Source of the DNA: Nitrospiraceae bacterium
GTDB lineage: Bacteria > Nitrospirota > Thermodesulfovibrionia > UBA6902
DNA: 64,000 nt
NCBI GenBank assembly: GCA_003599425.1
Contig: QZKC01000083.1
Span: forward strand, 10,372 to 74,371
Reading direction: 5' to 3'
Part shown: positions 1-64,000 of the stretch, piece by piece
Layout of the letters: each line of letters starts with the position of its first letter
How positions within the stretch are numbered: position 1 is the first letter of the stretch
The notes under the pieces: generated by a model
The model's database searches: none
What the model saw: only the letters and a program-made list of their open reading frames with translations
Told to the model about the DNA's origin: nothing
Made by a program: the position numbers and the translations under genes

Positions 1-171
1 TGACGAAGGCATGCCGAATATCTGGTACATGGCTATACCTGCAAACAAAACTGAACCTGTAGCAGAAAGGATATAGGAGAGGCTTCTCACTTTCGGGAAA
101 GGCAGGAGGGAAATCACCGCGGACGAAAGGAAAAAGAGAACTCCACTGATAAAAATACTTTCGATATCCAT
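1..171 (-). CDS. N-terminal 57 codons of a polytopic membrane protein; the gene runs off the left edge of the window
   Basis: A minus-strand ATG at 169-171 opens a stop-free frame down to position 1 (MDIESIFISGVLFFLSSAVISLLPFPKVRSLSYILSATGSVLFAGIAMYQIFGMPSS). The peptide is strongly hydrophobic. It is below the 60-aa cutoff of the ORF track. There is no clear SD and the family cannot be assigned. Confidence 0.3.
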   Translation of the reverse strand, partial: MDIESIFISGVLFFLSSAVISLLPFPKVRSLSYILSATGSVLFAGIAMYQIFGMPSS

Positions 172-246
172 TTTTTAATTAAAACGGATTATTATATATC
201 GGAAGCTGATTTTAATAAAGAGACAGGAAATAATCGGGAGGTAATC

Positions 247-1635
247 ATGCAGCGGATCCGAATAAAGAAACTCCTTTCAGAGGGAATAGCTGGTCAGGAC
301 ATCTCTGTCTGCGGATGGGTGAGGACAAAGCGTGAATCAAAAGGGATCGCGTTTATTGCATTGAATGACGGTTCAACGCAGGATACTCTTCAACTCGTTA
401 TCCCGGAAACCTCCCCTGCATTTCAGAAACTCTCTCAATGCAACACCGGGGCCGCGATCAGGGCAGCAGGTGTTCTGAAAGAGTCTCCTGCCAAAGGACA
501 GAGATTTGAGGTGGAGGTCGTCTCTGAGATCGAGGTCTTTGGTGATGCTGACCCGGCAACATACCCGCTGCAGAAGAAGGGGCATACTCTGGAGTTTATG
601 CGCGAGATCGGACATCTCAGGCCCAGGACAAACACCTTCGGCGCTGTGTTGAGGGTGAGGAACATCCTTGCTGAGGCTGTACACGAATTCTTTCAGGACA
701 GAGGGTTCATCTGGGTGCACACGCCGATAATCACGGCAAGTGACTGCGAGGGTGCAGGTGATCTGTTTACAGTAACAACGCTCGATCTGGAGAAACTGCC
801 GAAAGGCAACGGGAGTGTGGATTTCTCCCAGGACTTTTTCGGCAGACGGGCATTTCTGACTGTCAGCGGGCAGCTTGAGGGAGAATTTCTTGCCATGGCG
901 CTCGGTGATGTCTATACCTTCGGCCCGACATTCCGTGCTGAAAATTCAAACACATCGCGCCACCTTTCAGAGTTCTGGATGATCGAGCCTGAGATCGCCT
1001 TTGCAAACCTCAGGGATGATATGGAGCTTGCAGGTGATTTCTTCCGCTTTCTGTGTGAGAGAGTTCTTGAAAAATGCGAAAGCGAGATAGCTTTTCTTGA
1101 GAAATTCTACAAGAACACATCCATTGCCGAACTTAAAACACTCTCTGAAAAATCTTTTGTCCATATCTCCTACTCTGACGCAATAAAAGAACTTGAACGG
1201 GCAAAAGAGAAATTTGAGTTCCCGGTTAAATGGGGGCTTGACCTGCAGTCCGAGCACGAACGCTACCTTACTGATAAGGTTTACAATGGGCCCGTGATCG
1301 TAACAGACTATCCGCAGGAAATAAAAGCCTTCTATATGAGGCTGAATGATGACGGAAAAACCGTGGCAGCAATGGACGTCCTCGTTCCGAAGATAGGAGA
1401 GATCATTGGAGGAAGCCAGCGTGAGGAGCGGCTTGATGTATTAACGGAGAGAATGCGTGAGTCAGGAATTCCTTTTGAGAACATGGCATGGTACCTCGAT
1501 CTCAGGAGATACGGCTCAGCGCCCCACGCGGGATTCGGACTGGGATTTGAGAGGCTTGTACAGTATATCACCGGCATGCAGAACATCCGCGACGTCATAC
1601 CGTGTCCCCGCGCCCCTCAGACGATAAAGTTTTGA
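247..1635 (+). CDS. asnS: asparaginyl-tRNA synthetase (class II aaRS)
   Basis: 462-aa ORF with SD GGGAGG upstream of the ATG. It has an N-terminal OB-fold region, the AsnRS-typical motif-2 string FRAENSNTSRHLSEFWMIEPE and the motif-3 string GSAPHAGFGLGFERL. Confidence 0.93.
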   Translation: MQRIRIKKLLSEGIAGQDISVCGWVRTKRESKGIAFIALNDGSTQDTLQLVIPETSPAFQKLSQCNTGAAIRAAGVLKESPAKGQRFEVEVVSEIEVFGDADPATYPLQKKGHTLEFMREIGHLRPRTNTFGAVLRVRNILAEAVHEFFQDRGFIWVHTPIITASDCEGAGDLFTVTTLDLEKLPKGNGSVDFSQDFFGRRAFLTVSGQLEGEFLAMALGDVYTFGPTFRAENSNTSRHLSEFWMIEPEIAFANLRDDMELAGDFFRFLCERVLEKCESEIAFLEKFYKNTSIAELKTLSEKSFVHISYSDAIKELERAKEKFEFPVKWGLDLQSEHERYLTDKVYNGPVIVTDYPQEIKAFYMRLNDDGKTVAAMDVLVPKIGEIIGGSQREERLDVLTERMRESGIPFENMAWYLDLRRYGSAPHAGFGLGFERLVQYITGMQNIRDVIPCPRAPQTIKF

Positions 1636-2004
1636 TCTGAATAACTCATAAATTTTCTCTGAAGCAAGCCATGACTCAAAAACATCTTGGACGCGATATG
1701 ATTTTAAAAGTATTTGTTATATCTATTTTTTTATAGATTACGTTATGCTGTCTTCGCTAAGGTATCGCACAATATGTTTTTTCGTCATACTTGCTTCAAG
1801 CTTCAGGTTTATGAACAATTCAGATGCAAGATTTTGAATCATAGCTGGGCAAGGCAGATGAAAAAATACATCCCGATTCCATAGTGAGCATACTGGAAGC
1901 AAAAAAATATTTCTTATGACTTAATATCAGATCGAGGTGAAAGAGTTTTGAAAATCTATCGGATTATGGATTTTTGAATCTGTTTTGCCCAGGCACGATT
2001 TGAA

Positions 2005-2673
2005 TCAGTTGTGTTCCTCTGATCTTTCAGACTCAGGAGAATGTACTTCGCCTTCCTCCGCCTCAGAAGACTGCGTCTCTGCTGTATGCCCCTCTTCAGA
2101 ATATTCCTGATATTCTGTTTCAGCAGGCGCCTGCTCAGGCGCTTCAGGCATATCAAATTCCTGGAACTCTTTCAGGGTAGGCATCTCCGAGAGGTCTTTC
2201 AACCCGAAGTACTGGAGGAACTCCTTTGTCGTGCCATACATGAGCGGCCTGCCCGGCACTTCCTTCCTGCCAAGTATTTTTACCAGCTTTCTGTCAAGGA
2301 GCGTCTTGACCACGCCATCTGAATTCACGCCCCTGATGGCCTCGATCTCAGCTTTTATGATCGGCTGCTTATAGGCAATAATGGCAAGGGTCTCAAGAGA
2401 CGGCTGTGACAGTTTGGCAGGCACCGCGGTGGAAAGGAGTTTTTTCACCCATGGGGCACACGCAGGGTTGGTCACCATCTGTACCCCTTCCGCAACTTCA
2501 GCAACAAGAAGCCCGGTATTATTCAGGGTGTAATCATTGACAAGCTCCCTGACAAGACGCTCGATCTCACCCCTGTCGATCTCCAGTATGTTCTTGAGCG
2601 CATCAAGAGATAATGGTTCCCCGGCAATGAAGAGCAGAGATTCAATGACTGATTTTGCTTCTTTGTCTTCCAT
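2005..2673 (-). CDS. scpB: segregation and condensation protein B (ScpB) with an acidic C-terminal tail
   Basis: 222 aa. The N-terminus SVIESLLFIAGEPLSLDAL and the second winged-helix segment (LETLAIIAYKQPIIKAEIEAIRGVNSDGVVKTLLDRKLV) are typical of ScpB. The E/S-rich tail is not conserved. Confidence 0.85.
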   Translation of the reverse strand: MEDKEAKSVIESLLFIAGEPLSLDALKNILEIDRGEIERLVRELVNDYTLNNTGLLVAEVAEGVQMVTNPACAPWVKKLLSTAVPAKLSQPSLETLAIIAYKQPIIKAEIEAIRGVNSDGVVKTLLDRKLVKILGRKEVPGRPLMYGTTKEFLQYFGLKDLSEMPTLKEFQEFDMPEAPEQAPAETEYQEYSEEGHTAETQSSEAEEGEVHSPESERSEEHN

Positions 2674-2775
2674 AATGAGCTAAAATCGTAACAAAAATGG
2701 TCCAAAAAAGACAACGTACTATGCTCGTCTTTGTCTTTTTTCTAAACTCTTAACTCAAAAACTCTTAACTCTTCG

Positions 2776-3567
2776 TTATCTGAGTATACTTGCTGTGGCT
2801 GTGAGCACTTTAATGATACGGCGGGAATAGGAGGTCTTCTTATGATACCTGCCGAGGGGATGCTCTTTCATGAATTTTGAATCTTTGCCGTTATTCAAGA
2901 GTTCAATCATTCTCATGAAAGACTCCTGCCTGAAATTGTATATGTCCCCAACAGGAATTTCGTAAGGGAAACGGTCATCTATGAACCGTGACAATGGGGC
3001 ATAATTCGGTATTCTCGAAAGGAAAAGGACGCCATTGAATATTTTCTTGTTGGTCTTGAAGGAAAACATCAGGCTTTCAAGCTTGTCCTCCATGAAGATA
3101 TCGTGTCTTTTCTGCATGACCTTATCAAGATCTTTCAGCGCCTTCCTGTATCTTTTGTCAACGATACTGTCTGATTTGACCTCGAGGATAGAATGACCGA
3201 AGGGCACCCTGCTTTTCTTAAGGTTATGCACTACCGCATCAGCACACAGATGCGTCAGGTATCCATAAGCGAATGCCTTCTGCCTGTCGGTTTTTGAGGC
3301 TTCCAGTAAACCCCATGCGATATGCCAGTCGTGGGTATTCTTCTCGTGACCCTGGAATCTCCTGCCGAACAGGATATCCGCGCTCACATTGCCATACAGG
3401 AAGTCATTCTTGTATTTTTTTAGGATACGGTAGATACCAATGGGGATAAGCGCAGCTCCCATCTCCAGTACCTGATACCCAAGGTATACATGAGTAAGCG
3501 GGCCCCACGCATGGGCAAGCGAAGGGATGAGAAAAATATATATAAAAACAGACGCTATAATCATCAT
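2776..3567 (-). CDS. secreted zinc-dependent phospholipase C-like protein (putative)
   Basis: 263 aa. The signal peptide ends AHA|W, so the mature N-terminus would be WGPLTH (N-terminal Trp plus His is the Zn-ligand pattern of the Zn-PLC fold). Further His/Asp clusters are present (THDWHIAWG, YLTHLCADAVVHN). Confidence 0.5.
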   Translation of the reverse strand: MMIIASVFIYIFLIPSLAHAWGPLTHVYLGYQVLEMGAALIPIGIYRILKKYKNDFLYGNVSADILFGRRFQGHEKNTHDWHIAWGLLEASKTDRQKAFAYGYLTHLCADAVVHNLKKSRVPFGHSILEVKSDSIVDKRYRKALKDLDKVMQKRHDIFMEDKLESLMFSFKTNKKIFNGVLFLSRIPNYAPLSRFIDDRFPYEIPVGDIYNFRQESFMRMIELLNNGKDSKFMKEHPLGRYHKKTSYSRRIIKVLTATASILR

Positions 3568-3653
3568 GACTTGTAATAGTTTAGGCTATTTACCAAATAA
3601 AATCCACGTTCAGTAAAATATCCCTGTTTATTCACAAGCTGCATAACTTTACT

Positions 3654-3686
3654 TGAAAAAAGGGCGGAGCATGAGCTCCGCCTCGC
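3654..3686 (-). terminator. intrinsic terminator downstream of the octaheme cytochrome gene
   Basis: The minus strand reads gaGGCGGAGCtcatGCTCCGCCcttttttc, a perfect 8-bp GC stem and 4-nt loop followed by a T-run. It lies 17 nt after the stop at 3703. Confidence 0.8.
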
Positions 3687-3702
3687 ACGTTAAATCCTAT
3701 CC

Positions 3703-5397
3703 CTATTTCGCTGCAGTCTTCATGGCAATAGCGTCATTGATGATCTTTATTCCTTTCTGAGATTCATCAACCGACCGTGTAAGGGATTCCCGCGCCATTT
3801 CCGGGTTGTGGAAGCCGTCCGAATTCTCAGCGGTCCAGAATTCCCAGAGGATATGCGCTTTGAGGTGCTGATCCTGAGCCTGCTTAATGATCTCGGCATC
3901 AAGACCGCTCTTTTTACCCTCGACTATTTTGTCGATCAGAGCAGCAAGATGAAATTCAGCCTTCCTCATTTTGCCCTTTATATGTGCCTTGATAGAGTCG
4001 ATGGAATACTTTGCCTGCTCCTCGGTCCATTTCGGGTGACACTTGATGCACGTCTCCTTGAGCTGAACCCGTGGCGTTACCGCAAAATGCGATGTATAGG
4101 TTTTCCCTGTCTTCTTGTCTTTCACTTTTGGTGTGTGACAACTATCGCATCCGGCCCCTGCTTTTGCGTGTTTTGAATTGTAATAGACCTCAGACTCTGG
4201 ATGCTGGGCCTTCCAGAGAAGCCCTCCGGTCAGCGCATGCTTAAAGTCAAGGAAATTCACCTTGTTGACGTAGTGATCATAGAGGTCGAATACATCCTTA
4301 TAAGGGAAATGGTTAGTCCTCCTGTCTGTCATCGTAACAGAGTATTTCGATGTATCCGGATTTCTGGGCTCATAGCCGGGATTGCAGTTGTATTCGACAT
4401 GGCACTGTCCGCACTGCAGCCTTGTGTCGTACTTGTCAAGCAGCGCGATCTTGCGTGTGAAGCCCCTCATTCCCATCTCAACGACTTTTATTCCGGTCTT
4501 CTTCGGGTCCTTGTGCCAGAGCGTGTCCGCATCCGGTCTCGTAAGCGCGTCTATCAAACCGTCCCTCACGATTCTCGGTTTTGCCGCGTGTGGATCATGG
4601 CAATAGAAACAGTTCAATCCATGCTGCAGGTCTTTCGCAACTTCAAAAACCTTTGAGGTCCTGGCCCATTTCACCCCTTCTACAGGATCTCCCATATATG
4701 ACCAGCCGAGGATGTGATCCTGTGATTTGCACTGCAGGCACACCGGGTTTGCTGCGGCAGCGCTTTGCGGTATGAATGCCTTGTGCTCGGTGGCATCAGG
4801 GTATTTGTCTTCCAGCACATCCCATGCTTTTCCTGTTTCAAAGATGTAATTCCATCCGTTTTTCCCCTGGAATCTCCCTCCATAGGCCCTGTCCACAACG
4901 TAATGGTCAATGAGCATCCAGTTGTGGCTTCTCGTGAGGTTATGCTCTTTGGTAAAGCCATGCCCTGCCATCAGTTTGTCCCAGAACGGATTTGGCGCTC
5001 TGTTAGTAAGCTGTGATTTCTCATCACGCGCAGGCCTGTGCCAGCTTACCTTCATGAAGGTTTCGTACTGTTCCTTATGACACTGGCCGCAGGCCTCCCA
5101 TGATGTATCCGTAACTGGCCGTGTTTCAGGTGTCTGGTTTTCAGCGGCCTTCAGGTGTTTGTCGAGTTCTTTGTGGCAGTTCGAGCAGTTGACTTTAGAA
5201 TGCTTGCCCATCTTGTGAAGCTCCTGGACCTGATCATGACAGTCATAGCATGATTCAACTTTTACATCTTTTTCTTTCTGAGGAGCTTTTTGAGCAGGTG
5301 CGCTTTCATACTGGGCATCAACACCCGAGTAGTAAATGCCGATGGTCAGCACTGTCACAAAAGCCGCTGCAAGCAATATATAGACTTTTTTCTTCAT
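3703..5397 (-). CDS. octaheme cytochrome c nitrite reductase, TvNiR/ONR type
   Basis: 564 aa with an N-terminal signal/anchor. It has seven CxxCH motifs (CYDCH, CSNCH, CGQCH, CFYCH, CGQCH, CDSCH, CIKCH) and one CxxCK (CLQCK) in fourth position, the Lys-ligated catalytic haem arrangement. CHVEYNC carries the Tyr-x-Cys pair described for TvNiR. Confidence 0.8.
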   Translation of the reverse strand: MKKKVYILLAAAFVTVLTIGIYYSGVDAQYESAPAQKAPQKEKDVKVESCYDCHDQVQELHKMGKHSKVNCSNCHKELDKHLKAAENQTPETRPVTDTSWEACGQCHKEQYETFMKVSWHRPARDEKSQLTNRAPNPFWDKLMAGHGFTKEHNLTRSHNWMLIDHYVVDRAYGGRFQGKNGWNYIFETGKAWDVLEDKYPDATEHKAFIPQSAAAANPVCLQCKSQDHILGWSYMGDPVEGVKWARTSKVFEVAKDLQHGLNCFYCHDPHAAKPRIVRDGLIDALTRPDADTLWHKDPKKTGIKVVEMGMRGFTRKIALLDKYDTRLQCGQCHVEYNCNPGYEPRNPDTSKYSVTMTDRRTNHFPYKDVFDLYDHYVNKVNFLDFKHALTGGLLWKAQHPESEVYYNSKHAKAGAGCDSCHTPKVKDKKTGKTYTSHFAVTPRVQLKETCIKCHPKWTEEQAKYSIDSIKAHIKGKMRKAEFHLAALIDKIVEGKKSGLDAEIIKQAQDQHLKAHILWEFWTAENSDGFHNPEMARESLTRSVDESQKGIKIINDAIAMKTAAK

Positions 5398-5533
5398 TGT
5401 AATGCCTCCTTTCTATTGAACGGTTATTATCACCTCGAAATGGTTGATCGGGATATCCATATATAACATCACCTCCTTCATTTTGAATTTCTTCAGGATC
5501 ACGTCTTTTTTTATGCATTCAACTGTTATATTC

Positions 5534-5571
5534 AGCAAATATGCTGTTAATCCCTGTAAAGAACTTGTAAA
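5534..5571 (-). promoter_or_regulatory. phased direct-repeat module S1 (candidate OmpR-type regulator binding array) upstream of the octaheme gene
   Basis: The minus strand reads TTTACA-agttc-TTTACA-ggg-ATTAACAGC-ata-TTTGCT. It lies 137-174 nt upstream of the ATG at 5397. The same module occurs at 5843-5880 and 8679-8716. Confidence 0.6.
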
Positions 5572-5578
5572 TCCGCGG

Positions 5579-5803
5579 TCATTCGATGCTGTAATATGTC
5601 AGGTGGACATTTCTGACATTTTCGATCCTCCTGAGAAATTCCACTTCTTCCTTCATTGCATCAATAGTTTCGCGCCTGAAAAGGAAGAACGCTTTGTCAG
5701 TTACGATATCGCTCACATCCATCGATCTCCTTTCCATTTCCTTCACAATGGCATCAATATTATTTTTCCCTGCTGCCTCTACAAATCCACTCGCAACAAC
5801 CAT
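5579..5803 (-). CDS. small hypothetical cytoplasmic protein (74 aa) between the regulator gene and the octaheme gene
   Basis: ORF-track entry 5579..5806. The ATG at 5803 is preceded by SD GAGGAGAGG. The gene is co-oriented with its flanking genes and has its own upstream copy of the repeat module. No family was recognised. Confidence 0.45.
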   Translation of the reverse strand: MVVASGFVEAAGKNNIDAIVKEMERRSMDVSDIVTDKAFFLFRRETIDAMKEEVEFLRRIENVRNVHLTYYSIE

Positions 5804-5842
5804 CACGCCTCTCCTCGATGGTTCTTATTTAACAGATTGCGC

Positions 5843-5880
5843 GGTAAAGGTGCTGTTAATCTGTGTAAAGGAGATGTAAA
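5843..5880 (-). promoter_or_regulatory. phased direct-repeat module S2
   Basis: The minus strand reads TTTACA-tctcc-TTTACA-cag-ATTAACAGC-acc-TTTACC, followed by gcgcAATCTGTT. It lies 40-77 nt upstream of the small ORF ATG at 5803. Confidence 0.6.
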
Positions 5881-6010
5881 TTTATGAAATTATGACGCAG
5901 GAGTGCTGCCAGAAATGCCCGATCCCTGAAAGGATGAAAATGAGGTTTTGAAGGTTTAATATTCGCATTTATTAATTGATGTTGCTGAGTTGGTGCAAAA
6001 CGTCGGCAGT

Positions 6011-6694
6011 TCAGTCCGCAAACCGGTATCCGGCTCCGGGGACCGTGATGATGTATTTGGGATTGGACGGGTCTTTCTCTATCTTCTGTCTCAGGTGCTG
6101 GATATGCACGTCTATAACCCTGCTCCATGAATAAATGGATGAGCGCTTCCATAAGTGCTTTCTTATTGATTCCCTGCTCACTGCTTCGCCGCGATGGCTG
6201 ATAAAAAAACGGAGCAGGTCGTATTCTTTCGGGGTAAGGTCAATGGTCTTGCCGGCTAATGTCACAAGACGTTTTTTGAAATCTACTTTCAGGTTCCCGA
6301 TGGCAACCTTCTCTTCTGCAGCAGGCGCGCTTGTCCTGCGCAGGCAGGCCTTTATCCTCGCGACCAGTTCAAGTGTTTCAAATGGCTTGACCACATAGTC
6401 ATCAGCGCCGCTCTCAAGGCCAAAGACCTTATCCGAGACCTTGTCCTTTGCGGTCAGCATGATAATGGGCATTCCCGGATACTCCTTCCTAAGATCACGG
6501 CAGATCTCAGTGCCATCCCTGTCCGGCAGCATCACATCAAGGATCACGAGATCAGGGTTGTGCTCCGATAAAATTTCCTGCGCCGCTGCCCAGTTGTCAG
6601 CCGTATCGACTTCATAACCATGCAGTTCAATGTTCGCTTTGAGGACTTTCAGGATATCCCTGTCATCATCAACTACGAGTATCCGGTTACTCAT
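6011..6694 (-). CDS. OmpR/PhoB-family response regulator
   Basis: The receiver domain has ILVVDDD, DLVILDVMLPDRDG and the LTAK lysine. The C-terminal winged helix has LTPKEYDLLRFF and YIITVPGAGYRF. The track start at 6784 is probably too long, because the ATG at 6694 (MSNRILVVDDD) is preceded by GGAAGGGAG. Confidence 0.9.
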   Translation of the reverse strand: MSNRILVVDDDRDILKVLKANIELHGYEVDTADNWAAAQEILSEHNPDLVILDVMLPDRDGTEICRDLRKEYPGMPIIMLTAKDKVSDKVFGLESGADDYVVKPFETLELVARIKACLRRTSAPAAEEKVAIGNLKVDFKKRLVTLAGKTIDLTPKEYDLLRFFISHRGEAVSRESIRKHLWKRSSIYSWSRVIDVHIQHLRQKIEKDPSNPKYIITVPGAGYRFAD

Positions 6695-6814
6695 GGTGAA
6701 CTCCCTTCCAATAGAAGGCACAAACGGTAGACTGTGCTTTTTGTCGATCATGGAAATATCGGCGCAGTGCTGCCCTTTGTGCATTAAAAGATACTAAATG
6801 AAAATCTCTGGGAA

Positions 6815-8476
6815 TTAATAACATGGCTTATCATTTCCCTTTCTCGGCAAGGTAAAACATATACCTGCGCCTTTTTCACCTGTGTCCGCCACCCTGATCT
6901 CTCCTTTGTGAGCCTCGATGATACCTTTACAGATAGCCAGTCCGAGACCTGTTCCGTACCGGTTGCCTACTGTATAGAACTTGTCAAAGATTTTCTCTCT
7001 GACCTCCTGAGGTATCCCCGGGCCCTGGTCCCTGATTGTCACGATAACACTTCTGTCAGTCTCAGTAACCGTTATCCGGATCTCTGAATTGTCAGGGCTG
7101 AAGTTGATCGCGTTTGAAACGAGGTTTATCAGTACCTGCCGTATCCTGTCCTGGTCCGCGGAGACTGCTGTCGCAGGGACTGACACTATCTGAAATGTAA
7201 TGCCCCTTGCGGCAGTTATGGTCTGAAAACTTATTATCACCTCTTTTATGAGGGAAAGCATTTTCACCTGGCTGTAGTGAAGATCGAACATCCCGGATTC
7301 AATGCGTTCGAGGTCGAGGGTGTCGTTTACCATCCGTATGAGCCTGTCTGAATTTTTTTTAACCACCTCAAGAAATTCCATAATCTCTTCTGTGTCCCCG
7401 CTGCTGCGCGAGATTGTCGGGATCCTCGCATGCAGGTAATCCATCGCTCCCTTGATGGACGTCATAGGCGTCCTCAGTTCATGCGATATCTTCGCGATGA
7501 AATCAGATTTCCTCTCGTTCAGTTCAGTAAGCCTCGCATTGGCTTCCTCAAGGCTTTTCGTTGCAGCCTGCACCTTTTTTTCAAGGCTTGTGTGATACCC
7601 GGTCAGGGCCTTTGACATGTCAATAAATGATTTGCTGAGTTCCTCGATCTCATCTCCTGTCCTGATCAGGGAAGTTTGATCGCCTTCTCCGCCGTAGAAC
7701 TCCTGCATTGATGCCTTCAATTGTTTGACGGGGCGAAGGACCAGCTCTTTCATCATGACATAAAGCACGATCATCAGGATGCTGATCGTTGCGATGCTTG
7801 CCAGCACCATATCCCTTCGTCCCGAACGTATCATGGAAAACGCATAATCCATCGGTACAGCTATGCTGATGGCTCCCCTCACGTCCCCCACTTTATAACC
7901 CTGATGTGCATGACACTGAAGGCAGGAATCCTCGATATACAGCGGGGCAATATACCGGTAATATCGGGCTGTGCCGGTTCTCTCTATCATGGAAGCTTCT
8001 GTCTTCAGACGGTCTTCAAATTCATGGAGCGCTTCGCTCTCAAACGGGTCCGGCGCGTTTTCCGGATTTACGAGTCTGAGACTCGTTATGTGAAACCAGT
8101 AGAGCCCTTTTTCAAGGGCATATTTTGAAAGTTCCTTTGTGACCATGGCAGGACTTTCTTTTGTGTATCTCCTGCCTTGAACATCCACTATTTCCGGCTC
8201 TGCAAGATAAGGGCTCGCTCCTTTCCAGGGGACTTTTTCAACAAAAACGCCGCCATGATCAGCGACCCACTCACGCGTAAGGATGATCTGGCGGAACAGC
8301 GTTTTCGCCTGCTGGTCCACCTGTTTCAGGATAAGCTGTTCATGGTTCCTCGATATGAAGTAAAGAGATACCCCCATTGCAACGGACAGTACGGCGGCCA
8401 CTCCAATGATAAATTTCAGGCTGAGGCTGATCTTTAAGGCCCTGAACTCCGCGAGCAATTCTTTCAGTGTCAACAT
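6815..8476 (-). CDS. sensor histidine kinase with an extracytoplasmic DUF3365 (Tll0287-like) haem-c sensor domain
   Basis: 553 aa. Order: TM1, sensor region with a single CLQCH motif in the DUF3365-typical context (YYRYIAPLYIEDSCLQCHAHQGYKVGDVRGAISI), TM2, HAMP-like linker, H-box SHELRTPMTSI, then ATPase boxes (NLVSNAINFS, DQGPGI, GTGLGL). Confidence 0.85.
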   Translation of the reverse strand: MLTLKELLAEFRALKISLSLKFIIGVAAVLSVAMGVSLYFISRNHEQLILKQVDQQAKTLFRQIILTREWVADHGGVFVEKVPWKGASPYLAEPEIVDVQGRRYTKESPAMVTKELSKYALEKGLYWFHITSLRLVNPENAPDPFESEALHEFEDRLKTEASMIERTGTARYYRYIAPLYIEDSCLQCHAHQGYKVGDVRGAISIAVPMDYAFSMIRSGRRDMVLASIATISILMIVLYVMMKELVLRPVKQLKASMQEFYGGEGDQTSLIRTGDEIEELSKSFIDMSKALTGYHTSLEKKVQAATKSLEEANARLTELNERKSDFIAKISHELRTPMTSIKGAMDYLHARIPTISRSSGDTEEIMEFLEVVKKNSDRLIRMVNDTLDLERIESGMFDLHYSQVKMLSLIKEVIISFQTITAARGITFQIVSVPATAVSADQDRIRQVLINLVSNAINFSPDNSEIRITVTETDRSVIVTIRDQGPGIPQEVREKIFDKFYTVGNRYGTGLGLAICKGIIEAHKGEIRVADTGEKGAGICFTLPRKGNDKPCY

Positions 8477-8678
8477 TACCCCGTCCCGGCGTGTGATTTC
8501 AGTTTCTTATGCTTCAACAACAATTGTAAGTAGCTTGCAGCGACGTGTCAATCAGAAAAAGGGATCAATTCGTGAAGGATTATCGTGCTATTAAAAATTC
8601 TTAATTGCAAGCCATCGGCAATTATGATATTTGAAGAGTTAAGTAGTGCAATGTGTATTATAAATGCTAATGAAGAAC

Positions 8679-8716
8679 TTTACCTGTTCTTTACATACAT
8701 TAACTGAACATTTACA
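8679..8716 (+). promoter_or_regulatory. phased direct-repeat module S3 upstream of napA
   Basis: The plus strand reads TTTACC-tgttc-TTTACA-tac-ATTAACTGA-aca-TTTACA, followed by ggggAATCTGTT. It lies 151-188 nt upstream of the napA ATG and has the same orientation relative to its gene as S1 and S2. Confidence 0.6.
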
Positions 8717-8866
8717 GGGGAATCTGTTATGTTTTCTGCTAAGGAACGTGTCAGTGATTAGTGACAGCTTCAGTAAAGAAACAACTGACACATATAACCT
8801 TTCGTATGAATTCGAATATAACGTAATTTAAACAAGATCATTTATGAAAGCGTAAAGGAGGCCACC

Positions 8867-11638
8867 ATGTTAGTGTCGAGAAGACAATTTCTCAAGACAA
8901 GCGCCGCAGTGAGCGCCGCAACCGCGATAGGCATGACCGTTCCTGATGAATTAATGGCAATAGCTGAAGAGACACAGGCAGGATGGCGATGGGACAAGTC
9001 AGTCTGCAGGTTTTGCGGTACAGGATGCGGGATCATGGTCGCCACAAAAAACGACATGATCGTCGCTGTAAAGGGAGACCCCCTTGCCCCGGTAAACATG
9101 GGACTGAACTGCATCAAGGGTTATTTCAATGCAAAGATCATGTATGGGGCTGACAGGCTTACAGACCCTCTGATGAGATTGAATGATAAAGGCGAATTCG
9201 ACAAGAAAGGCAAATTCAAACTGGTCACCTGGAAAAAGGCCTTTGAAGAAATGGCAAAACAGTTCAGGAAATACTACGGCGAACTCGGGCCCACAGGTGT
9301 CGCTCTCTTCGGTTCAGGCCAATACACGATCATGGAAGGGATAGCTGCCGTAAAACTGATGAAAGCGGGTTTCAGGAGCAACAATATCGATCCGAATGCC
9401 AGGCACTGCATGGCAAGCGCAGTCGCAGCATTCATTCAGACCTTCGGCATTGACGAGCCTGCGGGAAACTACGATGATATGCACTATGCTGATTCGATTG
9501 TCCTCTGGGGAGCAAATATGTCCGAGATGCACCCGGTCCTTTGGTCCAAGATAACTGACAGGAAGCTGAGCAAATCCGACTGGGTGAAGATCGTGAACAT
9601 ATCTACTTTCGCAAACAGGTGCTCAAGCCTTTCAGATCTCGAAATAATCATAAAACCCAACACAGACCTTGCGCTCCTGAATTACATTGCACGGGAGATC
9701 GTCTTCAATCGCCCTGAAGCGATAGACTGGGATTTTGTAAACGCCAATTGTGTTTTTGCGACCGGCCCTGTTGATATCGGGTACGGATTACGTTCAGAAA
9801 CCAGCCATTCCAGATACAAATTGAGCGAACTCGATACCGCCACCAGGGAGATATCAAAGATCATCACCAAAGAAGAAGCTCATGCAATGAGTTCCCTCGG
9901 CATACAGGAAGGCCAGAAAATGGAGATGAAAAATGCCGCAGCCGCAGGCAAACACTGGCTTATAAATTTTGAAGATTTTAAAAAGGGACTCGAACCATAC
10001 ACTCTGAATTTTGTTGCGGAGCTCGCAAAGGGAGATCCGGACGAATCTCTGGACGAGTTCAAAAAGAAACTGCTGACGCTCGTGGATTTCTATGCTGACA
10101 AGAAAAGAAGGGTCACCAGTTTCTGGACCATGGGATTTAACCAGCATGTGCGCGGCACATGGGTCAATGAACAAATATATACGGTCCACCTCCTGATCGG
10201 GAAGCAGTCGCAGCCCGGCAATAGCGCCTTCAGCCTTACAGGGCAGCCGAGCGCGTGCGGGACTGCCAGAGAAGTCGGCACCTTCTCTCACAGGCTTCCT
10301 GCTGACATGGTCGTTGACAATCCCGGCCACAGGTCGGTCACGGAAAAGTTATGGAAGCTCCCCGAAGGAACACTGAATCCTGTAATTGGTTCACACTATG
10401 TAAAGATTATGAGAGATATGGAAGACGGAAAGATCAGGTGGGTCTGGGTTCAGGTAAACAATCCCTGGCAGAATACAGCCAATTTAAATCACTGGATAAC
10501 TGCCGCCAGAGAAATGGACAATTTCATCGTTGTGTCAGAGTCATATCCCGGAATTTCAGCCAAAGTAGCTGACCTGATCCTTCCCAGCGCTATGATATTT
10601 GAAAAGTGGGGGGCCTACGGCAATGCTGAAAGACGGACGCAGCACTGGAAACAGCAGGTGACCCCGGTTGGCAATGCAATGTCCGATACCTGGCAGCTTG
10701 TGGAGTTCTCAAAAATGATCACGCTCTCAGAAGTGTGGAAAGAACACAATATAACAAAAGATGTAACTATTCCCGGCGTTCTCGACAAGGCAATGGCGAT
10801 GGGCTATAAGGAGACCGATACCCTTTATGACGTCCTCTTTGCAAACAGCGAGGCGAAGTCATATAAATGGCCTGACCCTGTCGGGCAAGGTTTTATTAAT
10901 TCCGAGGCAGCCGGCGACACGAGAAAAATAGAGGGCTTTAAAGGATGCGGTTTCTTTATTCAGAAATATCTCTGGGAAGAGTACAGGAAATTCGGTATGG
11001 GGAACGGACATGATCTTGCAGACTTCGATACCTACCACAAGGTAAGAGGACTGAGATGGCCTGTTGTCGACGGTAAAGAAACTCTCTGGAGATTCAATGC
11101 CGAGTATGACCCCTATGCCAAGGCCGCCAATCACGGCGCATTCGCCTTTTACGGAAAGGCAATGAAAGAGCTGCCTTCAGGCGACCTCTCCGGCCCTAAA
11201 GGGGAAGAGAAGTTCAAATTGCCGAACAAGGCAAAGATATTCCTGCGGCATTATATTGAACCTGCGGAAATACCGAGCAAGGAATATCCGCTATGGCTCT
11301 GCACAGGCAGGGTTCTTGAGCACTGGCACACCGGTACAATGACCATGCGCGTGCCTGAACTTTACCGCGCAGTCCCCGAAGCGGTCTGTTTCATGAGCCC
11401 AAAAGATGCAAAGGGGTATGACTTCAAGGACGGAGACCTCATCTGGATCGAGTCAAGAAGAGGAAAAGTGAAGGCACATGTGGAAACACGGGGACGGAAC
11501 AATCCTCCGCGCGGGCTGATCTTTGTCCCGTGGTTCGATGAACACGTCCTGATAAACAAGGTAACGCTGGACGCAACCTGTCCGATCTCTAAAGAGACGG
11601 ACTTCAAGAAATGCGCGGTGAAGGTGTATAAGGCTTAA
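8867..11638 (+). CDS. napA: periplasmic nitrate reductase catalytic subunit NapA (long form)
   Basis: 923 aa with SD AAGGAGG. Tat signal [19 protein letters not shown] and [4Fe-4S] motif CRFCGTGCG. Collinear NapA strings are present: [58 protein letters not shown] and [13 protein letters not shown]. Confidence 0.95.
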
Positions 11639-11659
11639 GAAGTAGAGAGTAGAGAGAAT

Positions 11660-12448
11660 ATGATGCCGGAAAGAAGAGCGTTTTTAATCAACTCGATCAG
11701 GAATCTCGGCCTCGCAGCTTCAGGAGGCATGGTGTGGAGCGTCTTTGTTGAAGAAGGCAAATCTGCTCCGTTTATCCTGAGGCCCCCTGGCGCGCTGCCT
11801 GAAGCAAAGTTCATTGCCTCGTGCATAAAATGCGGGATGTGCGTTGAAGCATGCCCCTACGATGCGCTTACGCTTGCTGAACCTGGAGATAATAAACCTG
11901 TAGGAACCCCATATTTTATCCCAAGGACAAACCCGTGCTATATGTGCAAAGACATCCCATGCGTCCCGGTCTGTCCAAGCGGGGCGCTTGATGCATCACT
12001 CGTCAGCAAGAAAGACCTAAATGGAGAAACGAGACTGAACATTGATCTCGCAAAAATGGGGCTCGCCGTAATAGACAGGGAAACCTGTGTCGCGTATGCA
12101 GGTATCCAGTGTGATGCCTGCTACCGCGCATGCCCCCTGATCGATAAGGCGATCACAGTCGAATATACGCGGCTTGAAAGGACAGGTAAACACGCCATAC
12201 TGGCGCCTGTTGTTCACAGTAGCGCCTGTACAGGATGCGGGCTATGCGAGAAGGCGTGCGTAACGAAAAAGGCGTCCATTTTTATTCTTCCCCGTGAGAA
12301 AGTAATGGGCGAATCAGACATGAGCTATATAAAAGGCTGGGATGCCCAGGATGAAGAACGTCTGAGAGAAGCGCCAGAGGAAGTAACAACAAAGACCCCG
12401 AGAAGCAGTAAAAATCCTGTGGATTATTTGAATCAGGAGGAATTCTAA
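11660..12448 (+). CDS. napG: NapG, periplasmic 4x[4Fe-4S] ferredoxin subunit of the quinol dehydrogenase
   Basis: 262 aa. Tat-like N-terminus RRAFLINSIRNLGLAASGG. Four Cys clusters (CIKCGMCVEACP, CYMCKDIPCVPVCP, CDACYRACP, CTGCGLCEKAC). It lies immediately after napA. Confidence 0.85.
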   Translation: MMPERRAFLINSIRNLGLAASGGMVWSVFVEEGKSAPFILRPPGALPEAKFIASCIKCGMCVEACPYDALTLAEPGDNKPVGTPYFIPRTNPCYMCKDIPCVPVCPSGALDASLVSKKDLNGETRLNIDLAKMGLAVIDRETCVAYAGIQCDACYRACPLIDKAITVEYTRLERTGKHAILAPVVHSSACTGCGLCEKACVTKKASIFILPREKVMGESDMSYIKGWDAQDEERLREAPEEVTTKTPRSSKNPVDYLNQEEF

Positions 12449-13252
12449 TTGAAAAAATATAAATACCTCATAGCACGAAGATTGACGCAGTCGGCCATAC
12501 TGTTTCTCTTCTTTGCCGGCAACGCATCCGGCTGGCAGGTATTAAAAGGCAATCTGAGTTCAGCAAAGGCCTTCGATCTCATTCCGCTTTCTGACCCCTT
12601 TGCTGCCCTGCAGATCACTTCAACAGGGACCTTGCTGGCCTGGAACGCGGTAATCGGCGCTGTGATAATTTTTCTCATATATGCAATTGCAGGGGGAAGA
12701 CTGTTTTGCGGATGGGTCTGTCCTGTAAATATGGTGACTGACCTGGCTAACAGATTAAGGGATGTTTTCATCGGAGATGCTGCCTTGAGATCATGGGAGA
12801 TCAAGAGGGGAATACGATACTGGGTCACAGGATTGTCATTGATACTGTCCGCACTGCTTGGAGTCGCGGCATTTGAATGGATAAGTCCGATAGGAACCCT
12901 GCACAGAGGGATCATTTATGGGATAGGCCTTGGATGGGCCTTTGTAGCAGCCGTGTTCTTTTTTGATCTCTTTGCTGTGAAGAATGGTTTCTGCGGCCAT
13001 GTCTGCCCCCTCGGCGGCTTCTATGCGCTTACAGGCAGGTTCGGTTTTTTGCGCGTCGGCTATGATAAGGATAAGTGCACGTTGTGCATGAAGTGCCTTG
13101 ATATCTGCCCCGAAAAACAGGTCCTTTATATGGTGGGACAGCAGAGCGGAGCCGTTGTATCCGGGGAATGCATAAACTGCGGCAGGTGTATCGAGGTCTG
13201 CCGGGATAATGCCTTGCGGTTCAGCAATATATATTCAAAAAAATTCTCATGA
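12449..13252 (+). CDS. napH: NapH, membrane-bound Fe-S quinol dehydrogenase subunit
   Basis: The TTG start abuts the napG TAA. It has hydrophobic helices with CGWVCP and CGHVCP motifs. The C-terminus carries two ferredoxin motifs, CTLCMKCLDICP and CINCGRCIEVC. Confidence 0.85.
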   Translation: MKKYKYLIARRLTQSAILFLFFAGNASGWQVLKGNLSSAKAFDLIPLSDPFAALQITSTGTLLAWNAVIGAVIIFLIYAIAGGRLFCGWVCPVNMVTDLANRLRDVFIGDAALRSWEIKRGIRYWVTGLSLILSALLGVAAFEWISPIGTLHRGIIYGIGLGWAFVAAVFFFDLFAVKNGFCGHVCPLGGFYALTGRFGFLRVGYDKDKCTLCMKCLDICPEKQVLYMVGQQSGAVVSGECINCGRCIEVCRDNALRFSNIYSKKFS

Positions 13253-13272
13253 ACAAAAAGGAGGATCAAGTC

Positions 13273-13821
13273 ATGTCGAGAAAAAGCCGTACTGTGCTGA
13301 CAATTGTCATTGCCGGAATAATGTCCTTATGCGCAGTCCACACGTATGCGCAGCAGGAAAAAGGATTTTCATCAGAGGATCTCGGCATCAGAAAAGAGTC
13401 ATTATATGACGAGAGCTCTGAAACGCCCCTGCACGGAGAGCCTATCAGAAAAGAGCCCGGAGAGAGCAAGAGGTTTGAGAGGTCCTTTGAGAACAGCCCG
13501 CCGCTAATCCCCCATGACATAACCGGCATGCTGCCTATCGCTCAGACAGATAACCTGTGCATGGGATGTCACATGCCTGCTGAAGCAGGAGCCACAGGCG
13601 CTACACCTATACCCAAATCTCACTTTGTAGACCTCAATACAGGAATGGAACTTGGAGGGAATCTGGATGGAGACCGCTATAACTGCATGCAGTGCCATGT
13701 CATGCAGACCACCATTACTCCGCCAGTAAAGAATCTCTTTAAAGGCGAGTTCAGAGATAAGAAGGGTAACTACAGGTCAAACCTGCTGGATGTCCTGAAT
13801 GAAGGGGTAACGACAGAATAA
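13273..13821 (+). CDS. napB: NapB, dihaem cytochrome c small subunit
   Basis: Signal peptide (TVLTIVIAGIMSLCAVHTYA) and two CxxCH motifs (CMGCH, CMQCH). A strong SD AAGGAGG lies 7 nt before the ATG at 13273. The track start at 13249 overlaps the napH stop as ATGA and is the alternative start. Confidence 0.85.
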   Translation: MSRKSRTVLTIVIAGIMSLCAVHTYAQQEKGFSSEDLGIRKESLYDESSETPLHGEPIRKEPGESKRFERSFENSPPLIPHDITGMLPIAQTDNLCMGCHMPAEAGATGATPIPKSHFVDLNTGMELGGNLDGDRYNCMQCHVMQTTITPPVKNLFKGEFRDKKGNYRSNLLDVLNEGVTTE

Positions 13822-13840
13822 ATCTTAAGGAGGGAGCAAT

Positions 13841-14140
13841 ATGAACGTATCAAGCATAGTTGTAAAAACAGTCCCGGGACAGCTTGCTGAAGCTATTGAT
13901 GCACTTAATGCCCTTGACTTCTGTGAAGTCCATTTTTATGACTCTGAAGGAAGGATAGTCGTGACCATAGAAGGTAAACGTATAAACGACCAGATGGAGA
14001 TCATGAAACGCATCCAGAACATGCCTTTTGTGCAATGCGCAGACCTGGCATATTCCTATTGCGAAGGCGAGATGAGAGAGTCGCTCAGGGGAATAAATGA
14101 AATCCGGAAAAAAGACTCCTTGTGCCGGGATGAAGGATAG
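13841..14140 (+). CDS. napD: NapD, NapA Tat-signal-binding chaperone
   Basis: 99 aa with SD AAGGAGGGAG. The N-terminus MNVSSIVVKT...FCEVHFYDSEGRIVVTIEG matches the NapD pattern. It is the last gene of the nap cluster. Confidence 0.75.
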   Translation: MNVSSIVVKTVPGQLAEAIDALNALDFCEVHFYDSEGRIVVTIEGKRINDQMEIMKRIQNMPFVQCADLAYSYCEGEMRESLRGINEIRKKDSLCRDEG

Positions 14141-14181
14141 ATGTTTAGACTAAATCAGGATATCTATTTTCTATTCCGTCC

Positions 14182-14754
14182 CTATTCATCATTATCTTTA
14201 TTCCCCTTCTGTTTCCCTTTCTCCATCTTCCACCGGAATGCGACATCCTGAGCTTTTTTGTAGTACTTCTCCTTCATAGCTCCGGGGATTACGGTGCTTA
14301 GCACTTCTGCAGACCTTATCACATAGGGAAGGGTCTTTGACTCTTTCAGGAGCCTGCTGTCAGAAGGAAGAAATGTAACCAGTACCACGGTAACAGCGAT
14401 AACAATAAGTCCTCCTTTTACAAAGCCCAATACTCCTCCGGTTACTCTATTCATCCAGTCAAGGTCCGACTTCTTTAATAACCTTCCAAGCATCCATCCG
14501 GCCAGAGAAGCTATGATTAAGATGAAAATAAAAATGACGGTGAAACTCACGATCTTCTTCAAGTCCTGTCCGGCAACCGGTATGACATTTGAAAGCCCTT
14601 CGTAGTATTTCTTTGCGAAAATATAGCCGATGATCACACCGCCCAGAGAAAATACCTGCCTGATCAGCCCTTTCCAGAGCCCCAATATAAAGGCTGTACA
14701 AATAGTAATTATGATGCAGATATCAAGGGTATTCATAGAATCCGCTTTCTGCAA
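14182..14754 (-). CDS. cvpA: CvpA-family integral membrane protein
   Basis: 190 aa with four hydrophobic helices and a basic C-terminal tail. The layout and N-terminal segment (LDICIIITICTAFILGLWKGLIRQVFSLGGVIIGY) resemble the colicin V production protein family. Confidence 0.6.
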   Translation of the reverse strand: MQKADSMNTLDICIIITICTAFILGLWKGLIRQVFSLGGVIIGYIFAKKYYEGLSNVIPVAGQDLKKIVSFTVIFIFILIIASLAGWMLGRLLKKSDLDWMNRVTGGVLGFVKGGLIVIAVTVVLVTFLPSDSRLLKESKTLPYVIRSAEVLSTVIPGAMKEKYYKKAQDVAFRWKMEKGKQKGNKDNDE

Positions 14755-14991
14755 TAAGGATACACTTTTTCCAGGGAAGATAAAAGACCTATCAGATGTT
14801 GTCAGAATGACAGCATTTTGCCAAAACGACTGTAAATTTCATTTATCTGAAAATAGAAATATGGCAAACATAATTACATGAAGCTGCTCTTCGCTGGGGA
14901 AATGCTGCTCTATAAAATTATAAAAACATTTTATCAATGCAGGTATATTCTTTGCGAGTCTTTCATATATAAAGTTATTTAAAAATATTTG

Positions 14992-15019
14992 TTGACAACA
15001 ACATAAAATAGTATAAAAT
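14992..15019 (+). promoter_or_regulatory. sigma70-type promoter candidate
   Basis: TTGACA (14992-14997), a 16-nt spacer, then TAAAAT (15014-15019). It lies about 40 nt upstream of the small ORF at 15058. Confidence 0.45.
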
Positions 15020-15057
15020 TACTCCAAAAGGGCACAACAAAAAGAAGGGGGGCCCAA

Positions 15058-15183
15058 ATGATGCTGTTCTTGTTAGGATTGATTGCTGGGAGTATCCTTG
15101 GGATGTTCATCATGGGATTATGTGCAGCAGGAAAAATGAGGAACAGTCTTGAGGAGAGATCAAATCCATTGCTGAAAATATAG
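15058..15183 (+). CDS. 41-aa single-TM small protein (below the ORF-track cutoff)
   Basis: ATGATG is preceded by the SD-like GAAGGGGGG. Translation is MMLFLLGLIAGSILGMFIMGLCAAGKMRNSLEERSNPLLKI: one hydrophobic helix and a charged tail. A promoter-like hexamer pair lies upstream. Confidence 0.35.
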   Translation: MMLFLLGLIAGSILGMFIMGLCAAGKMRNSLEERSNPLLKI

Positions 15184-15309
15184 CATGGATTGAGCGTTCT
15201 GATATATCTCTCCGCAAAAGAGATGATCTGCCTACCGTAACGATCTCGTGATCGCTTTTATTTGTTTTATTCCTTTTGCCGCCTGATTCACGTGCACTTT
15301 TTTCTTCGG

Positions 15310-15338
15310 TTGCACACAGTCAAAAAAACGTCTATAAT
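15310..15338 (+). promoter_or_regulatory. sigma70-type promoter candidate for the EF-hand gene
   Basis: TTGCAC (15310-15315), a 17-nt spacer, then TATAAT (15333-15338). It lies 38 nt upstream of the ATG at 15377. Confidence 0.5.
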
Positions 15339-15376
15339 GAGCTTAAACAGGATACACATTTTAAAAAAGGGGCACC

Positions 15377-15814
15377 ATGAAGAGAACGATAATGAAATTT
15401 ATTACAGTGACATTCCTGGCGGTTTCATGGACCGGGTCAACATGGGCAATACACGACCTGTTCCGGGCCATGGACGCTGACAAGGACGGGAAGGTCTCAC
15501 AGGAGGAGTTTTCCCGGGATATGGAAAAAGCCGCCTTTGACAGACTGGACACAAATAAAGACGGGGTCCTTACCTCTGATGAGTGGAGGATGATGGACTT
15601 TCTCGATGAAAGCGATAAAAAGCAGGAGGTCTTCCGACATATCGATACAAATGCAGACACAGGGATCAGTTTCCCGGAATTTTCAAATTACGTGGAAAAA
15701 TATTCGAACATAGAAGAAGCATTTATGATAACTGACAAGAACAAAGACGGAAGCCTCTCTCCTGATGAGGTCACATTACGTCCTTTGTTCAGGCTTATTA
15801 CTATTCGCTACTGA
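15377..15814 (+). CDS. secreted EF-hand calcium-binding protein (four EF loops)
   Basis: Signal peptide FITVTFLAVSWTGSTWA. Four Dx[DN]xDG-type loops are present: DADKDGKVSQEEF, DTNKDGVLTSDEW, DTNADTGISFPEF and DKNKDGSLSPDEV. Confidence 0.8.
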   Translation: MKRTIMKFITVTFLAVSWTGSTWAIHDLFRAMDADKDGKVSQEEFSRDMEKAAFDRLDTNKDGVLTSDEWRMMDFLDESDKKQEVFRHIDTNADTGISFPEFSNYVEKYSNIEEAFMITDKNKDGSLSPDEVTLRPLFRLITIRY

Positions 15815-16062
15815 CCTGACTCCCTGTTTTCATCAAACTTCTTAAGGAGGTCTTGTTTTTTAATTCGTCCGTTCAGGGTTGAGCCGTCCCTGAATTCAAA
15901 TACCGGTATGTCGAACCTGTATAATTCGTACAGTTCATCATCAGAGTCAATCGCTACCCTGGCAACCCTGATATCGTACTTCTCCTTCAGGCCGTTCAGC
16001 ATTTCCTCAGCACTGTCACAGAGCCAGCAACCTTCCTTGTAATAAAAAGTTACCCTTACCAA
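15808..16062 (-). CDS. glutaredoxin-like small thioredoxin-fold protein (DUF836-like)
   Basis: The core VRVTFYYKEGCWLCDSAEEMLNGL...IPVFEF carries a CxxC at the expected position. The track ORF starts at 16137 and overlaps the upstream gene by 65 nt. A TTG at 16062 gives a typical protein of about 84 aa. Confidence 0.6.
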   Translation of the reverse strand: MVRVTFYYKEGCWLCDSAEEMLNGLKEKYDIRVARVAIDSDDELYELYRFDIPVFEFRDGSTLNGRIKKQDLLKKFDENRESGQ

Positions 16063-16072
16063 CCGTATCTTG

Positions 16073-16531
16073 CTACCCGCCTGATCTGCTGCTTCTCGGC
16101 GGGAAAGCTTTTTCTGTGCATTCCGGGCAGATACCATGAGTAAACTCTGTGTCAGTCTTCCGGTAAATATAATCCTCTATCCTCTCCCATCTCCCTTCGC
16201 CGTATTCCTTGCCGGTATCGTCCCTGATCCTTTTACAATATGAGCAGATGGGAAGCAGCCCTTCAAGAAGCTTTATGTGCTTCTGCTTCTGGGTGATCTT
16301 GTTTACGTAAAAGACATTGATAATCCCTACGATCATCCCAAAAAAACCGAAAAATGCTGCCATAGGCAGATGAGGCCTGTTGAATGCATGCAAAAAGCTT
16401 TTGAAATCTATCTTGATCATGGGGAGAAAAAGTCCCTGGAATACCAGTGAAAACGGGTGAATGACAGCGAAGCCGAAAAGAAAACCGATGAACATCCCTA
16501 TAAAATATTTTTTCAGAAATCCATTTTCCAT
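16073..16531 (-). CDS. membrane protein with a C-terminal CxxC...HGxCPxC zinc-ribbon-like module
   Basis: 152 aa. Three hydrophobic helices are followed by ICSYCKRIRDDTGKEYGEGRWERIEDYIYRKTDTEFTHGICPEC. Confidence 0.6.
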   Translation of the reverse strand: MENGFLKKYFIGMFIGFLFGFAVIHPFSLVFQGLFLPMIKIDFKSFLHAFNRPHLPMAAFFGFFGMIVGIINVFYVNKITQKQKHIKLLEGLLPICSYCKRIRDDTGKEYGEGRWERIEDYIYRKTDTEFTHGICPECTEKAFPPRSSRSGG

Positions 16532-16615
16532 TTAACCATTATAGCATTTCGATTATGTAAAAATTATGCATAACGTGAAGCATTCTAAGTTATTTCGTCC
16601 TGCTGTCTGTTCCGT

Positions 16616-17122
16616 TCACCCATTTCCCCTGGCAAGAGGAAAGTCAACAATGAACCGCATATAACGGATCAGAGATTCATCTATACATTTATTGTGGCGG
16701 GTCGCCAGAATCACAATTCCGTTATATTGCTCGATCTTCTGAAGCAGATATTTTAGCTCCATATTGGTATAACGTTCATGACTGTCACTTACTTCCGCAC
16801 GCTTTCCGAACAAAACATCAGCCTCATCAAAAAAAAGCATAGCTCCCGTGGAAGAGGCCTTGCTGAAGATGTCGGACAGGTTCTTTTCTGTCTCAGCGAT
16901 ATACTTACTCACGACTGAAGAAAGATCTATCCTGAAGAGTTCAAGGCCCAGCTCAGCAGCGATTATGTCAGAAGCAATGGTTTGGCCCTTCCCTGAAGGG
17001 TCCGCAAACAGCACGGGAAAACTCTTGCCGGTATACGTCCTGAAGCGGCGTATCAACTCCTCAAACCCCTCGCTTCCGTATATGACTATCCTGGGAATTT
17101 TTTTTACCTCTTCGCTTTCCAA
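16616..17122 (-). CDS. short AAA+ ATPase-family protein with a degenerate P-loop
   Basis: 168 aa. The Walker B/sensor context is intact (LFFDEADVLFGKR, VILATRHN, IVDFPL) and SKYIAETEKNL is conserved. The P-loop position reads DPSGKGQT instead of GPxGxGKT. Confidence 0.6.
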   Translation of the reverse strand: MESEEVKKIPRIVIYGSEGFEELIRRFRTYTGKSFPVLFADPSGKGQTIASDIIAAELGLELFRIDLSSVVSKYIAETEKNLSDIFSKASSTGAMLFFDEADVLFGKRAEVSDSHERYTNMELKYLLQKIEQYNGIVILATRHNKCIDESLIRYMRFIVDFPLARGNG

Positions 17123-17302
17123 CCATGTGTCCCCATACTGAAATTTTCTTTCATGACATATAATGGTTCCCCTGGAAAAAATTATATATGAAAGCCATTT
17201 GGTTAATCCAGTGTTTTATTTCCTGAGCCTGTCAAGGAACTGCGTAGCGATCCGGCAACTGACTCGTTGCAATAACCACACAATCTGATATGATTTTGAT
17301 AG

Positions 17303-19726
17303 ATGAACAGATACATCTGCATACACGGCCATTTTTATCAGCCCCCGAGAGAGAACGCCTGGCTTGAAGAAGTGGAGCTTCAGGACTCCTCATATCCGTA
17401 TCATGACTGGAATGAGCGTATAACAGCCGAATGCTATGCCCCCAACACTGCGTCACGCATCCTCGACAAAGACGGAAAGATAGTCGATATTGTAAACAAT
17501 TACGCAAAGATGAGCTTCAATTTCGGCCCCACCCTGCTCTCATGGCTGGAGCGTCATCGTCCTGAAATATACCAGGCCATCATCGACGCCGACAGGCAGA
17601 GCATGGAATATTTTTCAGGACACGGTTCCGCTATGGCCCAGGTCTACAACCACATGATTATGCCCCTCGCAAACAGGAGAGACAAGTATACTCAGGCCAT
17701 ATGGGGGATAAGGGACTTTGAGCACAGGTTCAAACGTTTTCCCGAGGGAATGTGGCTTCCGGAGACCGCGGCCGACCTGGCTACCCTTGAAATACTCGCC
17801 GACCTCGGCATATCATTCACAGTCTTCGCTCCGCAACAGGCAAACAGGGCGCGGGAAATAAGACGCGGTTCCCGATGGAAAAATGCATCGGGCGGAAAGA
17901 TCGACCCAACCACACCGTATTTATGCCGTCTTCCTTCCGGAAGGACAATTACCATTTTCTTTTATGATAGCCCGATTTCACAGGATATTGCCTTTGGAGG
18001 ACTATTAGGCAGCGGAGAGGAATTTGCCAAAAGACTCCTTAACGCATTTTCTGAAGATAGAACGCTGCCGCAGCTTGTACATATTGCAACAGACGGTGAA
18101 ACATACGGCCATCATCACCGCGGCGGGGAAATGGCCCTCGCTTACTGCATCCATTACATAGAGTCAAAAAAACTTGCAAAACTTACCAACTACGGGGAGT
18201 TCCTTTCAAAGCATCCTCCTGAATATGAAATAGACATATTCGAAAATTCCTCATGGAGCTGCATTCACGGCATAGAGAGGTGGAGAGGCCATTGCGGATG
18301 CAGCTCAGGCATGCATCCTGAGTGGACGCAGGAGTGGAGGAAACCCCTGCGGGAGGCGCTTGATGAACTGAGATTCTCGGCAATCGCCATCTATGAAAAG
18401 AACGCCGGGAAATATCTCAAATACCCCTGGAAAGCGCGCAATGATTATATCTCCGTTATACTCGGCCGGACTGAGGCTGCAATAAAAAAGTTCCTGTTGA
18501 AGCATGCTGTGCGGGAGCTTGAGCATGAGGAAACAGTGAGGGTGCTGAAGTTGCTTGAGCTGCAAAGGAACGCCATGCTTATGTACACAAGCTGCGGATG
18601 GTTTTTTGATGAGATATCAGGGATCGAAACCATGCAGATACTGCAATACGCTTCAAAGGCCATACAGCTTGCTGAGGAATTGCAGGCTGTTACTCTTGAA
18701 ACAGGATTTATGGAAGCGCTTGAAGGCGCGCCAAGCAATGTGTACAAAAACGGCAGGGAGCCGTATGAACTATTTGTGCGCCCCGCCAAAGTGAACCTCC
18801 TGCGGGCCGGAGCGCACTATGCTGTCTCATCTGTTTTCCAGGGTTATAAGGATCAGACAAAAATATTCTGCTACTCGGCAGGGATCGGGGAGTATTCCAT
18901 TCTCGATACAGGAATGATGAAACTCGTGATCGGGAAAGCGTCCATCACAAACGACATAACGCTGGACGCGGAGACGATATATTTTGCCGTACTGCATCGG
19001 GGCTATCACGATATCATCGCAGGCGTAAAGTCATTCACCAGTGAAAATGATTATTCACTCATAAGCGAAGAGATAAGGCCGGCGTTTGAAAAAGAGGATG
19101 CAGCGCTGGTCATCAGACTCATACATAAACACTTCGGGGAAAATATCTTCTCCCTCGCTCATCTTTTCAGGGACGAACAGAGGAAGATCGTGCAGCAGAT
19201 ACTGCAGATGACGTTTGAGGGGATCGAAACATCCTGCAGAAAGATCTACGACAGTTACCGTGAGACCATGGGTTTCTTTCGGTCGTTCGGTGTCAATATC
19301 CCCAAACCGTTCCGGGCCTCTGCAGAATATATTCTGAACAGTGACCTGAAACATATATTCGAAGGGAGAGAGGTCGATACAGAAAAACTTAAAAAGCTCA
19401 TTCAGGAGGTCTTGAATTGGTCCCTGGACGTCGACAGGACCACAATAGGTTTTGTTGCCGGCTCCAGGATAACCTCGCTTATGGAGGAACTTTCCCTGCA
19501 TCCCGATAACACAGAGCTTATCGACCGGGTAGAGAATATCCTTAAGATCATAAGCACGTTCCCGGTTGAACTGGACCTGTGGAAGGCGCAGAACATATAT
19601 TTTTCGCTCGGGAAAAAACTGTATAAACCCTTCAGGGACAAGACCCCGAAGGCTGAAAGCGGTCAGCAGAAATGGATGGAAGCCTTCCGGAAACTGGGCT
19701 ATTACCTCCATGTCAAGATCGCGTGA
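17303..19726 (+). CDS. glycoside hydrolase family 57 protein with a long C-terminal (DUF3536-like) extension
   Basis: 807 aa. The N-terminus ICIHGHFYQPPRENAWLEE and ATDGETYGHHH are GH57 hallmarks. Confidence 0.8.
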   Translation: MNRYICIHGHFYQPPRENAWLEEVELQDSSYPYHDWNERITAECYAPNTASRILDKDGKIVDIVNNYAKMSFNFGPTLLSWLERHRPEIYQAIIDADRQSMEYFSGHGSAMAQVYNHMIMPLANRRDKYTQAIWGIRDFEHRFKRFPEGMWLPETAADLATLEILADLGISFTVFAPQQANRAREIRRGSRWKNASGGKIDPTTPYLCRLPSGRTITIFFYDSPISQDIAFGGLLGSGEEFAKRLLNAFSEDRTLPQLVHIATDGETYGHHHRGGEMALAYCIHYIESKKLAKLTNYGEFLSKHPPEYEIDIFENSSWSCIHGIERWRGHCGCSSGMHPEWTQEWRKPLREALDELRFSAIAIYEKNAGKYLKYPWKARNDYISVILGRTEAAIKKFLLKHAVRELEHEETVRVLKLLELQRNAMLMYTSCGWFFDEISGIETMQILQYASKAIQLAEELQAVTLETGFMEALEGAPSNVYKNGREPYELFVRPAKVNLLRAGAHYAVSSVFQGYKDQTKIFCYSAGIGEYSILDTGMMKLVIGKASITNDITLDAETIYFAVLHRGYHDIIAGVKSFTSENDYSLISEEIRPAFEKEDAALVIRLIHKHFGENIFSLAHLFRDEQRKIVQQILQMTFEGIETSCRKIYDSYRETMGFFRSFGVNIPKPFRASAEYILNSDLKHIFEGREVDTEKLKKLIQEVLNWSLDVDRTTIGFVAGSRITSLMEELSLHPDNTELIDRVENILKIISTFPVELDLWKAQNIYFSLGKKLYKPFRDKTPKAESGQQKWMEAFRKLGYYLHVKIA

Positions 19727-19766
19727 TTTGAACCTGTGTCAGTTGTTTTCTTTACTGGCAAGGATG

Positions 19767-20327
19767 CTAATGCCCGATAACCTCAAAGGCTGGAACAAAA
19801 GAAAAATCCCCACTGTTAATATCATTATTACTGCACTCAAATGCTACAACGTTTTTCCCGGGTAAGAGCTCATGTACAAACCCGCTGATATCAAACGGTT
19901 CAGCTTTGGGGAATCCGGAGCCGCCGCGAATGACTTCTATGCCATTCAGATATGCAATGAACGGGCCGTCACAAATCACTGACAAAGTCATGCCTGAAAC
20001 ATTATGAATATCGGCAATAGTGAATTGCTTCCGCACATAAACAGTTAAATACTTGCCTTGCATATCTCCCATATAGGTCCTGTTATTCCCCTTGCCATAT
20101 CCAATACCAGACAGGCCGTTCAGCCAACTGCTGTCGTTAAAACCATTCTGTGCCCAGTTTGACGGAGGTTTCTGGGCCCCCTTGAAGTAGCGCCATTCAT
20201 CACCTTGACCAAAATGGACAAGCTGCGCTGCTTCAGCAGCGTATACGTGCATACAGATCAAACCCATGAACATGCAGAGACCGAGAAGAAGTTTTGACAA
20301 GGAACAGGGGACCAGAGCTTTCATCAT
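19767..20327 (-). CDS. secreted protein with a galactose-binding-domain-like fold (putative)
   Basis: 186 aa with a signal peptide. The pattern WRYFKG...PPSNW...FNDSSW...GYG...YVRKQF...YLNG recurs in carbohydrate-binding jelly-roll modules. No catalytic domain is present. Confidence 0.4.
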   Translation of the reverse strand: MMKALVPCSLSKLLLGLCMFMGLICMHVYAAEAAQLVHFGQGDEWRYFKGAQKPPSNWAQNGFNDSSWLNGLSGIGYGKGNNRTYMGDMQGKYLTVYVRKQFTIADIHNVSGMTLSVICDGPFIAYLNGIEVIRGGSGFPKAEPFDISGFVHELLPGKNVVAFECSNNDINSGDFSFVPAFEVIGH

Positions 20328-20490
20328 TGTAACCTCCTAATGCTATGCAAAATACCTGTCTATTGAAAGGCAAATAAGATCAAAGCTTATTAATGTCTAT
20401 ATCATATTATGGTCTCTATGTCAAAGACATAGTTCCTTGAGGATAGTTATTATTTGGGTTAATCTGCGGCCAGGCCAAATGTCCACTGCA

Positions 20491-21015
20491 TCATTTGACC
20501 AGTTTCCTCTTCTGTTCGAGTTCGATATCAAGGTGCTTGAGCTTCTCGAGCTTTTCCTTCATTTCGGCATTTTCTTTCTCGATCCGGACAATGTCTTTCT
20601 TCATTTGCTCCGCCTTTTCTTTCTGGTCCTGATTTGCACTACCCAAAATTGCGATCTCTCTAAGTATTGCAAGCCAGTTCTGTACGTAAACCTGCTTGCC
20701 GCCTTCCGGATCAAGTGACGCATACATGCGAAGATGCTCAAGCGCCCTGTAATAATCAGGGAGAGGATTCCTGTAATGAGAATAAAGAAAGGCAAGCTTA
20801 ATATGTGGTTGGGCTGCGTCCGGGGGAGCTTGCGTCTTTTGTGCAGAACCTTTCAGCCGCTCTATCTCCTTCTGAAATTCAGCGGGCTGAAGGCTTGCAT
20901 ATTCGTAATGAACGGTATTATAAACAAATTCATTTCTTAATGTTCTTTGGGCGCATTGGGCCAGCATTACCGTAAGTGCAAACAATATTATGATTTTCAG
21001 GGAACGACACATCAT
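20491..21015 (-). CDS. putative lipoprotein with a C-terminal coiled coil
   Basis: 174 aa. The N-terminus LFALTVMLAQC is lipobox-like. The C-terminus is K/E-rich with a heptad pattern (KEKAEQMKKDIVRIEKENAEMKEKLEKLKHLDIELEQKRK). Confidence 0.45.
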   Translation of the reverse strand: MMCRSLKIIILFALTVMLAQCAQRTLRNEFVYNTVHYEYASLQPAEFQKEIERLKGSAQKTQAPPDAAQPHIKLAFLYSHYRNPLPDYYRALEHLRMYASLDPEGGKQVYVQNWLAILREIAILGSANQDQKEKAEQMKKDIVRIEKENAEMKEKLEKLKHLDIELEQKRKLVK

Positions 21016-21235
21016 GTAACTAACCTGACTTTCCGGGAAACTATCTCACGTTCAGTTCTGGAGATACGGCGCCTGTTTTCTGTCCCATCGTCTGATTCCG
21101 TATCATCATTATAATCGTTTTTTATTTGAAAGCAATCGTTAACTTAATTGTTCGGCCCGACAGTACTTGCGGCCGCTATACGGCACGCGGGAAGATATCC
21201 GCAATGGATATAGTATGGTGATGAGTTTCGTAGTA

Positions 21236-21811
21236 TTACAATGTTTCAGTTCTTTTCATCTTGTGGAATGTATTCTGGGCCGAAGACAATCCCTTGCTCA
21301 TAATCAGGGTTATTGCTTCTGCAGCCTGCCCAATAGACTCGTCAATAACAGGCTTTTCCCGCTTGGTAAAATCCCTCAACACATATTCCTCGACAGGGAT
21401 CCTTTCTGAGCGGCCGATTCCGATCTTCAATCTGATAAAATCATTTGTTCCGAGAACTTCCATGATCGACTCAACCCCCCTGTGGCCGCCTGAGGAACCA
21501 GCCTTTCTGATCCTGATAACCCCGGGGGCCAGATCGATATCATCATGTACCACAAGAATATTCTCAATATTTTCGTGCTTCTTCACCACTTCCCTTACTG
21601 CTATCCCGCTTTTGTTCATAAATGTCAGAGGCTTTATCAGGAGTACGTCCTTTTCCCCGATAAAGCCTCTACCATATATATGCGTTTTTGTCCTGGTCTT
21701 TAAAGGGAAAGAATATGTCCCGGCCAGGGCGTCAATAACCATGAAACCAATGTTATGCCTTGTACCGGCATACATGTCTCCCGGGTTGCCAAGGCCCACA
21801 ACAAGCCACAT
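21236..21811 (-). CDS. pth: peptidyl-tRNA hydrolase
   Basis: 191 aa. The N-terminus LVVGLGNPGDMYAGTRHNIGF is the Pth signature. It lies in the conserved prs-ctc-pth order. Confidence 0.93.
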   Translation of the reverse strand: MWLVVGLGNPGDMYAGTRHNIGFMVIDALAGTYSFPLKTRTKTHIYGRGFIGEKDVLLIKPLTFMNKSGIAVREVVKKHENIENILVVHDDIDLAPGVIRIRKAGSSGGHRGVESIMEVLGTNDFIRLKIGIGRSERIPVEEYVLRDFTKREKPVIDESIGQAAEAITLIMSKGLSSAQNTFHKMKRTETL

Positions 21812-21820
21812 AGGTATAGG

Positions 21821-22504
21821 TTACTTTTCTTTCTTTTCTTTTTGTTCTTTCTGCGGTGCTTCTTCCTCTGCCTTGCCTTTTGCTTTTATCACTTCAGGCT
21901 CAGCAACCTCTCCTTCAGCAGGTGCCGCAACGACTTCTTCTTTCGGGGCGGTCACAGAGATTATAACTTCTGAAGGGTCGGTAATTATCTTAATGCCTTC
22001 CTGCGGTGGGATATCGCTCACGTGAAGAGAATGCCCCAGTTCAACGTGCCCGGCGTCTATCTCTATCTTGTCAGGTATCTGCGTCGGAAGACACTCTACC
22101 TCCACTTCCCTGACGCGGTGCTGCATGATCCCGCCCATCTTTATGCCGGCAGGTTCTTTAATGATCACGATAGGGACTGTAACCTTGATCTTCTTTTTTA
22201 GAGACACTTCAAGGAAATCTACATGCAGAAGTTCTTCCGTCAGCGGCTCTCTCTGATAATCTTTTATAAGCACCGGATGCTCTGATGTCCCTGAAGCTCC
22301 TTCATTCAGTTCAAGGGTGATAAGGGCATGCTCCCCTGCCCCGGCAAGCAGAAGTTTCTGGACTTCTTTGCTGTCCAGTTTCAGCATGCAGGACTTTCCT
22401 TCTCCATACATCACAGCAGGGAGGAGATTTTTCCGTCGCAGGCTTCTTGCAACCCCCTTGCCGGTCTCAGACCTTGTGTCTGCTTTTAACAATATCTTTT
22501 CCAT
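21821..22504 (-). CDS. rplY: 50S ribosomal protein L25 / general stress protein Ctc (long form)
   Basis: 227 aa. The N-terminal L25 domain (ARSLRRKNLLPAVMYG) is followed by the Ctc beta-domain and a K/E-rich tail. Confidence 0.88.
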   Translation of the reverse strand: MEKILLKADTRSETGKGVARSLRRKNLLPAVMYGEGKSCMLKLDSKEVQKLLLAGAGEHALITLELNEGASGTSEHPVLIKDYQREPLTEELLHVDFLEVSLKKKIKVTVPIVIIKEPAGIKMGGIMQHRVREVEVECLPTQIPDKIEIDAGHVELGHSLHVSDIPPQEGIKIITDPSEVIISVTAPKEEVVAAPAEGEVAEPEVIKAKGKAEEEAPQKEQKEKKEK

Positions 22505-22530
22505 GACATAACCTCCAAATGTTTACTGAA

Positions 22531-23472
22531 TTATATAAAAAGTGAACTGATCGATGTTTCTTCATGTATCCTTTTAATGGCCTCGCCAAGAAGCGGCGCA
22601 ACTGAAAGCACTGTGAGCTTGCTGCATTTTTCCTGCTTGCAATCCATCGGGATGGTATTGGTCACGATCACCTCTTCGAGGTCGGAACCGTTGATCCTGT
22701 CCAGTGCCGGGCCTGAGAGCACTGCATGCGCGCAGGCCGCAACAACACGGTTTGCACCGCCAGCTTTGATTGCTGATGCTGCCTGGGTGATCGTCCCTGC
22801 AGTGTCGATCATGTCGTCAAACAGGATCGCAACTTTGTCCTTTACATCTCCGATAACATGCATGACCTGAGACACATTTGCCTTTTCCCGGCGTTTGTCG
22901 ATTATGGCAAGCGAGGCATTCAACCGTTTCGCAAAAGCCCTGGCCCTCTCAACGCCGCCTGCGTCAGGAGAAACGACAACAATACCATTTAAATATTGCT
23001 TTCTGACATATTCAGCAAGTACGGGTGCTGAATACAAGTGATCGACCGGGATATCAAAAAAGCCCTGGATTTGTCCTGCATGCAGATCAATGGTAAGCAC
23101 CCTGTTCACGCCTGTTGCGCTTAGCAGGTCCGCGACCAGTCTTGCCGAGATCGGGACCCTCGGCTGCGCCTTCCGGTCCTGGCGGGCATAACCGTAATAA
23201 GGGACCACCGCAGTAATTCTCCCTGCTGAGGCGCGCCGCAAGGCGTCTATCATCAGAAGCAACTCCATTATATTATTATTAACTGGCATACAGGTAGACT
23301 GTACAACGAAAACGTCCGCTCCCCTTACGTTCTCATTCACCTGTACCATGATCTCTCCGTCACTGAATGTTGAAACCATTGCTTCACCGACCGGGATGTT
23401 CAGCACATCCGCTATCTCTTTTGCCAGTGTCCTGTTTGAATTCCCGGTAAATAACTTTATACCCGCGGGCAT
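22531..23472 (-). CDS. prs: ribose-phosphate pyrophosphokinase
   Basis: 313 aa. Contains [20 protein letters not shown] and the PRPP-binding loop [14 protein letters not shown]. Confidence 0.95.
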
Positions 23473-23696
23473 ATTACCCCCTTTTAGAGTCTTAAGTATG
23501 CTTTTTCCCTAAACAAAATTTGATGACCGGACGGGAGGATGTGAACCTCTCACCTCACAGTTTAATAGCTTGGTATTATATGCTTTTCAAAAAGTAAAAA
23601 TCTACTGATAGCAAAAGCCTGTCACAGATCGTTAATAACCCTGGACAAGTATGGCGGAAAAAAATACAGGCTGCATGAAAGGTTATACCGGGGCCT

Positions 23697-25175
23697 TTAA
23701 CATATCTCTTTTTCTCTTTTATTCAAAGATGTTAGAAGATCATCCCTGCAGCCATGCATTACTACTCCCACGCTTCCTTTATCAGTGAATTTTACCAACT
23801 CTATCTTCCCGTCTTTTCTCATTATATAAAAAGCACCTTTTTCTTCCAGTTTTGGGAAATACCTTCCTTCTATATCCTCATACAAATCAACACGTAACAG
23901 GTTTTCCCCGGATGCGACCGTATCTGCAGGAACAATACTGAGCACACCATTTTTTCCGATAACTGCATACTTCCCATGCGTGTTTATGTACCCGGAATAA
24001 TATTTGCCTTCTTCCTTATAATAAATGTCAGCATTCATCTGATATAGTTCTTCACCAACAACCTCGAAGTACCTGTCTTTTATTATTTTGAATATTTTCC
24101 CCGGGTAAGAAAGCACCCATTCGGACGTCATCTTATCCGGACTGTGGGTCAATATTGTCTTATTCTTTTTGAGAGCAGTTTTTTTCAGGCTATTATAATG
24201 AGTATGCACCGCACTGCCATTCGTGGAGACATCATGGATAACAATTGCATCATCAAAAGCTCTGGTCGCCTCCTCATACCTGTCCCTGCTCCACATCCGC
24301 TCTATATAATCATTGATATCACCTTTAATTACAGATGCCTCCTCAAATTCCCTTTGCGGCATCCCAAGCTTTTGCTCCCGCTTTTCTGTGCACAGACGAT
24401 TCCACAACTCTTCATCATGGACCGTATCCGAACTGAAAATCAGTTTCTCATTTTGTGTTGTAAATTTCACCCCTATGCATGGTATGCCATGCCATGTAGC
24501 AGACTTGACGGCTTCTATGGTATAGCCGTTTTGCGATTCGAATGCATTTTTATTGTTTTCATAGAACACATTCGACGAGAATGAATAAAAGCTCTCCGGT
24601 TCAACCCACTCCTTGTAATCAGGATCCCTGAAAAGCATGCGGCACCTTCCTGTCTTCAGGCTGATCACGATTTTTGCCCTGTCAGGCCCGACGACATTCC
24701 CATCTCTGTCCATTACAGTTAGTCTGGTTCTTCCGCTGCCTTCATCTGCCTGAACTATCCTGTATCGCGCAAAAGGTCCCATAACCCGGTAATCGACATA
24801 TTCACTGTAAGCAATATCTATTATGTTTTTTGATCCATAGTCAAGGCTTCTGTCAAGCGCAGGGCCTGACGTCTTCATGAGTTCATTATTGATCTCTTCT
24901 GATGTGAGGAGAAACAGCCTGTGCGGAACATCAGGCGCATATTTATGGAAAATGGAAAGATCATCAAACCAGCGCTTATGATCGTTATGACAGTGTGTGA
25001 TGATAAGTCCGGTTATTTCTTTAAGATCATGTCCGCCTATGATCTTGAATACAGGCGCTCCGCAATCGAGCAAAAAACTTTCCTGTCCCAAAACAACATG
25101 ATATCCAACTCCCCTTCCTGATCTTGAAAAAGGCCCCGAATCACCTAAAATTCTGACTGTTATCCCATTCGTCAT
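23697..25175 (-). CDS. metallo-beta-lactamase-fold hydrolase with a long uncharacterised C-terminal region
   Basis: 492 aa. The HxHxDH motif is ITHCHNDHKRW. Further His/Asp ligand positions lie downstream (SSDTVHD, ILTHS). Confidence 0.6.
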   Translation of the reverse strand: MTNGITVRILGDSGPFSRSGRGVGYHVVLGQESFLLDCGAPVFKIIGGHDLKEITGLIITHCHNDHKRWFDDLSIFHKYAPDVPHRLFLLTSEEINNELMKTSGPALDRSLDYGSKNIIDIAYSEYVDYRVMGPFARYRIVQADEGSGRTRLTVMDRDGNVVGPDRAKIVISLKTGRCRMLFRDPDYKEWVEPESFYSFSSNVFYENNKNAFESQNGYTIEAVKSATWHGIPCIGVKFTTQNEKLIFSSDTVHDEELWNRLCTEKREQKLGMPQREFEEASVIKGDINDYIERMWSRDRYEEATRAFDDAIVIHDVSTNGSAVHTHYNSLKKTALKKNKTILTHSPDKMTSEWVLSYPGKIFKIIKDRYFEVVGEELYQMNADIYYKEEGKYYSGYINTHGKYAVIGKNGVLSIVPADTVASGENLLRVDLYEDIEGRYFPKLEEKGAFYIMRKDGKIELVKFTDKGSVGVVMHGCRDDLLTSLNKREKEIC

Positions 25176-25240
25176 TCATTATCCCCAATTTAATTTTTAC
25201 TGTTATAATTATTTCAGCCTTGTCCCTTTAATTCAATACC

Positions 25241-27724
25241 TTAATATATTACTTCAAAAACCTCCAGTGTCCCTGACTTTCCTTTTATTTCAGCAGGTGG
25301 AAGTTCTTTACACTGGATGTCATGAGAATCAAGGGTTATAAATGAAGATTTTGTTAAAAGTATCTGTCGTTCCTTGGCAAGTCCGGAGAACCTGGAAGCA
25401 ACATTTACTGTATCACCGATAACTGTAAACTCCATGCGCTCAGGAGAACCGATATTGCCTAAAAAAACCTCTCCGGTATTAATACCTATCCCGATATCCA
25501 TAGAAAAACCAAACTCCTCTGTCCAATGCTTATTTAATAAGGGCATCTGTTTCATCATCTGGATCGCAGCCTTTATTGCATTCTGAGCCGGGTTTTTCAC
25601 ATGCACCAGGCTTCCGAAAACAGCTACAATGGCATCGCCTATATATTTATCCAGAGAGCCCTGATTATCAAAGATGATCTTTGCCATCGCGGAGAAATAC
25701 TCATTCAGGATATGTATTAACTGATCCGGCGGACGTGTCTCCGTTATTGTAGTGAAATTCCTGATGTCAGAAAAGAGTACTGTCACTATCTTCCTGTCCC
25801 CGCCGAGATTCAATTGAACATTGTTCTTAACAACCTGATCTACGATCTGGGGCGAGAGGTAGCGGGAAAGATTCGCGCGCACAGTTTCTTCCTTTTTCAT
25901 CTGCTCCGCGAGCCTGGCATTTTCAATCGCAATGGCGCCCTGATTGGTAAGTGTCTCAAGAAGGTATATGTCTTCCCGCGTATAAAAATGCCCTGATTTT
26001 TTGTGGCCCAGAGCAAGAATACCCGTGACCTCATTCCGGTATAGGAGTGGTACAGCAATGCTTGCGCCTATTTCATTAAATTTCATTATGCATGAATCTT
26101 TCACGTCCGCATACCTTGAATCTTCCGCGATGTCATATTCCGTAATAAGCTTCTTTTCTCTTGTTACCAGGGCAAGCAGTGGGTCATCACAGGGCAGGCA
26201 CCCGCCTATGATGTGTTCAGAATTTGCACCCGGATTGTCACTGATAAAGATCGTCTGACACTCACTCGCCTGTTTCTGCATAAGAATTATGCCGGCTTTA
26301 TCGATAAACATTTCTTTCCTTACAGTGCCTATGATCTTCTTTACTATTTCATCCATATTAAGCAACGACGTTAAAGCGTTGCTTACGGAGATTACCGTGT
26401 TTTTGTAATCATATTTCTTCCTGTAAAATAATAAGTCCACTATGTCCTGAATCTTTCGACTGACCGGGTTAAAGAAAAATACAACCAGCAAGGCAAAAAT
26501 TACAGGATAAACATTTTCTGCAGAGTCGCCAAGAAATGGACGCAATATGATAGTTTCCAGTATTACCTGTATCGCAAAATATGTGGTGCCGATAAGCGCC
26601 GTCATGATAACGTAACCAACGGCCCGCTTGATATAAACATCCACATCGAAGAGATTGTGCTTCGCAATGGCATAACTGAGAGAAACCGGAAGGAAGATAA
26701 AAAATAGCATATTTAAAGCAGGGAGCCTCACTAAGAACAAGTGAAAAAAGAGTATTGTTATTAAATTTACAACCGGCACAACAAGCGCCACTGCAGATCC
26801 CATGAGAATGATCCTGGATCGAATACGTGAAATAGCTGACAGAGGTTTTACATACGTATAGATAGTCGATACAAAAAACGAGATCAATGATGTGGCAATA
26901 TAAACAGTACATATTTTCTTCAAGTAAAGAGGCACATCCACAACCAGTGATGCCTCGGAACGCATTACTGCGAAAAGCACAAGGGACAAAATATAAGGAA
27001 CCATGACAGATGCCTTGCGATCCCGTGCCCATGTCCACTCGTAGGGAAATGTCTGCGCTATGTGCAGTATTGATGCAGGCAGAAAGGCAGAGGCGAAGAT
27101 ATATACACTGTCCAACCATTCAGGTGACAATTTACTGGTAAAAAGAAAGGACATATAAAGGCCTGCGTTAAACATCGTGATCAGGAAAGCCCATGACGGT
27201 CGACCCTCCGGTTTCATGAAGAATACAATTACTCCCAGTATAAAAAAGACCGTGCCCAAGAACCAGGTAAATCCAAAACGCATAAAGGCCCTCGAAAAAC
27301 CAAGAGGTACATTTGGGACTCTTATCGAAAAAATGTTTCCATTACGATCAACTTCGTAAATGTTAGCTCCCGGGACATCTCTGACCAGATGTTCTATCAA
27401 CTCTCCAAATGATCTAATCTTGAAATCGTTAATACCTGTAAATACATCGCCCTCTCTTAATCCTGACTTTTCAGCTTCTCCATTTACATCTATTACAACT
27501 ATCCTGTCGCTCACATCACTGACAGCCCATCCAAAATCTGCCTGACTTCCCCACGTTACAATATTCAGAAAGTATAGAGTGCCAATGAAGAAATAACTCA
27601 GGGTCAACAATAAGAACACTGATAAGAGAGGACGTCTGATCAGCAGGATTGACTTGATATTCAGTTGCCCCTTCCCGCTCAATACTGATTTTTGCTCCGG
27701 AGATGATTTAATATTGTCTTCCAT
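25241..27724 (-). CDS. membrane-bound class III adenylate/guanylate cyclase with PDZ, multi-TM, GAF and cyclase domains
   Basis: 827 aa. A PDZ-like segment (GEAEKSGLREGDVFTGINDFKI) is followed by about 8 hydrophobic helices. Then comes GAF (GILALGHKKSGHFYTREDIYLLETLTNQGAIAIENARL). The cyclase core has VTVLFSDIRNFTTITE, KYIGDAIVAVFG and VIGDTVNVASR. Confidence 0.85.
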   Translation of the reverse strand: MEDNIKSSPEQKSVLSGKGQLNIKSILLIRRPLLSVFLLLTLSYFFIGTLYFLNIVTWGSQADFGWAVSDVSDRIVVIDVNGEAEKSGLREGDVFTGINDFKIRSFGELIEHLVRDVPGANIYEVDRNGNIFSIRVPNVPLGFSRAFMRFGFTWFLGTVFFILGVIVFFMKPEGRPSWAFLITMFNAGLYMSFLFTSKLSPEWLDSVYIFASAFLPASILHIAQTFPYEWTWARDRKASVMVPYILSLVLFAVMRSEASLVVDVPLYLKKICTVYIATSLISFFVSTIYTYVKPLSAISRIRSRIILMGSAVALVVPVVNLITILFFHLFLVRLPALNMLFFIFLPVSLSYAIAKHNLFDVDVYIKRAVGYVIMTALIGTTYFAIQVILETIILRPFLGDSAENVYPVIFALLVVFFFNPVSRKIQDIVDLLFYRKKYDYKNTVISVSNALTSLLNMDEIVKKIIGTVRKEMFIDKAGIILMQKQASECQTIFISDNPGANSEHIIGGCLPCDDPLLALVTREKKLITEYDIAEDSRYADVKDSCIMKFNEIGASIAVPLLYRNEVTGILALGHKKSGHFYTREDIYLLETLTNQGAIAIENARLAEQMKKEETVRANLSRYLSPQIVDQVVKNNVQLNLGGDRKIVTVLFSDIRNFTTITETRPPDQLIHILNEYFSAMAKIIFDNQGSLDKYIGDAIVAVFGSLVHVKNPAQNAIKAAIQMMKQMPLLNKHWTEEFGFSMDIGIGINTGEVFLGNIGSPERMEFTVIGDTVNVASRFSGLAKERQILLTKSSFITLDSHDIQCKELPPAEIKGKSGTLEVFEVIY

Positions 27725-27767
27725 TCATAGTCTCTGTTCTTGGGGTTTCATTAAAAATGAACTATTC

Positions 27768-27873
27768 CGCAGCAGAGCTGCGAGTTATTTCCCCTCCTTC
27801 AACGGGAGGGGATGAAGGGGAGGGTGACTTTTTTTAATCACCCCTCCTAACCCTCCCCCGTCAAGGGGGAGGG
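27768..27873. repeat. cluster of G/C-rich stem-loops (REP-like) between lnt and the cyclase gene
   Basis: Four successive hairpins: cgcagc-aga-gctgcg; cccctcc-ttcaacg-ggagggg; ggagggtga-N-tcacccctcc; ccctccccc-gtcaa-gggggaggg (perfect 9-bp stem). Confidence 0.6.
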
Positions 27874-27885
27874 AACTTTTAGTGT

Positions 27886-29448
27886 TTATGGACTGATTCT
27901 CATTGTCATACGTAATCTGATAGGAAAAGCCGCCGTCAGGATCAGAAGTGCTGCTATCGCAGCAATAATACCAGCAAAGACGTCTCCATGTCTTGTATAA
28001 AATGTTTCTCCAAGAGGCGGTGGCACAGAAGCGGTCAGAATGCCCTGGATCATGACCTCATCCCCTTTCTCGTCTGTCAGAACGGCATAGATCCTCCCAA
28101 AGGGATCGATGATGCCGGATATTCCTGTATTAGTAGCCCGTACAACCGCAACCCCATTCTCAACAGCACGAAAAACAGACAGGGACAGAAATTGTCTTGA
28201 TGCAACAGTCTTTCCAAACCATGCCTCATTGCTGAGGTTGACAATAAACTGCGCTCCGGCAAGAACGGATCTTCGAACAAGTCCGGGAAATATGTTCTCC
28301 CAGCAGATAGTCACCCCAAAATTAGCTTCAGGCAGTTTGAATATCTGGGGTTTATCACCTGCCAGATATTTGCTGCCGGGATTGATCCATCCCAAAGGCC
28401 ATTGAATCTTCCCTTCATAGGGGACGTATTCAGCAAAGGGCAACAGTCTCATCTTTGCATATATCGCCTTAAGACGGGCATCCTGATCAAAAAGAAATAC
28501 ATTATTAGTAAGCTTTTCAATTAAGTTTCCATCCTTCTCGTACCTGATATCCGCATCTCCGCTCAACAGCAATGGTTTTTGTATCTTCTTCAATAAATCT
28601 TTCACCGTGCTAAAAATAACCATATCCCTTTCCACATACCCAGGAACTGATGATTCAGGCCATATAAAAAGGTCCGGGTGATTATGCGCGGCTTCTAACG
28701 TCATCTTTCTGTACAGTGTTAATATGTTGTCTCTGAATTCGGGGTTCCACTTTTCGTTCTGTTTGATATTGGGCTGGATCATGGAAACGGTAAGAATACT
28801 TTTATCATTCTCGTCAGACATATTCACTCTGAAGTATCCCCACAGGAATACAGCAAGAATGACAACTGCGATAGCTGGAGCCATCCAAACAGGCGAAGGA
28901 GATGCTGCAAGTTTTCTCTTCTTGCCGAAAAGCCGCAATATGATTTCAGAGACAGCAAAGTTAACAAGGACAATAAGGAAGGAAACCCCGTAAACTGACG
29001 TGTATGACGCAACCTGGATGAGAGGAATGTTAGTGTACTGGCTATGGCCAAGCAGGCCCCAGGGAACAGCAAGAAAAAAAAAGTTAGAACGCAGATACTC
29101 TACAGCTGTCCACAGAACAGGGGCAGCAAATATCATGGGGACGCTTGTCCTTCGGTTGACAAAAGAGAACAATAAACCAAACAGGCCGTAAAACAATGAA
29201 CAGTAAATGATAAAGACAGCATACCCGGCCACTGGAAACCCTTCAACAGCCTCAAGCCATGAAACATGAAGCGCACCGAAAACCCCTCCCATAAGCAAAG
29301 TTAATAAAAAAGCCCGCATATATCCCGCAGTCAACAACAGACTGAAAACCGGCACGAGAGCAATCCAAATAAGGAAATGAAACTCATACGGCGGAAAAGC
29401 AGCATACATTAAAACGCCTGATAAAAAAGATATCAGTATCGTAATCAA
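27886..29448 (-). CDS. lnt: apolipoprotein N-acyltransferase
   Basis: 520 aa. A polytopic N-terminal half is followed by a CN-hydrolase domain with LFIWPESSVP (Glu) and VTICWENIFP (catalytic Cys). Confidence 0.88.
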   Translation of the reverse strand: MITILISFLSGVLMYAAFPPYEFHFLIWIALVPVFSLLLTAGYMRAFLLTLLMGGVFGALHVSWLEAVEGFPVAGYAVFIIYCSLFYGLFGLLFSFVNRRTSVPMIFAAPVLWTAVEYLRSNFFFLAVPWGLLGHSQYTNIPLIQVASYTSVYGVSFLIVLVNFAVSEIILRLFGKKRKLAASPSPVWMAPAIAVVILAVFLWGYFRVNMSDENDKSILTVSMIQPNIKQNEKWNPEFRDNILTLYRKMTLEAAHNHPDLFIWPESSVPGYVERDMVIFSTVKDLLKKIQKPLLLSGDADIRYEKDGNLIEKLTNNVFLFDQDARLKAIYAKMRLLPFAEYVPYEGKIQWPLGWINPGSKYLAGDKPQIFKLPEANFGVTICWENIFPGLVRRSVLAGAQFIVNLSNEAWFGKTVASRQFLSLSVFRAVENGVAVVRATNTGISGIIDPFGRIYAVLTDEKGDEVMIQGILTASVPPPLGETFYTRHGDVFAGIIAAIAALLILTAAFPIRLRMTMRISP

Positions 29449-29567
29449 TTACTTAAAAAAATGATTTGGTTAACATTATTCATCCCAATGAAATCTTGCA
29501 GCAGTTGCAAAGAAAAGGCCTCTTCCACTGAACTGAGAGGCCTCCTGTTTTGCCGGCAATTCACGTC

Positions 29568-30050
29568 TTATTGAGCCTGCAATCTTCTGATAAAGGCATC
29601 AAACTTGATCGTATTGGCATCAGGACGGCTCAAGGTCCCTACGCCAACCAGTTCCAGGAATCCACTGTCAACACAAGGGAAAAAGGCTTCATAATTCTTT
29701 AAACATGCGCCTCTAATTGTAGCAGGAGTCTGGCCGTCCCACACCTGCTGCGTCATCTGCGTGAAAATGACATTTTGACTTTGCGGAACAATGCCGGTAC
29801 ATTCACAATTCTGCTGCTGGGCAACATTACCGGAGACATAGACATTGTTCGTGTCAGGATTGCGGGTCAGCGTTATCTGCCCCCTGTATGCGTTTTCCAC
29901 ATATTCATATTTGACTCCCGGCGTATTACAACCATCGCCAGGTTCACCCGATCTGCCTCCCGCTGCTCCCCAAGCAAGAGAGGCGGACACAGTTAAAAGC
30001 AGTGTAATTAATAGACACATCATGTTTGATCTTTTCTGAAATGTGATCAT
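29568..30050 (-). CDS. small secreted protein, last gene of the giant-protein cluster
   Basis: 160 aa. A signal peptide is present (LLITLLLTVSASLAWG). The mature part has 6 Cys. No family was recognised. Confidence 0.5.
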   Translation of the reverse strand: MITFQKRSNMMCLLITLLLTVSASLAWGAAGGRSGEPGDGCNTPGVKYEYVENAYRGQITLTRNPDTNNVYVSGNVAQQQNCECTGIVPQSQNVIFTQMTQQVWDGQTPATIRGACLKNYEAFFPCVDSGFLELVGVGTLSRPDANTIKFDAFIRRLQAQ

Positions 30051-30127
30051 TTTTTCTATCCTCCTTTTTTATATCATTAACAGCAATTCACTTTAACAAA
30101 TAAATTACTTTCCACCTCCTTCATCCA

Positions 30128-31468
30128 TCAGTTAAAAAAGACGCTAATGTTCGCAGAGACATACTCTGATTTAGTCGTATTATTCGTACCCGCAAAACGG
30201 TTCCTGTATGCCAGGCTCGCTGTAAAGGGGACCGGGAATTTCTTGTCCAGATACTTCTGGATCGTAGAGTAACCAAGTGTGATAATGTACATGTGAGAAG
30301 TCAGGTCAGTCTCCTCTTCCAGCGAAGAATACATCGCATTGCCGCTGCCGTCGACTTTGTCTCTCATTTTAGCAGTGTACACGTACTTAGCCCCTACCGA
30401 AATCTCCTTTGTGATCGAGTAATCACCAAAGACTTCAGCTTCAAAAATGTCCCCGAGGTCCCTGTCCACAGTCTCCTTCCGGTCTGTGAGCGGGAGATTT
30501 ATGTCCTGAGGGACCCTTTTTTCCTCTGAGTCAGGCAACTGGATGTCATATCGCAAGGTAGTATTAAGAAAAAGGTTCTTTATCCCGTTATAGTCCGCAA
30601 AAAGCCGCACAATGATATCTGTCTGCCCGTCACCCATGGGAAGAGCAACAAGACTGTCCGGGTCAGCAACTTCACCTGTAGGAAGGCGGACACCTCCTGT
30701 CGCAGCAAAGCGCCAGTCGTCCTTGTCATAAAACTTGTATTTTGCAAGAACTTCAATATCGCCAACACCTGAATCAGACCAGGTCTCAACTCGTTTGTAT
30801 CCGAAACCTGTTATATCAACTGTACCATTACTGTCAAGATCGAGCCCACTGCCTAAAAGGCCTTGCACATCCTCTGTTGTTAACCTGAAGTCTCCGGTAA
30901 TTCCAAATACTCCAAGCGTACTCTCAATGGAACGCGGGAGCAAGGCCGTAGTATTGGGAATGCTCGTTGCTCCGGCAAAAGCTGCGCATTCAGCCGAGGC
31001 ACTGTTAAAACAGGGGTTCTTGATGACATTGGCGTTCTCGTTATTTACTTTTGCCTTCACTTCATTTTTCGAATAATTATAGGGAATGAGAACTCCTATC
31101 GAAAGATTATCGGTAATGCCATAACTGAAGGCAAACTCCCACCATCTATAGACAAAATTAAAGTCAACTTCTGAATTGCCCAGAGTGGCGCCGCTTGCAG
31201 GAAAAGCAAAGGGCGTGGCAGCAAAGGCCGCTTCCAGCGTGCCCAGGTCGCCAAATACCGAGCTGTTCAAGTTAGTATTATAGTTGACGGCAATATCCTC
31301 CGGTTCACCATCAGGATCATAGCGTTCATCAATATCATTATAATGATAATATGTGGCATCAATATTATAGACTCCTCTGGGGAGAACCTGCGCCGTGTCA
31401 GCAAAACCCACCACAGGAACCAACAATACACATGCAAGCGCAGCAGCTACGGGTACAGTAATTTTCAT
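30128..31468 (-). CDS. outer-membrane beta-barrel protein (MetA-pathway/'transporter'-family-like)
   Basis: 446 aa. The signal peptide ends GFA|D. Amphipathic strands alternate throughout and the C-terminus is aromatic (NISVFFN). The start LPRGVYNIDATYYHY resembles that barrel family. Confidence 0.6.
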   Translation of the reverse strand: MKITVPVAAALACVLLVPVVGFADTAQVLPRGVYNIDATYYHYNDIDERYDPDGEPEDIAVNYNTNLNSSVFGDLGTLEAAFAATPFAFPASGATLGNSEVDFNFVYRWWEFAFSYGITDNLSIGVLIPYNYSKNEVKAKVNNENANVIKNPCFNSASAECAAFAGATSIPNTTALLPRSIESTLGVFGITGDFRLTTEDVQGLLGSGLDLDSNGTVDITGFGYKRVETWSDSGVGDIEVLAKYKFYDKDDWRFAATGGVRLPTGEVADPDSLVALPMGDGQTDIIVRLFADYNGIKNLFLNTTLRYDIQLPDSEEKRVPQDINLPLTDRKETVDRDLGDIFEAEVFGDYSITKEISVGAKYVYTAKMRDKVDGSGNAMYSSLEEETDLTSHMYIITLGYSTIQKYLDKKFPVPFTASLAYRNRFAGTNNTTKSEYVSANISVFFN

Positions 31469-31493
31469 CTTATGCCATCCCTCCTCTTAATGG

Positions 31494-32657
31494 TCATCGT
31501 TCTTTGTTCCTCATATCGCTGTCTTCATCATCTCTACCGCTTATATATTCTTTTTCCTTCTTTAATTTTTTCCACTTCTTCTGTTCTTCTTCCCACTTAT
31601 CGCGATCTTTTTCTTTCTTTTTACACTGCTTCTTCCACTTGTCTTCCCATGCTTTCTGCTGCTTCTTCCAGTTTTTTGGACTCCTGGCTTTCCAGTACTT
31701 TTCATCTTTTGGCTCCAAGGTGACTGTTATTGGTTTCTGCTTCTTCCAGTTTTTGTCTGATGCCTTTATGAAACCACCTAAATATCTGTACTCCTCTGAA
31801 TAGTTAACAAAAGCCATGATCAGATAATTGTCTTTCACAAAGTTCGTAAATAGGGCTGTCCCTGTTGTATCTGTAAAGCCCGAGGCAACTGGTACAAGAT
31901 TATTCCATATCAATGAATAAAGCTCGCCCTTGTCGCAGATTTCCGTATATGTTTCTTCATTAATAGCAACTGATATGTCTGATAATCTGTACAACCGGAC
32001 TGGAAGATTGTCCAGTGCCCCATCAATACCACGCACTTTTACAGTAATTAATGATGCAGGCGCTGGTTTTTCAGGTAAGATCTCAAAGGCCACTTTGATC
32101 GATGTTAGGGGATTAAAAACCCTTATTCCCGGATCATCCATACACCCAAGAGTATTTCCGTCCTGATCTATTTCCAGCTTAAAATATGTGACAAGAGGCA
32201 CCTCTATCTCTGCCTTGCAAAAACCGCACTTTGTCAGATCATAAAAAATACGTGCATCATCTATTACTTTATAGCTGCCCCATCCCTGTGGGATGATCTC
32301 AACGGGCGCGCATTCTCGCCCCTGAAACCAGCGTGGAGGGCCAGGCTCTGCATCTCCTCCTATAAAACTGTTACGTATTATGGTCCCGTCAGGTGCTGTA
32401 TATTTTATGAGCAAATAGAATTCCTGCTGCATAAACCCCTGAGGGACTATGAGATCATGCCCGCTGTTATTAACAACATTCACCTGCATCTTTACCGGTT
32501 CTCCCGGCTGATATTCAGCTTTTGACGATACAAGATTGATCGTTATCGGGGAGTCCTGGGCGCTAACCGCCGCGATCAGCATGAATGACAATACTGTACA
32601 ACCCGCGATCTTTCCAAATAATAGTTTCAGTATCTTCATGTATTCCTCTCGCCTCAT
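31494..32657 (-). CDS. secreted protein with Ig/carboxypeptidase-regulatory-like beta-sandwich regions and a Lys/Trp-rich C-terminal tail
   Basis: 387 aa. Its ATG overlaps the stop of the giant gene (ccATGAgg at 32654-32657). A signal peptide follows the second Met. The last 86 aa carry repeated WKKQ-type units. Confidence 0.65.
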   Translation of the reverse strand: MRREEYMKILKLLFGKIAGCTVLSFMLIAAVSAQDSPITINLVSSKAEYQPGEPVKMQVNVVNNSGHDLIVPQGFMQQEFYLLIKYTAPDGTIIRNSFIGGDAEPGPPRWFQGRECAPVEIIPQGWGSYKVIDDARIFYDLTKCGFCKAEIEVPLVTYFKLEIDQDGNTLGCMDDPGIRVFNPLTSIKVAFEILPEKPAPASLITVKVRGIDGALDNLPVRLYRLSDISVAINEETYTEICDKGELYSLIWNNLVPVASGFTDTTGTALFTNFVKDNYLIMAFVNYSEEYRYLGGFIKASDKNWKKQKPITVTLEPKDEKYWKARSPKNWKKQQKAWEDKWKKQCKKKEKDRDKWEEEQKKWKKLKKEKEYISGRDDEDSDMRNKER

Positions 32658-35600
32658 GGCTCGGATTTATTGTTGATCATGATCTGTCCAAGTGCAAAGT
32701 CACTCAGGAAACCAGCCCTGTCCCAGTTGTTGCTGTATGTATACATCAGACATTTGGGATCGCTCGTATGTCCATTAATACCCAGCGCATGACCTATCTC
32801 ATGGAGTATGGTAAAGGTCTGAAGCTCAAGCGGCGTATACTCTTTGGATATAAGAAGAGCATCATCAACGGGTGGGTTTTCCACATGTCCGTCTCCGTCT
32901 GCATCAAAAACGCTGAAATCATAACCAACTGAGTAATCATTACAAACAGATGTGCATGCCGGCTTCCACCCTGTCATCATGTGATCGCCGTCAAGGACGT
33001 CATTTACGATCAGGCTGTCTTCAGATAGAGTTGTTACAGCACCGGTATACGGATTCATATATGGAAGTATCTCAGGACCTTTTCCGTTCTCTCTTCTTTT
33101 ATCTTCAACAAGATCGATGGGATCAAGAAGCCCAACATATGATGGATTTAAGGGGTTTAAAGATTCATCCCTGTAAGGCCTGTTATATACGTAATGCATA
33201 AGGTTCAAATGGTATGTATAAGCACTCTCTGATTTTCCAGAGTAGGGGTTAAAATGGTAGTGCATTCCATTCCCAATATAACTTGCGCCCTTTGTAGACC
33301 AGGCCCATAATCTCGAGGCAAGATGCACGATATATCCGTTACTGTAACCCATGAGTGTGCTCGTGTCTGTTGTGTTATTGGTAACGATCAGGATGTCGAT
33401 GTTAGGCGGTTCAACTATATTCCCCTGACTGTCTAAAAGCTTCCCAAAGGATGGCATGCGTGTTACATCATGCATGTCGATCCCCGCCTTTTCATATGCA
33501 TTGCCTCCTGTTATATCAGTCCTGAACTCCAGGACATCAGGCGCTGTATTGGGTGGACATGAATTGGCGTAATTATCACCACGAACAAAGAGGTCCTTAT
33601 GCTCTGGATTGAGCCTCTGATGATACGTGCCTGTAACATTGCAATTGCTGTCTGTATTTTCAAAGATGATCCCGCGATACTCTTTGAAGTTGCTCAGTCC
33701 GTCACCGATTAACGTATTGGACTGCGTTGTATCGATATCCTTCAGCCCGTCATCAAGGCCAGAGCCGAATGAGAATGGATTATCAAATTGAAATCCGTCA
33801 GCAGAGTGCTGTTTTTCCCATGCATCCGGCAGAGAGTCCCTGTCTGAATCCAGCGGCAATGTCAAGTCACCCTGTACCGATGTACCGTCAGGCGCAGCAG
33901 ATGTGATCCTGACAACAGCCTGGCCTCCGTAATCAAAGGAATACAGATTCACCGATGCCGTGGAAAGGGGGCTTCCGCCTGCATAGACTGTCGCCGCAGT
34001 TACGCTTCTGTTTATTGCGTTAAAGCTGTAATCATTTGTCGATGGCAGACCAGGGTCGTCTGTATCATTCGTCGCAATACCCGGCAGGCTCGTAGTTATC
34101 AGGGCAAATAACACGTTACCTGAAAAGTTAATGTAACTGTTCGTCCTGATATCTTTTAGCCGGACTTCAACCGTGACCGAATTTCCATCTTCAGGCAGCC
34201 ATGTGCCAGTAACATCAGCGCCCGTGCTGTCTTTAGCAGTAAATTCAACTTTATAAAACGACCCGAGAGGAGTAGGGTCGGGGCCGGCAACAATAGGGCC
34301 TGTGCCGTCCGGGTCACGAGGGCCGTCACTTACAAAATCGTTATCAGTGTCAGGGTCTGCTGGAAGAGTACCATAGGTCAACTCATATGAATTTAAATAT
34401 CCATCGCCGTCAATGTCATCATCACAGGCGTTACCAATACCATCACTGTCTATATCACTTTGATCATTAGCGATCAAAGGACAATTATCTGATACGTCCG
34501 GTGTGCTGTCATTATCATCGTCAGGATCACAAACATCTCCATATTTGTCGCTGTCATTGTTGCTCTGAGAACTGTTTGCATTCACTTTACAGTTGTCCTC
34601 GCCGTCCTTGATCCCGTCACCGTCCGTATCAGCTTTATTGGGATCGGTCTCACCCGCATCTACTATACCGTTACCGTTAGCATCTTCTGCCCGGTTTGAA
34701 AGTCCATCACCATCACTGTCAAGGGTTGCAGGGTCTTGGGTTGAACAGTTGTTCCCGGCACAGCTCGCAGTTGTAGTCCCCTGAGAAGGGGCCTGCTGAC
34801 ACGCATCCCCGATCCCGTTATTGTCGGAATCAGCCTGGCTGGCATTTGCAACATTCGGGCAATTGTCCCGTGCGCCTGTCTTGGGACTGTTAAAGTAAAG
34901 ATTGGCACATATCCCGTCTCCATCCGTATCATTATTGGGGTCTTTGGGACATGGATCAGTGCTGTCAAACTGTCCATCATAGTCGCTGTCATCACAGACA
35001 TCCCCGATACCATCCTTGTCCATATCTTTCTGGGCTGCATTGGAGACGTTCGGACAATTGTCCACACGATCATCAATGCCGTCGCCATCGCTGTCCTGTA
35101 TCGCATCAGGCTGACCATCATGGTTGGAATCAAGGAAGTCCAAACCGTCACAGTTTTCATCAATGCCATTAAAATCCATCTCAACTCCCTGAGGATTGAC
35201 GCTGGCAGCAAGATCATCGCAGTCAGTTTTTGTCATAACGAACCCCGGACGTGGTTTTGCGCACGTAGCATACATCCCGCCAAAGCCGTCCCTGTCGAAA
35301 TCGAAATAATATTTGGCAGATGGATTGGGATCATACAATACTGTCATGCACCCTTTCAACGACTCTATCATCGGCAGGTAGGTACAATACGCTTCTTCGT
35401 TCAAGGGGTTGCCTGAAAGATCCAGGCTTACCAAATTCTTCGCATACTCAAGCCCCATCAGGTCTGTGATTCCGCTGTTTCTCAGATCAAGCGCGGTAAA
35501 CGTCAGCATTTGCGCTTCTGTCGGTTCACCATATATACCCAGTTTGGTTTTAATTGCTTCTTTCAGATTTGTATCAGCAATGAATATTGCTGTACCCTCA

Positions 35601-38600
35601 TCCACCTGTCCATTGCAGTTATTATCTACTCCATCACACATTCCATCAGGTTCGCCGGGGTTAATAGTCGGATCTGAGTCGTTGCAATCTACCGTAGAGT
35701 CATATCCGTCTCCATCAAGGTCAATAGTATCAACCATACAGTCACAGTTGTCATCTTTTCCATTGCCCGGTATCTCTGTTATCTCCGGATTGATTGTCGC
35801 ATCAGCGTCATCACAGTCCGTTCCCTCTGTAACATACCCTGCCCGCTGCTCTGCGCACATTGTGTCCACATCTCCGTATCCATCTCCGTCAAAGTCGTAG
35901 TAGTACATTGTCCCTGCAGGCTTCTCATACATTAGTGCTGTACATGCACTGTTTGACTGAATCTGAGGCAAATAGGTGCAGAAGGCCTCATTGTCCAGAG
36001 GGTTGCCGGTGAGGTCCAGGCTCTTCAGGTTCTTTGCATACTCAAGTCCCATCAACTGCTCTATTCCAAGATAGCTCGCATCCAATGCTGTAAGCTGAAG
36101 CATCAGCGCCTCAGTAGGATCTCCATGTATGCCGAGCTTCTTCTTGATCGCATTTCTCAGATTCGTATCCGCTATGAATACCGCTATCTCTTCGTCTGTC
36201 TCACCGTTGCAGTTATTGTCCACTCCATTACATACACCGTCAGGCTCTCCGGGATTGATCGTCGGGTCCAGATCATTACAGTCATTACCTTTGGCTGCGG
36301 CTACAAAACCGGCACGCGAATACGCGCACGTTGCCAGCATTCCTCCATATCCATCTGCATCGTAATCAGCCTTGTAGTTTGGCGCAGGGTTGGGATCATA
36401 GATGATATTTGCGCACCCGTTTTCGGACTCTATCATCGGCAGATATGTGCAATAGGCCTCGGCATCCAGCGGGTTGCCGGAAAGGTTCAGGCTCACGAGG
36501 TTCTTTGCATACTCAAGGCCCATCAGATCAGTGATTCCTCTGTTGCTCAAATCCAGTACCGTAAGCGTCAGTATCTCTTCTTCTGTCGGGTCACCTGTTA
36601 TTCCCAGAACTTCTTTAATAGCGTTCTTCAGATTTGTGTCCGCTATGAATACCGACATCTCCTCATCCACCTGTCCATTGCAGTTGTTATCTATTCCATT
36701 ACATACTCCATCCGATGCTCCGGGATGAATAGTCGGATCCAGATCATTACAGTCATTGCCTTTGGCTGCGGCTACAAAACCGGCACGCGAATACGCGCAT
36801 GTTGCCAGCATTCCTCCGTATCCGTCCGCATCATAATCAGCCTTGTAGTTTGGTGCAGGGTTTGGGTCATAACTTATATTCGCGCACCCATTCACAAATT
36901 CGATCATAGGCAGGTATTTGCAATAAGCCTCGCTGTCAAGCGGGTTGCCCGTGAGATTAAGGCTCTTCAGGTTCTTCGCATACTCAAGTCCCATAAGATC
37001 AGTGATCCCTCTGTTGCTCAGATCAAGTACCGTGAGCGTCAGCATCTGCTCCTCTGTGGGATCACCCGTTATCCCCAGTGCCTCTTTTATGGCATTCTTC
37101 AGATTTGTGTCAGCAATGAATACTGTAATCTCGTCATCAATCTGTCCATTGCAGTTGTCGTCTATTCCATTGCAATCTCCATCCGATGCTCCGGGATGAA
37201 TGGTCGGGTCCAGATCATTACAGTCCGTTCCGCCTGATGCAATTGAATCATATCCGTCATTGTCAGCATCTGGATCACATGTATCGCCAATCTCATCGCC
37301 GTCAAAATCTGACTGGTCAGTGTTGGCTATATTCGGACAATTATCTTTGCAGTCGGCAACTCCGTCACCATCAGTATCTGTATCTGGAATTCCGCAACCG
37401 CATATGCCAGGCTCTGTCTTTAACGGATCATCAGGACACTGGTCAATGCAATTTTCAGTATCGCCAAAATCGATCATTCCGTCACAGTCATTGTCTAATC
37501 CATCAGAGCAACTCTGCTCAGGAGTCTCTGTGGGGTTGCTTGGCACACAGGTATCTGTTTGAATTCCGACCGTACAGGTCAATTGTCCGACTGATGCGCA
37601 TACTCCAACTCCACACGTTATCGGCAAACCGTACCAGTCTTCACCGGAACCGTCAATCGTTGTATCATTGCAATCGTTATTCTTTCCATCACAAATTTCA
37701 AGTGCTCCGGGATATATCTTATTGTCGCTGTCATTGCAGTCATCACCCGGATATGTCTGGCACCCGGCAGGGACACAAGCAGTTCCCGTACAGGAGTCAG
37801 ATACTGATGAACTGACAAGTCCGTCATTGTCGCTGTCGCAATAGTAGGAAATTGAATAGCCGGTCAATTTATACAGGGATCCAGTAGTCCCACTTTGTGC
37901 ATCTACATCTAAAGCAGCAAGCTTTCCGACACCTACTTGGTACCACTCAAGATCAGTAACAGCATAGTCTGGCAATGATACACACAGGTTGGATTCAACG
38001 ATATTGTTTTGCGCATTTGACTGATACTTACTGTCATACGTTGCCCATAGAATAACACCGGTCAATGACGGATCAATTCCGTATACACTCTTAAGATCAG
38101 GATCAAGTTTATCCCATTCGCGAATCAGAACAAAATTCGTTGGTTCAAATGCATTAAAAAACTGTCCGTCAGTAAAAGTGTCAAACGTCATTGGTGTGAG
38201 ATTGGATGAAACACCGTCTTCGACGTAATCGTATATGGTTACAGAGCTTCCATCGTTATAACTAACCAAATAATTATTCGCGGTTCCTTTGCTGCATGCT
38301 GGATTACCTGAAAATTCAGAACATTCAAATATAGTTTCTGTATATGTATCAAATGGATCAACAGCATTCGTATAGGTCCAGAAACTCCCTAACCCAAGAG
38401 GGAAGTAGGGTGCAAAGCTTATCGGGTTACTTAAAACACCTTCATCTATCTGCCCGTCACAGTCGTTATCCAGACCGTCGCAGATCTCAGCCTGCGGCTG
38501 GTTATTCTGTACGCACGTCTGAGTTCCAGATGCACAGGTTAATGTTCCTGCTGAACATATTCCCGGCACTCCAGTATCACATACTCCATTTGTTGCGCCG

Positions 38601-41600
38601 TTACAGTCAGAGTCTGCACAGTCAGTAGATCCATCCCCGTCATTGTCAATATTGTCAAAACAGTTTGTCTCAGTTGACGTCTGGCAGTTAGTATCTGCCA
38701 AATCTATCAATCCATCACAATCATTATCCACTGCATCACTGCATGTAGGATCATCTGCCGGCCCTTCTGTCTGAGGCGTTCCCGGCGTGCAAGTGTCTGT
38801 TTGAATCCCTCCTGTACAGGTGAACTGCCCAGTTGACGCACATATTCCTACTCCGCATGTTGTCGGGACCCCGTACCAGTTCTCACCTGAACCGTCAGCA
38901 GCAGTGAGATTATCGCAGTCATTGATCTTGCCGTCGCATAACTCTGGAGCACCTGGATAAATAGTATTATCGTTATCATTGCAATCACCCTGATTTTCCG
39001 TGAATCCGTCGCCATCGTTATCTATATCATTAGAATTACAAACGTCATTTATTCCTCCAGTTCCGGACAGAGGTACATATACATTTGGATTATTCGGAGC
39101 ATTCGAAGGGATATTCAATATTCCTGTGTATCTGATAGAGGTTGAAGGCTGAAATCTTACCCTGATCGTGCAGGATGCCGAGGGAACTAAAGTGCTATCT
39201 GAACAATTATCAGTACCTGCCACAATGCTGAATGTATCTGAAGGAGATGAAATTGTGCCGATCGTCAGATTCTGTATCCCGGTGTTACTTACTGTGATCG
39301 TGTTGTCCCAGAACTCTCCCGTATTCACACATCCAAACTCTATGTTTGTTGGAGTTACCGTAATAGCCGGTTCAATCAAAGCGAGATCATTTACAGTTAT
39401 CACTTCACCAGATTCAACAACGTCATTTCCATCAGGAGTACATGTGACTATCATTGTATCTGAATATAAGTTGTCCTCATCTGCCTGCACTGTCCACGTT
39501 CCTCCCATGATAGGCAGACGGTAGTATCCATCAAAGTCAGTATCAGTTCGGGTATTGATCCAGCCAACAGATGTCTGACTGGGACCATTCAGTGCATTAT
39601 CAGTCCAAGCACTGATCCCTACATCCGATGCAGGGGTTCCGTCACCCCTGTATACCCTGCCTTCTATTGCGCAGTCAGCATAATATGCATAAAGCGTTAC
39701 CGGCTTGTGCTCTCCATCAGTGAGTCCTGTGACATCTACATCCTGAGATGGGACCATCTCTTTAGGTTCGTTATTGATCTTCACGGGGTAGTCGTGACAG
39801 TTCAGGCACGTGCCGACCCTCCAGTCACCTGCATTAAGTCCTACCACTGCATGTCCCGTCGCATTGGTGTAATCAGCATTGCCCAGACTCTGGAGCACAG
39901 GGTCTGAAGTATTGATCCTTCTGGCATAGCAGAGAGCACCTTCAACAGGCAATGCCCCATATTCATCCATGACATTACATTCAAGCCATGCTGTTTCCTT
40001 ATGCAATACAAAATGAACAGTTGCGGGAGGAATGACATTTACAGAATCATAATAATTATTGGCAGGAATCTGGGGGCCAAAATATCCGGGAGCAATATCA
40101 TCATCAATTGCGATATTCCATGTCACTCCGGACAGAACTGGTATTGTATAGTTCCCGTTGGCATCAGTAAGTACACCAACCCCGTTGCCGCCAGGGACGT
40201 CTGCATCAACTTCTGTCCCCCAAATGGGCTTGCCCGTTCCGTATTCTGTTACCGTCCCCGTGATCTGTGAATCTGAAGGTGCTAAATAAAGGTTAAATCC
40301 TGTTATGTCAGAATTGAAAATTATTGCAGTAACAGACCGTTCAAGGTATCCAGTTTTCTGGGCACCAATTTCATATCTTCCTGAGCGCGGGATATGCAGG
40401 GTGTAAGCGCCATTGCTGTCAGTTAGCGCGGCTGATACCCCTTGTCCTGTTGTTACATCTTCTGCAACAACAATGGCCTCGGGCACAGGTGTTGTAGTTC
40501 CTTCCTCATAAACGACCCCCTGGATCTTATACGGAGCCGGGACTATCGGATCGGTCATCGTAAAGTCTACTGAAGCTGTATTGCCGCAGGAATTTTTTAC
40601 TGTCATGGTTAACGTCGTACCAGGCAGGAGATAGCCATCTGCATTTCCAAAGGGATTAAAGACTGTCGTAATATTTATGTCTGCCGGGTCTGCATCTTGA
40701 GTCAACGAATCGTGATCATTCGCTGCATTGTCATATATAACTGCCATAATTTCATCGTTGCCGAGTTTAAACTCGACCGCGCCGCCATCTTCCGCAGCCT
40801 GTGTGTATAATGTGAAGCCGGTCCTTGTATCAGCAGGGGCTGAAGAAGGGCCGACGGATAAGGTGATGGGAGGACATGCCTGATATACAAAGCTTTCTGT
40901 GCTTACTGAATAATTGCTTCCGCTGTCCAGTGCGAAAACCTTAAATGTATAAGTATTCCCCGGTATGAGAGGTGGGCCATCGTATAACAACCCTGAGTTA
41001 GTCAAGTTACCTGCATCCCATAAATACTCAGAAGATTCATTCAGCAGCATAACTGTATAGGCATATCCCGCGCCAATACCTGACCATGAAAAATAAGGCG
41101 AACCCATAACTGTCTGTCCGTTGGAAGGTGAGAGATTTGCCGGGACATTATTTACAAAACGTTTAATACTGTCTGTCTTGACCGTGGTATTAAAAGGGTC
41201 GGTTATGGTTATTGTGTAGACAATTGGGAATGGATAAGGCGGCAGACTGCCTGTGCTGAGAGTGATAACCTTTTCCCATGACTTCCTAAAGGTATTGTAA
41301 TCAAGAGTGATTAAACCATTTATGCCGGGGCCTTCAACGGTAACAGATGTTGCGAGACGACCGGGGTCCTCAACGAATATTCTCGCTCCGTATTCATCCT
41401 GCCCCCCCGGATTTTTCCAGTGGCCTGATACGGCTTCCGCATGATAATCATACCATGGGTTCGGATTTACTATTGTGCCGTCAACGAGGGTTATGTCCAC
41501 TCCGTGGACAGCAGTCCCCCCGCTTATGACAACCGGAGTAATATTGCCGCATCCGCTGTAAATGCCCCACGGGTCTGTGGGCTGAAGATCAGTACCCGTC

Positions 41601-44600
41601 TGGATCACCGAAACCACATAGTAGGTACCGTCGGGAAGGCCAGAAAGTGTATAAGCGCCAAGAGAAGGAATTTCAGTGGCGACAGCCGGATTACCCGGGT
41701 TTTGTGGAGAACAGTTGATAGGCGATGTGAATGCCGCAACATAAATATTTCCGCTCTGCGTTCCGCTGTATGAGATAGCGCCGGTGATGGAACCAGCACT
41801 TACAGCAGGCTCAACGAACCTTCGGAAGTTGCTACCGTCAAGATCTGCGAAGTAAAGTTCCCTCGCAGAATCAAAACCGTAGATAGACTGATCAATGGGC
41901 GGGACAATGGACTGCAGGTCTGCTATCTGTGCTCCTGAACTGTTGTAGAGGGCGCGATGCGTCAGGCTGACCAGATTGCCTGATTGGGTGTAGAAAAGGA
42001 TGTTCTCATCCTGACACAGGTCAGAAGGACAGAGATTCGTCTCAGTACCATTGGCCAATACAACATATAATGGTGTTGACTGAAATCCGGGATCAGACTC
42101 GGGCAGACCGTTAAATACGTGATAGTAGAAGAGGAAACCATTAGAATCGTTTCTGGGAGAGAGCATATTCCATTCACCCAGATATTCGCTCTTTATGATT
42201 GTCCTGCCCGTGCCGTCGGCATTCATCATTATCAGCCTTTCATAGTGGCTTGTGAAATAGCCTGCATCCTGCCTGTATTCAATCGCAATGATCTTTGATC
42301 TGTCCGGTGATAGCCAGAACATTGCTAATCTGTACGGCGCTACAGGGGACGCGATGGTAACAATGTCAGTGCCGTCGGCATTCATGCTCTTGACCTCGCC
42401 GTTATCATTGAAAATCACCTTGTCATTGTTGTCAAAGTAGGCAGCAGTATCATTGTTTTCTGCATGAACAGCTACGGGAGTTTTGGTGCCGGAAGGAATA
42501 TCATAAATATAAATGGTCGATGAGACATCATCGAATTCCCTGAAGACGACCTTGGTCTTCAGTGAGTTCATGCTTCCGAATGTAAACAGGTTATTGCAAT
42601 TGTCTTTCAAAGTGCTCAGCCCTGCTACCCCGGGATCATAAAGATAAAGGTCCAACCTTGTGTCCTCCCCGCAGTTTACTGAATCAAATGCGATCATCGG
42701 GATCATTTCCAGCGCGAGATTTGCACAATTCGTGCATCTTGCGCCAACAAGAATCTCTCTGTGAGAGAGTTGATTTGAATCAAAGCTATGATTGATGATT
42801 ATCGTATTCCCGTTGTTCCCTATCGCTCCCGCATAGGAAGGCGCAAGATCACCAATTGATAAACCAAAACTGCCATCAGAAGAAACAGAGATATTTAAGC
42901 CAACACTCCCAAATTGAATATTTCCATCTCTTTGTCCTTTATATGATATTGTGCAGTTTCCACTACTGTCACAAGTCAAAGTGCTAAATGAAGCAAAAAA
43001 ACTGGTACTGCTATCATCTCCGAAGCCTGCTAAAGCCCATGTCCCTGCAAGGTCAGCGGTGGAGTAGGTCTTGTCACCTTTCTTCATAATGAAAGTAGCT
43101 TGCCAATCAGTAGCAATATCCAATGATGCAGTTAATGCAAGCGTGCCGTCTCCTGTCATTACCCCTTTGGCATTTCCACTGTTAAGCAAAATTGAGCCAT
43201 CAGGGTTTACAGAATATGTATCTGTATCGTTATCAGTCAAAATTATTCCATCGCTGTTAGCCGTATTGGCATATAGATAACTATCTACCCCATCAATCAA
43301 GGCGGTGCCTGACCATACAATATGATATCCGGGCCAGTTAGTTCCTGTGCTATCATGGTCATAGCCAATAGCATAATACTCCCCGCTCAAATCGGCACTG
43401 GTATAAGTCTTCGTCTCATCCATCCTTATCAAGACTCTTGCCCTCTGTCTGCTACTCTGGTCAGTGCCGTCCATGATCATCATATTTCCATTATCAGAAA
43501 TCGCATATCTTCTAATTCTTGTCACTGATGGATATGTAGATACAACCGTAATGCTTCCGTCTGCGTTTGCTGTGACAGTGTAGGAATAGTCCTCTATTGC
43601 AGAACTTAATATTCCATTATCATTGTCCTGGTGGGTATCGGTTCCCGTGCCATCCGCGTTAAAGGTAAGAGTTCCCCCTCGTACATGCCATTTTCCATCG
43701 TTATCATGCCGTAAACGCCCATATCCCCATTTGCCGATTATGGTAAATGTTGATGCTGATTCACATCCCGGATCATTTGCGTCTATCAAATCATCACAGT
43801 CATTGTCCAGTCCGTCATTACATGCAGGGGCTCCAGCAGGGCCTTCTGCCTGCGGCGTGCCGGGAGTGCAGGTATCATTCCAAGTTCCTGCAACGCAGGT
43901 CGCGACTCCTGTGCTCTCGCAAATTCCTTTTCCGCATACTGACGTATAACTAAGATTTTCATCTGTCTGACCGTTACAGTTGTTGTCTCTACCGTCGCAT
44001 ATCTCAGGAGCGCCGGGATAAACAGATGCATCATTATCGTCACAGTCCACTTCACCGCATGCACCGCCTTCAATGGCATAACCATCATGGTCCGAGTCTG
44101 TACAACTATTATCACATGCATCTCCTACACCATCCCCGTCAGCATCTGCCTGATCGGGATTGAAAACATCGGGACAGTTGTCATCAATATCTCTAACACC
44201 GTCATTATCCTGGTCGCTAATTTGTAGCACTTGAATTTCTCCAGATGACAAGGCACGGTTGTAAACCATAAGGTTGTCGACTTCACCATAAAATGTTCTG
44301 CCATTCGAGTAATCCGTTAATGTAACCGTCTTATCATTCCCGGTATTTAGAGCAAAATCTGCAGGCACGGATACATCTTCTAACCGAATGCCATCAAAAA
44401 ACGTGATAATATTTCTTCTCGTAAAGTCAACGGATACTACTACAGTGTGCCACTGATTAATATTCAGGATGGTTCCCGAATAAATATGTTCAAGATAGCC
44501 AGATTGAACACTCGGATCATTATTCAAAGTCAGCATAAGTTGATTAGTGTTAGTCCACTTTAGTCTGATCCACCTGTATGACTGACCGCCGATTACAATG

Positions 44601-45469
44601 GTTTTATAATTACCACCCAGATTATAGGGCATGAATTCTACACTGATGGTAAAGGCATCAAAATTAAAATCAGGGACTGTAGCTATTGCCGTATAACCGA
44701 AATATAGGCCATTAAGATACAGATTGTCGTTATTGAGAAACTGAGTATTTTCGAGATACATTGGATCATTGATTCCCGTGCTGTCATTGGCATTACCGTT
44801 AAACTTGTAAAATGCGATCAATCCATAATTCGTATCACACGCATCACCAATCCCATCGCCATCAGTATCAGCCTGGCCAGGGTTGTAAATATCTGGACAG
44901 TTATCGCATGTCTCGCCTACGCCATCCCCATCAGTATCGATGGCAGAAAGGCATTTATCCAGTTTTGAAACAAAGGCGTCAAAGTAATTGTATGATGTAT
45001 CATAAGCGCCAGCAGTTACTGGATAATCGGATGCAGAGGTTTGTCCTGTTATGAACACGTCGCCTGTTTGAGAATCCAGCGCAGCGGCTTTTGCAGAATC
45101 ATTCCCGCTTCCACCAATAAAAGTTGATGAGAGGAGGTCTGTCAGGCCATTGTTAAGCCTTGAGATAATGACATCATTGCCATAGCATATGCCGCCAGTT
45201 CCACAATAAGTATCATACGCTCCTGCAGTAACTGGATAATTGGATGAAGATGTCAGACCTGTTATGAAGACATCCCCTGTAAGGGAATCTATTGCGATGG
45301 CGTTTGCGGAATCAGCGTTGTTTCCACCGATAAATGTTGATGAGACAAGGCCTGCAAGTCCACTGCTAAGCCTTGAAACAAAAACGTCACTGCCTCCATT
45401 AAGAGATGCATCATAAACTCCGGCAGTAGTAGGATAATCAGATGAAGATGTTGCCCCACCAATAAACAT
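32654..45469 (-). CDS. giant secreted multidomain protein, main body (4,271 codons from the first ATG; the frame stays open upstream to the TGA at 45941-45943)
   Basis: SBBP-like beta-propeller repeats (IGG..D.A.AIAID..G..FITG.TSS.DYP.T.GAYD). TSP3 repeats (DTDGDGVGETCDNCPDIYNPGQADTDGDGIGDACD). A LamG-like block (LIAFYKFNGNANDS...LMVYNRALSSGEIQ). MopE-like motifs (DCDDNDASVYPGAPEICDGRDNNCNGQTDE). PD40/TolB-like and CarboxypepD_reg-like segments. Four tandem LRR-type modules. A C-terminal HEIGHALGINGH motif (32768-32803). Confidence 0.85.
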   Translation of the reverse strand: MFIGGATSSSDYPTTAGVYDASLNGGSDVFVSRLSSGLAGLVSSTFIGGNNADSANAIAIDSLTGDVFITGLTSSSNYPVTAGAYDTYCGTGGICYGNDVIISRLNNGLTDLLSSTFIGGSGNDSAKAAALDSQTGDVFITGQTSASDYPVTAGAYDTSYNYFDAFVSKLDKCLSAIDTDGDGVGETCDNCPDIYNPGQADTDGDGIGDACDTNYGLIAFYKFNGNANDSTGINDPMYLENTQFLNNDNLYLNGLYFGYTAIATVPDFNFDAFTISVEFMPYNLGGNYKTIVIGGQSYRWIRLKWTNTNQLMLTLNNDPSVQSGYLEHIYSGTILNINQWHTVVVSVDFTRRNIITFFDGIRLEDVSVPADFALNTGNDKTVTLTDYSNGRTFYGEVDNLMVYNRALSSGEIQVLQISDQDNDGVRDIDDNCPDVFNPDQADADGDGVGDACDNSCTDSDHDGYAIEGGACGEVDCDDNDASVYPGAPEICDGRDNNCNGQTDENLSYTSVCGKGICESTGVATCVAGTWNDTCTPGTPQAEGPAGAPACNDGLDNDCDDLIDANDPGCESASTFTIIGKWGYGRLRHDNDGKWHVRGGTLTFNADGTGTDTHQDNDNGILSSAIEDYSYTVTANADGSITVVSTYPSVTRIRRYAISDNGNMMIMDGTDQSSRQRARVLIRMDETKTYTSADLSGEYYAIGYDHDSTGTNWPGYHIVWSGTALIDGVDSYLYANTANSDGIILTDNDTDTYSVNPDGSILLNSGNAKGVMTGDGTLALTASLDIATDWQATFIMKKGDKTYSTADLAGTWALAGFGDDSSTSFFASFSTLTCDSSGNCTISYKGQRDGNIQFGSVGLNISVSSDGSFGLSIGDLAPSYAGAIGNNGNTIIINHSFDSNQLSHREILVGARCTNCANLALEMIPMIAFDSVNCGEDTRLDLYLYDPGVAGLSTLKDNCNNLFTFGSMNSLKTKVVFREFDDVSSTIYIYDIPSGTKTPVAVHAENNDTAAYFDNNDKVIFNDNGEVKSMNADGTDIVTIASPVAPYRLAMFWLSPDRSKIIAIEYRQDAGYFTSHYERLIMMNADGTGRTIIKSEYLGEWNMLSPRNDSNGFLFYYHVFNGLPESDPGFQSTPLYVVLANGTETNLCPSDLCQDENILFYTQSGNLVSLTHRALYNSSGAQIADLQSIVPPIDQSIYGFDSARELYFADLDGSNFRRFVEPAVSAGSITGAISYSGTQSGNIYVAAFTSPINCSPQNPGNPAVATEIPSLGAYTLSGLPDGTYYVVSVIQTGTDLQPTDPWGIYSGCGNITPVVISGGTAVHGVDITLVDGTIVNPNPWYDYHAEAVSGHWKNPGGQDEYGARIFVEDPGRLATSVTVEGPGINGLITLDYNTFRKSWEKVITLSTGSLPPYPFPIVYTITITDPFNTTVKTDSIKRFVNNVPANLSPSNGQTVMGSPYFSWSGIGAGYAYTVMLLNESSEYLWDAGNLTNSGLLYDGPPLIPGNTYTFKVFALDSGSNYSVSTESFVYQACPPITLSVGPSSAPADTRTGFTLYTQAAEDGGAVEFKLGNDEIMAVIYDNAANDHDSLTQDADPADINITTVFNPFGNADGYLLPGTTLTMTVKNSCGNTASVDFTMTDPIVPAPYKIQGVVYEEGTTTPVPEAIVVAEDVTTGQGVSAALTDSNGAYTLHIPRSGRYEIGAQKTGYLERSVTAIIFNSDITGFNLYLAPSDSQITGTVTEYGTGKPIWGTEVDADVPGGNGVGVLTDANGNYTIPVLSGVTWNIAIDDDIAPGYFGPQIPANNYYDSVNVIPPATVHFVLHKETAWLECNVMDEYGALPVEGALCYARRINTSDPVLQSLGNADYTNATGHAVVGLNAGDWRVGTCLNCHDYPVKINNEPKEMVPSQDVDVTGLTDGEHKPVTLYAYYADCAIEGRVYRGDGTPASDVGISAWTDNALNGPSQTSVGWINTRTDTDFDGYYRLPIMGGTWTVQADEDNLYSDTMIVTCTPDGNDVVESGEVITVNDLALIEPAITVTPTNIEFGCVNTGEFWDNTITVSNTGIQNLTIGTISSPSDTFSIVAGTDNCSDSTLVPSASCTIRVRFQPSTSIRYTGILNIPSNAPNNPNVYVPLSGTGGINDVCNSNDIDNDGDGFTENQGDCNDNDNTIYPGAPELCDGKINDCDNLTAADGSGENWYGVPTTCGVGICASTGQFTCTGGIQTDTCTPGTPQTEGPADDPTCSDAVDNDCDGLIDLADTNCQTSTETNCFDNIDNDGDGSTDCADSDCNGATNGVCDTGVPGICSAGTLTCASGTQTCVQNNQPQAEICDGLDNDCDGQIDEGVLSNPISFAPYFPLGLGSFWTYTNAVDPFDTYTETIFECSEFSGNPACSKGTANNYLVSYNDGSSVTIYDYVEDGVSSNLTPMTFDTFTDGQFFNAFEPTNFVLIREWDKLDPDLKSVYGIDPSLTGVILWATYDSKYQSNAQNNIVESNLCVSLPDYAVTDLEWYQVGVGKLAALDVDAQSGTTGSLYKLTGYSISYYCDSDNDGLVSSSVSDSCTGTACVPAGCQTYPGDDCNDSDNKIYPGALEICDGKNNDCNDTTIDGSGEDWYGLPITCGVGVCASVGQLTCTVGIQTDTCVPSNPTETPEQSCSDGLDNDCDGMIDFGDTENCIDQCPDDPLKTEPGICGCGIPDTDTDGDGVADCKDNCPNIANTDQSDFDGDEIGDTCDPDADNDGYDSIASGGTDCNDLDPTIHPGASDGDCNGIDDNCNGQIDDEITVFIADTNLKNAIKEALGITGDPTEEQMLTLTVLDLSNRGITDLMGLEYAKNLKSLNLTGNPLDSEAYCKYLPMIEFVNGCANISYDPNPAPNYKADYDADGYGGMLATCAYSRAGFVAAAKGNDCNDLDPTIHPGASDGVCNGIDNNCNGQVDEEMSVFIADTNLKNAIKEVLGITGDPTEEEILTLTVLDLSNRGITDLMGLEYAKNLVSLNLSGNPLDAEAYCTYLPMIESENGCANIIYDPNPAPNYKADYDADGYGGMLATCAYSRAGFVAAAKGNDCNDLDPTINPGEPDGVCNGVDNNCNGETDEEIAVFIADTNLRNAIKKKLGIHGDPTEALMLQLTALDASYLGIEQLMGLEYAKNLKSLDLTGNPLDNEAFCTYLPQIQSNSACTALMYEKPAGTMYYYDFDGDGYGDVDTMCAEQRAGYVTEGTDCDDADATINPEITEIPGNGKDDNCDCMVDTIDLDGDGYDSTVDCNDSDPTINPGEPDGMCDGVDNNCNGQVDEGTAIFIADTNLKEAIKTKLGIYGEPTEAQMLTFTALDLRNSGITDLMGLEYAKNLVSLDLSGNPLNEEAYCTYLPMIESLKGCMTVLYDPNPSAKYYFDFDRDGFGGMYATCAKPRPGFVMTKTDCDDLAASVNPQGVEMDFNGIDENCDGLDFLDSNHDGQPDAIQDSDGDGIDDRVDNCPNVSNAAQKDMDKDGIGDVCDDSDYDGQFDSTDPCPKDPNNDTDGDGICANLYFNSPKTGARDNCPNVANASQADSDNNGIGDACQQAPSQGTTTASCAGNNCSTQDPATLDSDGDGLSNRAEDANGNGIVDAGETDPNKADTDGDGIKDGEDNCKVNANSSQSNNDSDKYGDVCDPDDDNDSTPDVSDNCPLIANDQSDIDSDGIGNACDDDIDGDGYLNSYELTYGTLPADPDTDNDFVSDGPRDPDGTGPIVAGPDPTPLGSFYKVEFTAKDSTGADVTGTWLPEDGNSVTVEVRLKDIRTNSYINFSGNVLFALITTSLPGIATNDTDDPGLPSTNDYSFNAINRSVTAATVYAGGSPLSTASVNLYSFDYGGQAVVRITSAAPDGTSVQGDLTLPLDSDRDSLPDAWEKQHSADGFQFDNPFSFGSGLDDGLKDIDTTQSNTLIGDGLSNFKEYRGIIFENTDSNCNVTGTYHQRLNPEHKDLFVRGDNYANSCPPNTAPDVLEFRTDITGGNAYEKAGIDMHDVTRMPSFGKLLDSQGNIVEPPNIDILIVTNNTTDTSTLMGYSNGYIVHLASRLWAWSTKGASYIGNGMHYHFNPYSGKSESAYTYHLNLMHYVYNRPYRDESLNPLNPSYVGLLDPIDLVEDKRRENGKGPEILPYMNPYTGAVTTLSEDSLIVNDVLDGDHMMTGWKPACTSVCNDYSVGYDFSVFDADGDGHVENPPVDDALLISKEYTPLELQTFTILHEIGHALGINGHTSDPKCLMYTYSNNWDRAGFLSDFALGQIMINNKSEP
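35213..37222 (-). repeat. four tandem coding modules (471, 471, 594 and about 474 bp) inside the giant gene
   Basis: The anchor cagatcattaca recurs at 37211-37222, 36740-36751 and 36269-36280, an exact 471-bp period. Each unit encodes a MopE-like Cys motif, VFIADTNLKNAIKxxLGIxGDPTE...LDLSNRGITDLMGLEYAKNLxSLxLxGNPL (LRR-like) and a DADGYGG segment. Confidence 0.9.
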
Positions 45470-45940
45470 ATCGCCTGTCGTGGAGTCTATGGCAAGGGCA
45501 TTTGCGGAATCCGTGCTGCTTCCACCAATAAATGTAGATGCAAGGAGGCTTGTAAGATCACTATTGAGCCTTGATATAAAAGCATCACTTCCGCCATTAA
45601 AAGAGGTATCATAGCTCCCGGCAGTTGAAGGATAATTGGACGATAGCGTACTTCCCGAAATTATTGCATTTCCTGAGGAATCTATAGCGAGTGCATAAGT
45701 ATAATCAGAATTATTACCTCCAATGAATGTCGATGCGAGCAGATCAAGATTACTGTCAAACTTTGAAACAAAGGCATCTGAGGTTTCAATATCAGCGCCA
45801 TACAGATAACTGCATATTACGCCATTCCCGCAAACTCTGTCATATGCGCCCTGAGTAGTAGGGAAATCATCTGAATGTGTATACCCGGTGACATATACGC
45901 TATCCCCAGGGCCAAGTGCAAGGGCCCTGCCTACATCACT

Positions 45941-47140
45941 TCAGCCAAAACCACCGATCATCGTCGATGCTTCAAGAACGGAAAGATCATTGCTGAATTT
46001 TGATACAACAACATCAAAAGAGCTCTTGTACGCTACACCCGTTGTAACAGGATAATTAGCTGACCTTGTCCCTCCAGAGATATAAACTTTTCCTGAAGAA
46101 TCTATGGCCATGGCATTGCCTTCTTCTGTCTCGCTTCCGCCGATAACTGTTGAGGCAAGGAGGACAGAAAGATCGTTACTGAACTTCCTTATGAATATGT
46201 CCGCACCTGTGGTCCCTGCCACAAAAACATTACCATTTGCGTCGATGGCAATGGCGTTACCGATATCCGCAGCAGCTTCGCCTGCAAATGTTGAGGCCAG
46301 AAGCGGGTCAATGATGAGAGGTTTTGTTCTATCATAAGTCCCAACCTCAAAACCGTATGTGACCGAATCCTCGGGTACATTGTATGCAACGTTTATAAAT
46401 TTCTTCTTCCCCTGCTCTTCCTGATAGGCAACAGGCTTCGTCATTTTAAGGATTCCCAGTTCCGTCTCTATCTCAAGCTCCCCGTCTTTGTTTACACGTA
46501 ATCCTTTCACGCCTTCCAGGGATAGCTTAATGTCTTCAACCTCTGCTCCTCGGTTCACAGTAAAGACCTTCTCCACGGAGATTCCGTATGTCCTCAGATT
46601 AAGCTCTATGCCCTTATAGACCTCTCCCAGATTTACTTCCTGCCATGCGGGTATGTTTGACTTCCACTCTTCCCTGGCACCAATAAAGTAATGAACGCTG
46701 GTCTCTGGTTTTTTCAAACCCTTCATGGTGATAGGCTCAGGACATAACAAAGTCTCTTTGACAGCAACAGACTTCTCAACCCTATTATGATCTCCTGAGT
46801 CGCAGTTGCCTGAATTTGTTGTTGGTGGGAGATGTTCTTTCCTGATAAAGGTATAAACCATATCCCCTTTTTCATTTAAAACTACTGTGCCGTCAAATAA
46901 GGCGGCGTAAAATTTGACGGAGGGATCCTTAATCTGTCCCTGATTTTCTATAAAAGGAATCTGGCGGGATAATACGTGCTTCATCAGTAAGCTTTTATCA
47001 TTGCCTGACTGATTGTTCACAATATGACGGACGGAAGATTTCGCCTCAGAGTGATTTACATAAAGAAAAACTGCAACAGATGTAACAAACAAGAGTAAAA
47101 CTATTTTCCCAATGCCCTTCATAGTTAGCACCCGCACCAT
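45941..47140 (-). CDS. N-terminal part of the giant protein (signal peptide, N-terminal domain and first SBBP repeats), ended by an in-frame TGA
   Basis: 399 codons with signal peptide KGIGKIVLLLFVTSVAVFLYVNHSEA. The frame is the same as 32654..45469. The sequence stops mid-repeat (...STMIGGFG-TGA-SDVGRALALGPGDSVYVTGYTHSDDFPTTQGAYD...). Confidence 0.8.
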   Translation of the reverse strand: MVRVLTMKGIGKIVLLLFVTSVAVFLYVNHSEAKSSVRHIVNNQSGNDKSLLMKHVLSRQIPFIENQGQIKDPSVKFYAALFDGTVVLNEKGDMVYTFIRKEHLPPTTNSGNCDSGDHNRVEKSVAVKETLLCPEPITMKGLKKPETSVHYFIGAREEWKSNIPAWQEVNLGEVYKGIELNLRTYGISVEKVFTVNRGAEVEDIKLSLEGVKGLRVNKDGELEIETELGILKMTKPVAYQEEQGKKKFINVAYNVPEDSVTYGFEVGTYDRTKPLIIDPLLASTFAGEAAADIGNAIAIDANGNVFVAGTTGADIFIRKFSNDLSVLLASTVIGGSETEEGNAMAIDSSGKVYISGGTRSANYPVTTGVAYKSSFDVVVSKFSNDLSVLEASTMIGGFG

Positions 47141-47262
47141 TTTTTTATGTATTCAGTTTTACGATACTGCCATAGTTATTCTGAAATTATTTTTCACAGG
47201 CATAATGCAATGTCACGGTAATTTTCACCATGACTCATCATAACTACCGACTTCAGATTGTT

Positions 47263-47326
47263 GTCATTCCGGCTTGACCCGGAATCCAGAGGAAAAAGAC
47301 TGGATTCCCGCCTCGCTGGAATGACG
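47263..47326. repeat. dispersed palindromic repeat, copy A
   Basis: gtcattccggcttgacccggaatccagaggaaaaagactggattcccgcctcgctggaatgacg. The outer arms gtcattcc/ggaatgac and inner arms ggaatccag/ctggattcc are nested inverted repeats. Confidence 0.8.
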
Positions 47327-47520
47327 CTACTTCAAAAAATATTATTCAGCATCTACTAAAGACTACTGAAATATCAAACACCCTCTTTGATACAAAGAGG
47401 TGTCCACGTCAAACTATGATTTTTTTAGAAGCGGATTTTCGTAAAGAGTATTAACAAGATTATAAAGATTATTCTATTTTTCTTGTTAATAAAAGATTAA
47501 TTAGTTAATGGGGATGGGAA

Positions 47521-48426
47521 TTAACTATTTCTCATGGCGCCTAAATACGTGCTGAGATTGATATTCTTGTTCTTTATGGAAAGCTTTTTCCGTATGCTTT
47601 GCCTGTGGCAATTGACCGTTTCTACGGAAAGCTTCATGGTCTTTGCTATTTCTTTTGTCTGATAGCCTGAGACTATGAGGTTGGCTACCTTTATTTCTTT
47701 AGGGCTCAAACCAAAATATTTTGATGACAGGCTGTTTGAGAGAGGAGAGACGATCTCCTTCAGGTTTTTTTCAAGAATGGTTACACAATTTAATACATCC
47801 GGCTGTGTAAGCGTTCTTTTTATTTCTTCCAGATAAGGCATGACCAGATTTCTGACATTAACTAAAATACTTTCTTTGAGTTCTTCACTGTTTTTTTCAT
47901 ACATATTCAGGACCACCTTCAGTGCGGCGTTGAGATCCTCAAGTTCGGAGGTTTTTCTTTTTAATGTTTCCTGTGATGACTGTATCTCCTGTTCCGCTTT
48001 CCTGCGGCGCGAGATATCTCTTACAATGTGAATAAGTCCCTTAAGTTGTTTCTTTCCGTCAATGCGCGGGATGGCTCTTATTTCCATGTGCATATTTAAA
48101 TGAGGCTCAAAGATCTCGAAGGTCGCCGGTCTTTTCGTTTTGATGCACTGACAGCTCTGGCATCCTTTCAACGGTTCATTCGTACCGTGATAATACCTGT
48201 AACACTTTCCAAAGCTCCTTGCCGCCGATAAAATCCCCAATTTTTCTCTTGCAGCCCTGTTGGCGTTTATGATATTGAAATCCCTGTCATGAACAGTGAT
48301 CATATCTGTGATGGTATTAAATATTTCCTCCCACTCGGTCTGAGACTGTAGGACCATATCGACCTTTATTTTTTGTTTTGTGACATCAATCTGTTTTCCC
48401 ATAATAAAAGAGATTATTCTCTCCAC
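47521..48426 (-). CDS. PAS-domain / coiled-coil / LuxR-type (GerE) HTH transcriptional regulator
   Basis: 301 aa. The N-terminal PAS-like segment is EWEEIFNTITDMITVHDRDFNIINANRAA. The C-terminal HTH is LSPKEIKVANLIVSGYQTKEIAKTMKLSVETVNCHRQSIRKKL. Confidence 0.8.
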   Translation of the reverse strand: MERIISFIMGKQIDVTKQKIKVDMVLQSQTEWEEIFNTITDMITVHDRDFNIINANRAAREKLGILSAARSFGKCYRYYHGTNEPLKGCQSCQCIKTKRPATFEIFEPHLNMHMEIRAIPRIDGKKQLKGLIHIVRDISRRRKAEQEIQSSQETLKRKTSELEDLNAALKVVLNMYEKNSEELKESILVNVRNLVMPYLEEIKRTLTQPDVLNCVTILEKNLKEIVSPLSNSLSSKYFGLSPKEIKVANLIVSGYQTKEIAKTMKLSVETVNCHRQSIRKKLSIKNKNINLSTYLGAMRNS

Positions 48427-48452
48427 TTTAATTACAACAGCTATTCTAAAAT

Positions 48453-48528
48453 GTCATTCCCGCGGAAGCAGGAATCCAGAAAAAAGAACTGGATTCTCCG
48501 GTCAGGCCGGAGAATGACAGTATTGAAT
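48453..48528. repeat. dispersed palindromic repeat, copy B
   Basis: gtcattcccgcggaagcaggaatccagaaaaaagaactggattctccggtcaggccggagaatgac. Confidence 0.8.
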
Positions 48529-48608
48529 TTGATTTATACACCCTGTGCTGTCAGCGCAGTGCTCATAACAACCAAGCATGACAAGTCGGGCCACATCATC
48601 ACAATCAA

Positions 48609-49688
48609 TCAGCGTTCAGGATAGTGAACCCCCTTTTTCTTCCCATCCACCTCGCCCTCCCATGCGCTGAGTCCTCCCCTTAATCCTTTTACATCATATC
48701 CGAGGCTTTTCAGGATAAATGCCGCCGGCATTCCCCATGCTTCCACGCCGCAGTATGTGTAGTATTTTTTCTTTGGGTCCAGTTCTGTATATCGCCTGCG
48801 CAAATATTCGAGCGGGATATTGATAGCACCGGCTATATGCTCATCTTCAAATTGCGGCTCCAGTCTCGTATCAATGAAAATGACATCTTTTAACTCCTCA
48901 GGAGTGATATCTTCCGGATAGACTATTTCCAGAAAGGACGTCTTCATTATCTTTTCAAAATCGGATTGGGAAAGGGCAAGAACGGTGGTCTCTTCCAGTG
49001 CGCGGCAAGTCGCGCTGCGGCGTTTACCCGAGATCAATGCCTCTTCTCCAAATCCCTCCCCTTCACTGAGGACAGCCACCTGTTCAGGCTGTTCTCTGTT
49101 TTCCTTTTTCAGAACAGCAACACGCCCGGACTTGATTACGTAATACAAATCCCCCTTTTCTCCTTCACTAATGATATTTTCTCCAAAGGCATATTTCTTC
49201 TCGATGAATTTATCCGAAAGGGCAAACATCTTTTCGGGCTCGAGAAGAGCAAAAGGCTGAAGAGTTTTTATCTTGTTGTATTCGGAACAGGCATGCGCCT
49301 TTGAACCCAGCATGCAGGAAATAGCGGAATCCATGCCGACCACTTCCTCAAAATCTTTCTTGAAAAGCTTATAAAGCTCTACATCCGTTTTGGCTTTAAC
49401 GGTACAGAAACGGGGGGAACATGTCAGCAATGCCATCTCGCCAAACCCTTCACCGCACTTGATAACAGTAATTTTGGCGTCCTGCCCCCACCTGGTCTTT
49501 TTCTCTACTTCGACTTCTCCTTTCTTGACCAGATAAAATGCATCCGATGGCTCGCCTTCTTTGATAATCTCTTTCCCGGCTGGTAATTCTACTTGATCAA
49601 ATTTTTTGGCAAGCTCTTCCAAAGCACCGTCTGAAAGACGTGAAAAGAAAGAATATAATTTCAGCATGCTTGGCGACAAGATATTCAT
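48609..49688 (-). CDS. tandem cNMP-binding domains + rhodanese-like domain, paralog 1 (degenerate rhodanese loop)
   Basis: 359 aa. Two CAP_ED-type domains are present (GFGEMALLTCSPRFCTV; GFGEEALISGKRRSATCRA). The C-terminal rhodanese fold has IFIDTRLEPQFEDEHIAGAINIP and loop YCGVEAWG, which has the Cys but no Arg. Confidence 0.8.
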   Translation of the reverse strand: MNILSPSMLKLYSFFSRLSDGALEELAKKFDQVELPAGKEIIKEGEPSDAFYLVKKGEVEVEKKTRWGQDAKITVIKCGEGFGEMALLTCSPRFCTVKAKTDVELYKLFKKDFEEVVGMDSAISCMLGSKAHACSEYNKIKTLQPFALLEPEKMFALSDKFIEKKYAFGENIISEGEKGDLYYVIKSGRVAVLKKENREQPEQVAVLSEGEGFGEEALISGKRRSATCRALEETTVLALSQSDFEKIMKTSFLEIVYPEDITPEELKDVIFIDTRLEPQFEDEHIAGAINIPLEYLRRRYTELDPKKKYYTYCGVEAWGMPAAFILKSLGYDVKGLRGGLSAWEGEVDGKKKGVHYPER

Positions 49689-49750
49689 TGGACAACTCCT
49701 TTAAACAATTATTGATGCCAGTAACATTAATGTCCTATCCTCGGATTTTT

Positions 49751-49848
49751 GTCATTTCGGGCTTGACCCGGAATCCAGCGAGAAAAGACTGGATTTTCGA
49801 AGCGAGTCTCCGCGAAGAGTCGCTCCGACCCGCATTCGCGGGAATGAA
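49751..49848. repeat. dispersed palindromic repeat, copy C (extended)
   Basis: gtcatttcgggcttgacccggaatccagcgagaaaagactggattttcgaagcgagtctccgcgaagagtcgctccgacccgcattcgcgggaatgaaat. Confidence 0.75.
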
Positions 49849-49866
49849 ATTACATCGGACATTTCT

Positions 49867-49893
49867 CAAAAAGGGTCACGCCCCCTGTGAACC
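49867..49893 (-). terminator. intrinsic terminator candidate after paralog 2
   Basis: The minus strand reads GGTTCAC-agggggc-GTGACC-cttttt, starting 7 nt after the TGA at 49900-49902. The stem has one bulge. Confidence 0.45.
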
Positions 49894-49899
49894 GCATGA

Positions 49900-50973
49900 T
49901 CACGTAGGCGTAAACGCTGCGTGCACCCCTTCTGATTCACCTTCTACAGGCCCTGTCCAGTTAAGCAATCCTCCTTTTATGCTCATTGCTTCAAAACCAT
50001 GACCGTTCAGGACAAAAGCTGCTATTGCGCTCCTGGCTCCCATGAGGCAATAAACAAAATATTTCTTTAAGGGATCAAGCTCGGCATATCTCTGTCTCAA
50101 CTCATCCAGAGGAATGTGGAGGGCATGCGGGATGCGCTCCTCATTAAATTCCATCTTCATGCGGACATCAAGATAGGTTGGATCATCTTTCTTCAAAACC
50201 TCCTCTGCCGATATCTCTTTCAGAAAAGATGTTTTCAATGTTTTAGCGAAATCATCCTGAGAAAGCGTCCAGACGACAGTATCCTCCAACGCCTGCACCG
50301 TCGCACTCCGTGGAGATTCTGTCAGGAGCGCTTCCTCCCCGAAGCCCTGCCCTTCGTTCAGGATAGCAATATTCCCGGTCTGATCGTCAATATTTTTTTT
50401 AAGAACGGAAACGCTTCCTGACTTGATGATGTAGTAAATATCACCCTTATCACCCTGATTGATAATATTCTCACCTTTGGCAAATTTTTGTTCGCGGAGT
50501 TTTTCCAGGATCACTGCCATTTTTTCGGCTTCAAGCAAAGCAAATGGCTGAAGGGTTTTCATCCGATTATAGCTGGAGAAACTTCTTACATTTTTTTCCG
50601 CCTGCACTGAAAATGCGGAATCCAGACGAACGATCTCTTCAAAGTCCGCTTTCAACAGCGCAAGCAGCCTGACATCGCTTTTTGCGGCAACTGAGCAGCA
50701 TCGGGGAGAACATGTCAAAAGCGCCATCTCACCAAAACCTTTATTGTTGCCAAGAACAGATATTTTTGCTTTTTGTCCCCATTTTGTTTTTTTGAATACT
50801 TCGACTTCGCCTTCTTTTACGAGATAAAAAGCATTTGCCGGGGCATCTTCACTTATAATTTCAATTCCGGCTGGAAACTCTACGGCATGAAGTTTTTTTG
50901 AAATAGCCTCAAGGGCTGCATCAGACAGGTAGGAAAAATAGCAGTACTTTCTTAGTTCCCTGTAGTCAGACAT
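49900..50973 (-). CDS. tandem cNMP-binding domains + rhodanese domain, paralog 2
   Basis: 357 aa. Contains GFGEMALLTCSPRCCSV and GFGEEALLTESPRSATVQA. The rhodanese active-site loop is YCLMGARS (Cx4R). Confidence 0.8.
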   Translation of the reverse strand: MSDYRELRKYCYFSYLSDAALEAISKKLHAVEFPAGIEIISEDAPANAFYLVKEGEVEVFKKTKWGQKAKISVLGNNKGFGEMALLTCSPRCCSVAAKSDVRLLALLKADFEEIVRLDSAFSVQAEKNVRSFSSYNRMKTLQPFALLEAEKMAVILEKLREQKFAKGENIINQGDKGDIYYIIKSGSVSVLKKNIDDQTGNIAILNEGQGFGEEALLTESPRSATVQALEDTVVWTLSQDDFAKTLKTSFLKEISAEEVLKKDDPTYLDVRMKMEFNEERIPHALHIPLDELRQRYAELDPLKKYFVYCLMGARSAIAAFVLNGHGFEAMSIKGGLLNWTGPVEGESEGVHAAFTPT

Positions 50974-51072
50974 TTACCACCCCCACACATCTAACCAATA
51001 CAGCGGAAGATTAATCCCCCTTTAAAAAGAACTATAAAGGGAAATTTTGTAATTTTGTTTGTTGCGTTTATA

Positions 51073-51309
51073 TTATTTATTTAATAATTCGTCTATCTTC
51101 CCCTGATCAAACCCGGTTACGGCTTCATTATTGATCAATGTTACCGGAAGGGTCCTGATCCCCATTTTCCCTAGATCGTAAATGGCGGTGGGATCAGTTG
51201 CAAGATTGCGTTCAGTGTATGTTACGCCTTTTTGTGAAAGATACTCTTTCACTTTATTACAGTAAATTCAACCGACCTGACTGAAGACAATGATATTTTT
51301 TTCTGCCAT
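51073..51309 (-). CDS. glutaredoxin-like (YruB/NrdH-type) candidate selenoprotein with a U-x-x-C redox motif
   Basis: Not in the ORF track. ATG at 51309 with SD GAGGGG upstream. Translation: MAEKNIIVFSQVG-[TGA 51268-51270]-IYCNKVKEYLSQKGVTYTERNLATDPTAIYDLGKMGIRTLPVTLINNEAVTGFDQGKIDELLNK-TAA (51073-51075). It has thioredoxin-fold landmarks (beta1 IIVF, cis-Pro TLPV, GF). The TGA sits exactly at the first Cys of CxxC. Confidence 0.7.
51234..51252 (-). promoter_or_regulatory. candidate bacterial SECIS hairpin
   Basis: The mRNA reads UGA-auuuacuguaauaaa-GUGAAAG-AGUAU-CUUUCAC. This is a perfect 7-bp stem starting 15 nt after the UGA. The 5-nt apical loop has G at position 2 followed by U. Confidence 0.55.
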
Positions 51310-51375
51310 GGGCAAGCACCCCTCGTAATTTTAGTATTTTATTATAAAGTTACAACCTGTTAAATATCAATAAAA

Positions 51376-51990
51376 TTATTTTGTGCTGTACTCTAATTTA
51401 TTGTTCTGCTTAGTAACCGCACCGATCATGTTTGTGCTTACCTCGTCTAATCCTTCCTGGAGGGCGCTGCTTAACCCCTTTGCGAGGCTCGAAAAACTCC
51501 GGTCAGCGAGTTTCAGCTTTTTATGAATTGTGCCGCTGTATAAGCGCTGGTTGTCAGGTGAGTGGGGATCCGCATCAAAGACAAGAACGCCAAAAGAATC
51601 ATTCCCCTCATCGAGCCTTTCAAACTGTTTCAGATTTATCCTCAGCGAATAAAAACCTTCCGCTGCAATATAGTCTGCCCTTACCTCTTTGAAAATGCCT
51701 GCCCTGGAGAAGGTGTCTTTAAACTGATTCTTTACGATCCTGCTCGGCGACGCCTCCCACTTTGAATACTTTGATATCTCGACCTGATAAGGAGTACTCC
51801 TGTACGCAATGTACGACTGTTTGAGATACTGTTCCGAATTGATACTTATATTCACTGATCCATCTGTCCTTATTCTGACAGGGCCTTTTTCATCAGGCAT
51901 ATAAAGAGTATAAGTTCTTGTCTCAGGCATTGTGCATGCCGCGAAATAAAAAACACATAAAAATGCAATACACTTGCGCATGTCACTCAT
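51376..51990 (-). CDS. PqiC/YmbA-like (DUF330) ABC-transport auxiliary lipoprotein
   Basis: The lipobox is FYFAAC|T after MSDMRKCIAFLCV. The body (YTLYMP..., YQVEISKYSKWEASPSRIVKNQF, RLNLKQFE) fits the DUF330 pattern. The likely start is the ATG at 51990 (track start 52020). Confidence 0.6.
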   Translation of the reverse strand: MSDMRKCIAFLCVFYFAACTMPETRTYTLYMPDEKGPVRIRTDGSVNISINSEQYLKQSYIAYRSTPYQVEISKYSKWEASPSRIVKNQFKDTFSRAGIFKEVRADYIAAEGFYSLRINLKQFERLDEGNDSFGVLVFDADPHSPDNQRLYSGTIHKKLKLADRSFSSLAKGLSSALQEGLDEVSTNMIGAVTKQNNKLEYSTK

Positions 51991-52170
51991 CCGCTTTCTC
52001 CCCTTCCGGGTAAATAACACTCCCAGGGTTTATTTTTTATTTCCTGCAGAAGTTCCCAGAGATCTTCAGTGGTATCATTCAGGTTGGTGATGAGGACCGT
52101 TATATTCCTTGACTGAAAGTCAATCGCATTGCTCAGACTTTCTCCCGATAAAGCCGAAGAAGTTCTCAGC
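51987..52170 (-). pseudogene. 3'-terminal remnant of an MlaD/MCE-family gene
   Basis: A stop-free 60-codon stretch with no start codon ends ...NLNDTTEDLWELLQEIKNKPWE...G-TGA, an MlaD-like C-terminal L..IK.NPW pattern. Its TGA overlaps the PqiC-like ATG (ggATGAgt). The upstream part is replaced by the 3' end of the STAS gene. Confidence 0.3.
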
Positions 52171-52495
52171 TCTTGAGTGCATCGTCCATCTCCCCCACAA
52201 TCTCAAATATACTGTCCAGCTTTGAGAACCTGAATATTTCCATGATCCCCTCGTTCATGTGTACGAGTTTCAGGCGTCCGCCATATCTCTTCATGACCTT
52301 GAGTATCTCTACAAACGTTGCAATGCCTGAGCTGTCCATATAAGGGACCTCTATCAGGTTAACCAGCACTATTTGTGGCTTTCTGGATGTCAGGCGCATC
52401 AGTTCCTCCCTGAGTTCATGCGCGGAATACATGTCTATATCTCCGGAAACCGAGACAAGTTTATGGCCCTTATGTTCAGCAGTTTCAATCTTCAT
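52166..52495 (-). CDS. STAS-domain anti-sigma-factor antagonist (RsbV/SpoIIAA-like)
   Basis: 109 aa. The phosphorylatable serine context is VPYMDSSGIATFVEI. It overlaps the upstream kinase gene by 11 nt. Confidence 0.85.
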   Translation of the reverse strand: MKIETAEHKGHKLVSVSGDIDMYSAHELREELMRLTSRKPQIVLVNLIEVPYMDSSGIATFVEILKVMKRYGGRLKLVHMNEGIMEIFRFSKLDSIFEIVGEMDDALKS

Positions 52496-52910
52496 GCTTC
52501 TCCCTGTTTTTTGTGTATCTGGTCAGGATCAGTCTGTTGCCTTTCTTCTTTTTCTCATCAAAGGCAACGACATCAAAGGCCCTTCTTATCAGATGTACAC
52601 CAAGTCCGCCGGGCCTTACATCATCGAGGTTCCTGCCTGCAATATATTCAGGATGCATTTTCCCGCTGTCCTCTATTACAACCTCAAGCTTACTTTTCGT
52701 GAACCGAAACCTTACAACTATCCTTTTCCCTGTGTCACCCTCATAAGCATGCTTAATCACATTGGAACACGCTTCATCTACGGCAAGCTTTATATCTTCC
52801 GCCTCAGCGGCTGACAGACCATGCAGTTCCGTCATCTTCACAGATACAGCCCTGACAACGGACAGATACTTTGGATGAGAGGGGATAGTTATGATCGTTG
52901 AATCTTTCAT
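52485..52910 (-). CDS. anti-sigma regulatory factor, Ser/Thr protein kinase (RsbW/SpoIIAB-like)
   Basis: 141 aa with a HATPase_c_2 pattern: LAVDEACSNVIKHAY (N-box), EDSGK and RPGGLGVHLIRRAFD (G-box). Confidence 0.85.
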   Translation of the reverse strand: MKDSTIITIPSHPKYLSVVRAVSVKMTELHGLSAAEAEDIKLAVDEACSNVIKHAYEGDTGKRIVVRFRFTKSKLEVVIEDSGKMHPEYIAGRNLDDVRPGGLGVHLIRRAFDVVAFDEKKKKGNRLILTRYTKNREKHED

Positions 52911-52920
52911 CTTATCTGAG

Positions 52921-53094
52921 ATTATTCATAAACCTGGAGCAAGTATGGTGAGAAGAACATATTGAGCAATACCTTAGCATCTAAAATTCTAATATATTCT
53001 GTTCGCACGTGCATTGTTCAGGTATTTTAATAATCCATTGCGTTCAAGATGTTTCTCGAACCATGGCTTGCTCCAAACCAGGTTTATGAATAAT
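52921..53094. repeat. long-range inverted repeat (arms of about 28-34 nt) bracketing about 120 bp; a MITE-like element or large RNA structure
   Basis: The left arm is attattcataaacctggagcaagtatgg (52921-52948). The reverse complement of the right arm (53061-53094) is attattcataaacctggtttggagcaagccatgg. The first 17 nt are identical, then a 5-nt insertion, then agcaag is shared. Confidence 0.6.
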
Positions 53095-53099
53095 CAAGA

Positions 53100-53765
53100 C
53101 TATACCCTTCTGATCTCTACAAGGGTCAGATCATCCACCCTTTCTGCGCCCTTTGAAAAATCATTTACATGATCGACCACTCTGTGAATGATCTGCCTGT
53201 CCTTCATATGCTTTTTTATGAACCTGGTTATCCTGTCAAACCCTATTCTCTTACCGCGTCTGTCTTTCGCATCAAAAATCCCGTCAGTTAATAATATCAG
53301 CCTGTCGCCTTTTTTTAGCGACAGGGCTGTAACAGGATAGTCTGCCGGCAATATTCCGAGAGGCGGCCCTGCCGGTACGCTCATCACCTTTGCCTTTCCC
53401 TCGGAAAGTTGTCTGCTGCCGCGTCCTCAATGATGAGCGGTTTCAGGTTTTCCGCAACCCAGCCCGCGATACCTTTCCCCATATCAAGGACGACCTTCTC
53501 TTTTAATGTTTTCGACATTGCTCTTTGACCGCACAGCGACCTCAAATTCGAGCTTATTCGTTCCCCTGTTATAAAGAAGGATCGAACACGCTTCCGCATT
53601 CATTACCTTTTCCGCCTTCTCCATGACAAGGGTGAGGAGTTTGTTAAAATCAAGCGTTGATGATATGATCGCAGAGTCCTCTATAAGGGTGCTGAGATCT
53701 TGCACCTTTTTTTCGAGAGCTGCAAGATAGTCCCTCGGGACAGCCACCACAGCTTTTTTGGGCAT
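53100..53765 (-). pseudogene. decayed GAF-PP2C (RsbU/SpoIIE-type) phosphatase gene: one frameshift plus an internal deletion
   Basis: Three consecutive ORF fragments cover it. The first is 53484-53765, the GAF N-terminal part ...KLEFEVAV. The second is 53384-53599, where a +1 shift near 53533 continues as ...KVVLDMGKGIAGWVAENLKPLIIEDAAADNF. The third is 53100-53387, which holds only the last ~95 aa of a PP2C domain (PLGILPADYPVTALSLKKGDRLILLTDGIFDA...DDLTLVEIR). The rest of GAF and most of PP2C are absent. Confidence 0.65.
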
Positions 53766-53833
53766 GCATATGGGATAACAGGTTTCAATAAAGATTTCAA
53801 GACAAATGATCGTTTAAGCAGGCAATAATTTTT

Positions 53834-54400
53834 TTGGGCAATAAGATTTCTATTGTCATAAGCTGCCGGGAGAATGTAAAATGCTATAGCTTAATGGACG
53901 GGAGATATTCATTGCTGGACAGGTTACTTAAATGGCACTTTGATCCGGGTAAGGAACACGAGCTCAAAATCTTAAACGAGGTTTCGCTGTTCAGAGGGCT
54001 GAAGAAGCACCTCCTGAGAAAGTTGCTGACAGACCTGTTTGAGAAGGAGTATACGGCAGGAGAAACTGTTTTTTCAGCAGGTGACACCGGAAAGGCGCTG
54101 TATGTTGTCATGTCGGGCTCTGTGAAAATCATCAAACAGGCGAATCCGGAGGAACGCCTCCTCACAACACTGGGGCCCGGTTCATATTTTGGGGAACTGG
54201 CGCTTATCAGGGAGTCTCCACGTTACGCATCAGCAATCGTTGAGGAAAATGCAAGACTGCTGATCATGTATAAATCCTATTTTGACAGTCTTATGAAAGG
54301 CAACAACACGATCTCATCCCTTATCCTTATGAATCTTGCTGAATCTCTTTCAACTTACATAAGCAGCAACCGTTGTTTTGACGACAACGGCAAAAGATGA
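53834..54400 (+). CDS. stand-alone cNMP-binding domain protein
   Basis: 188 aa from a TTG start; the ATG at 53894 is the alternative. The CAP_ED pattern is LFRGL...GETVFSAGDTGKALYVVMSGSVKI...FGELALIRESPRYASAIV. Confidence 0.75.
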   Translation: MGNKISIVISCRENVKCYSLMDGRYSLLDRLLKWHFDPGKEHELKILNEVSLFRGLKKHLLRKLLTDLFEKEYTAGETVFSAGDTGKALYVVMSGSVKIIKQANPEERLLTTLGPGSYFGELALIRESPRYASAIVEENARLLIMYKSYFDSLMKGNNTISSLILMNLAESLSTYISSNRCFDDNGKR

Positions 54401-54438
54401 CAAGCATGGTCCTTTGTAATTATTAATGTGGCGGTAAA

Positions 54439-55563
54439 TTGGAAATGCCTGAACATGACAAAGAGCCAATAATAAATGAGATAAACAGGATCTACCATCA
54501 AATGCCACGGTGGGTGATCCAGCTCCTTCTTGCTGGAATTTTTATTTTCTTTGCATATCATACTGTCAGCCTTCTGATCACTCTTCTCCTTTCATTCATC
54601 CTTGCATATATAGTGAACAATCTCATTAATATAGCCGAGTCCATGGGGATTAAAAGATATCATGCTGTCGTAATGTTCTATGTTCTTATGCTGGTACTGC
54701 TCATAGTGGCAGAGATGATCCTGGCGCCTTACCTGCAGAAGGAAGTGGAACATTACTATGCCAGGCTTCCTGAATTTTCTGCCAGAATTGAAAATATCCT
54801 GACAAATGCAGCCGGCGGCAGGATAAGCAATTATCCGCTTTCAGATGAGATCATTCGAAAGATGCTGAATACTGTCATGAGGCCCGGCATTATGATCGAC
54901 AAAACACTCAATTTTTCTGACATCGTTAACAAAACCACATCACTTTTTTTCGGAGCGGTACTTGTTCCTTTCTTTGCATTCTTTCTGCTCAGGGATTGGC
55001 CCGTGATACTGAAAAAAGTCATGTCATGGGTTCCTCCGCAATATGTCGAAACAACGGTATCGCTTCTTTCCGAGATAAACATTCTGGTCGGGAAGTATCT
55101 GAGGGGACTGACGCTGGATTGCATTCTGGTAGGTATCACGGCAACGGTTGGATTATCACTGTTCGGCATTAACTATCCGATCTCTCTGGGGATACTTACC
55201 GGTGTTGCAAATGTTATACCGTATTTCGGCCCTGTAATGGCCTGCGCTGCCGCCAGCCTGATCGCGTTCACGCAATTTAACAGTACAATCGCGGTACTGA
55301 ATATGATCATCCTGTATATAGCTATCAGGCTGATCGACGATCTTGCAATTCAGCATGTTACACTTGGCAAGATCATTAAACTCCATCCCATGCTGCTTGT
55401 CATAACCATCATGTCCGGCTATATGCTCTTTGGTGTTATTGGTATGGTAGTCGCTGTGCCTGCTGTATCGGTCATTCAAAAGGTTCTGAGTATTATCATT
55501 GAGAACCGGAAGCACCTTGCCGGGGAAAATGATTCGATCCGTCCAGTTAATTTTCCAGTATGA
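54439..55563 (+). CDS. AI-2E family (PerM/UPF0118) transporter
   Basis: 374 aa with about 8 hydrophobic helices. Family-typical segments are YLRGLTLDCILVGITATVGLSLFGINYPISLGILTGVANVIPYFGP. Confidence 0.75.
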   Translation: MEMPEHDKEPIINEINRIYHQMPRWVIQLLLAGIFIFFAYHTVSLLITLLLSFILAYIVNNLINIAESMGIKRYHAVVMFYVLMLVLLIVAEMILAPYLQKEVEHYYARLPEFSARIENILTNAAGGRISNYPLSDEIIRKMLNTVMRPGIMIDKTLNFSDIVNKTTSLFFGAVLVPFFAFFLLRDWPVILKKVMSWVPPQYVETTVSLLSEINILVGKYLRGLTLDCILVGITATVGLSLFGINYPISLGILTGVANVIPYFGPVMACAAASLIAFTQFNSTIAVLNMIILYIAIRLIDDLAIQHVTLGKIIKLHPMLLVITIMSGYMLFGVIGMVVAVPAVSVIQKVLSIIIENRKHLAGENDSIRPVNFPV

Positions 55564-55837
55564 GGGTTGTCCAGCACCACCATCAGGCTTTTCAATGACT
55601 GAAGAGAACCTCACACGGCAGGATAAAAGTGGCTGGGGCGGGAGGAAACCTGCAGGACAACGAGGATATCTTATAACTCATGCAGGAACAGGCACTGCCC
55701 CAAATGCCTTTTTCCTCAGAAAGGAGCAATGGCTTGAAGCGAGGAACAAATATCTGCTGCCCATACAATTGTTTATCGCTCGCCAAAAGTATTCTGATAG
55801 ATCCTTTCAGGGGTCACGCCCCTTCAGCGCCGCACGA

Positions 55838-56923
55838 TCACGTAGGTTTAAAGGGAGTATGAATGCCGTCACTTCCTTTCTCCAACGGACCGGGCCAGTT
55901 CAGTATCCCGCCTTTGATGCTCCTGGCATTAAATCCCTGACTGTTCAGCAGAAACGCGGCCGTTGCGCTTCTGGCGCCCAAAAGACAATATGCATAATAT
56001 TCCCTTGAATTATCCAGTTCAGCATATCTTTTTCTGATCTCATCAAGAGGAATATTGATCGCTTCGGGAATATGCTCTTCGTCGAATTCCATCTTCATCC
56101 TCACGTCAAGGAAGGTGATGTTCCCCTTTGCTCCATTGAGCACTGCAAGTGGATCAACCTCCTTGAGGAAAGAGGATTTGACAACAGAGTCAAAGTCAGA
56201 TTTTGCAAGCACCCACAATACAGTCTCGTCAATTGTCCGAACTGTAGCGCTGCGCGGCGAATCAGTTAAAAGCGCCTCTTCGCCAAAAGCCTGTCCCTCT
56301 TCAAGTATAGCTACATGTTCAGGCTCTTCGCCCAGCATCTTTTTCAGCACCTCAACTTTTCCGGACTTTACTATGAAATACTCATCGCCCCTTTCCCCCT
56401 GTGCTATTATTGTCTGTCCAAGTGTAAATCTCTTTTCCTTTAATTTGCCTGTCAACGCGGACATCTTCTCAGGCTCCAAAAGGGCAAAGGGCTGCAACAT
56501 TTTCAGTTCATTGAACAGGTAGAAGCGCTGGTGACGGTCTACCATCGCTCCTGCAAAAGCAGAATCTGCCCTGATTATTTCTTCAAATTCGGGCTTCGGG
56601 AGTTTCAAAAGTGTAACGTCTGTCCTGGCAGTAACCGAGCAGAAACGGGGTAAGCATGTAAGCAATGCCATCTCACCAAAACTCTCTCCCCGCCCTGAAA
56701 CTGCTATCGTAGCAGCCTGCCCTGTATCTGTCTTTTTTGTTACTTCTACTTCGCCTTTGGATATCAGATAGAAAGCATCCGCAGGTGCTCCTTCTTTTAT
56801 GATATGCGTACCCGCGGATAAGTTAACGTGTTCAAGTTTTTGCGATAACGCTTCCAACGCTCCATCAGAGAGGCACGAAAAGTAACAGTATTGCCTCAGG
56901 TCTTTATAGGATGTCTGTTCCAT
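55838..56923 (-). CDS. tandem cNMP-binding domains + rhodanese domain, paralog 3
   Basis: 361 aa. Contains SFGEMALLTCLPRFCSV and AFGEEALLTDSPRSATVRT. The rhodanese loop is YCLLGARS. The C-terminus and 3' flank are shared with paralog 2. Confidence 0.8.
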   Translation of the reverse strand: MEQTSYKDLRQYCYFSCLSDGALEALSQKLEHVNLSAGTHIIKEGAPADAFYLISKGEVEVTKKTDTGQAATIAVSGRGESFGEMALLTCLPRFCSVTARTDVTLLKLPKPEFEEIIRADSAFAGAMVDRHQRFYLFNELKMLQPFALLEPEKMSALTGKLKEKRFTLGQTIIAQGERGDEYFIVKSGKVEVLKKMLGEEPEHVAILEEGQAFGEEALLTDSPRSATVRTIDETVLWVLAKSDFDSVVKSSFLKEVDPLAVLNGAKGNITFLDVRMKMEFDEEHIPEAINIPLDEIRKRYAELDNSREYYAYCLLGARSATAAFLLNSQGFNARSIKGGILNWPGPLEKGSDGIHTPFKPT

Positions 56924-56992
56924 AAGTCTGAACTCCTTTTATACGTCTTAAATTTCTCTTTTGCATTTCCGTTCTTTTGCACTGCATGCTTA

Positions 56993-58078
56993 TCAATTTA
57001 CTGTTGCAGGTTGGTGAATGCCGTCACCTGTGCGTTCAGTCGGCCCGTCCCACGCGCTCAATCCTCCCCGGAGAGCGCTTGCGTTATATCCCATGCTTTT
57101 CATGAGGAATGCTGCTGTCATTCCCCTGGAGTCATTTGTGCAGTACGTGTAATATGTCTTTGCCTTATCGAGTTCTCCGAATTTCTGCCGTAAAATTTCA
57201 ATTGGGATATTTATAGCCCCTGCGATATGCTCTTCCTCATATTCAGGGGTTATCCTTGCATCAATAAAAACCACTTTGCTCCTTTCCTCTTCCGGTATCT
57301 CTTCAGGAAAGGCATTTTCCACAAATGATTTTCTCAATATGCCATCAAAGGTTGCTTTATCCAGAACCAGCACGGTTGTCTCGTCAATCGCCTGTACTGT
57401 TGCGTTTCTCGGCATTTCCCTTATTATTGCCTCTTCACCAAATCCCAGTCCGCTGCCCAATTCCGCCACCTGTTCAGGAGGGTTATCCCCCTTCTTCTGA
57501 ATAACCTCAACACGGCCTGATCTGATAATGTAATATTCACTGCCCTTATCACCCTGCGTGATGATCACCTCACCGGGCGAGTATTTTTTTCCCTTCATTT
57601 TATCTATAAGGGTGAGCATCTTCTCGGGTTCAATGAGCGCAAACGGCTGAAGGGTTTTCAATGAAATAAATTCAGCATAATTCTGTGACTGTCTACCCAA
57701 TAAATTCGAAAAAGATGTGTCAAGGCTGATTATTTCTTCAAAATCCTCTCTGCTGATTTCAGAAAGCATGACGTCAGTCTTTGCCGTAACTGTACTGCTT
57801 CGGGGAAGATTGGTAATCAAAGCCATTTCGCCAAAGCTTTCCCCTGCGCCAGATGAAGAGAGTTTCGCGTCTTGTCCGAATTCGGTCTTCTTGGTAACAT
57901 CCACCTCCCCTTTGCACACAAAATATAAAGATTTCCCCTGCTCTCCCTCTTTGATAATTTTTGTCCCTACTGGGAACTCAACCTGTTTGATTTTACGGGA
58001 GAGCACCTCCAGGGCACCATCCGACAATGAGGAAAAATAGCTGTAATTTTTCAGGTCATTAACAGATAGTTTTTTCAT
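56993..58078 (-). CDS. tandem cNMP-binding domains + rhodanese domain, paralog 4
   Basis: 361 aa. Contains SFGEMALITNLPRSSTV (canonical, without the Cys pair) and GFGEEAIIREMPRNATVQA. The rhodanese loop is YCTNDSRG. Confidence 0.8.
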   Translation of the reverse strand: MKKLSVNDLKNYSYFSSLSDGALEVLSRKIKQVEFPVGTKIIKEGEQGKSLYFVCKGEVDVTKKTEFGQDAKLSSSGAGESFGEMALITNLPRSSTVTAKTDVMLSEISREDFEEIISLDTSFSNLLGRQSQNYAEFISLKTLQPFALIEPEKMLTLIDKMKGKKYSPGEVIITQGDKGSEYYIIRSGRVEVIQKKGDNPPEQVAELGSGLGFGEEAIIREMPRNATVQAIDETTVLVLDKATFDGILRKSFVENAFPEEIPEEERSKVVFIDARITPEYEEEHIAGAINIPIEILRQKFGELDKAKTYYTYCTNDSRGMTAAFLMKSMGYNASALRGGLSAWDGPTERTGDGIHQPATVN

Positions 58079-58635
58079 CGCTCTTTACCTCTCCATAAAA
58101 GAAATTTATTATCGATACGTCAAGAAGCTCTCGTACCGTTTCAGTATATCATTGTACTTTCATACCTTCAATAATTACTTTCCCATTATTGATAGTCATA
58201 TTCCCGCTTACTGTTGTCTTGCCTCATAAATCCACCCCACATGACTTGTTAATACATCATAAAGACAAGAGGTTGAAGTTATTGTCTGCTTAACTCCAGA
58301 TTATGATCTCTAACCTAATAGAGCAGGGCTTCAACAACTTGCCATTAAGACTGCTAAAGATTCTTCCTGCCATCGTTCCTCCCCCCTTTATAGAGACAGT
58401 TATTTGAAATGTTCTTTTATAGATTCATGCACAGCATAAATGCAAAGGCGCATTCGATCTATCAATCGTTACGTTTATTGCTGTCGTTATTGTTAAGCAG
58501 AGCCGCTTTTAAGTCGATCTATAGTTTAAAGATTACTGCAGGGATTGTAAATACTTTTTTGGGGCCACTTTTTTGGAGAATCTTACCAGAAAGCGGCCTT
58601 ACAGCTTTCCAGAGATATATGGTACAACGATTATG

Positions 58636-58878
58636 TTATGCTTGCACAGAACAGCTCCAGAGCGTATCGGGAGCAATATCGATATTGCCCGGCCAAACCA
58701 CAGTGCCGTATTGAACGGACGCTTTGAAGAATAGCGGAGAGTTGAAGAGTTTGATAAAAGGTTTTCTGTCAAAGTACGGTTTCATGTCAAAAATACGTCT
58801 TTCGCCATTTTCAAAAACAAGCTCCAGGGTATAATCGTCATGAGTTTTTACGCTGATGACATCAAGCAACGCTTCCAT
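58636..58878 (-). CDS. DUF2442-family small protein
   Basis: 80 aa. VKTHDDYTLELVFENGERRIFDMKPY...G.VVWPGNIDIAPDTLW matches the DUF2442 pattern. It is paired with the upstream DUF4160 gene across a 12-nt gap. Confidence 0.7.
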   Translation of the reverse strand: MEALLDVISVKTHDDYTLELVFENGERRIFDMKPYFDRKPFIKLFNSPLFFKASVQYGTVVWPGNIDIAPDTLWSCSVQA

Positions 58879-58890
58879 AAATAGTCTCCT

Positions 58891-59163
58891 TTATTGAAGT
58901 GGGGCGATGCGAAATGGTTCATCGCCATTAACGGCAAGTTCCCAGTCTGCCATTAGCTCATCCCTATGAATATCGATCCAGACCTGCACCATCCGAAGTT
59001 GGCGGGCTGGAAAGTCGCCAGCAAGAACACTGCCATCGTCAATCGCAATTGACGCCTTCCTGCCTTGGTATCGAACATGAATATGCGGTGTATGATGCTG
59101 CTCGTTATCACCATAAAACATTGATACGAGAATTCCGAAGAACATTGAGATTGTCGGCATCAA
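58891..59163 (-). CDS. DUF4160-family small protein
   Basis: 90 aa. PTISMFFGILVSMFYGDNEQHHTPHIHVRYQG is the DUF4160 signature. Confidence 0.75.
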   Translation of the reverse strand: MMPTISMFFGILVSMFYGDNEQHHTPHIHVRYQGRKASIAIDDGSVLAGDFPARQLRMVQVWIDIHRDELMADWELAVNGDEPFRIAPLQ

Positions 59164-59389
59164 TACTCCTTTATATCGACATTATACAATATGTATAGCG
59201 ATTTTTGCCGTATGCTTGTAGTGCATTGCCATAGCCCTACTAACGCCGCAAGAGCGATGCCATGGAAGCAGTGTCTCCGATGTGCTCGAAGAAATATGAC
59301 TAATCGTGGGTTAACCTGCTGCCGGCAAAATCCCTGATCGTTGCCTTTTCATTGGAAATTTCACAGCAGGGCTTCGGGTGTTTACCCGA

Positions 59390-60790
59390 TTAAAAATAAA
59401 AGATCGCAGATGTCATTAACGTGTGCTGATTAACATCGGGATCGCTGTCCGTAGCAGCAAGGAAATCCGTTGTGATATTCCTTCCGAATCTGTATTGATA
59501 AGACATATCCAGCGCAATCCGGTCGCTGGCAAAGCCGGTTCCGAAGGAGATGCCGTAGAAATCATCGAGATGCCCTGTCGCGGGTTCCGGATCATAGAAC
59601 AGTCCGAATCTTAGGGGGACAGTATACTTTGCTTTTATAAAGAGATATTCCATTCCAAGACGCGCCTGGGTTGTATCTTTTAAACGGCCTTTGCTGATGG
59701 GAACGCTGTTCAGTGGATTTGTTTCATTACCTTCCGAGTTTCTAAGTACGAACCTTGACCATTCAGTAATGTACATATCAGCCGCAATTGTGAGACTGTC
59801 GGAATGTCTGTAAGAAATGCCCACTCCGTATGACGCCGGCATCCTCATCGTAAATTTCTCCCTGGTAGCTGTAGTTTCGGGTCCATTAATTGTTTCTGAT
59901 GGGGGGAGCATTGAAACATATTCAAGCCTGTTTATGTCATAATTGGTTACCTTTCTTGCTTTTTCAAGGTCCGCGTCAAATGCCGTTTTATAGACCCCGC
60001 CGATGATCAATGAGTCCGTGATTGACCACAATACCCCAAAGTGCCAGTTGTCCCCCTCAAACCTGTTTTCTTCTTCAATGGTTGTACTTGATTCCGTATA
60101 AACCGTCACTCCATTTATGGGCGCAGGGAGCGGCATCAGCGTTGTCTTGGACTCCCTTCGAATATTCCTGCTGTCCCATCCGTTTGCTCCGAAAAAGTTG
60201 TCCCATATATTATAGGTCGCTCCTAAAGTCAGCCCCGGTAGTAACTGAACAGCAAATGCAGGTGACAGGGTATATAGAAAGCCATCCTGCTGAAATTCAT
60301 GACTGCCGCTTTCAGTCAGCACAGACACAGAACTGCCGGGATCCACGGAAGACGAGCCTATAAAATCAAATTTATAATCTTTATTCATTTCGAAAAGCCT
60401 TTGGTAATTAAGGGAGATTATCATGTTCCTGTTCAGGAAAACGAAGGGATATGCAATGCTGGCATAATTAAGACCGTCCGCGTCCATTTTCTGGACACTG
60501 TCTATTTCTGGATGCTGATCGGAAGAATACTTTTGCCTTCTATGAAAATATGAGTACACAGCCGACATCTCGGGCTTTTCAAGTTGTATGAGGCCGGCCG
60601 GGTTCCATGAAGCAGCGGTTGCGTCATCAGCAACGCCGATAAAGGCGCCGCCCATTCCAGTCGCACGCGCTCCGGAACCCACAGGATTCAAGGTAGATGA
60701 AAATTCTGTCTGCTGGGCATTCGCGCTCTTAATGAAAATCAGACTTGCAAAAAGAAAAAGAATAATAAGGAATATTCTTGATCCGGACAT
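59390..60790 (-). CDS. FadL/TodX/PorV-like outer-membrane beta-barrel protein
   Basis: The likely start is the ATG at 60790 (MSGSRIFLIILFLFASLIFIKSANA|QQ), preceded by AAAGGA. The N-terminal signature is GSGARATGMGGAFIGVADDATAASWNPAGL and the C-terminus is aromatic (SAIFYF). The track start at 60952 runs into a dispersed repeat. Confidence 0.7.
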   Translation of the reverse strand: MSGSRIFLIILFLFASLIFIKSANAQQTEFSSTLNPVGSGARATGMGGAFIGVADDATAASWNPAGLIQLEKPEMSAVYSYFHRRQKYSSDQHPEIDSVQKMDADGLNYASIAYPFVFLNRNMIISLNYQRLFEMNKDYKFDFIGSSSVDPGSSVSVLTESGSHEFQQDGFLYTLSPAFAVQLLPGLTLGATYNIWDNFFGANGWDSRNIRRESKTTLMPLPAPINGVTVYTESSTTIEEENRFEGDNWHFGVLWSITDSLIIGGVYKTAFDADLEKARKVTNYDINRLEYVSMLPPSETINGPETTATREKFTMRMPASYGVGISYRHSDSLTIAADMYITEWSRFVLRNSEGNETNPLNSVPISKGRLKDTTQARLGMEYLFIKAKYTVPLRFGLFYDPEPATGHLDDFYGISFGTGFASDRIALDMSYQYRFGRNITTDFLAATDSDPDVNQHTLMTSAIFYF

Positions 60791-60910
60791 TTTGTAATTT
60801 CCTTTCGTTGTTGTTACTAATATTGTCCTTTGTAAAGCCTCATAATACATTATCCTCATGCCCGAAGTTCTTTCTCCTCGGCGAATCGCCTGGGGCGATA
60901 AGCGGGCATC

Positions 60911-60947
60911 CAGCCTGGATTCCCGCTTACTGACTGCGGGAATGACA
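60911..60947. repeat. dispersed palindromic repeat, partial copy D
   Basis: ccagcctggattcccgcttactgactgcgggaatgac, which is the right half of the repeat family. Confidence 0.6.
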
Positions 60948-61021
60948 AACAATGTGGCTTTATTAATGAAGTTCTTAATAACTCCCCTGCACCCTTTTAA
61001 ATAACTCCCCCTAAACCCCTT

Positions 61022-64000
61022 CTACTGCACCTGAACATTCTCAAGCGTCGCTGTCCCGTTGCTTATCGTCATGTTGCCCTCTATCGTTGTCGTTCCCATT
61101 GATGTCGAATAGCTGCAGTCATATCCTCCCCTGATCGTCACCGCCTTATCAAGATCAATGTACATGTCACCGCTGAATATCAGGTCCTGACACTGTATCG
61201 TCGTCCCGTTTCCCGCATTGTCATAGGCCTCCTGCATGGTATTGTAATATGCTCCTCCAACCTTTGACGGTTTTGTCAACGGACAGTTGTCGCTCCCGTC
61301 AGACATTCCATCATTGTCGTCATCCGAATCCACACAGTCTGCCACTCCGTCACTGTCCGTGTCAGTATATCCCTCATCTATTACACTACTGCAGTTGTTG
61401 TCTGCACCGTCACACACTTCCATTGCTATGGGGTTGATCGCTGCATTACTGTCATTGCAGTCCGGCGCACTGCCGCCGGAGCACGTTGCACTGCCCGGAC
61501 TTCCATAGCCGTCACCGTCATTGTCATGATTGATTGTTATATAAATGGGGTAGTACCATACCCCTGATGTGAACGCCCTGCTGCTTCCATTCGGACAGTA
61601 AAGACTCTTCGATGCATTCGTCGTATGGTTCTCTGCCTGCGCGCTCATCGTCACCTTGTTGTAGTAATACCCTGATGCATCGCTCGTATAGGAATACCCA
61701 TTTGTCACCACCGTTACTCCTGATACCAAGTTCCCTGATGTATCCTTTATAAATCCCCATATGTGCGCATCGGCTGTTGTCCCGCTTTCTTCATAAATAG
61801 ACAGATCATACCCCGTATCATTTCCGTATACACCGCTCACATTGGTCACCCTCAGGTAATAATGTCCGGTATTGGGAATCGGATAGTAATGCAATTCTGA
61901 TGCGCCGTTGCCCCCGTTGTTCCATGTGGCCAGCGGGATTGGCGGGTTGGCTGTCACTCCCTCTTCATCAAACAGCTCAAATTTCACATTACTGTTTAAT
62001 CCAACATTCTTTGCTTCAAATGTGAACTCCTCATCCGTCACCGCATAGAACTTCACCCAGTCTTCATCATTGTTATTGAAAAAGTTGTGCTGCTGGGCAT
62101 ACCCGTCATCCAGAATGATCGGCTTTGCCTGTTCATAAGAATTATCAGGTTCATACAGGTCATCAAGTCCCTGCTGATACACCTTCGTCTCTGAAACAGC
62201 CGACACATTCCCCTCATTGTCTTTTGCGTATACTGTAACTGAGTACCAGCAACACCTTGTGAATATATCCGGTGTCACAGCCGTATAATCATTGGTTTCG
62301 CCCCCGATAGGCGACAATACAACAGTCGTTTGTGTCGGGATCGAGTCATATGGCCCTTTTGGATGGGTCACCACCGCCCACACCGGATCGTCCGTTGCGA
62401 GTATCCCCACCGTTGTTACGTCCTCCGCTGTTAACGTTGTACTAAGCTGCCCTGTTAATGGGTTGGGATCAGCAGATACCGAGCCTATCAGCGGGTCCTT
62501 GCCGGCAAACCGTATCCCCATACCTATGGTGTATTTCGACGCCGGCGCTCCGTCGTAACTCTCATTGCCGATCCCGTTGCCATTGTCATCAATCCATGTC
62601 ATCTGTTCCTGATTCGTTGAAAATTCCATGGCGCTTGCTGCATACAGATATGCGTCACGCACATTCCAGCCGTTCAGGACTTTTGACCATAAGTAGTGCG
62701 AAAATGATATATCTCCCCCTGATTGAAAGTATGCCGTGTTGCCGGAGCTTCCGATCAATATCCGGTCTTCACCGGATGTTGCCAGGGCAGAGCTGTATGC
62801 TCCTGAATAAGGGGCGTCGTAAATCACTGTAATCTTATTCCCCCCGATGCCCGTCTGCAGATTGTCAAGCCACACCTTGAGCGTATCAGCGGCAACCGTT
62901 TCCGTTGCATTGATAAAATATTGTCCGGTGTCCCCGTTCCCTATCATATAGAGCACGACGTCATGAGTATCTGCTGCTGCCCACGACTCGACTGCGCTCT
63001 GGAGATTCCCTGGGGTCGGGACTGAATCCTTAGGCTTCACCCCAGTTAAATCAAGAGGACTCAAGATGTACATGTCATCATCGGCATACCCCTGTTCTTT
63101 TAGCGCCTTGTAGGCCAGCGTGACATTATTCTCAACCGCAGGCCACAGTTCGTCGCCCGTAGGGTCAGGAAGGGTACCGGCTGCCACGAGGATGGCCCGT
63201 CTTCTCAGGGGATTTGCGCCTACGGTTGCGGAAGCATAAGCAGGAGCTGCAGAGTTGCCGTCCCTGTCGGAGGCGAAGACAAATATGTCATAGAGGCCTT
63301 CACTGGTAAATCCGTCATAGGTGCCCCTGTATTCCCCCGCAACGCCCGTCGGCATCAGGTCGATGTGAGGGAAGTCTTGTATCGCATTGTCAGAGGCCCC
63401 GGAAAGCAGGTCGTCCGGCAGTATGATCGCCCACACGCGCGAGATACCGTTATCGGCGTCTGTAACCCCTGATGCGGTTATATCCGCCCATGATTGCCCA
63501 TTGATCAAACTCGGACTTACCGTTACCCCTCCGATTACGGGCGTATCTCCCGGGACGACTGTTCCATTTCCTATGTAGGCGCTCCGGGCCAGATACCCGT
63601 CGTCACCCTGTTCAATCACTCCGGCCTGTCCATAGTCCTCATTCCCCAGTCCGTTCCCGGTATCATCCAGAAGCGGTCTTTGCCGGAAGCTTGGCGTAAT
63701 CGCAAGCGCATCCGTTGCAGCATCAAAGGCCGTCTTCACATCAGCGCCTTTAAATATCCAGGTCCAGAAAGACTCTGAAAAAGATAAAGTACCCTGAAGG
63801 GCAAATATCGCCTTTTCTTCAACGTCGGCGCTTGATATTACAATACGCTTCCTGTCGGGAGGGGAAGGCAAAGCTTGCAGGAAACTGCCCGACTCGCAGG
63901 CGTCATAGATAAGGGTCACGGTGTGACACTGGTTAAGAGTACCCGTCACCTTTACATCATCAACCTGCCACCAGAAGTCGTAATTGGCATTATAATAGCG
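61022..64000 (-). CDS. large secreted multidomain protein, 5'-partial: tandem legumain-like (C13) domains (one intact Cys motif, one degenerate), PPC-like, CarboxypepD_reg-like, MopE-like and TSP3 motifs
   Basis: The frame is open to the window edge (...RYYNANYDFWWQVDDVK before the track start). The first domain has LIYDACESGSF (legumain catalytic Cys context). The paralogous second domain reads VIYDAPYSGAY with MIGNGD where a GHG would be expected. The PPC-like block is DLYEPDNSYEQAKPI...DEDWVKFY...HYYLRVTN. The C-terminal part has DNDGDGYGSPGS...CNDSNAAINPIAMEVCDGADNNC and DTDSDGVADCVDSDDDNDGMSDGSDNCP. Confidence 0.75.
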   Translation of the reverse strand, partial: RYYNANYDFWWQVDDVKVTGTLNQCHTVTLIYDACESGSFLQALPSPPDRKRIVISSADVEEKAIFALQGTLSFSESFWTWIFKGADVKTAFDAATDALAITPSFRQRPLLDDTGNGLGNEDYGQAGVIEQGDDGYLARSAYIGNGTVVPGDTPVIGGVTVSPSLINGQSWADITASGVTDADNGISRVWAIILPDDLLSGASDNAIQDFPHIDLMPTGVAGEYRGTYDGFTSEGLYDIFVFASDRDGNSAAPAYASATVGANPLRRRAILVAAGTLPDPTGDELWPAVENNVTLAYKALKEQGYADDDMYILSPLDLTGVKPKDSVPTPGNLQSAVESWAAADTHDVVLYMIGNGDTGQYFINATETVAADTLKVWLDNLQTGIGGNKITVIYDAPYSGAYSSALATSGEDRILIGSSGNTAYFQSGGDISFSHYLWSKVLNGWNVRDAYLYAASAMEFSTNQEQMTWIDDNGNGIGNESYDGAPASKYTIGMGIRFAGKDPLIGSVSADPNPLTGQLSTTLTAEDVTTVGILATDDPVWAVVTHPKGPYDSIPTQTTVVLSPIGGETNDYTAVTPDIFTRCCWYSVTVYAKDNEGNVSAVSETKVYQQGLDDLYEPDNSYEQAKPIILDDGYAQQHNFFNNNDEDWVKFYAVTDEEFTFEAKNVGLNSNVKFELFDEEGVTANPPIPLATWNNGGNGASELHYYPIPNTGHYYLRVTNVSGVYGNDTGYDLSIYEESGTTADAHIWGFIKDTSGNLVSGVTVVTNGYSYTSDASGYYYNKVTMSAQAENHTTNASKSLYCPNGSSRAFTSGVWYYPIYITINHDNDGDGYGSPGSATCSGGSAPDCNDSNAAINPIAMEVCDGADNNCSSVIDEGYTDTDSDGVADCVDSDDDNDGMSDGSDNCPLTKPSKVGGAYYNTMQEAYDNAGNGTTIQCQDLIFSGDMYIDLDKAVTIRGGYDCSYSTSMGTTTIEGNMTISNGTATLENVQVQ

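Follow-up and report, generated by a model that had tools for sequence, protein, structure and literature searches.

A conserved four-repeat promoter array and its candidate OmpR-type regulator at nitrate-ammonification genes of an uncultured Nitrospirota clade

Introduction

Dissimilatory nitrate reduction to ammonium keeps nitrogen in ecosystems. The DNA analyzed here, a 64-kb stretch from an uncultured Nitrospirota clade (hereafter the window), encodes a periplasmic nitrate reductase, an eight-heme nitrite reductase and a small protein near a two-component system, and an array of short, helically phased direct repeats precedes each of these three targets. This raises the question of what the arrays do and which protein reads them. 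A first-pass annotation had proposed that they are OmpR-type operators of a nitrate-to-ammonium regulon. The related loci described below support this reading, in which we infer that the regulator encoded beside the arrays binds them.

Results and Discussion

Repeat Arrays in the Window

The three 38-bp segments named in the first-pass annotation (S1, S2, and S3; Table 1) were read back from the window and agree in all letters and coordinates, and the half-sites of each begin at offsets 0, 11, 21, and 32, as had been claimed. With the pattern TTTACAN5TTTACAN3ATTAAC, at up to three mismatches and on both strands of the 64 kb, the only matches are S1, S2, and S3, for a shuffle expectation of 0.08; three or more matches occurred in 0 of 100 shuffles. 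The likeness of the three copies spans ∼55 bp, with ∼70% of positions in common, and the flanks do not align. The AATCTGTT common to S2 and S3 downstream of the repeats is also real, and belongs to a conserved CTGnTA element found in 16–18 of the first 19 arrays compared. S1 is without this element and ends in a degenerate fourth repeat (TTTGCT). When the search was relaxed to two repeats, one extra match appeared in the window, near 27442 (minus strand), which lies within an 827-aa ORF, is at chance level, and was rejected.

Table 1. Coordinates of the features discussed (window positions; sequences of S1, S2, and S3 are exact reads of the window).
Feature	Position	Strand	Description
Eight-heme nitrite reductase gene, TvNiR type	3703..5397	-	seven CXXCH and one CXXCK; Pfam Cytochrom_C552
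-10-like element of S1	5517-5525	-	CAGTTGAAT; poor; predicted promoter of eight-heme nitrite reductase gene
Array S1	5534..5571	-	TTTACAagttcTTTACAgggATTAACAGCataTTTGCT; upstream of eight-heme nitrite reductase gene
Small napD-like gene	5579..5803	-	74 aa; predicted ferredoxin-fold protein
Extended -10-like element of S2	5826..5834	-	TGTTAAATA; predicted promoter of napD-like gene; positional conservation
Array S2	5843..5880	-	TTTACAtctccTTTACAcagATTAACAGCaccTTTACC; upstream of napD-like gene; 26/27 consensus positions
OmpR/PhoB-family response regulator gene	6011..6694	-	227 residues; REC and winged helix; predicted phospho-acceptor D53
Sensor histidine kinase gene	6815..8476	-	periplasmic Tll0287-like/sCache_heme domain, HAMP, HisKA, HATPase
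Sigma-70 promoter of kinase-regulator operon	8523..8551	-	near-consensus TTGACA-17-TACAAT; without array
Array S3	8679..8716	+	TTTACCtgttcTTTACAtacATTAACTGAacaTTTACA; repeats TTTACC, TTTACA, TTAACT, TTTACA; upstream of napA; 25/27 consensus positions
Extended -10-like element of S3	8725..8733	+	TGTTATGTT; predicted napA promoter; conserved array positions 47-55, 19 sites
napAGHBD operon	8867..14140	+
napA	8867-11638	+	Pfam
napG	11660-12448	+	name inferred from domain content and gene order
napH	12449-13252	+	name inferred from domain content and gene order
napB	13249-13821	+	Pfam
napD	13841-14140	+	Pfam

Conservation in Related Loci

Phylogenetic footprinting, which had been proposed earlier as a check, was clearly positive. 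In 10 loci with orthologs of the OmpR-type regulator (73–82% identity; ∼0.24 Mb of the relevant genomes scanned), there are 21 arrays that agree with the consensus at 23 or more of 27 positions, and none at 20–22. Among 156 unrelated loci encoding paralogous OmpR regulators (1.87 Mb), no match reached 20/27, the maximum being 19/27. The consensus consists of TTTACa, TTTACA, TTAACA, and TTTACA at steps of 11, 10, and 11 bp, and is readable as two 21-bp boxes (aNA-TTTACa-nnTTC-TTTACA and aNA-TTAACA-nCACA-TTTACA). Each of the 21 arrays has four same-strand TTWAC cores, which begin at array positions 1, 12, 22, and 33 with no indels in any site; direct repeats at this 10–11 bp spacing are the form of OmpR/PhoB-type operators. 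The TTTAC cores are invariant or almost so across arrays, and the spacers and leaders diverge.

The targets are also conserved. Of the 21 arrays, eight precede a napD-like gene, which is thereby the most consistent partner; six are found at octaheme cytochrome genes, five at napA, and one at a different gene. The remaining array is an orphan adjoining an insertion sequence. All arrays with an intact downstream gene point toward that gene. Equivalents of S3 are located upstream of napA in L163, L165, L166, and L170, and those of S1 upstream of an HAO-type octaheme gene in L163, L165, L166, L168, and L170; in eight loci, an equivalent of S2 immediately follows the regulator gene. The array is kept where the HAO-type enzyme stands in for the TvNiR-type enzyme, and it is also kept across operon fusions in L168, L171, and L172. 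In L161, an in-frame stop interrupts the sensor domain of the kinase, and the array there has decayed to 19/27.

Scans of genomes and metagenome contigs with the regulator returned mostly generic OmpR paralogs and only four relatives (L001, L002, L081, and L082), which have neither nap neighbors nor the array motif. Two of these are distant orthologs, L001 (70% identity) and L081 (63%), and they have the same recognition helix with no local array.

Target Genes

The earlier gene assignments (octaheme nitrite reductase, regulator, kinase, and napA) hold by Pfam matches, PDB matches, and motif count. The nitrite reductase aligns over residues 43–563 with the eight-heme nitrite reductases of the PDB (2zo5 and 2ot4; E ∼1e-162), as expected for the TvNiR type.

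The third target had been listed simply as a small ORF. It is a real gene downstream of an array, and its description can be refined: fold and synteny give moderate support for a NapD-like protein. The product is 34–51% identical across six loci, and its AlphaFold model (pLDDT 91) has a b-a-b-b-a-b fold, to which NapD (2jsx) compares with a TM score of 0.80 at 21% identity, amid generic ferredoxin-like matches. A ferredoxin-like fold of ∼80 residues in a nap-gene neighborhood is in keeping with NapD. In L171 and L172, the positional counterpart of the small gene matches Pfam NapD and aligns with it colinearly, and in L172 this counterpart lies directly upstream of napA. At the sequence level, the small protein of the window has no Pfam match, to PF03927 (NapD) or otherwise; sub-threshold PF03927 matches occur in three of its six relatives (best E 8e-4), hhalign against local NapD sequences gives a probability of 7%, and a protein search found two relatives only.

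The plus-strand ORF at 5444–5887, suspected earlier of mirroring the repeats, is an artefact, because the substitutions in six orthologs track the codon positions of the small gene on the minus strand (positions 1, 2, and 3 differ at rates of 0.40, 0.24, and 0.64 per site). The antisense frame is open in all orthologs, and stop-free length does not tell the coding strand here.

Promoter Geometry

A conserved TGnTAnnnT element lies 8–11 bp past the fourth repeat, with an A 7 nt beyond it, in 16–18 of 19 sites (TG at array positions 47–48 in 16–17 of 19, TA at positions 50–51 in 17–18, and A at position 62 in 17). From this element, transcription of napA is predicted to start at ∼8738–8742, that of the napD-like gene at A 5819, which leaves 16 nt ahead of the ATG, with GGAGAGG as the predicted ribosome-binding site, and that from the S1 promoter at ∼5510. 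No -35 hexamer is found at the arrays, and a sigma-70 scan calls none of them as a -35/-10 pair. The gaps between the repeats and the -10-like hexamer are 11 and 22 bp, and no repeat lies at 16–18 bp. By position, the array would occupy the place of the -35 element beside an extended -10-like element. The sigma-70 promoter of the kinase gene is conserved in six of eight loci, 58–75 nt upstream of that gene. A leader RNA element was also considered and was dropped, because the napA leaders diverge and an Rfam scan of 5200–9100 (E up to 1) returned nothing.

This geometry bears on whether the arrays are operators at all. They could instead stem from a recent duplication of promoter DNA, belong to a small repeat element, or consist of -35-like hexamers in a stack together with UP-like A/T tracts, given that TTTACA differs by a single base from the sigma-70 -35 consensus TTGACA and that the window copies are so alike by position. 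We regard such an origin as extremely improbable: only the phased cores are conserved, and the spacers differ among the window copies as well as among the ten genomes; no repeat has the distance from the -10-like hexamer that a -35 element would have; true TTGACA-17-TAnAAT promoters are used at the kinase gene in these genomes; and there are no further copies within the 64-kb window.

Regulator and Sensor Kinase

The response regulator encoded at 6011–6694 combines PF00072 with PF00486 (Trans_reg_C), the composition of the cognate regulators of OmpR/PhoB-type operators, and its relatives in the PDB include MtrA, PrrA, RegX3, KdpE, and PhoP (E 1e-42 to 1e-50). All 11 orthologs compared have an identical recognition-helix stretch, IYSWSRVIDVHIQHLRQKIE. 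This protein is the most likely candidate for binding the arrays, a link that we infer from adjacency, co-occurrence, and repeat architecture.

Were the arrays real operators for another transcription factor encoded elsewhere, the local two-component system would be a bystander or a co-regulator. Such an arrangement could account for L001 and L081, which share the recognition helix yet lack a local array, and L169 offers a possible second player in the OmpR-type system that adjoins the locus. This second system, however, is not conserved in the other loci. The arrays were found only in loci with close orthologs of the regulator, with one copy directly downstream of the regulator gene; kinase and array decay jointly in L161; and direct repeats at 10–11 bp suit OmpR/PhoB proteins, not the palindromic sites of Crp/Fnr, NsrR, or NarL/NarP. 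An outside factor is thus very unlikely.

In the kinase, the periplasmic domain matches PF11845 (E 1e-23, residues 48–208), and a CLQCH motif occurs at residues 185–189 (about 7910–7924). The motif (CXXCH, as CL-x-CH) is conserved in 10 of 10 kinases examined, and a PF11845 domain with CXXCH is the hallmark shared with the sCache_heme proteins (bioRxiv 10.64898/2026.02.01.703092). This family (DUF3365/Tll0287) was recently proposed to comprise nitric oxide (NO) sensors. It is overrepresented in Nitrospirota, NO is bound by those members that are fused to signalling modules, and selective NO binding by covalent heme is described for one Pseudomonas azotoformans protein, with no target genes and no DNA motif given (bioRxiv 10.64898/2026.02.01.703092). 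The signal of the kinase is probably NO, or else another nitrogen oxide related to it or a redox cue.

Activation or Repression

Read together, the sequence evidence makes it quite likely that S1, S2, and S3 are copies of one promoter module, through which an OmpR/PhoB-type regulator would activate the nitrate-ammonification genes. In the proposed mechanism, the kinase would sense a periplasmic signal through a covalent c-type heme in its Cache domain, and two head-to-tail dimers of the phosphorylated regulator would then occupy the array, at roughly -61 to -24. The bound regulator would recruit RNA polymerase, like PhoB at tandem pho boxes, such that napAGHBD, the napD-like gene, and the eight-heme nitrite reductase gene would be turned on together, with kinase and regulator expressed from their own conventional promoter. 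S1, given its weak fourth repeat and poor -10-like element, is a point against this reading, and so are the distant orthologs L001 and L081, which share the recognition helix.

The same regulator and sites could also serve the opposite purpose, with the array as a repressor operator that blocks RNA polymerase at -61 to -24 until a signal relieves repression (e.g., NO turning the kinase off). Extended -10 promoters can work without an activator, the -35 element being dispensable, and a conserved TG stands ahead of the -10-like hexamer here. Many heme-based NO sensors inhibit their kinase once NO is bound, as H-NOX and NosP usually do, which fits a repression logic. Read from the other strand, the repeats become TGTAAA/TGTTAA (TGTWAA), which we take to resemble the half-site of the ArcA box. 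ArcA, which uses two to five direct repeats at 11-bp spacing, mostly represses by occlusion (PMC3798270). However, no array extends over its -10-like element or the predicted start, a -35 hexamer is lacking, and nearly all sites have one fixed position and orientation, which is the mark of a direct-contact activator and typical of PhoB/OmpR-type activation, unlike ArcA (PMC3798270). Repression is therefore the less probable use, though not a negligible one, and activation is favored because the geometry of the array (-61 to -24) resembles that of tandem pho boxes.

Comparison With Known Systems

The tandem pho boxes of Escherichia coli (e.g., at pstS) are 11-bp direct repeats forming two ∼22-bp boxes, which replace the -35 element in a fixed orientation. 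The arrays share with them a (candidate) OmpR/PhoB regulator, four half-sites, and an array end ∼10–11 bp upstream of the -10-like element. They differ in the half-site (TTTACA/TTAACA, as opposed to CTGTCAT), in the kinase (a periplasmic heme-c Cache sensor and not PhoR), in the conserved TG of the extended -10-like element, and in the targets, which belong to nitrate/nitrite respiration and not to phosphate acquisition; these are not the features of a Pho regulon.

ArcA of E. coli is likewise an OmpR-family regulator of respiratory genes that binds two to five direct repeats, 11 bp from center to center, but its sites vary in position and orientation and act mostly by occlusion, whereas both are fixed here (PMC3798270). 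Moreover, the regulon here is apparently small and local, in contrast to the global one of ArcA, and the kinase (Tll0287-like-HAMP-HisKA-HATPase) is without receiver or Hpt and thus unlike the hybrid kinase ArcB, so that these are not ArcA boxes.

Known nap/nrf regulators are NarX-NarL/NarQ-NarP, FNR/Crp, NsrR, NssA/B/C, and NrfS-NrfR, as covered for Proteobacteria, Wolinella, and Desulfovibrio in a 2025 review (PMC12285233). Inverted heptamers are the sites of NarL and NarP, NrfR depends on sigma-54, and the Crp/Fnr and Rrf2 types account for the rest (PMC12285233). The system proposed here would resemble them in its output, with periplasmic nitrate reductase and the ammonifying nitrite reductase jointly controlled in response to nitrogen oxides, but none in the review is OmpR-type (PMC12285233), and the sensor here is a c-heme Cache domain. 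Direct repeats, and Trans_reg_C instead of GerE in the regulator, also set the arrays apart from NarL/NarP sites.

Implications

We lean, by a modest degree, toward regarding this as the first regulon predicted to lie under a periplasmic c-heme Cache (sCache_heme) kinase, and as a dedicated OmpR-type nitrate-ammonification switch in an uncultured Nitrospirota clade. If true, a portable four-repeat module has been copied to each transcription unit and kept despite the swap of octaheme family, and the regulator is of a kind absent from current reviews of nap and nitrite reductase control. The sCache_heme family would gain a specific proposed physiological output, which its describers left open (bioRxiv 10.64898/2026.02.01.703092). 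For the uncultured clade, a concrete cis-element and a candidate regulator are now available, and the array motif may be used to read regulons straight from metagenomes. The locus would also illustrate clearly how a promoter module can persist unchanged through an enzyme swap and through the fusion or splitting of operons.

Conserved Repeat Arrays in the Window and Related Loci

The first-pass annotation had described three 38-bp arrays, each of four TTTACA-like direct repeats, and these are confirmed letter for letter in the window, facing the octaheme nitrite reductase gene (S1), a small napD-like gene (S2), and napA (S3). With up to three mismatches allowed, the core pattern TTTACAN5TTTACAN3ATTAAC matches only S1, S2, and S3 in the 64-kb window (0.08 matches expected by chance, from shuffles), and alignment of 180-bp stretches limits the likeness among the three to ∼55 bp. 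A lone two-repeat match (TTTAC-n5-TTAAC), within an 827-aa ORF, is at chance level. The window comes from the genome of an uncultured Nitrospirota ("Nitrospiraceae bacterium"), and its genes were assigned by Pfam and PDB searches. Also in the window, but unrelated to the arrays, is the gene for a 145-aa calcium-binding protein of a type uncommon in bacteria, with four EF-hand motifs.

More than 100 relatives of the OmpR/PhoB-family regulator (72–86% identity) are present in metagenomes. Contigs around ten of these (L161 and L163–L172, with L164 a duplicate of L163) were compared by scoring every position against 27 specified consensus positions. Phylogenetic footprinting, which the first-pass annotation had proposed as a check, was positive: scores in the ten loci are sharply bimodal, with 21 arrays at 23–27/27, none at 20–22/27, and a background maximum of 19/27, which is also the top score, with no array, across 156 unrelated loci (1.87 Mb) that each encode a paralogous OmpR-type regulator.

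Gene order is kept across these loci: napA is either divergent from the kinase and regulator genes or located downstream of them, and the regulator gene is followed by the small gene and then an octaheme cytochrome gene. Wherever the gene downstream of an array is intact, the array is oriented toward it, the targets being the small gene (8), the octaheme cytochrome gene (6), napA (5), and, in L167, a CarboxypepD_reg-like gene (1) in place of the usual targets. A further L167 array, scoring 23/27, is directed into a transposase gene of the rve family and appears to be an orphaned promoter, its target displaced by an insertion sequence. Where three unrelated genes lie between napA and the kinase gene (L163 and L170), the array remains with napA, and in L168, L171, and L172 one array precedes a single operon that unites the target genes. 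Operator number thus follows transcription-unit number, with one array per fused operon versus three in the window.

Positions of the arrays, genes, and other features in the window and in comparison loci
Feature	Locus	Position	Strand	Remarks
TvNiR-type eight-heme nitrite reductase	Window	3703–5397	−	Seven CXXCH and one CXXCK; PDB E ∼1e-162
147-aa ORF	Window	5444–5887	+	Antisense to napD-like gene; spans S1 and S2
Region downstream of S1	Window	5510–5533	−	
Array S1	Window	5534–5571	−	
Array S2	Window	5843–5880	−	
OmpR/PhoB-family response regulator	Window	6011–6694	−	
Histidine kinase	Window	6815–8476	−	Tll0287-like domain, HAMP, HisKA, HATPase
Kinase-gene sigma-70 promoter	Window	8551 to 8523	−	TTGACA-17-TACAAT
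Array S3	Window	8679–8716	+	
napA, napG, napH, napB, napD	Window	8867–14140	+	
EF-hand protein	Window	15377–15814	+	
827-aa ORF	Window	25241–27724		
Lone two-repeat match	Window	∼27420–27445	−	
Remaining array	L161	8309–8346	−	
Kinase gene	L161	8355–9995	+	
Array before CarboxypepD_reg-like gene	L167	10697–10734		
rve-family transposase gene	L167	12161–13003		
Array, predicted orphan	L167	13030–13067	−	
Fused operon, cytochrome-napAGHBD	L168	10712–18092		Single array ahead
Fused operon, napD-like-cytochrome	L171	10698–12629		Single array ahead
Prismane and Crp/Fnr-type regulator genes	L172	2480–4967		Divergent
Fused operon, napD-napAGHB-...-cytochrome	L172	10710–17448		Single array ahead

Promoter Anatomy and Direction of Control

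Among the initial 19 sites, the TTTAC cores at positions 1–5, 12–16, 22–26 (as TTAAC), and 33–37 show little or no variation. The spacers are variable, apart from short conserved flanks: TTC ahead of repeat 2, A-n-A ahead of both repeat 1 and repeat 3, and CACA ahead of repeat 4. Each array can therefore be read as two boxes of 21 bp. Downstream of the repeats, and without indel, the consensus of these sites continues with C-T-G-n-T-A at positions 46–51 and a T-rich hexamer end at 55–56; position 62 is A in 17 of the 19. The arrangement is that of an extended −10 element (TGnTAnnnT) followed, seven bases on, by a predicted start, and would place the repeats at about −61/−56, −50/−45, −40/−35, and −29/−24. 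In the window, the predicted starts fall near 5510 (−), 5819 (−), and 8738–8742 (+). No repeat lies 16–18 bp from the −10-like hexamer in any of the 19 sites, and a sigma-70 scan called none of the arrays as a promoter. In a comparison of five loci upstream of napA, conservation is limited to the array and the −10 region; the 110–200-nt leaders diverge, and Rfam gave no match in the leader region.

The sigma-70 scan did find a near-consensus promoter just upstream of the kinase gene, kept in six of eight orthologous loci, so these bacteria use ordinary −35/−10 promoters, the sensor operon included. No array accompanies this promoter, and the sensor operon thus looks conventionally expressed rather than autoregulated via the array motif. 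At the target promoters, the array is predicted to sit in place of the expected −35 element.

A serious rival to activation by the arrays is that they are repressor operators: the conserved TG could free the target promoters from the need for an activator, and heme-based NO sensors often switch their partner kinases off upon NO binding. We nonetheless lean toward activation of the target promoters, since the arrays always leave the −10-like element and the predicted start uncovered, would stand in for the −35 element, and keep a fixed orientation and distance. Such features distinguish direct-contact activation of the PhoB/OmpR type from ArcA, whose sites, made up of two to five direct repeats spaced 11 bp apart, vary in placement and mostly mediate repression (PMC3798270).

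Target Genes and Reductase Replacement

The TvNiR-type eight-heme nitrite reductase gene behind S1 is replaced in most relatives by an HAO-family octaheme gene (∼486 aa, PF13447; L163, L165, L166, L168, L170, L171, and L172), the product of which has 4qo5 as its best PDB match, followed by hydroxylamine oxidoreductases. Reductive members of the HAO family convert nitrite or hydroxylamine to ammonium. This is a non-orthologous reductase replacement behind the same operator, and because the operator survives the swap, together with its presence at napA, the earlier proposal of a nitrate-to-ammonium regulon is supported. L161 also has a C552-type gene, with no array in the 259 nt available upstream.

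In S1, the fourth repeat is TTTGCT, CAGTTGAAT replaces TGnTAnnnT, and TATAAC occurs 3 nt after the fourth repeat; this promoter may have been remodeled upon replacement of the reductase gene. None of the other 20 sites is as degenerate as S1 in the promoter-proximal half.

The small gene downstream of the regulator gene is a genuine gene: its products are 34–51% identical across loci, the pattern of substitutions agrees with a minus-strand reading frame, and the protein model folds confidently as β-α-β-β-α-β. The protein resembles NapD only weakly in sequence, but NapD ranks among the top structural matches of the model (TM 0.80). L171 and L172 have a recognized NapD gene at the corresponding position, directly before napA in L172, and on this basis we call the product NapD-like. 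The window also carries a canonical napD, after napB. The plus-strand ORF opposite the small gene had been considered a probable artefact, and the codon-position substitution pattern bears this out, assigning coding to the minus strand, although every orthologue likewise has an open antisense frame.

The Predicted Regulator and Its Kinase

Direct repeats one helical turn apart are the binding architecture of OmpR/PhoB proteins, and we infer that the 227-aa OmpR-type regulator, for which the nearest solved structures are MtrA, PrrA, RegX3, RpaA, KdpE, and PhoP, is the candidate binder of the arrays. Arrays were found only at loci encoding a close orthologue of this regulator, with one copy always directly downstream of its gene. 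No orthologue differs in the recognition-helix region, which parallels the invariance of the array cores and which we count as support for the regulator as the predicted binder. This support is limited by two more distant orthologues (L001 and L081), which share the kinase type and the helix but lack a local array.

In L161, the kinase gene can be aligned from end to end, yet its sensor-domain region is interrupted by an in-frame stop (KEL*KY, near 8705), and the sole remaining array at this locus, divergent from the kinase gene, is degraded to 19/27. No napD-like or cytochrome gene follows the L161 regulator gene, the usual targets being missing from their places. If sensor and operator decayed together here, this single case would add support for the regulator as binder; an assembly error is the alternative.

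The pairing of a hybrid-cluster protein with a Crp/Fnr-type regulator is typical of nitrosative-stress responses, and because divergent genes for such a pair lie a few kb upstream of the kinase gene in L172, a second nitrogen-oxide sensing circuit may adjoin it.

The kinase has a periplasmic domain, spanning residues ∼40–210, of the DUF3365/Tll0287 family, in which CXXCH is conserved in all ten kinases examined. This family, renamed sCache_heme in a 2026 preprint, carries a covalent c-heme and is enriched in Nitrospirota, and a member fused to signaling modules binds NO, not O2 (bioRxiv 10.64898/2026.02.01.703092). These family traits make NO, nitrite, or periplasmic redox state candidate signals for the kinase.

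A 2025 review of nap/nrf regulation covers NarXL/NarQP, FNR/Crp, NsrR, NssA/B/C, and NrfSR, and no OmpR-type system (PMC12285233). The arrays and regulator would together be a two-component regulator with a direct-repeat operator, an already known kind: the array architecture would function in the manner of tandem pho boxes and resembles ArcA repeat arrays, but the half-site, kinase, and targets differ from both. Comparative evidence supports the predicted operator and regulon, and, as the sCache_heme preprint names no target genes (bioRxiv 10.64898/2026.02.01.703092), the regulon would add a first candidate output for sCache_heme kinases.

Follow-up and report, generated by a model that had tools for sequence, protein, structure and literature searches.

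In serralysin/Inh-type pairs, a protease is accompanied by an adjacent cognate inhibitor. The KLIKK peptidases and potempins of Tannerella forsythia are, likewise, encoded as protease–inhibitor gene pairs (PMC9890683). In the functional-amyloid export system Fap of Pseudomonas, the outer-membrane barrel FapF is combined with a periplasmic protease, FapD; FapF is a protein exporter, and its closest solved structure is that of a COG4313 channel (PMC5557850). The characterised COG4313 members TcpY, SphA and Pput2725 are uptake channels for hydrophobic molecules, and a lateral gate at the PTG motif has been proposed for such channels (PMC4493636). Here, we describe a gene cassette of a Nitrospiraceae bacterium that can be set beside all of these systems, and for which we found no family model or published description covering it. 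The cassette lies in the window, i.e. the whole 64,000-nt stretch of DNA analysed, and comprises or adjoins the following features.

22531-23472: prs, just below the metallo-β-lactamase-fold gene; same-genus synteny ends here
23697-25175, minus strand: metallo-β-lactamase-fold protein, 492 aa (Lactamase_B E 6e-5)
25241-27724, minus strand: sensor gene, PDZ–multi-TM–GAF–cyclase
27886-29448, minus strand: Lnt2, second apolipoprotein N-acyltransferase paralog
29509-29546, minus strand: terminator-like hairpin with U-tract, 3' of the small gene, seen in the MFE fold
29568-30050, minus strand: small secreted protein, 160 aa
30128-31468, minus strand: outer-membrane barrel, 446 aa
31494-32657, minus strand: X, the partner protein, 387 aa
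32654-47140, minus strand: giant frame, 4,828 codons, one in-frame TGA
32657-34216, minus strand: CTD, the conserved C-terminal module of ~460-500 aa ending in a metzincin domain (HEIGHALGINGH ... CLMY)
32654-45940, minus strand: rest of the giant frame, open over 4,428 codons without a stop
45941-47140, minus strand: 399-aa ORF at the start of the giant frame, with DUF7948 and the initial SBBP β-propeller repeats behind a signal peptide
47141-47520, minus strand: non-coding leader of 380 nt, 5' of the giant gene
47521-48426: LuxR/PAS gene, on the other side of the leader from the giant gene

A preliminary description of this DNA had proposed four co-directional minus-strand genes, and recomputing the coordinates gives the same picture, including the ATGA at 32654-32657, in which the TGA of the giant gene overlaps the ATG of X, as well as the gaps of 25 nt between the X and barrel genes and 77 nt between the barrel and small genes. 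Ribosome-binding sites precede the barrel gene (AGGAGG) and the small gene (AAGGAGG), X has an alternative start at 32639 with its own Shine-Dalgarno sequence, and all four products carry N-terminal signal peptides. While the four genes are real, the cluster does not end at 29568, since the Lnt paralog and the sensor continue the conserved unit. In other words, the cassette comprises about seven genes, and the four listed originally are its front half. Similarly, the giant gene does occupy one frame, but not as an uninterrupted ORF, the TGA at 45941-45943 having been overlooked. The statement that the partners carry no recognised secretion-system domains stands, as a search of Pfam and NCBIfam matched none of them to POTRA/Omp85, ABC/MFP or T9SS-CTD models. 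What is more, among the families suggested for HMM searches, POTRA and Omp85 yielded nothing, and the barrel is a divergent relative of the MetA-pathway family by profile comparison.

In the intergenic scans, run in both directions, no candidate promoter or terminator rose above chance. Neither the terminator-like hairpin at 47400-47382 nor the weak promoter-like match at 47216-47189 in the leader exceeds chance. The hairpin following the small gene, which the consensus scan missed due to a loop of more than 8 nt, is not significantly more stable than its shuffles (z -0.76); it could separate Lnt2 transcriptionally. At the far end, the metallo-β-lactamase-fold protein has a 495-aa counterpart downstream in another cassette-bearing locus (L001), and may be a candidate part of the cyclic-nucleotide signalling of the island.

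Formally, the giant frame is a 399-aa ORF followed by 4,428 open codons, in which the longest ATG-initiated ORF is 32654-45469. The first ORF starts with a hydrophobic segment (residues 1-31) and matches DUF7948 (E 4e-47) and SBBP (E 3e-8), and the remainder contains further SBBP repeats, 11 MopE-like motifs, LamG, CarboxypepD_reg, choice-of-anchor D/ASH Ig, LRR modules, TSP3 repeats and, finally, the CTD. The domain scan of the protein found no RTX repeats, no TPS or haemagglutination domain and no T9SS sorting domain such as PF18962. In the CTD, residues H472, E473, H476, G479, H483 and M491 are invariant across an alignment of 17 diverse sequences, giving the HExxHxxGxxH motif and the Met-turn of metzincins, and the CTD profile matches MMP zinc sites in the PDB (E 7e-5). 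The Peptidase_M10 model scores 21.2 bits against the CTD of the window, compared with a cut-off of 24, with an alignment confined to the ~30-residue zinc site, and the sub-threshold Pfam matches among CTD members (M10 in 15 of 17, M57 in 11 of 17) are again restricted to that site. At E<=1e-30, 271 cluster representatives match the CTD, and in nearly all of the listed matches it occupies the extreme C-terminus of host proteins ranging from roughly 260 to 7,372 aa, while the passenger N-terminal to it varies between loci. Judging by sequence, it is this module, paired 1:1 with X, rather than the giant protein as such, that constitutes the conserved element.

The partner X is a secreted β-sandwich protein, in which HMM labelling detects the domains XN and XM, though not XC. 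A Lys/Trp-rich tail is found where XC would be, and a search of all frames at X revealed no XC remnant. The AF2 model of a full-length homolog displays three β-sandwich domains (pLDDT 82.7), and single-chain Foldseek searches returned only generic Ig- and macroglobulin-domain matches with low TM-scores. In nearly every locus with X, the protein adjoining it carries a CTD; conversely, XN adjoins the CTD in all CTD loci but three, among the 26 Lnt2-type loci scored. In one Nitrospirales genome, three giant–X pairs stand in tandem.

The barrel represents a divergent subfamily related to COG4313/PF13557, with more than 373 homologs, a GIGD...RLPTGE motif and a Ca-binding-like loop insert. The barrel of the window does not match the PF13557 model, even at E<=1; the model is matched by 14 of 31 members of the barrel family (best E 1.3e-9). 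Homology to bona fide members, including the PTG (lateral-gate) motif, is evident from hhalign of the family alignment against the PF13557 proteins of this genome (95.3% probability, E 2.1e-8, over GIGD…LPTG…GDG), which a whole-genome scan locates in two other genes (C20 and C44). The barrel is, at 446 aa (~420 aa mature), longer than COG4313 members are, and its family spans 400-470 aa. Its gene is single-copy in this genome and was absent from all 60 taxonomic relatives searched.

Behind its signal peptide, the small protein has a Gly/Pro-rich N-terminal tether (GGRSGEPGDGC) followed by a β-rich domain. It matches nothing in Pfam or NCBIfam, and a fold search with its AF2 model (pLDDT 82.2) gave no significant match (best E 0.32). 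In most loci, its positional ortholog lies immediately upstream of Lnt2. Lnt2, in turn, scores 294 bits against TIGR00546 (cut-off 132.9) and has the motifs of the Glu-Lys-Cys triad (WPES, KMRLLPFAE for K..L.PF.E, and ICWE). It shares 35-38% identity with the genus-type Lnts, as opposed to 68-71% for the copy on contig C69, by which measure the latter copy, and not Lnt2, is taken as the housekeeping ortholog. Phylogenetically, Lnt2 falls in a cassette Lnt clade (SH-aLRT 97) in which phyla are intermixed and from which housekeeping Lnts are separate; six extra members of the clade are also located in cassettes. Of its 25 members, 20-24 retain the Lys and Cys motifs and about 18 the Glu motif, and cassette-bearing genomes have 2-5 Lnt copies. 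A conserved lipobox was sought in the cassette proteins and not found, so there is no obvious canonical substrate for Lnt2.

The sensor is composed of a TM segment, a periplasmic PDZ domain, ~7 TM segments, GAF and an adenylate/guanylate cyclase, and in other loci its input region is coupled to PP2C or hybrid histidine-kinase outputs. Its TM and GAF part (residues 196-611) resembles PrsK (TIGR02916, E 2.5e-10), with 39.6 bits against a 300-bit cut-off.

Does this gene set recur elsewhere? Synteny of the partners with orthologs of the giant protein was found in about 26 loci, in Nitrospirota, Desulfobacterota, Myxococcota, Planctomycetota and other phyla, the recurring set being a variable passenger with the CTD, an XN partner, the COG4313/PF13557-related barrel, the small protein, Lnt2 and the sensor. 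When the 26 Lnt2-type loci were scored for these last components (CTD, XN, barrel, small protein, Lnt2, sensor), the barrel was present in 22 and the sensor adjoined Lnt2 in 24. Least variable is the core small–Lnt2–sensor(–barrel), with the CTD and X occasionally undetected. The recurrence spans at least four phyla, with rearrangements of the internal order (the barrel, for instance, follows X in some loci and the sensor in others), and some genomes have multiple copies. Within its own phylum, the CTD occurs in only 4 of 301 genomes. As for the genomic surroundings, prs is 88-90% identical to its counterparts in same-genus genomes, synteny with these genomes breaks just above it, and the tetranucleotide composition of the contig is typical of the genome. 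The earlier suggestion, that the giant protein has a set of its own which may be undescribed, thus holds as regards linkage, although the unit is larger and its conserved part is the CTD. A generic porin, which would have spoken against that suggestion, is not what was found: the barrel is single-copy, missing from the 60 relatives and travels with the cassette.

How does the cassette compare with the described systems? With Fap it shares an operon-encoded bespoke barrel of COG4313-like type including the PTG motif, Sec-exported substrates encoded in the same operon and an obligatory protease. In contrast to Fap, it has no amyloid subunits (no FapA-E homologs), no Gln/Asn-rich amyloid-repeat protein and no C39 peptidase among its genes; as protease it has a metzincin that forms part of the cargo protein, whereas that of Fap is a C39 cysteine peptidase. 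The barrel of the window has no detected coiled-coil N-domain, and Fap systems have neither an Lnt paralog nor a PDZ sensor. With COG4313/PF13557 channels, the likeness is the profile-profile homology over the core noted above, and the differences are the ~420-aa mature size as against 270-320 aa, the large loop insert and the location in a protein cassette instead of a catabolic operon. The strict pairing of a secreted metzincin-type gene with an adjacent gene for a small-to-medium secreted β-protein, one to one and with pairs duplicated together, is reminiscent of protease–inhibitor pairs. Unlike the potempins, which are encoded upstream of their proteases, X is encoded downstream, and this putative inhibitor is a 300-570 aa non-lipoprotein of 1-3 β-sandwich domains, without detectable similarity in sequence. 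The sensor resembles PrsK of the XrtA/PEP-CTERM exosortase systems in its multi-TM and GAF input and in being attached, as a dedicated sensor, to a protein-sorting-type gene set; it differs in the extra periplasmic PDZ domain and in its cyclase, PP2C or hybrid-kinase outputs, and the cassette has no exosortase or PEP-CTERM proteins. Lnt2 is like canonical Lnt in exceeding the family cut-off and keeping the E-K-C motifs, and unlike it in being a second copy, belonging to a clade of its own that accompanies the cassette, with no lipobox substrate encoded nearby.

Three classical secretion routes were considered and rejected. Two-partner secretion also places the gene of a giant Sec-dependent exoprotein (TpsA) beside that of a dedicated outer-membrane barrel (TpsB). 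However, neither the barrel nor X nor the small protein matches POTRA, Bac_surface_Ag or ShlB, the giant protein has no TPS domain, and the conserved element of the cassette is C-terminal and not N-terminal. Type I secretion of RTX adhesins does not fit a protein with a Sec-type signal peptide and without RTX repeats in an island devoid of ABC/MFP genes, and type IX cargo does not fit a protein that ends in a metzincin domain and has no sorting domain.

Taken together, we give a probability of about one half to the reading that the cassette is a conserved, horizontally spread envelope module, combining a surface protease and its partner with a barrel, an acyl-transfer branch and sensor control. 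The giant protein would be a Sec-exported modular binding scaffold, with β-propeller, LamG, LRR, TSP3 and Cys-rich MopE motifs, whose defining part is the metzincin CTD. X would be made by translational coupling as the 1:1 partner of the CTD via XN, and its most likely role, periplasmic or surface-located, would be to guard, inhibit or dock the protease. The barrel could be the module's own outer-membrane passage, where the exoprotein complex would exit or be anchored, or else an acyl chain would pass through the lateral gate. The small Gly-tethered protein and Lnt2 would make up an acyl-transfer branch by which a component of the cassette is lipid-anchored, and the PDZ–7TM–GAF sensor would read, in the periplasm, the state of the apparatus and convert it to a cyclic-nucleotide signal, or, elsewhere, to a PP2C or histidine-kinase output.

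As for the exit of the giant protein, the three secretins present in this genome could export it, and its many Cys-rich domains argue against threading through a narrow barrel. The barrel itself may be an importer of hydrophobic molecules and not a protein exporter. The envelope-module reading is also opposed by the variable barrel position, the missing lipobox, the secretins and the import role of the characterised COG4313 channels, as well as by the purely generic fold matches of X, the small protein's want of any fold match and the hairpin before Lnt2.

One can also imagine that the locus serves acquisition. Namely, the giant protein would be a surface or extracellular protease exported via type II, the barrel would import hydrophobic or amphipathic products or lipids, Lnt2 would process an imported substrate of amine or lipid type, by N-acylation or otherwise, or remodel envelope lipoproteins, and the PDZ sensor would report the envelope load. 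The uptake function of TcpY, SphA and Pput2725 (PMC4493636), the retained RLPTGE motif, the three secretins, the cassette proteins without a lipobox and a core from which the CTD and X are at times undetected all fit such a scheme. That said, it leaves unexplained why each copy of the cassette should combine a CTD/XN pair with an Lnt, barrel and sensor of its own, and why members of the barrel subfamily exceed the uptake channels by about 100 aa, and the neighbourhood has no conserved genes of small-molecule catabolism or transport; we consider it unlikely. Distinctly improbable, in our estimate, is that the core of small protein, Lnt2 and barrel constitutes a hitherto unknown pathway of protein lipidation and surface anchoring, in which Lnt2 would N-acylate a lipobox-less cassette protein, most plausibly at the Gly-rich N-terminus that signal-peptidase I cleavage leaves on the small protein, the lateral gate of the barrel would place the anchor and the metzincin/X complex on the surface, and the PDZ sensor would monitor the process.

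The in-frame TGA raises the question of whether the cassette of this genome is a decaying, non-functional remnant, with a pseudogene for the giant protein and an X that lost XC. The TGA, the sole in-frame stop, is codon 400 of 4,828 and lies inside an SBBP repeat, cutting the signal peptide off the 4,428-codon remainder. It aligns with a variable column (N/T/F/G/D, never Cys, in eight homologs and the sister repeats), and the hairpin 3' of it is no more stable than shuffles (z +0.44). XC is missing in all three frames, congeners are without the island, and in the closest relative the exoprotein is likewise split into two genes. However, no second lesion is found across the 4,428 codons, and so the TGA arose very recently, is read through or reflects an error of consensus or assembly. 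In addition, X versions with XN only exist in intact-looking cassettes (loci L065, L066 and L085), which makes XC loss a natural variant, and the remaining genes are intact with their catalytic motifs kept; we find decay possible, yet somewhat unlikely. Selenocysteine at the TGA, which would make the giant protein a full-length selenoprotein, is very improbable given the same never-Cys column within a structural β-propeller repeat and the same unremarkable hairpin; a GC-rich stem that can be drawn 3' of the TGA is not part of the minimum-free-energy fold. Finally, hardly any credence is due to the notion that a generic porin and a housekeeping Lnt happen to be neighbours of a large adhesin gene, the gene order being inherited and the genes functionally uncoupled. 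While the chance-level intergenic signals agree with it, the set recurs in at least four phyla with rearranged internal order, close relatives are without it, some genomes have it in multiple copies, and the cassette Lnts form a clade distinct from the housekeeping ones, with further members again located in cassettes.

Returning to the reading of the cassette as an envelope module, the module of this particular organism may be partly disabled, with a TGA in its giant frame and an X without XC. For the family as a whole, the absence of the barrel from 60 relatives, the presence of the CTD in so few genomes of the phylum and the separate Lnt clade together indicate, at the level of sequence, that the cassette is not a generic porin neighbourhood but an accessory module that has spread horizontally.

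All four genes that the preliminary description had placed in one co-directional cluster lie on the minus strand, as both the ORF listing and direct reading of the sequence bear out.

Genes of the cassette (window coordinates)
32654-47140, minus strand: frame of the giant exoprotein, 14.5 kb, 4,828 codons, ending at 32654
31494-32657, minus strand: X, the partner protein downstream of the giant gene, 387 aa
30128-31468, minus strand: barrel protein, 446 aa
29568-30050, minus strand: small secreted protein, 160 aa
27886-29448, minus strand: Lnt2, the Lnt copy of the cassette
25241-27724, minus strand: sensor

In particular, the giant gene and X are translationally coupled, the TGA of the former overlapping the ATG of the latter in an ATGA at 32654-32657. 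X has a second in-frame ATG at 32639 with its own GAGAGG Shine-Dalgarno sequence, and both this double-Met start and the giant/X overlap recur in the closest relative. The gap of 25 nt between X and barrel carries a Shine-Dalgarno-type AGGAGG ahead of the barrel gene, and that of 77 nt between barrel and small gene an AAGGAGG, both gaps being of the length reported before. Sec-type signal peptides stand at the start of all four products, and consensus scans of the cassette for promoters and terminators stayed at chance level. The four genes are real, and the conserved unit extends beyond them, to Lnt2 and the PDZ/GAF sensor.

Namely, contigs carrying the closest barrel homologs share the order large exoprotein (or exoproteins), X, barrel, small protein, Lnt and PDZ/GAF signalling protein. 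The synteny is based on a search of named genomes with an X profile, on HMM labelling of all fetched loci and on a jackhmmer search whose query was the final 520 residues of the giant protein, a stretch covering its C-terminal metzincin domain (CTD). A barrel is present in the neighbourhood in 22 of the 26 loci, after X or after the sensor, and a sensor-type protein (TM segment, periplasmic PDZ, approximately 7 TM segments, GAF) follows Lnt in 24, its gene often overlapping that of Lnt. At almost every locus, a small secreted protein with a Gly/Pro-rich stretch right after the signal peptide lies directly upstream of Lnt; the small-protein HMM recognises the close subfamily only, and the distant upstream proteins are tied to it by position and shared N-terminal pattern, without significant scores. 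One Nitrospirales genome has three tandem giant-X pairs (L054, L028 and L026, on one contig at ~401-462 kb, with 3,268 + 546, 3,255 + 574 and 2,951 + 563 aa) ahead of a single small-Lnt-sensor-barrel set, and a further CTD protein of 2,102 aa on the same contig.

Modules of extracellular type are strung together in the giant protein, a mosaic of SBBP β-propeller repeats, 11 MopE-like Cys motifs, LamG, CarboxypepD_reg, a choice-of-anchor-D/ASH Ig domain, LRR modules and TSP3 repeats that ends in HEIGHALGINGH…CLMY. The neighbour protein of a full X ends in the ~460-500-aa CTD and is encoded upstream of X except at locus L087; ahead of the CTD there is anything from nothing, in stand-alone proteins of 481-517 aa, to over 3,000 residues made up of unrelated modules. 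All 17 aligned CTD sequences, at identities down to 27%, share the metzincin signature H-E-x-x-H-x-x-G-x-x-H and a Met downstream of it without exception. The profile of the CTD, searched against 1.84 billion cluster representatives, found 271 proteins at E≤1e-30, of roughly 260 to 7,372 aa, with the CTD at the extreme C-terminus in nearly all of those listed. In most proteins of the alignment, a conserved …(I/V)HN-COOH forms the very end; the window protein, like its nearest relatives, continues for another 1-5 residues, and a conserved free C-terminus beside a PDZ-bearing sensor may be meaningful. Elsewhere in the window, a MopE-like motif occurs in a 975-aa protein (61022-63949) whose C-terminal ~70-170 aa have relatives on at least six other contigs of the source genome, including C27, C45, C69, C92 and C94, which suggests that Cys-motif surface proteins form a dispersed family there.

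X has no match in Pfam or NCBIfam, and a word-based homolog search with it retrieved X alone, its low-complexity tail probably dominating the words. Homologs were instead recovered via synteny, and the resulting profile, with the window sequence left out, was then used for the search of named genomes. These homologs have three domains, XN, XM and XC, which the AlphaFold model of a full-length member (mean pLDDT 82.7) renders as three β-sandwiches; Foldseek returned only generic multi-Ig/macroglobulin-domain arrays at TM-scores of 0.24 or less, and PDB sequence searches with X and the barrel were uninformative. The window copy consists of XN and XM, with a Lys/Trp-rich tail in place of XC; a frameshifted XC behind this tail is ruled out, there being no XC signal or remnant in any frame. 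The XM+XC pair also forms the extreme C-terminus of proteins of 1,000-2,700 aa in MAGs of Patescibacteria, Phycisphaerae, Methanosarcinales and Nanoarchaeota (L041, L045-L051, L053, L056 and L058). Since these organisms lack the cassette, and some of them an outer membrane, XM+XC is a C-terminal module in its own right, borne by large surface proteins.

The barrel has more than 373 homologs. The PF13557 model does not detect the window protein, it matches 14 of 31 family members, and hhalign aligns the family with the two canonical PF13557 proteins of the genome at 95% probability (E 2e-8) over a GIGD…LPTG…GDG core. With ~420 aa in the mature form, against 270-320 aa in COG4313 channels, the barrel is consequently best described as a divergent, larger COG4313 relative. 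The small protein has no family match; its model is a β-rich domain (pLDDT 82.2) for which Foldseek found no significant structural neighbour, LolA-like matches at E ~1 not being evidence.

Lnt2 is a second copy in its genome, 35-38% identical to the Lnts of same-genus genomes, whereas the genus-type Lnt on contig C69 reaches 68-71%. Its score lies above the cut-off of the Lnt equivalog model, and its Glu/Lys/Cys motifs are intact. A maximum-likelihood tree groups all 19 cassette Lnts in one clade (SH-aLRT 97) apart from housekeeping Lnts, with phyla intermixed and with six other paralogs, every one of which adjoins a sensor and most of which also adjoin a barrel and CTD/X. Cassette-bearing genomes have two to five Lnt genes. 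The output domain of the sensor is a cyclase in the window and a PP2C phosphatase or hybrid histidine kinase elsewhere, and its residues 196-611 (multi-TM and GAF) resemble the input part of PrsK, the histidine kinase of the XrtA/PEP-CTERM system, with a score far short of the cut-off (TIGR02916, E 2.5e-10). Between Lnt2 and sensor, the 161-nt spacer (27725-27885) contains several nested, GC-rich palindromes, among them CCCTCCCCC…GGGGGAGGG. A 492-aa protein of metallo-β-lactamase fold (23697-25175) shows a weak Apyc1-like match, and its 495-aa counterpart in the island of the closest relative lies beside Crp-like and CHASE2-cyclase genes; a gene set for cyclic-nucleotide signalling is present in the island.

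The barrel is absent from all 60 relatives searched, from the same genus to the same class, and the CTD occurs in 4 of 301 genomes of the phylum; two of the other three have the full Lnt/sensor/barrel context and the third a CTD-XN pair only. Synteny with same-genus genomes ends right after prs (22531-23472), and a mis-binned contig is ruled out by this single-copy gene, 88-90% identical to theirs, together with tetranucleotide usage typical of the source genome. A paralog of the GH57/DUF3536 gene (17303-19726), 59% identical to it, is present on contig C56. The cassette is an accessory module that has spread horizontally with its own Lnt. Clade membership, neighbourhoods and Lnt copy numbers indicate that each copy brings its own Lnt, sensor and barrel, which is difficult to account for without functional coupling.

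The giant gene had been described as a single one, and one long frame does span 32654-47140, but it contains one in-frame TGA, at 45941-45943 (codon 400 of 4,828), that had gone unmentioned. The frame thus reads as a 399-aa ORF (signal peptide, DUF7948, SBBP repeats) and 4,428 further open codons, and because the latter stay open, three possibilities are left for the TGA: a nonsense mutation of very recent date, an error in the consensus, or readthrough. Selenocysteine is unlikely, since the column within the SBBP repeat is variable (N/T/F/G/D in eight homologs and sister repeats, never Cys) and the downstream stem does not exceed shuffled sequence in stability. Taken together, the TGA and the missing XC leave a real, though minority, chance that the cassette is disabled in this genome. 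X in its XN-only form is also found in other cassettes that are intact apart from this.

What is directly supported is gene linkage across loci and phyla, the domain identities, signal peptides on all soluble components and intact catalytic motifs in the metzincin and Lnt2. On this basis, we propose that the giant protein would be a surface or extracellular binding scaffold delivering the metzincin, and that X would act through XN as the cognate partner of the protease, be it guard, inhibitor or docking subunit, as the strict 1:1 pairing of CTD and XN suggests. The barrel would provide outer-membrane passage, the small protein and Lnt2 would form an acyl-transfer branch, and the PDZ sensor would monitor the system. 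Protein export is within the range of a COG4313-like fold: among solved structures, the COG4313 channel Pput2725 comes closest to the exporter FapF, and the two have a PTG motif in common (PMC5557850).

The main rival to this mechanism holds that barrel and Lnt2 act on a hydrophobic molecule such as a lipid, the protease being exported by the general pathway. It arises from weak points of the proposed mechanism: no conserved lipobox was found in any cassette protein; the characterised COG4313 channels import hydrophobic molecules (PMC4493636); three secretins in the source genome could export the exoprotein; a narrow barrel is ill suited to Cys-rich domains as cargo; and a terminator-like hairpin, statistically indistinguishable from shuffled sequence, follows the small gene. 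That the cassette is a new lipidation and anchoring pathway is a minority reading, which we consider improbable. TPS, T1SS and T9SS assignments failed their defining tests, Pfam and NCBIfam searches finding no supporting domains, in agreement with the preliminary description. We rate the cassette as a presumably operon-encoded exoprotein with dedicated envelope partners.

Single features of it recall four known systems: Fap in the bespoke COG4313-like barrel and protease, protease-inhibitor gene pairs such as KLIKK peptidases and potempins (PMC9890683) in the strict CTD-X pairing, exosortase systems in the dedicated PrsK-like sensor, and the Lnt pathway. The arrangement had been thought possibly undescribed, and the literature surveyed, which spanned COG4313, paralogs of Lnt, giant genes and potempins, indeed gave analogies and no account of the cassette; Pfam and NCBIfam hold no model for the whole CTD, XN, the small protein or the sensor input. 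No known system brings the features above together. The analysis defines four family-level units, lacking a curated model and now annotated as hypothetical: the CTD metzincin module, XN, the small Gly-tethered secreted protein and the PDZ-7TM-GAF sensor input. If the linkage is functional, the cassette would represent an undescribed route to very large surface proteases in diderms of several poorly studied phyla (Nitrospirota, Desulfobacterota and Planctomycetota) and, as far as we know, the first case of an Lnt paralog dedicated to a specific gene cassette, raising the testable question of whether Lnt-family enzymes have substrates beyond classical lipoproteins.

Follow-up and report, generated by a model that had tools for sequence, protein, structure and literature searches.

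A predicted giant surface protein with a putative metzincin-like C-terminal module and a linked partner gene in a Nitrospiraceae bacterium

Does a 14.5-kb stretch of coding sequence that begins like a bacterial surface propeller and ends in a protease-like motif belong to one gene, and what might such a protein do? We addressed this question in a Nitrospiraceae bacterium (GenBank assembly GCA_003599425.1, contig QZKC01000083.1), in a window of 64,000 nucleotides (contig positions 10,372 to 74,371) to which all coordinates below refer. The original prediction, made from the window alone, described a single reading frame for a protein of about 4,800 residues with a metzincin-type C-terminus and regarded the architecture as unusual. 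Our analysis supports a single gene, finds that its frame is broken by one stop codon, and shows that the architecture recurs in hundreds of metagenomic proteins. It also brings into view two downstream genes, for a secreted partner and a putative barrel, that had escaped the first reading.

One gene interrupted by an in-frame TGA

Two ORFs on the minus strand, 45941..47140 (399 aa) and 32654..45469 (4271 aa), lie in the same frame, and the frame that unites them (32654-47140, minus strand) spans 14,487 nt, or 4,828 codons. The size originally proposed is therefore correct for the gene, but a single in-frame TGA at 45941-45943 had been passed over; it occupies codon 400, within an SBBP blade loop, between STMIGGFG and SDVGRALAL. 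As this TGA is real in the sequence and splits a blade, the region consists of two ORFs and not of a single open reading frame. The first in-frame start past it is the ATG at 45469 (codon 558, Met558), and the part downstream lacks a signal peptide, so the full protein cannot be made from the gene as assembled: the product ends at residue 399, and the remaining 4,428 codons have neither a start codon of their own nor a signal for export. These 4,428 codons contain no second lesion, and a stop-free run of this length cannot arise by chance.

Homologues indicate what the interrupted blade looked like. DUF7948-SBBP proteins (n = 2,747; 35-53% identity, same domain order) run uninterrupted across the TGA position; their unbroken alignment takes in about 90% of residues 1-769. 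At that position, 20 aligned homologues read IGG-S/G/W-x-x-D in a variable surface loop; one relative, P0072, reads IGGWSDD, which makes a TGG-to-TGA change plausible. A frameshift around the stop was rejected because both other frames meet stops within 10 codons. Several relatives (P0202/L037, P0167, P0230 and P0157) are intact single ORFs with matching N-terminal and C-terminal modules, and intact relatives keep the same module order end to end; P0202 is a protein of 3,720 aa on a 2.28-Mb contig. The shared frame, the unbroken homologues and these intact relatives bear out the earlier assignment of both ORFs to one architecture, and we conclude that 32654-47140 is one gene to which both belong. 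In this assembly, the TGA reflects a very recent nonsense allele or population variant, an error in the consensus, or a need for readthrough; because the frame is otherwise untouched, the interruption would be very recent, a population variant or a consensus error.

Public annotation follows the interruption. NCBI and IMG hold the same 83,352-nt contig, and both annotate separate products. The NCBI record has pieces of 399 and 607 aa, between which the ORF is apparently cut into further CDS (15 steps separate the locus tags C4538_10340, which begins at an internal TTG, and C4538_10415); the IMG record has products of 393 and 4,271 aa. Since the two records are the same assembly, they provide no independent support for the TGA base call. 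An exact-pattern scan of JGI metagenomes for the sense allele around the TGA gave 0 matches.

These observations bear on the strongest competing account, namely that the locus is a pseudogene in early decay, in which the TGA is a fixed nonsense mutation and the product is at most a secreted 399-residue fragment of DUF7948 and a partial propeller. We regard this as a substantial possibility, though on balance not a probable one. It agrees with the presence of the TGA in the contig of both databases with separate products called, with the lack of an in-frame start before codon 558 and of a signal peptide beyond it, and with the lack of a SECIS-like structure. The base following the stop is A, and TGAA is a non-leaky stop context; the adjoining partner gene, d387, is shorter than all its homologues. 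On the other hand, the two records count as one assembly, strains are mixed in metagenome consensus sequences, and the downstream frame is free of further lesions. Moreover, the barrel gene d446 and the catalytic motif are intact.

A modular scaffold with a DUF7948-SBBP N-terminus

The features of the gene and its neighbours are collected in Table 1, and nearly all of the domain types first proposed (among them the N-terminal domain, SBBP, LamG, MopE, CarboxypepD_reg and TSP3) were recovered as Pfam or NCBIfam matches. An alternative start at Met7 (47122) is used by JGI/IMG, and versions of 393 and 399 aa are both on record. DUF7948 is followed by an SBBP propeller, both above their Pfam thresholds, as in DUF7948-SBBP propeller surface proteins. 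SBBP blades, counted by the motifs D.F[VI]S[KR][LF] and S[TS].IGG, are somewhat fewer than the ten or so repeats first suggested. The N-terminal 770 residues are those of a typical member of this group, whereas typical members measure 700-1,300 aa and carry other anchors or domains at their end; a matrixin-like tail is found on only a minority of DUF7948-SBBP proteins (4 of the 17 giant family members scanned).

Table 1. Features of the giant gene and its downstream neighbours, in order of translation
Feature	Position	Strand	Evidence or remark
Putative Sec-type signal peptide, residues 1-33	47042..47140	-	MKGIGKIVLLLFVTSVAVFLYVNHSEA then K; called by eye
DUF7948, residues 63-280	46301..46954	-	Pfam PF25778, 161.4 bits (cutoff 27), E 4.2e-47
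SBBP beta-propeller, about 7-8 blades, residues ~285-735, TGA-interrupted	44936..46288	-	PF06739, 33.9 bits (cutoff 20.5)
Laminin_G_3 (LamG/ConA-like), TSP3-type DxDxDG repeats on both sides	44231..44695	-	PF13385, E 2e-13
Central array: MopE-like Cys-rich repeats, CarboxypepD_reg-like sandwiches, choice-of-anchor D Ig, other beta-rich regions	37289..44230	-	
Choice-of-anchor D/ASH Ig domain	39053-39391	-	Cep192_D4/ASH/HYDIN (Pfam); at VTPTNIEFG
Four tandem modules, each a MopE-like motif and a short LRR cap	35261..37288	-	Repeat family D1, 4 copies; LRR_4/LRR_EndoS
Asp-rich TSP3 calcium-binding tract (predicted)	34286..35173	-	Pfam TSP_3, 5 stretches
Ig-like beta-sandwich, part of conserved C-terminal module	33851..34258	-	AF2 model m5d2043301537, strands 11-143, pLDDT >90
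Divergent matrixin-like (metzincin-like) domain (predicted), last 399 residues	32657..33853	-	Zinc motif HEIGHALGINGH, PF00413, Foldseek
Partner gene d387 (NCBI C4538_10335), 381 aa, predicted secreted beta-sandwich protein	31494..32639	-	
Putative outer-membrane beta-barrel d446, 25 nt downstream of d387	30128..31468	-	Signal peptide; family consensus ends ...VYF
Small secreted protein, 160 aa, signal peptide	29568..30050	-	Weak L002 homologue, same position, 25% identity, E 5e-7

Within the central array, Cu-binding_MopE scores 190 bits over 11 stretches, and the CarboxypepD_reg-like sandwiches reach E 4e-17, with the best match at 40283-40525 (both Pfam). The predicted choice-of-anchor Ig domain stands, as residues 2027-2126 of the 4,271-aa ORF match choice_anch_D (NCBIfam NF012200) with 49.1 bits, above the cutoff of 45. 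So do the four tandem LRR-type modules, whose LRR-containing units are spaced 594/471/471 nt and share a pairwise DNA identity of at most about 84%. The TSP3 tract profile matches the structures of COMP and thrombospondin-2 (E 1e-50), and the whole protein contains 28 DxDxDG motifs. The proposed PD40-like blades have no Pfam match in the window at E<=0.01; Tricorn_N/PD40 marks, all of them weak or faint, occur solely on a syntenic relative (L002).

The C-terminal Ig-like and matrixin-like module

The protein ends in an Ig-like sandwich, for which Foldseek returned invasin, macroglobulin and SoxZ-type sandwiches, followed by a domain bearing the candidate zinc motif HEIGHALGINGH at 32768-32803. 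The original prediction had placed this motif correctly and read it as HExxHxxGxxH; the actual motif, HExxHxxGxxxH, exceeds the metzincin consensus HEXXHXXGXXH/D by one residue, and a HMMER alignment to MMP-7 opens a one-residue gap there. The suggested Met-turn, CLMY, lies at 32741-32752, 48 residues from the end, and its candidate Met4799 (32744-32746) is invariant or nearly so in the family. This Met is 8 residues past the third His, the spacing found in the MMP-7 alignment (HSSDPNAVMY), and both the His-to-Met stretch HTSDPKCLMY and the last helix resemble matrixins.

Profile and structure comparisons point in the same direction, at modest strength. PF00413 (Peptidase_M10) scores 18.2 bits on the whole ORF and 21.6 bits on the cropped domain (E 2e-4), below the gathering threshold of 24, and the match covers only positions 111-138 of the 159 in the profile; the relative P0202 passes with 24.6 bits. 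PDB sequence matches were to metzincins only: matrilysin (0.002), archaemetzincin (0.004), snake venom metalloproteinases, myroilysin and fragilysin. Structure prediction, proposed earlier as a check, gave confident AF2 models of the module (pLDDT 88.6 and 83.2), with helix B (341-356) and helix C (377-388) above 90. Foldseek of the full 543-residue model was uninformative for the peptidase part, as its matches were dominated by the Ig-like sandwich, and the last 399 residues were re-predicted as a crop. For this crop, the top 27 PDB matches are all MMP catalytic domains at 28-43% identity, and the top BFVD matches are viral MMP-like peptidases. The MMP superposition is local and weak (54-66 columns, E 0.07-0.5), confined to the active-site helix, the Met-turn region and the last helix. 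The beta-rich 340 residues upstream have no significant structural match (TMq ~0.1); the match thus falls short of a full metzincin fold. Motif conservation and these metzincin-only matches support a metzincin-like C-terminal domain, which would bind zinc and act as a protease.

A search with the module revealed a family of at least 219 clusters, counted at E<=1e-30 in a set of representatives from 50%-identity clustering, with the Ig-like domain also retained in the family profile. In nearly all of 150 listed representatives, which reach 3,720 aa, the module sits at the extreme C-terminus, whatever N-terminal array precedes it. HExxHxxG-(2-24)-H-(3-12)-M is kept in 147 of 166 members, within the last 110 residues; among these 147, the loop between Gly and the third His measures the canonical 2 residues in 49, 3 in 39, 4 in 28 and more in the rest. 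Residues H495, E496, H499, G502, H506 and M514 are near-invariant in alignment A1 and invariant in alignment A4. No stand-alone minimal member with a signal peptide was seen, and short members were rejected as stand-alone secreted enzymes, as their N-termini appear truncated. A scan of GTDB genomes with a 9-sequence alignment gave one locus only. Neither Pfam nor NCBIfam holds a family for the terminal domain, the partner or the barrel, and literature searches for the family returned nothing specific.

Comparison with known metzincins places the domain nearest the matrixins (MEROPS M10A, PF00413; MMP-7, MMP-9, MMP-12 and bacterial karilysin). Both have HExxHxxG...H followed by H[ST]xDPxx[LV]MY with Met 8 past the third His, and both have a short terminal helix (FLSDFALGQIMI here, KLSQDDIKGIQKLY in matrixins). 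In the protein from the window, however, the loop from Gly to the third His is longer by one residue, and it extends to 24 residues in relatives; about 340 residues, structurally unmatched, precede the active-site helix, in contrast to about 110 in matrixins; and the domain forms the C-terminal end of a scaffold protein of 4.8 thousand residues. A cysteine-switch prodomain (PRCGxPD) is lacking, as the 4,828 residues contain neither PRCG nor RCG. Precedent for an insertion after HExxHxxG and ahead of the third His ligand comes from leishmanolysin (M8) and other atypical metzincins; the domain showed no similarity to leishmanolysin in sequence or fold, and the insertion here is short and variable (2-24 residues). 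Serralysins (M10B) differ in that the giant protein has an N-terminal Sec signal and neither an RTX nonapeptide array nor a T1SS signal: a single chance GGSGND match is the only trace of RTX.

Partner genes and possible roles of the module

The partner gene d387 starts 14 nt past the stop of the giant gene, behind a GAGAGGA Shine-Dalgarno sequence. Of 32 loci, about 29 have a d387 homologue that begins 15-110 nt beyond the metzincin-like domain. A word-indexed search with d387 found only itself; its homologues were recovered by tblastn in the fetched loci. The protein gives only weak beta-sandwich hints in Pfam, and nothing useful came from comparing profiles of the d387 and d446 families with PDB sequences. 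The window copy lacks a C-terminal domain of about 100 aa present in its homologues, and this domain is absent from the other frames too; the shortening could be a sign of locus decay. The barrel gene d446 follows d387 in several loci (L001, L003, L011, L013, L015, L016, L017, L020 and L034) and is absent from others despite enough downstream DNA (L002, L005, L008, L024, L026-L028, L031 and L037). Of nine members of the d446 family, three match Phenol_MetA_deg (best 5.9e-8), four DUF5777 and three Toluene_X; the window copy matches DUF5777 only, at E 0.005. In L002, the order of the DUF7948-SBBP...TSP3-module gene, the d387 homologue, a PDZ-GAF gene and Lnt is as in the window. The giant gene, d387 and d446 would form an operon, which possibly includes the gene for the 160-aa protein.

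We consider it probable that the gene encodes a Sec-exported, calcium-binding, disulfide-rich modular surface or extracellular protein of about 4,828 residues that works as follows. The DUF7948 domain, the SBBP propeller and the central LamG, MopE, Ig-like and LRR arrays would act as a ligand-binding and spacer scaffold, and the TSP3 tract, the Ig-like sandwich and the divergent matrixin-like zinc-peptidase domain would be its conserved working end. Possible targets to which the scaffold would bring the putative zinc endopeptidase are matrix, the surface of a neighbouring cell and the giant protein itself. The C-terminal module appears to be inherited together with the adjoining secreted partner gene and often with an outer-membrane beta-barrel gene, and the partner, with or without the barrel, may control the activity, export or anchoring of the module. 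As the gene is written, only a 399-residue fragment would be exported. Serralysin operons (aprA-aprI, prtA-inh), in which a protease gene is paired with a cognate inhibitor gene, similarly have, directly behind a metzincin-type gene and in the same orientation, a gene whose secreted product is small or medium-sized, and they offer an inhibitor or chaperone as a model for the partner; in contrast, d387 resembles neither the Inh family nor any other.

A different account, which we judge unlikely, would make the C-terminal module a sorting or anchoring domain that docks on d387 and the d446 barrel to export or retain the giant protein, its metzincin site serving only self-processing or release. 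The extreme C-terminal position of the module behind any N-terminal array, the tight linkage to d387, often with a barrel of MetA/FadL type, and the lack of LPXTG, RTX repeats or a C-terminal transmembrane segment in the protein are consistent with docking. T9SS type-B CTD cargo with adjacent PorP/SprF barrels, such as SprB-SprF of Flavobacterium, is a precedent: there too, a giant adhesin-like protein with a conserved C-terminal domain is followed by an outer-membrane beta-barrel gene, d446 being only putatively a barrel. However, the module showed no homology to T9SS C-terminal domains or to other C-terminal domains known to act in sorting, it occurs here in a Nitrospiraceae MAG, d387 separates the cargo gene from the barrel gene, and many loci lack d446. 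The predicted catalytic Glu and all predicted metal ligands of the C-terminal domain are also strongly conserved, which a pure docking domain would not need. More speculatively, and in our view doubtfully, the module, the adjoining d387 and the frequent MetA/FadL-type barrel may constitute an undescribed, dedicated outer-membrane system for export, anchoring and release of giant surface proteins in diderms outside Bacteroidota, with regulated self-cleavage or release at the metzincin-like site and d387 as gatekeeper or inhibitor.

Two further accounts concern the frame itself. A mis-join of several shorter repeat-containing genes is very improbable: the gene is rich in repeats, the source is a short-read MAG and NCBI apparently splits the gene into many CDS, yet the longest exact repeat inside it is about 41 nt and the repeat units are at most about 84% identical, a random join would rarely keep one frame for 4,428 codons, intact relatives share the module order, and the flanking synteny with L002 holds. 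Programmed recoding of UGA as selenocysteine, or efficient readthrough, to make the full-length protein is the least credible account, for although UGA is the leakiest stop codon as well as the Sec codon and the frame is otherwise perfect, the RNA 3' of it forms no stable hairpin or unusual structure (fold z = +0.44), an Rfam search of the window gave no match, all 20 aligned homologues lack Cys at this variable-loop position, and TGAA is not leaky.

The favoured account, a scaffold carrying a peptidase at its end, has a parallel in the giant proteins of Omnitrophota. Archaeovorins and dockerin-type giants of 10-85 thousand aa are membrane-anchored and carry terminal peptidases of C39, S8 or M36 type, proposed to self-cleave or to attack other cells (bioRxiv 10.1101/2023.11.21.568195). 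They share with the present protein a very large extracellular repeat architecture, a terminal peptidase domain (predicted in the present protein) and TSP3 calcium-binding repeats (TSP3 and dockerin in the giants), whereas a metzincin tail or partner cassette is not described there (bioRxiv 10.1101/2023.11.21.568195).

In summary, public annotation hides this giant gene by splitting it into pieces. What is new here is the C-terminal module family and its linkage to partner and barrel genes. On sequence grounds, recognition of the module would define a sizeable metagenomic family of matrixin-like peptidase domains, characterized by a near-constant neighbour gene and by a loop, unusual and variable in length, that precedes the putative third zinc ligand. 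The matrixin-like enzymes, otherwise mostly eukaryotic, would thereby gain a bacterial branch, and the family offers a handle on how the largest surface proteins of some uncultivated Nitrospirota, Proteobacteria and other sediment and groundwater bacteria may be displayed, processed and used.

Integrity of the giant gene

The giant gene on the minus strand (47140..32654) is a gene-sized frame that carries an export signal, calcium-repeat and binding-type domains and a conserved metzincin-like site; of the two genes that follow it, d387 is tightly linked to it and d446 frequently so. Translated, the frame runs to 4,828 codons and is broken at codon 400 by its only internal stop, a TGA (45941-45943); the ORFs 47140..45941 (399 aa) and 45469..32654 (4,271 aa) share this frame. 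The stop interrupts one SBBP blade of the propeller (…STMIGGFG*SDVGRALALGPGDSVYVTGY…); to both sides of it the repeats run on unaltered, in line with the original reading that both ORFs belong to one repeat architecture; the "single 14.5-kb reading frame" proposed there holds as one gene-sized frame, not as an open one. No in-frame ATG, GTG or TTG occurs 3' of the TGA before Met558 (45469), which lies inside a propeller blade, and a product starting there has no signal peptide. In the gene as assembled, the TGA would block everything past residue 399. We compared all window stops flanked by long open stretches, and homology crosses the stop only at this TGA; the others are ordinary gene junctions.

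Comparative evidence identifies 47140..32654 as one predicted gene. The N-terminal 769 residues (DUF7948 and SBBP) have 2,747 homologues, the best of which span ~90% without a break, and the same N- and C-terminal modules lie within a single intact ORF in four homologous proteins: P0202 (3,720 aa, on a 2.28-Mb contig, with DUF7948, seven SBBP, LRR, TSP3 and an M10-like tail) and P0167, P0230 and P0157, which join both end modules through short middles. A syntenic locus from another metagenome, L002, whose assembly is itself full of frameshifts, has a gene with a DUF7948-SBBP…TSP3-tail architecture followed, as in the window, by a d387 homologue, a small protein, a PDZ-GAF protein and Lnt. Joining of separate genes by mis-assembly through internal repeats is unlikely, because no exact repeat within the gene exceeds ~41 nt, and DNA identity among the four LRR-containing units reaches ~84% at most. 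The orthologous giant genes of L002 and a related locus, L003, both on ENA ERZ25039500 contigs, are broken by frameshifts into 3-7 called ORFs, with the L002 pieces in frames 3, 1 and 2, a pattern that points to indel errors of a long-read assembly more than to true decay of the genes.

As the 4,428 codons downstream contain no second lesion, the TGA is either very young, as a nonsense allele present in the population, or an error in the consensus. Across 21 aligned sequences the stop falls in a variable loop, IGG-[S/G/W]-x-x-[D/E], and because one homologue reads IGGWSDD here, a simple TGG to TGA transition could be its origin. A search of JGI metagenomes for an alternative allele found none. 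Selenocysteine insertion or programmed readthrough is unlikely, as RNA structure downstream is at the level of shuffled sequence (z = +0.44); an Rfam scan of the window gave no matches, and no aligned homologue has Cys at this position.

Public annotation fragments the gene, and NCBI (83,352-nt contig of a Nitrospiraceae MAG) and IMG (393 + 4,271 aa) disagree. The locus tags of the two NCBI pieces are 15 steps apart, a numbering that by itself suggests that NCBI cut the long ORF further. The gene is thus effectively invisible in NCBI protein databases.

Features of the giant gene and its surroundings (window positions)
Feature	Position	Strand	Details
399-aa CDS		minus	NCBI C4538_10415 (RJQ44424.1); N-terminal piece of giant gene
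607-aa CDS	starts at internal TTG (34477)	minus	NCBI C4538_10340 (RJQ44455.1)
DUF7948	N-terminal	minus	Pfam, E 4e-47
SBBP	after DUF7948	minus	propeller repeats, Pfam
Laminin_G_3		minus	Pfam, E 2e-13
Cu-binding_MopE		minus	11 stretches, Pfam, 190 bits
CarboxypepD_reg		minus	Pfam, E 4e-17
Cep192_D4/ASH/HYDIN Ig (choice-of-anchor D region)	39278-39358 (VTPTNIEFG…)	minus	49 bits, cutoff 45
LRR_4 + LRR_EndoS		minus	inside four tandem modules, Pfam
TSP_3		minus	Pfam/NCBIfam scan
d387, secreted, 381/387 aa	31494-32639 (or to 32657)	minus	14 nt past giant-gene stop
d446, 446 aa	30128-31468	minus	signal peptide; 25 nt past d387
Secreted 160-aa protein			77 nt past d446; then Lnt
PDZ-GAF-adenylate/guanylate cyclase	25241-27724
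LuxR-PAS gene	47521-48426
cNMP-rhodanese paralogues, 357-361 aa	48609-49688, 49900-50973, 55838-56923, 56993-58078	minus	four genes, two tandem pairs
FadL/Toluene_X-type barrel	59390-60952	minus	E 7.5e-17
Large secreted-type ORF	61022-64000	minus	runs past window edge
Multihaem cytochrome c552-like protein	3703-5397	minus
TAT-exported molybdopterin oxidoreductase	8867-11638	plus

Domain content and the matrixin-like terminus

Pfam and NCBIfam recovered most of the domains originally listed, including the choice-of-anchor/ASH-like Ig domain at the peptide quoted for it, where the match exceeds the cutoff, and the four tandem LRR-type modules. The count of about ten SBBP repeats drops to ~7-8 blades, and the PD40-like blades have no Pfam PD40 match in the window. 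A signal peptide was judged by eye at the N-terminus. The composition (10.7% Asp, 28 DxDxDG motifs, 134 Cys) is typical of an extracellular protein stabilised by calcium and disulfides; LPXTG, RTX repeats, a cysteine switch and a C-terminal hydrophobic tail were sought in the giant protein and not found.

At 32768-32803 the terminal zinc motif lies where it had been placed, but it reads HEIGHALGINGH (HExxHxxGxxxH), with one residue more than the metzincin consensus HExxHxxGxxH first proposed, and the HMMER alignment with MMP-7 opens a gap there. Beyond this, the resemblance to matrixins is striking: HTSDPKCLMY pairs with HSSDPNAVMY of MMP-7, placing Met eight residues past the third His in keeping with the proposal of CLMY as a candidate Met-turn; the chain then forms a short terminal helix and stops 29 residues after Met. 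Metzincin matches in sequence searches are weak but consistent: PF00413 (21.6 bits, E 2e-4, under the 24-bit cutoff), the fragilysin and archaemetzincin NCBIfam models (weak), and, with the profile of the module's own family as query, matrilysin (0.002), archaemetzincin (0.004), snake-venom metalloproteinases, myroilysin and fragilysin. Confident AlphaFold2 models, both built on a 31-sequence alignment, of 543 aa (pLDDT 88.6, pTM 0.87) and of a cropped 399 aa (pLDDT 83.2) contain an Ig-like sandwich, a beta-rich region, a 16-residue active-site helix and the terminal helix. Given the full model, Foldseek matched the sandwich only; after cropping, its 27 best PDB matches were all MMP catalytic domains (28-43% identity) in short alignments of 54-66 columns (E 0.07-0.5), and BFVD matches were viral MMP-like peptidases. 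The matches are local: they support a matrixin-type active site in its lower half and do not show a complete metzincin fold.

A C-terminal module family and its partner genes

The C-terminal module, comprising the Ig-like sandwich and the matrixin-like domain, defines, by homology searches, a family rather than a one-off architecture. Searched against 1.84 billion representative proteins, its profile matched 1,760 at E<=1e-3, 414 at E<=1e-10 and 219 at E<=1e-30, in host proteins of up to 3,720 aa, and nearly all of the 150 matches listed reach the protein's last residues. HExxHxxG-x(2-24)-H-x(3-12)-M occurs within the last 110 residues of 147 of the 166 members examined, with a Gly-to-His loop of two residues (canonical) in 49, three in 39, four in 28 and more than four in the remaining members; 16 others keep HExxH with Gly replaced by Ala or the third His absent. 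That the catalytic Glu and the ligands are conserved to this degree argues that the predicted metal site is functional. Among 17 giant members, the N-terminal arrays are shuffled combinations of domains (TSP3 in 11, fn3 in 8, CarboxypepD_reg and beta-helix in 6 each, SBBP in 5, DUF7948 and LRR in 4 each, MopE in 3), and the module lies outside every Pfam and NCBIfam model.

We retrieved 37 related loci from genomes and metagenomes, 32 of them with enough downstream DNA. In about 29 of these 32 a d387 homologue begins 15-110 nt past the end of the matrixin-like domain, even in distant members whose matrixin-like domain is only 25-30% identical; in the window a GAGAGGA Shine-Dalgarno sequence precedes d387. 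A d446 homologue follows d387 at nine loci, and members of its family match outer-membrane barrels (Phenol_MetA_deg 5.9e-8, DUF5777, Toluene_X), with a family consensus ending in VYF. For d387 itself there are faint beta-sandwich hints (Arrestin_C, transthyretin-like, MG4), and a PDB search found no relative. The window copy is ~80-110 aa shorter than its homologues: a Lys/Glu-rich low-complexity tail replaces their conserved C-terminal ~100-aa domain (ELLITEPEY…GDW…PPEGFV…), no remnant of which was found in other frames.

L037 (8001-27163; ENA ERZ25072999 ctg321835, 2.28-Mb contig) encodes an uninterrupted 3,720-aa analogue ahead of a d387-family gene, and ~5 kb on lies a second giant gene with the same tail, P0201 (2,992 aa, 63% identical to P0202). 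The upstream genes there include GerE/LuxR-type regulators and histidine kinases, and in the window the LuxR-PAS gene is likewise upstream.

Genomic setting and proposed role

Upstream of the giant gene, each of four paralogues encodes two cNMP-binding domains and a rhodanese domain, an unusual local expansion of a cyclic-nucleotide sensor-rhodanese fusion; the window also encodes a PDZ-GAF cyclase. The second large secreted-type ORF, of at least 992 open codons, carries DxDxDG repeats and a MopE motif towards its end, while a metzincin tail is absent, and directly after it comes the FadL/Toluene_X-type gene, making another pair of big surface protein and barrel. The cytochrome c552-like protein and the molybdopterin oxidoreductase suggest that the host lives by anaerobic respiration.

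We propose that the giant protein would leave the cytoplasm via Sec and fold with calcium and disulfides, that its propeller, LamG, LRR and Ig arrays may bind a target, and that its far end would bear a zinc endopeptidase whose module's activity, export or anchoring would be governed by d387, with the barrel where present. Two known patterns are serralysin-inhibitor operons, which the giant gene-d387 arrangement resembles, and T9SS SprB-SprF pairs, which the giant gene and barrel recall; the locus is a member of neither. That module, d387 and barrel form a dedicated export, anchor and release system is an improbable reading. Neither giant modular surface proteins nor giant proteins bearing peptidase domains are new in themselves (bioRxiv 10.1101/2023.11.21.568195), and the DUF7948-SBBP N-terminal module is commonplace. 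What is new is an uncurated C-terminal family, matrixin-like by its sequence relationships, with a variable ligand loop and a tightly linked partner gene.
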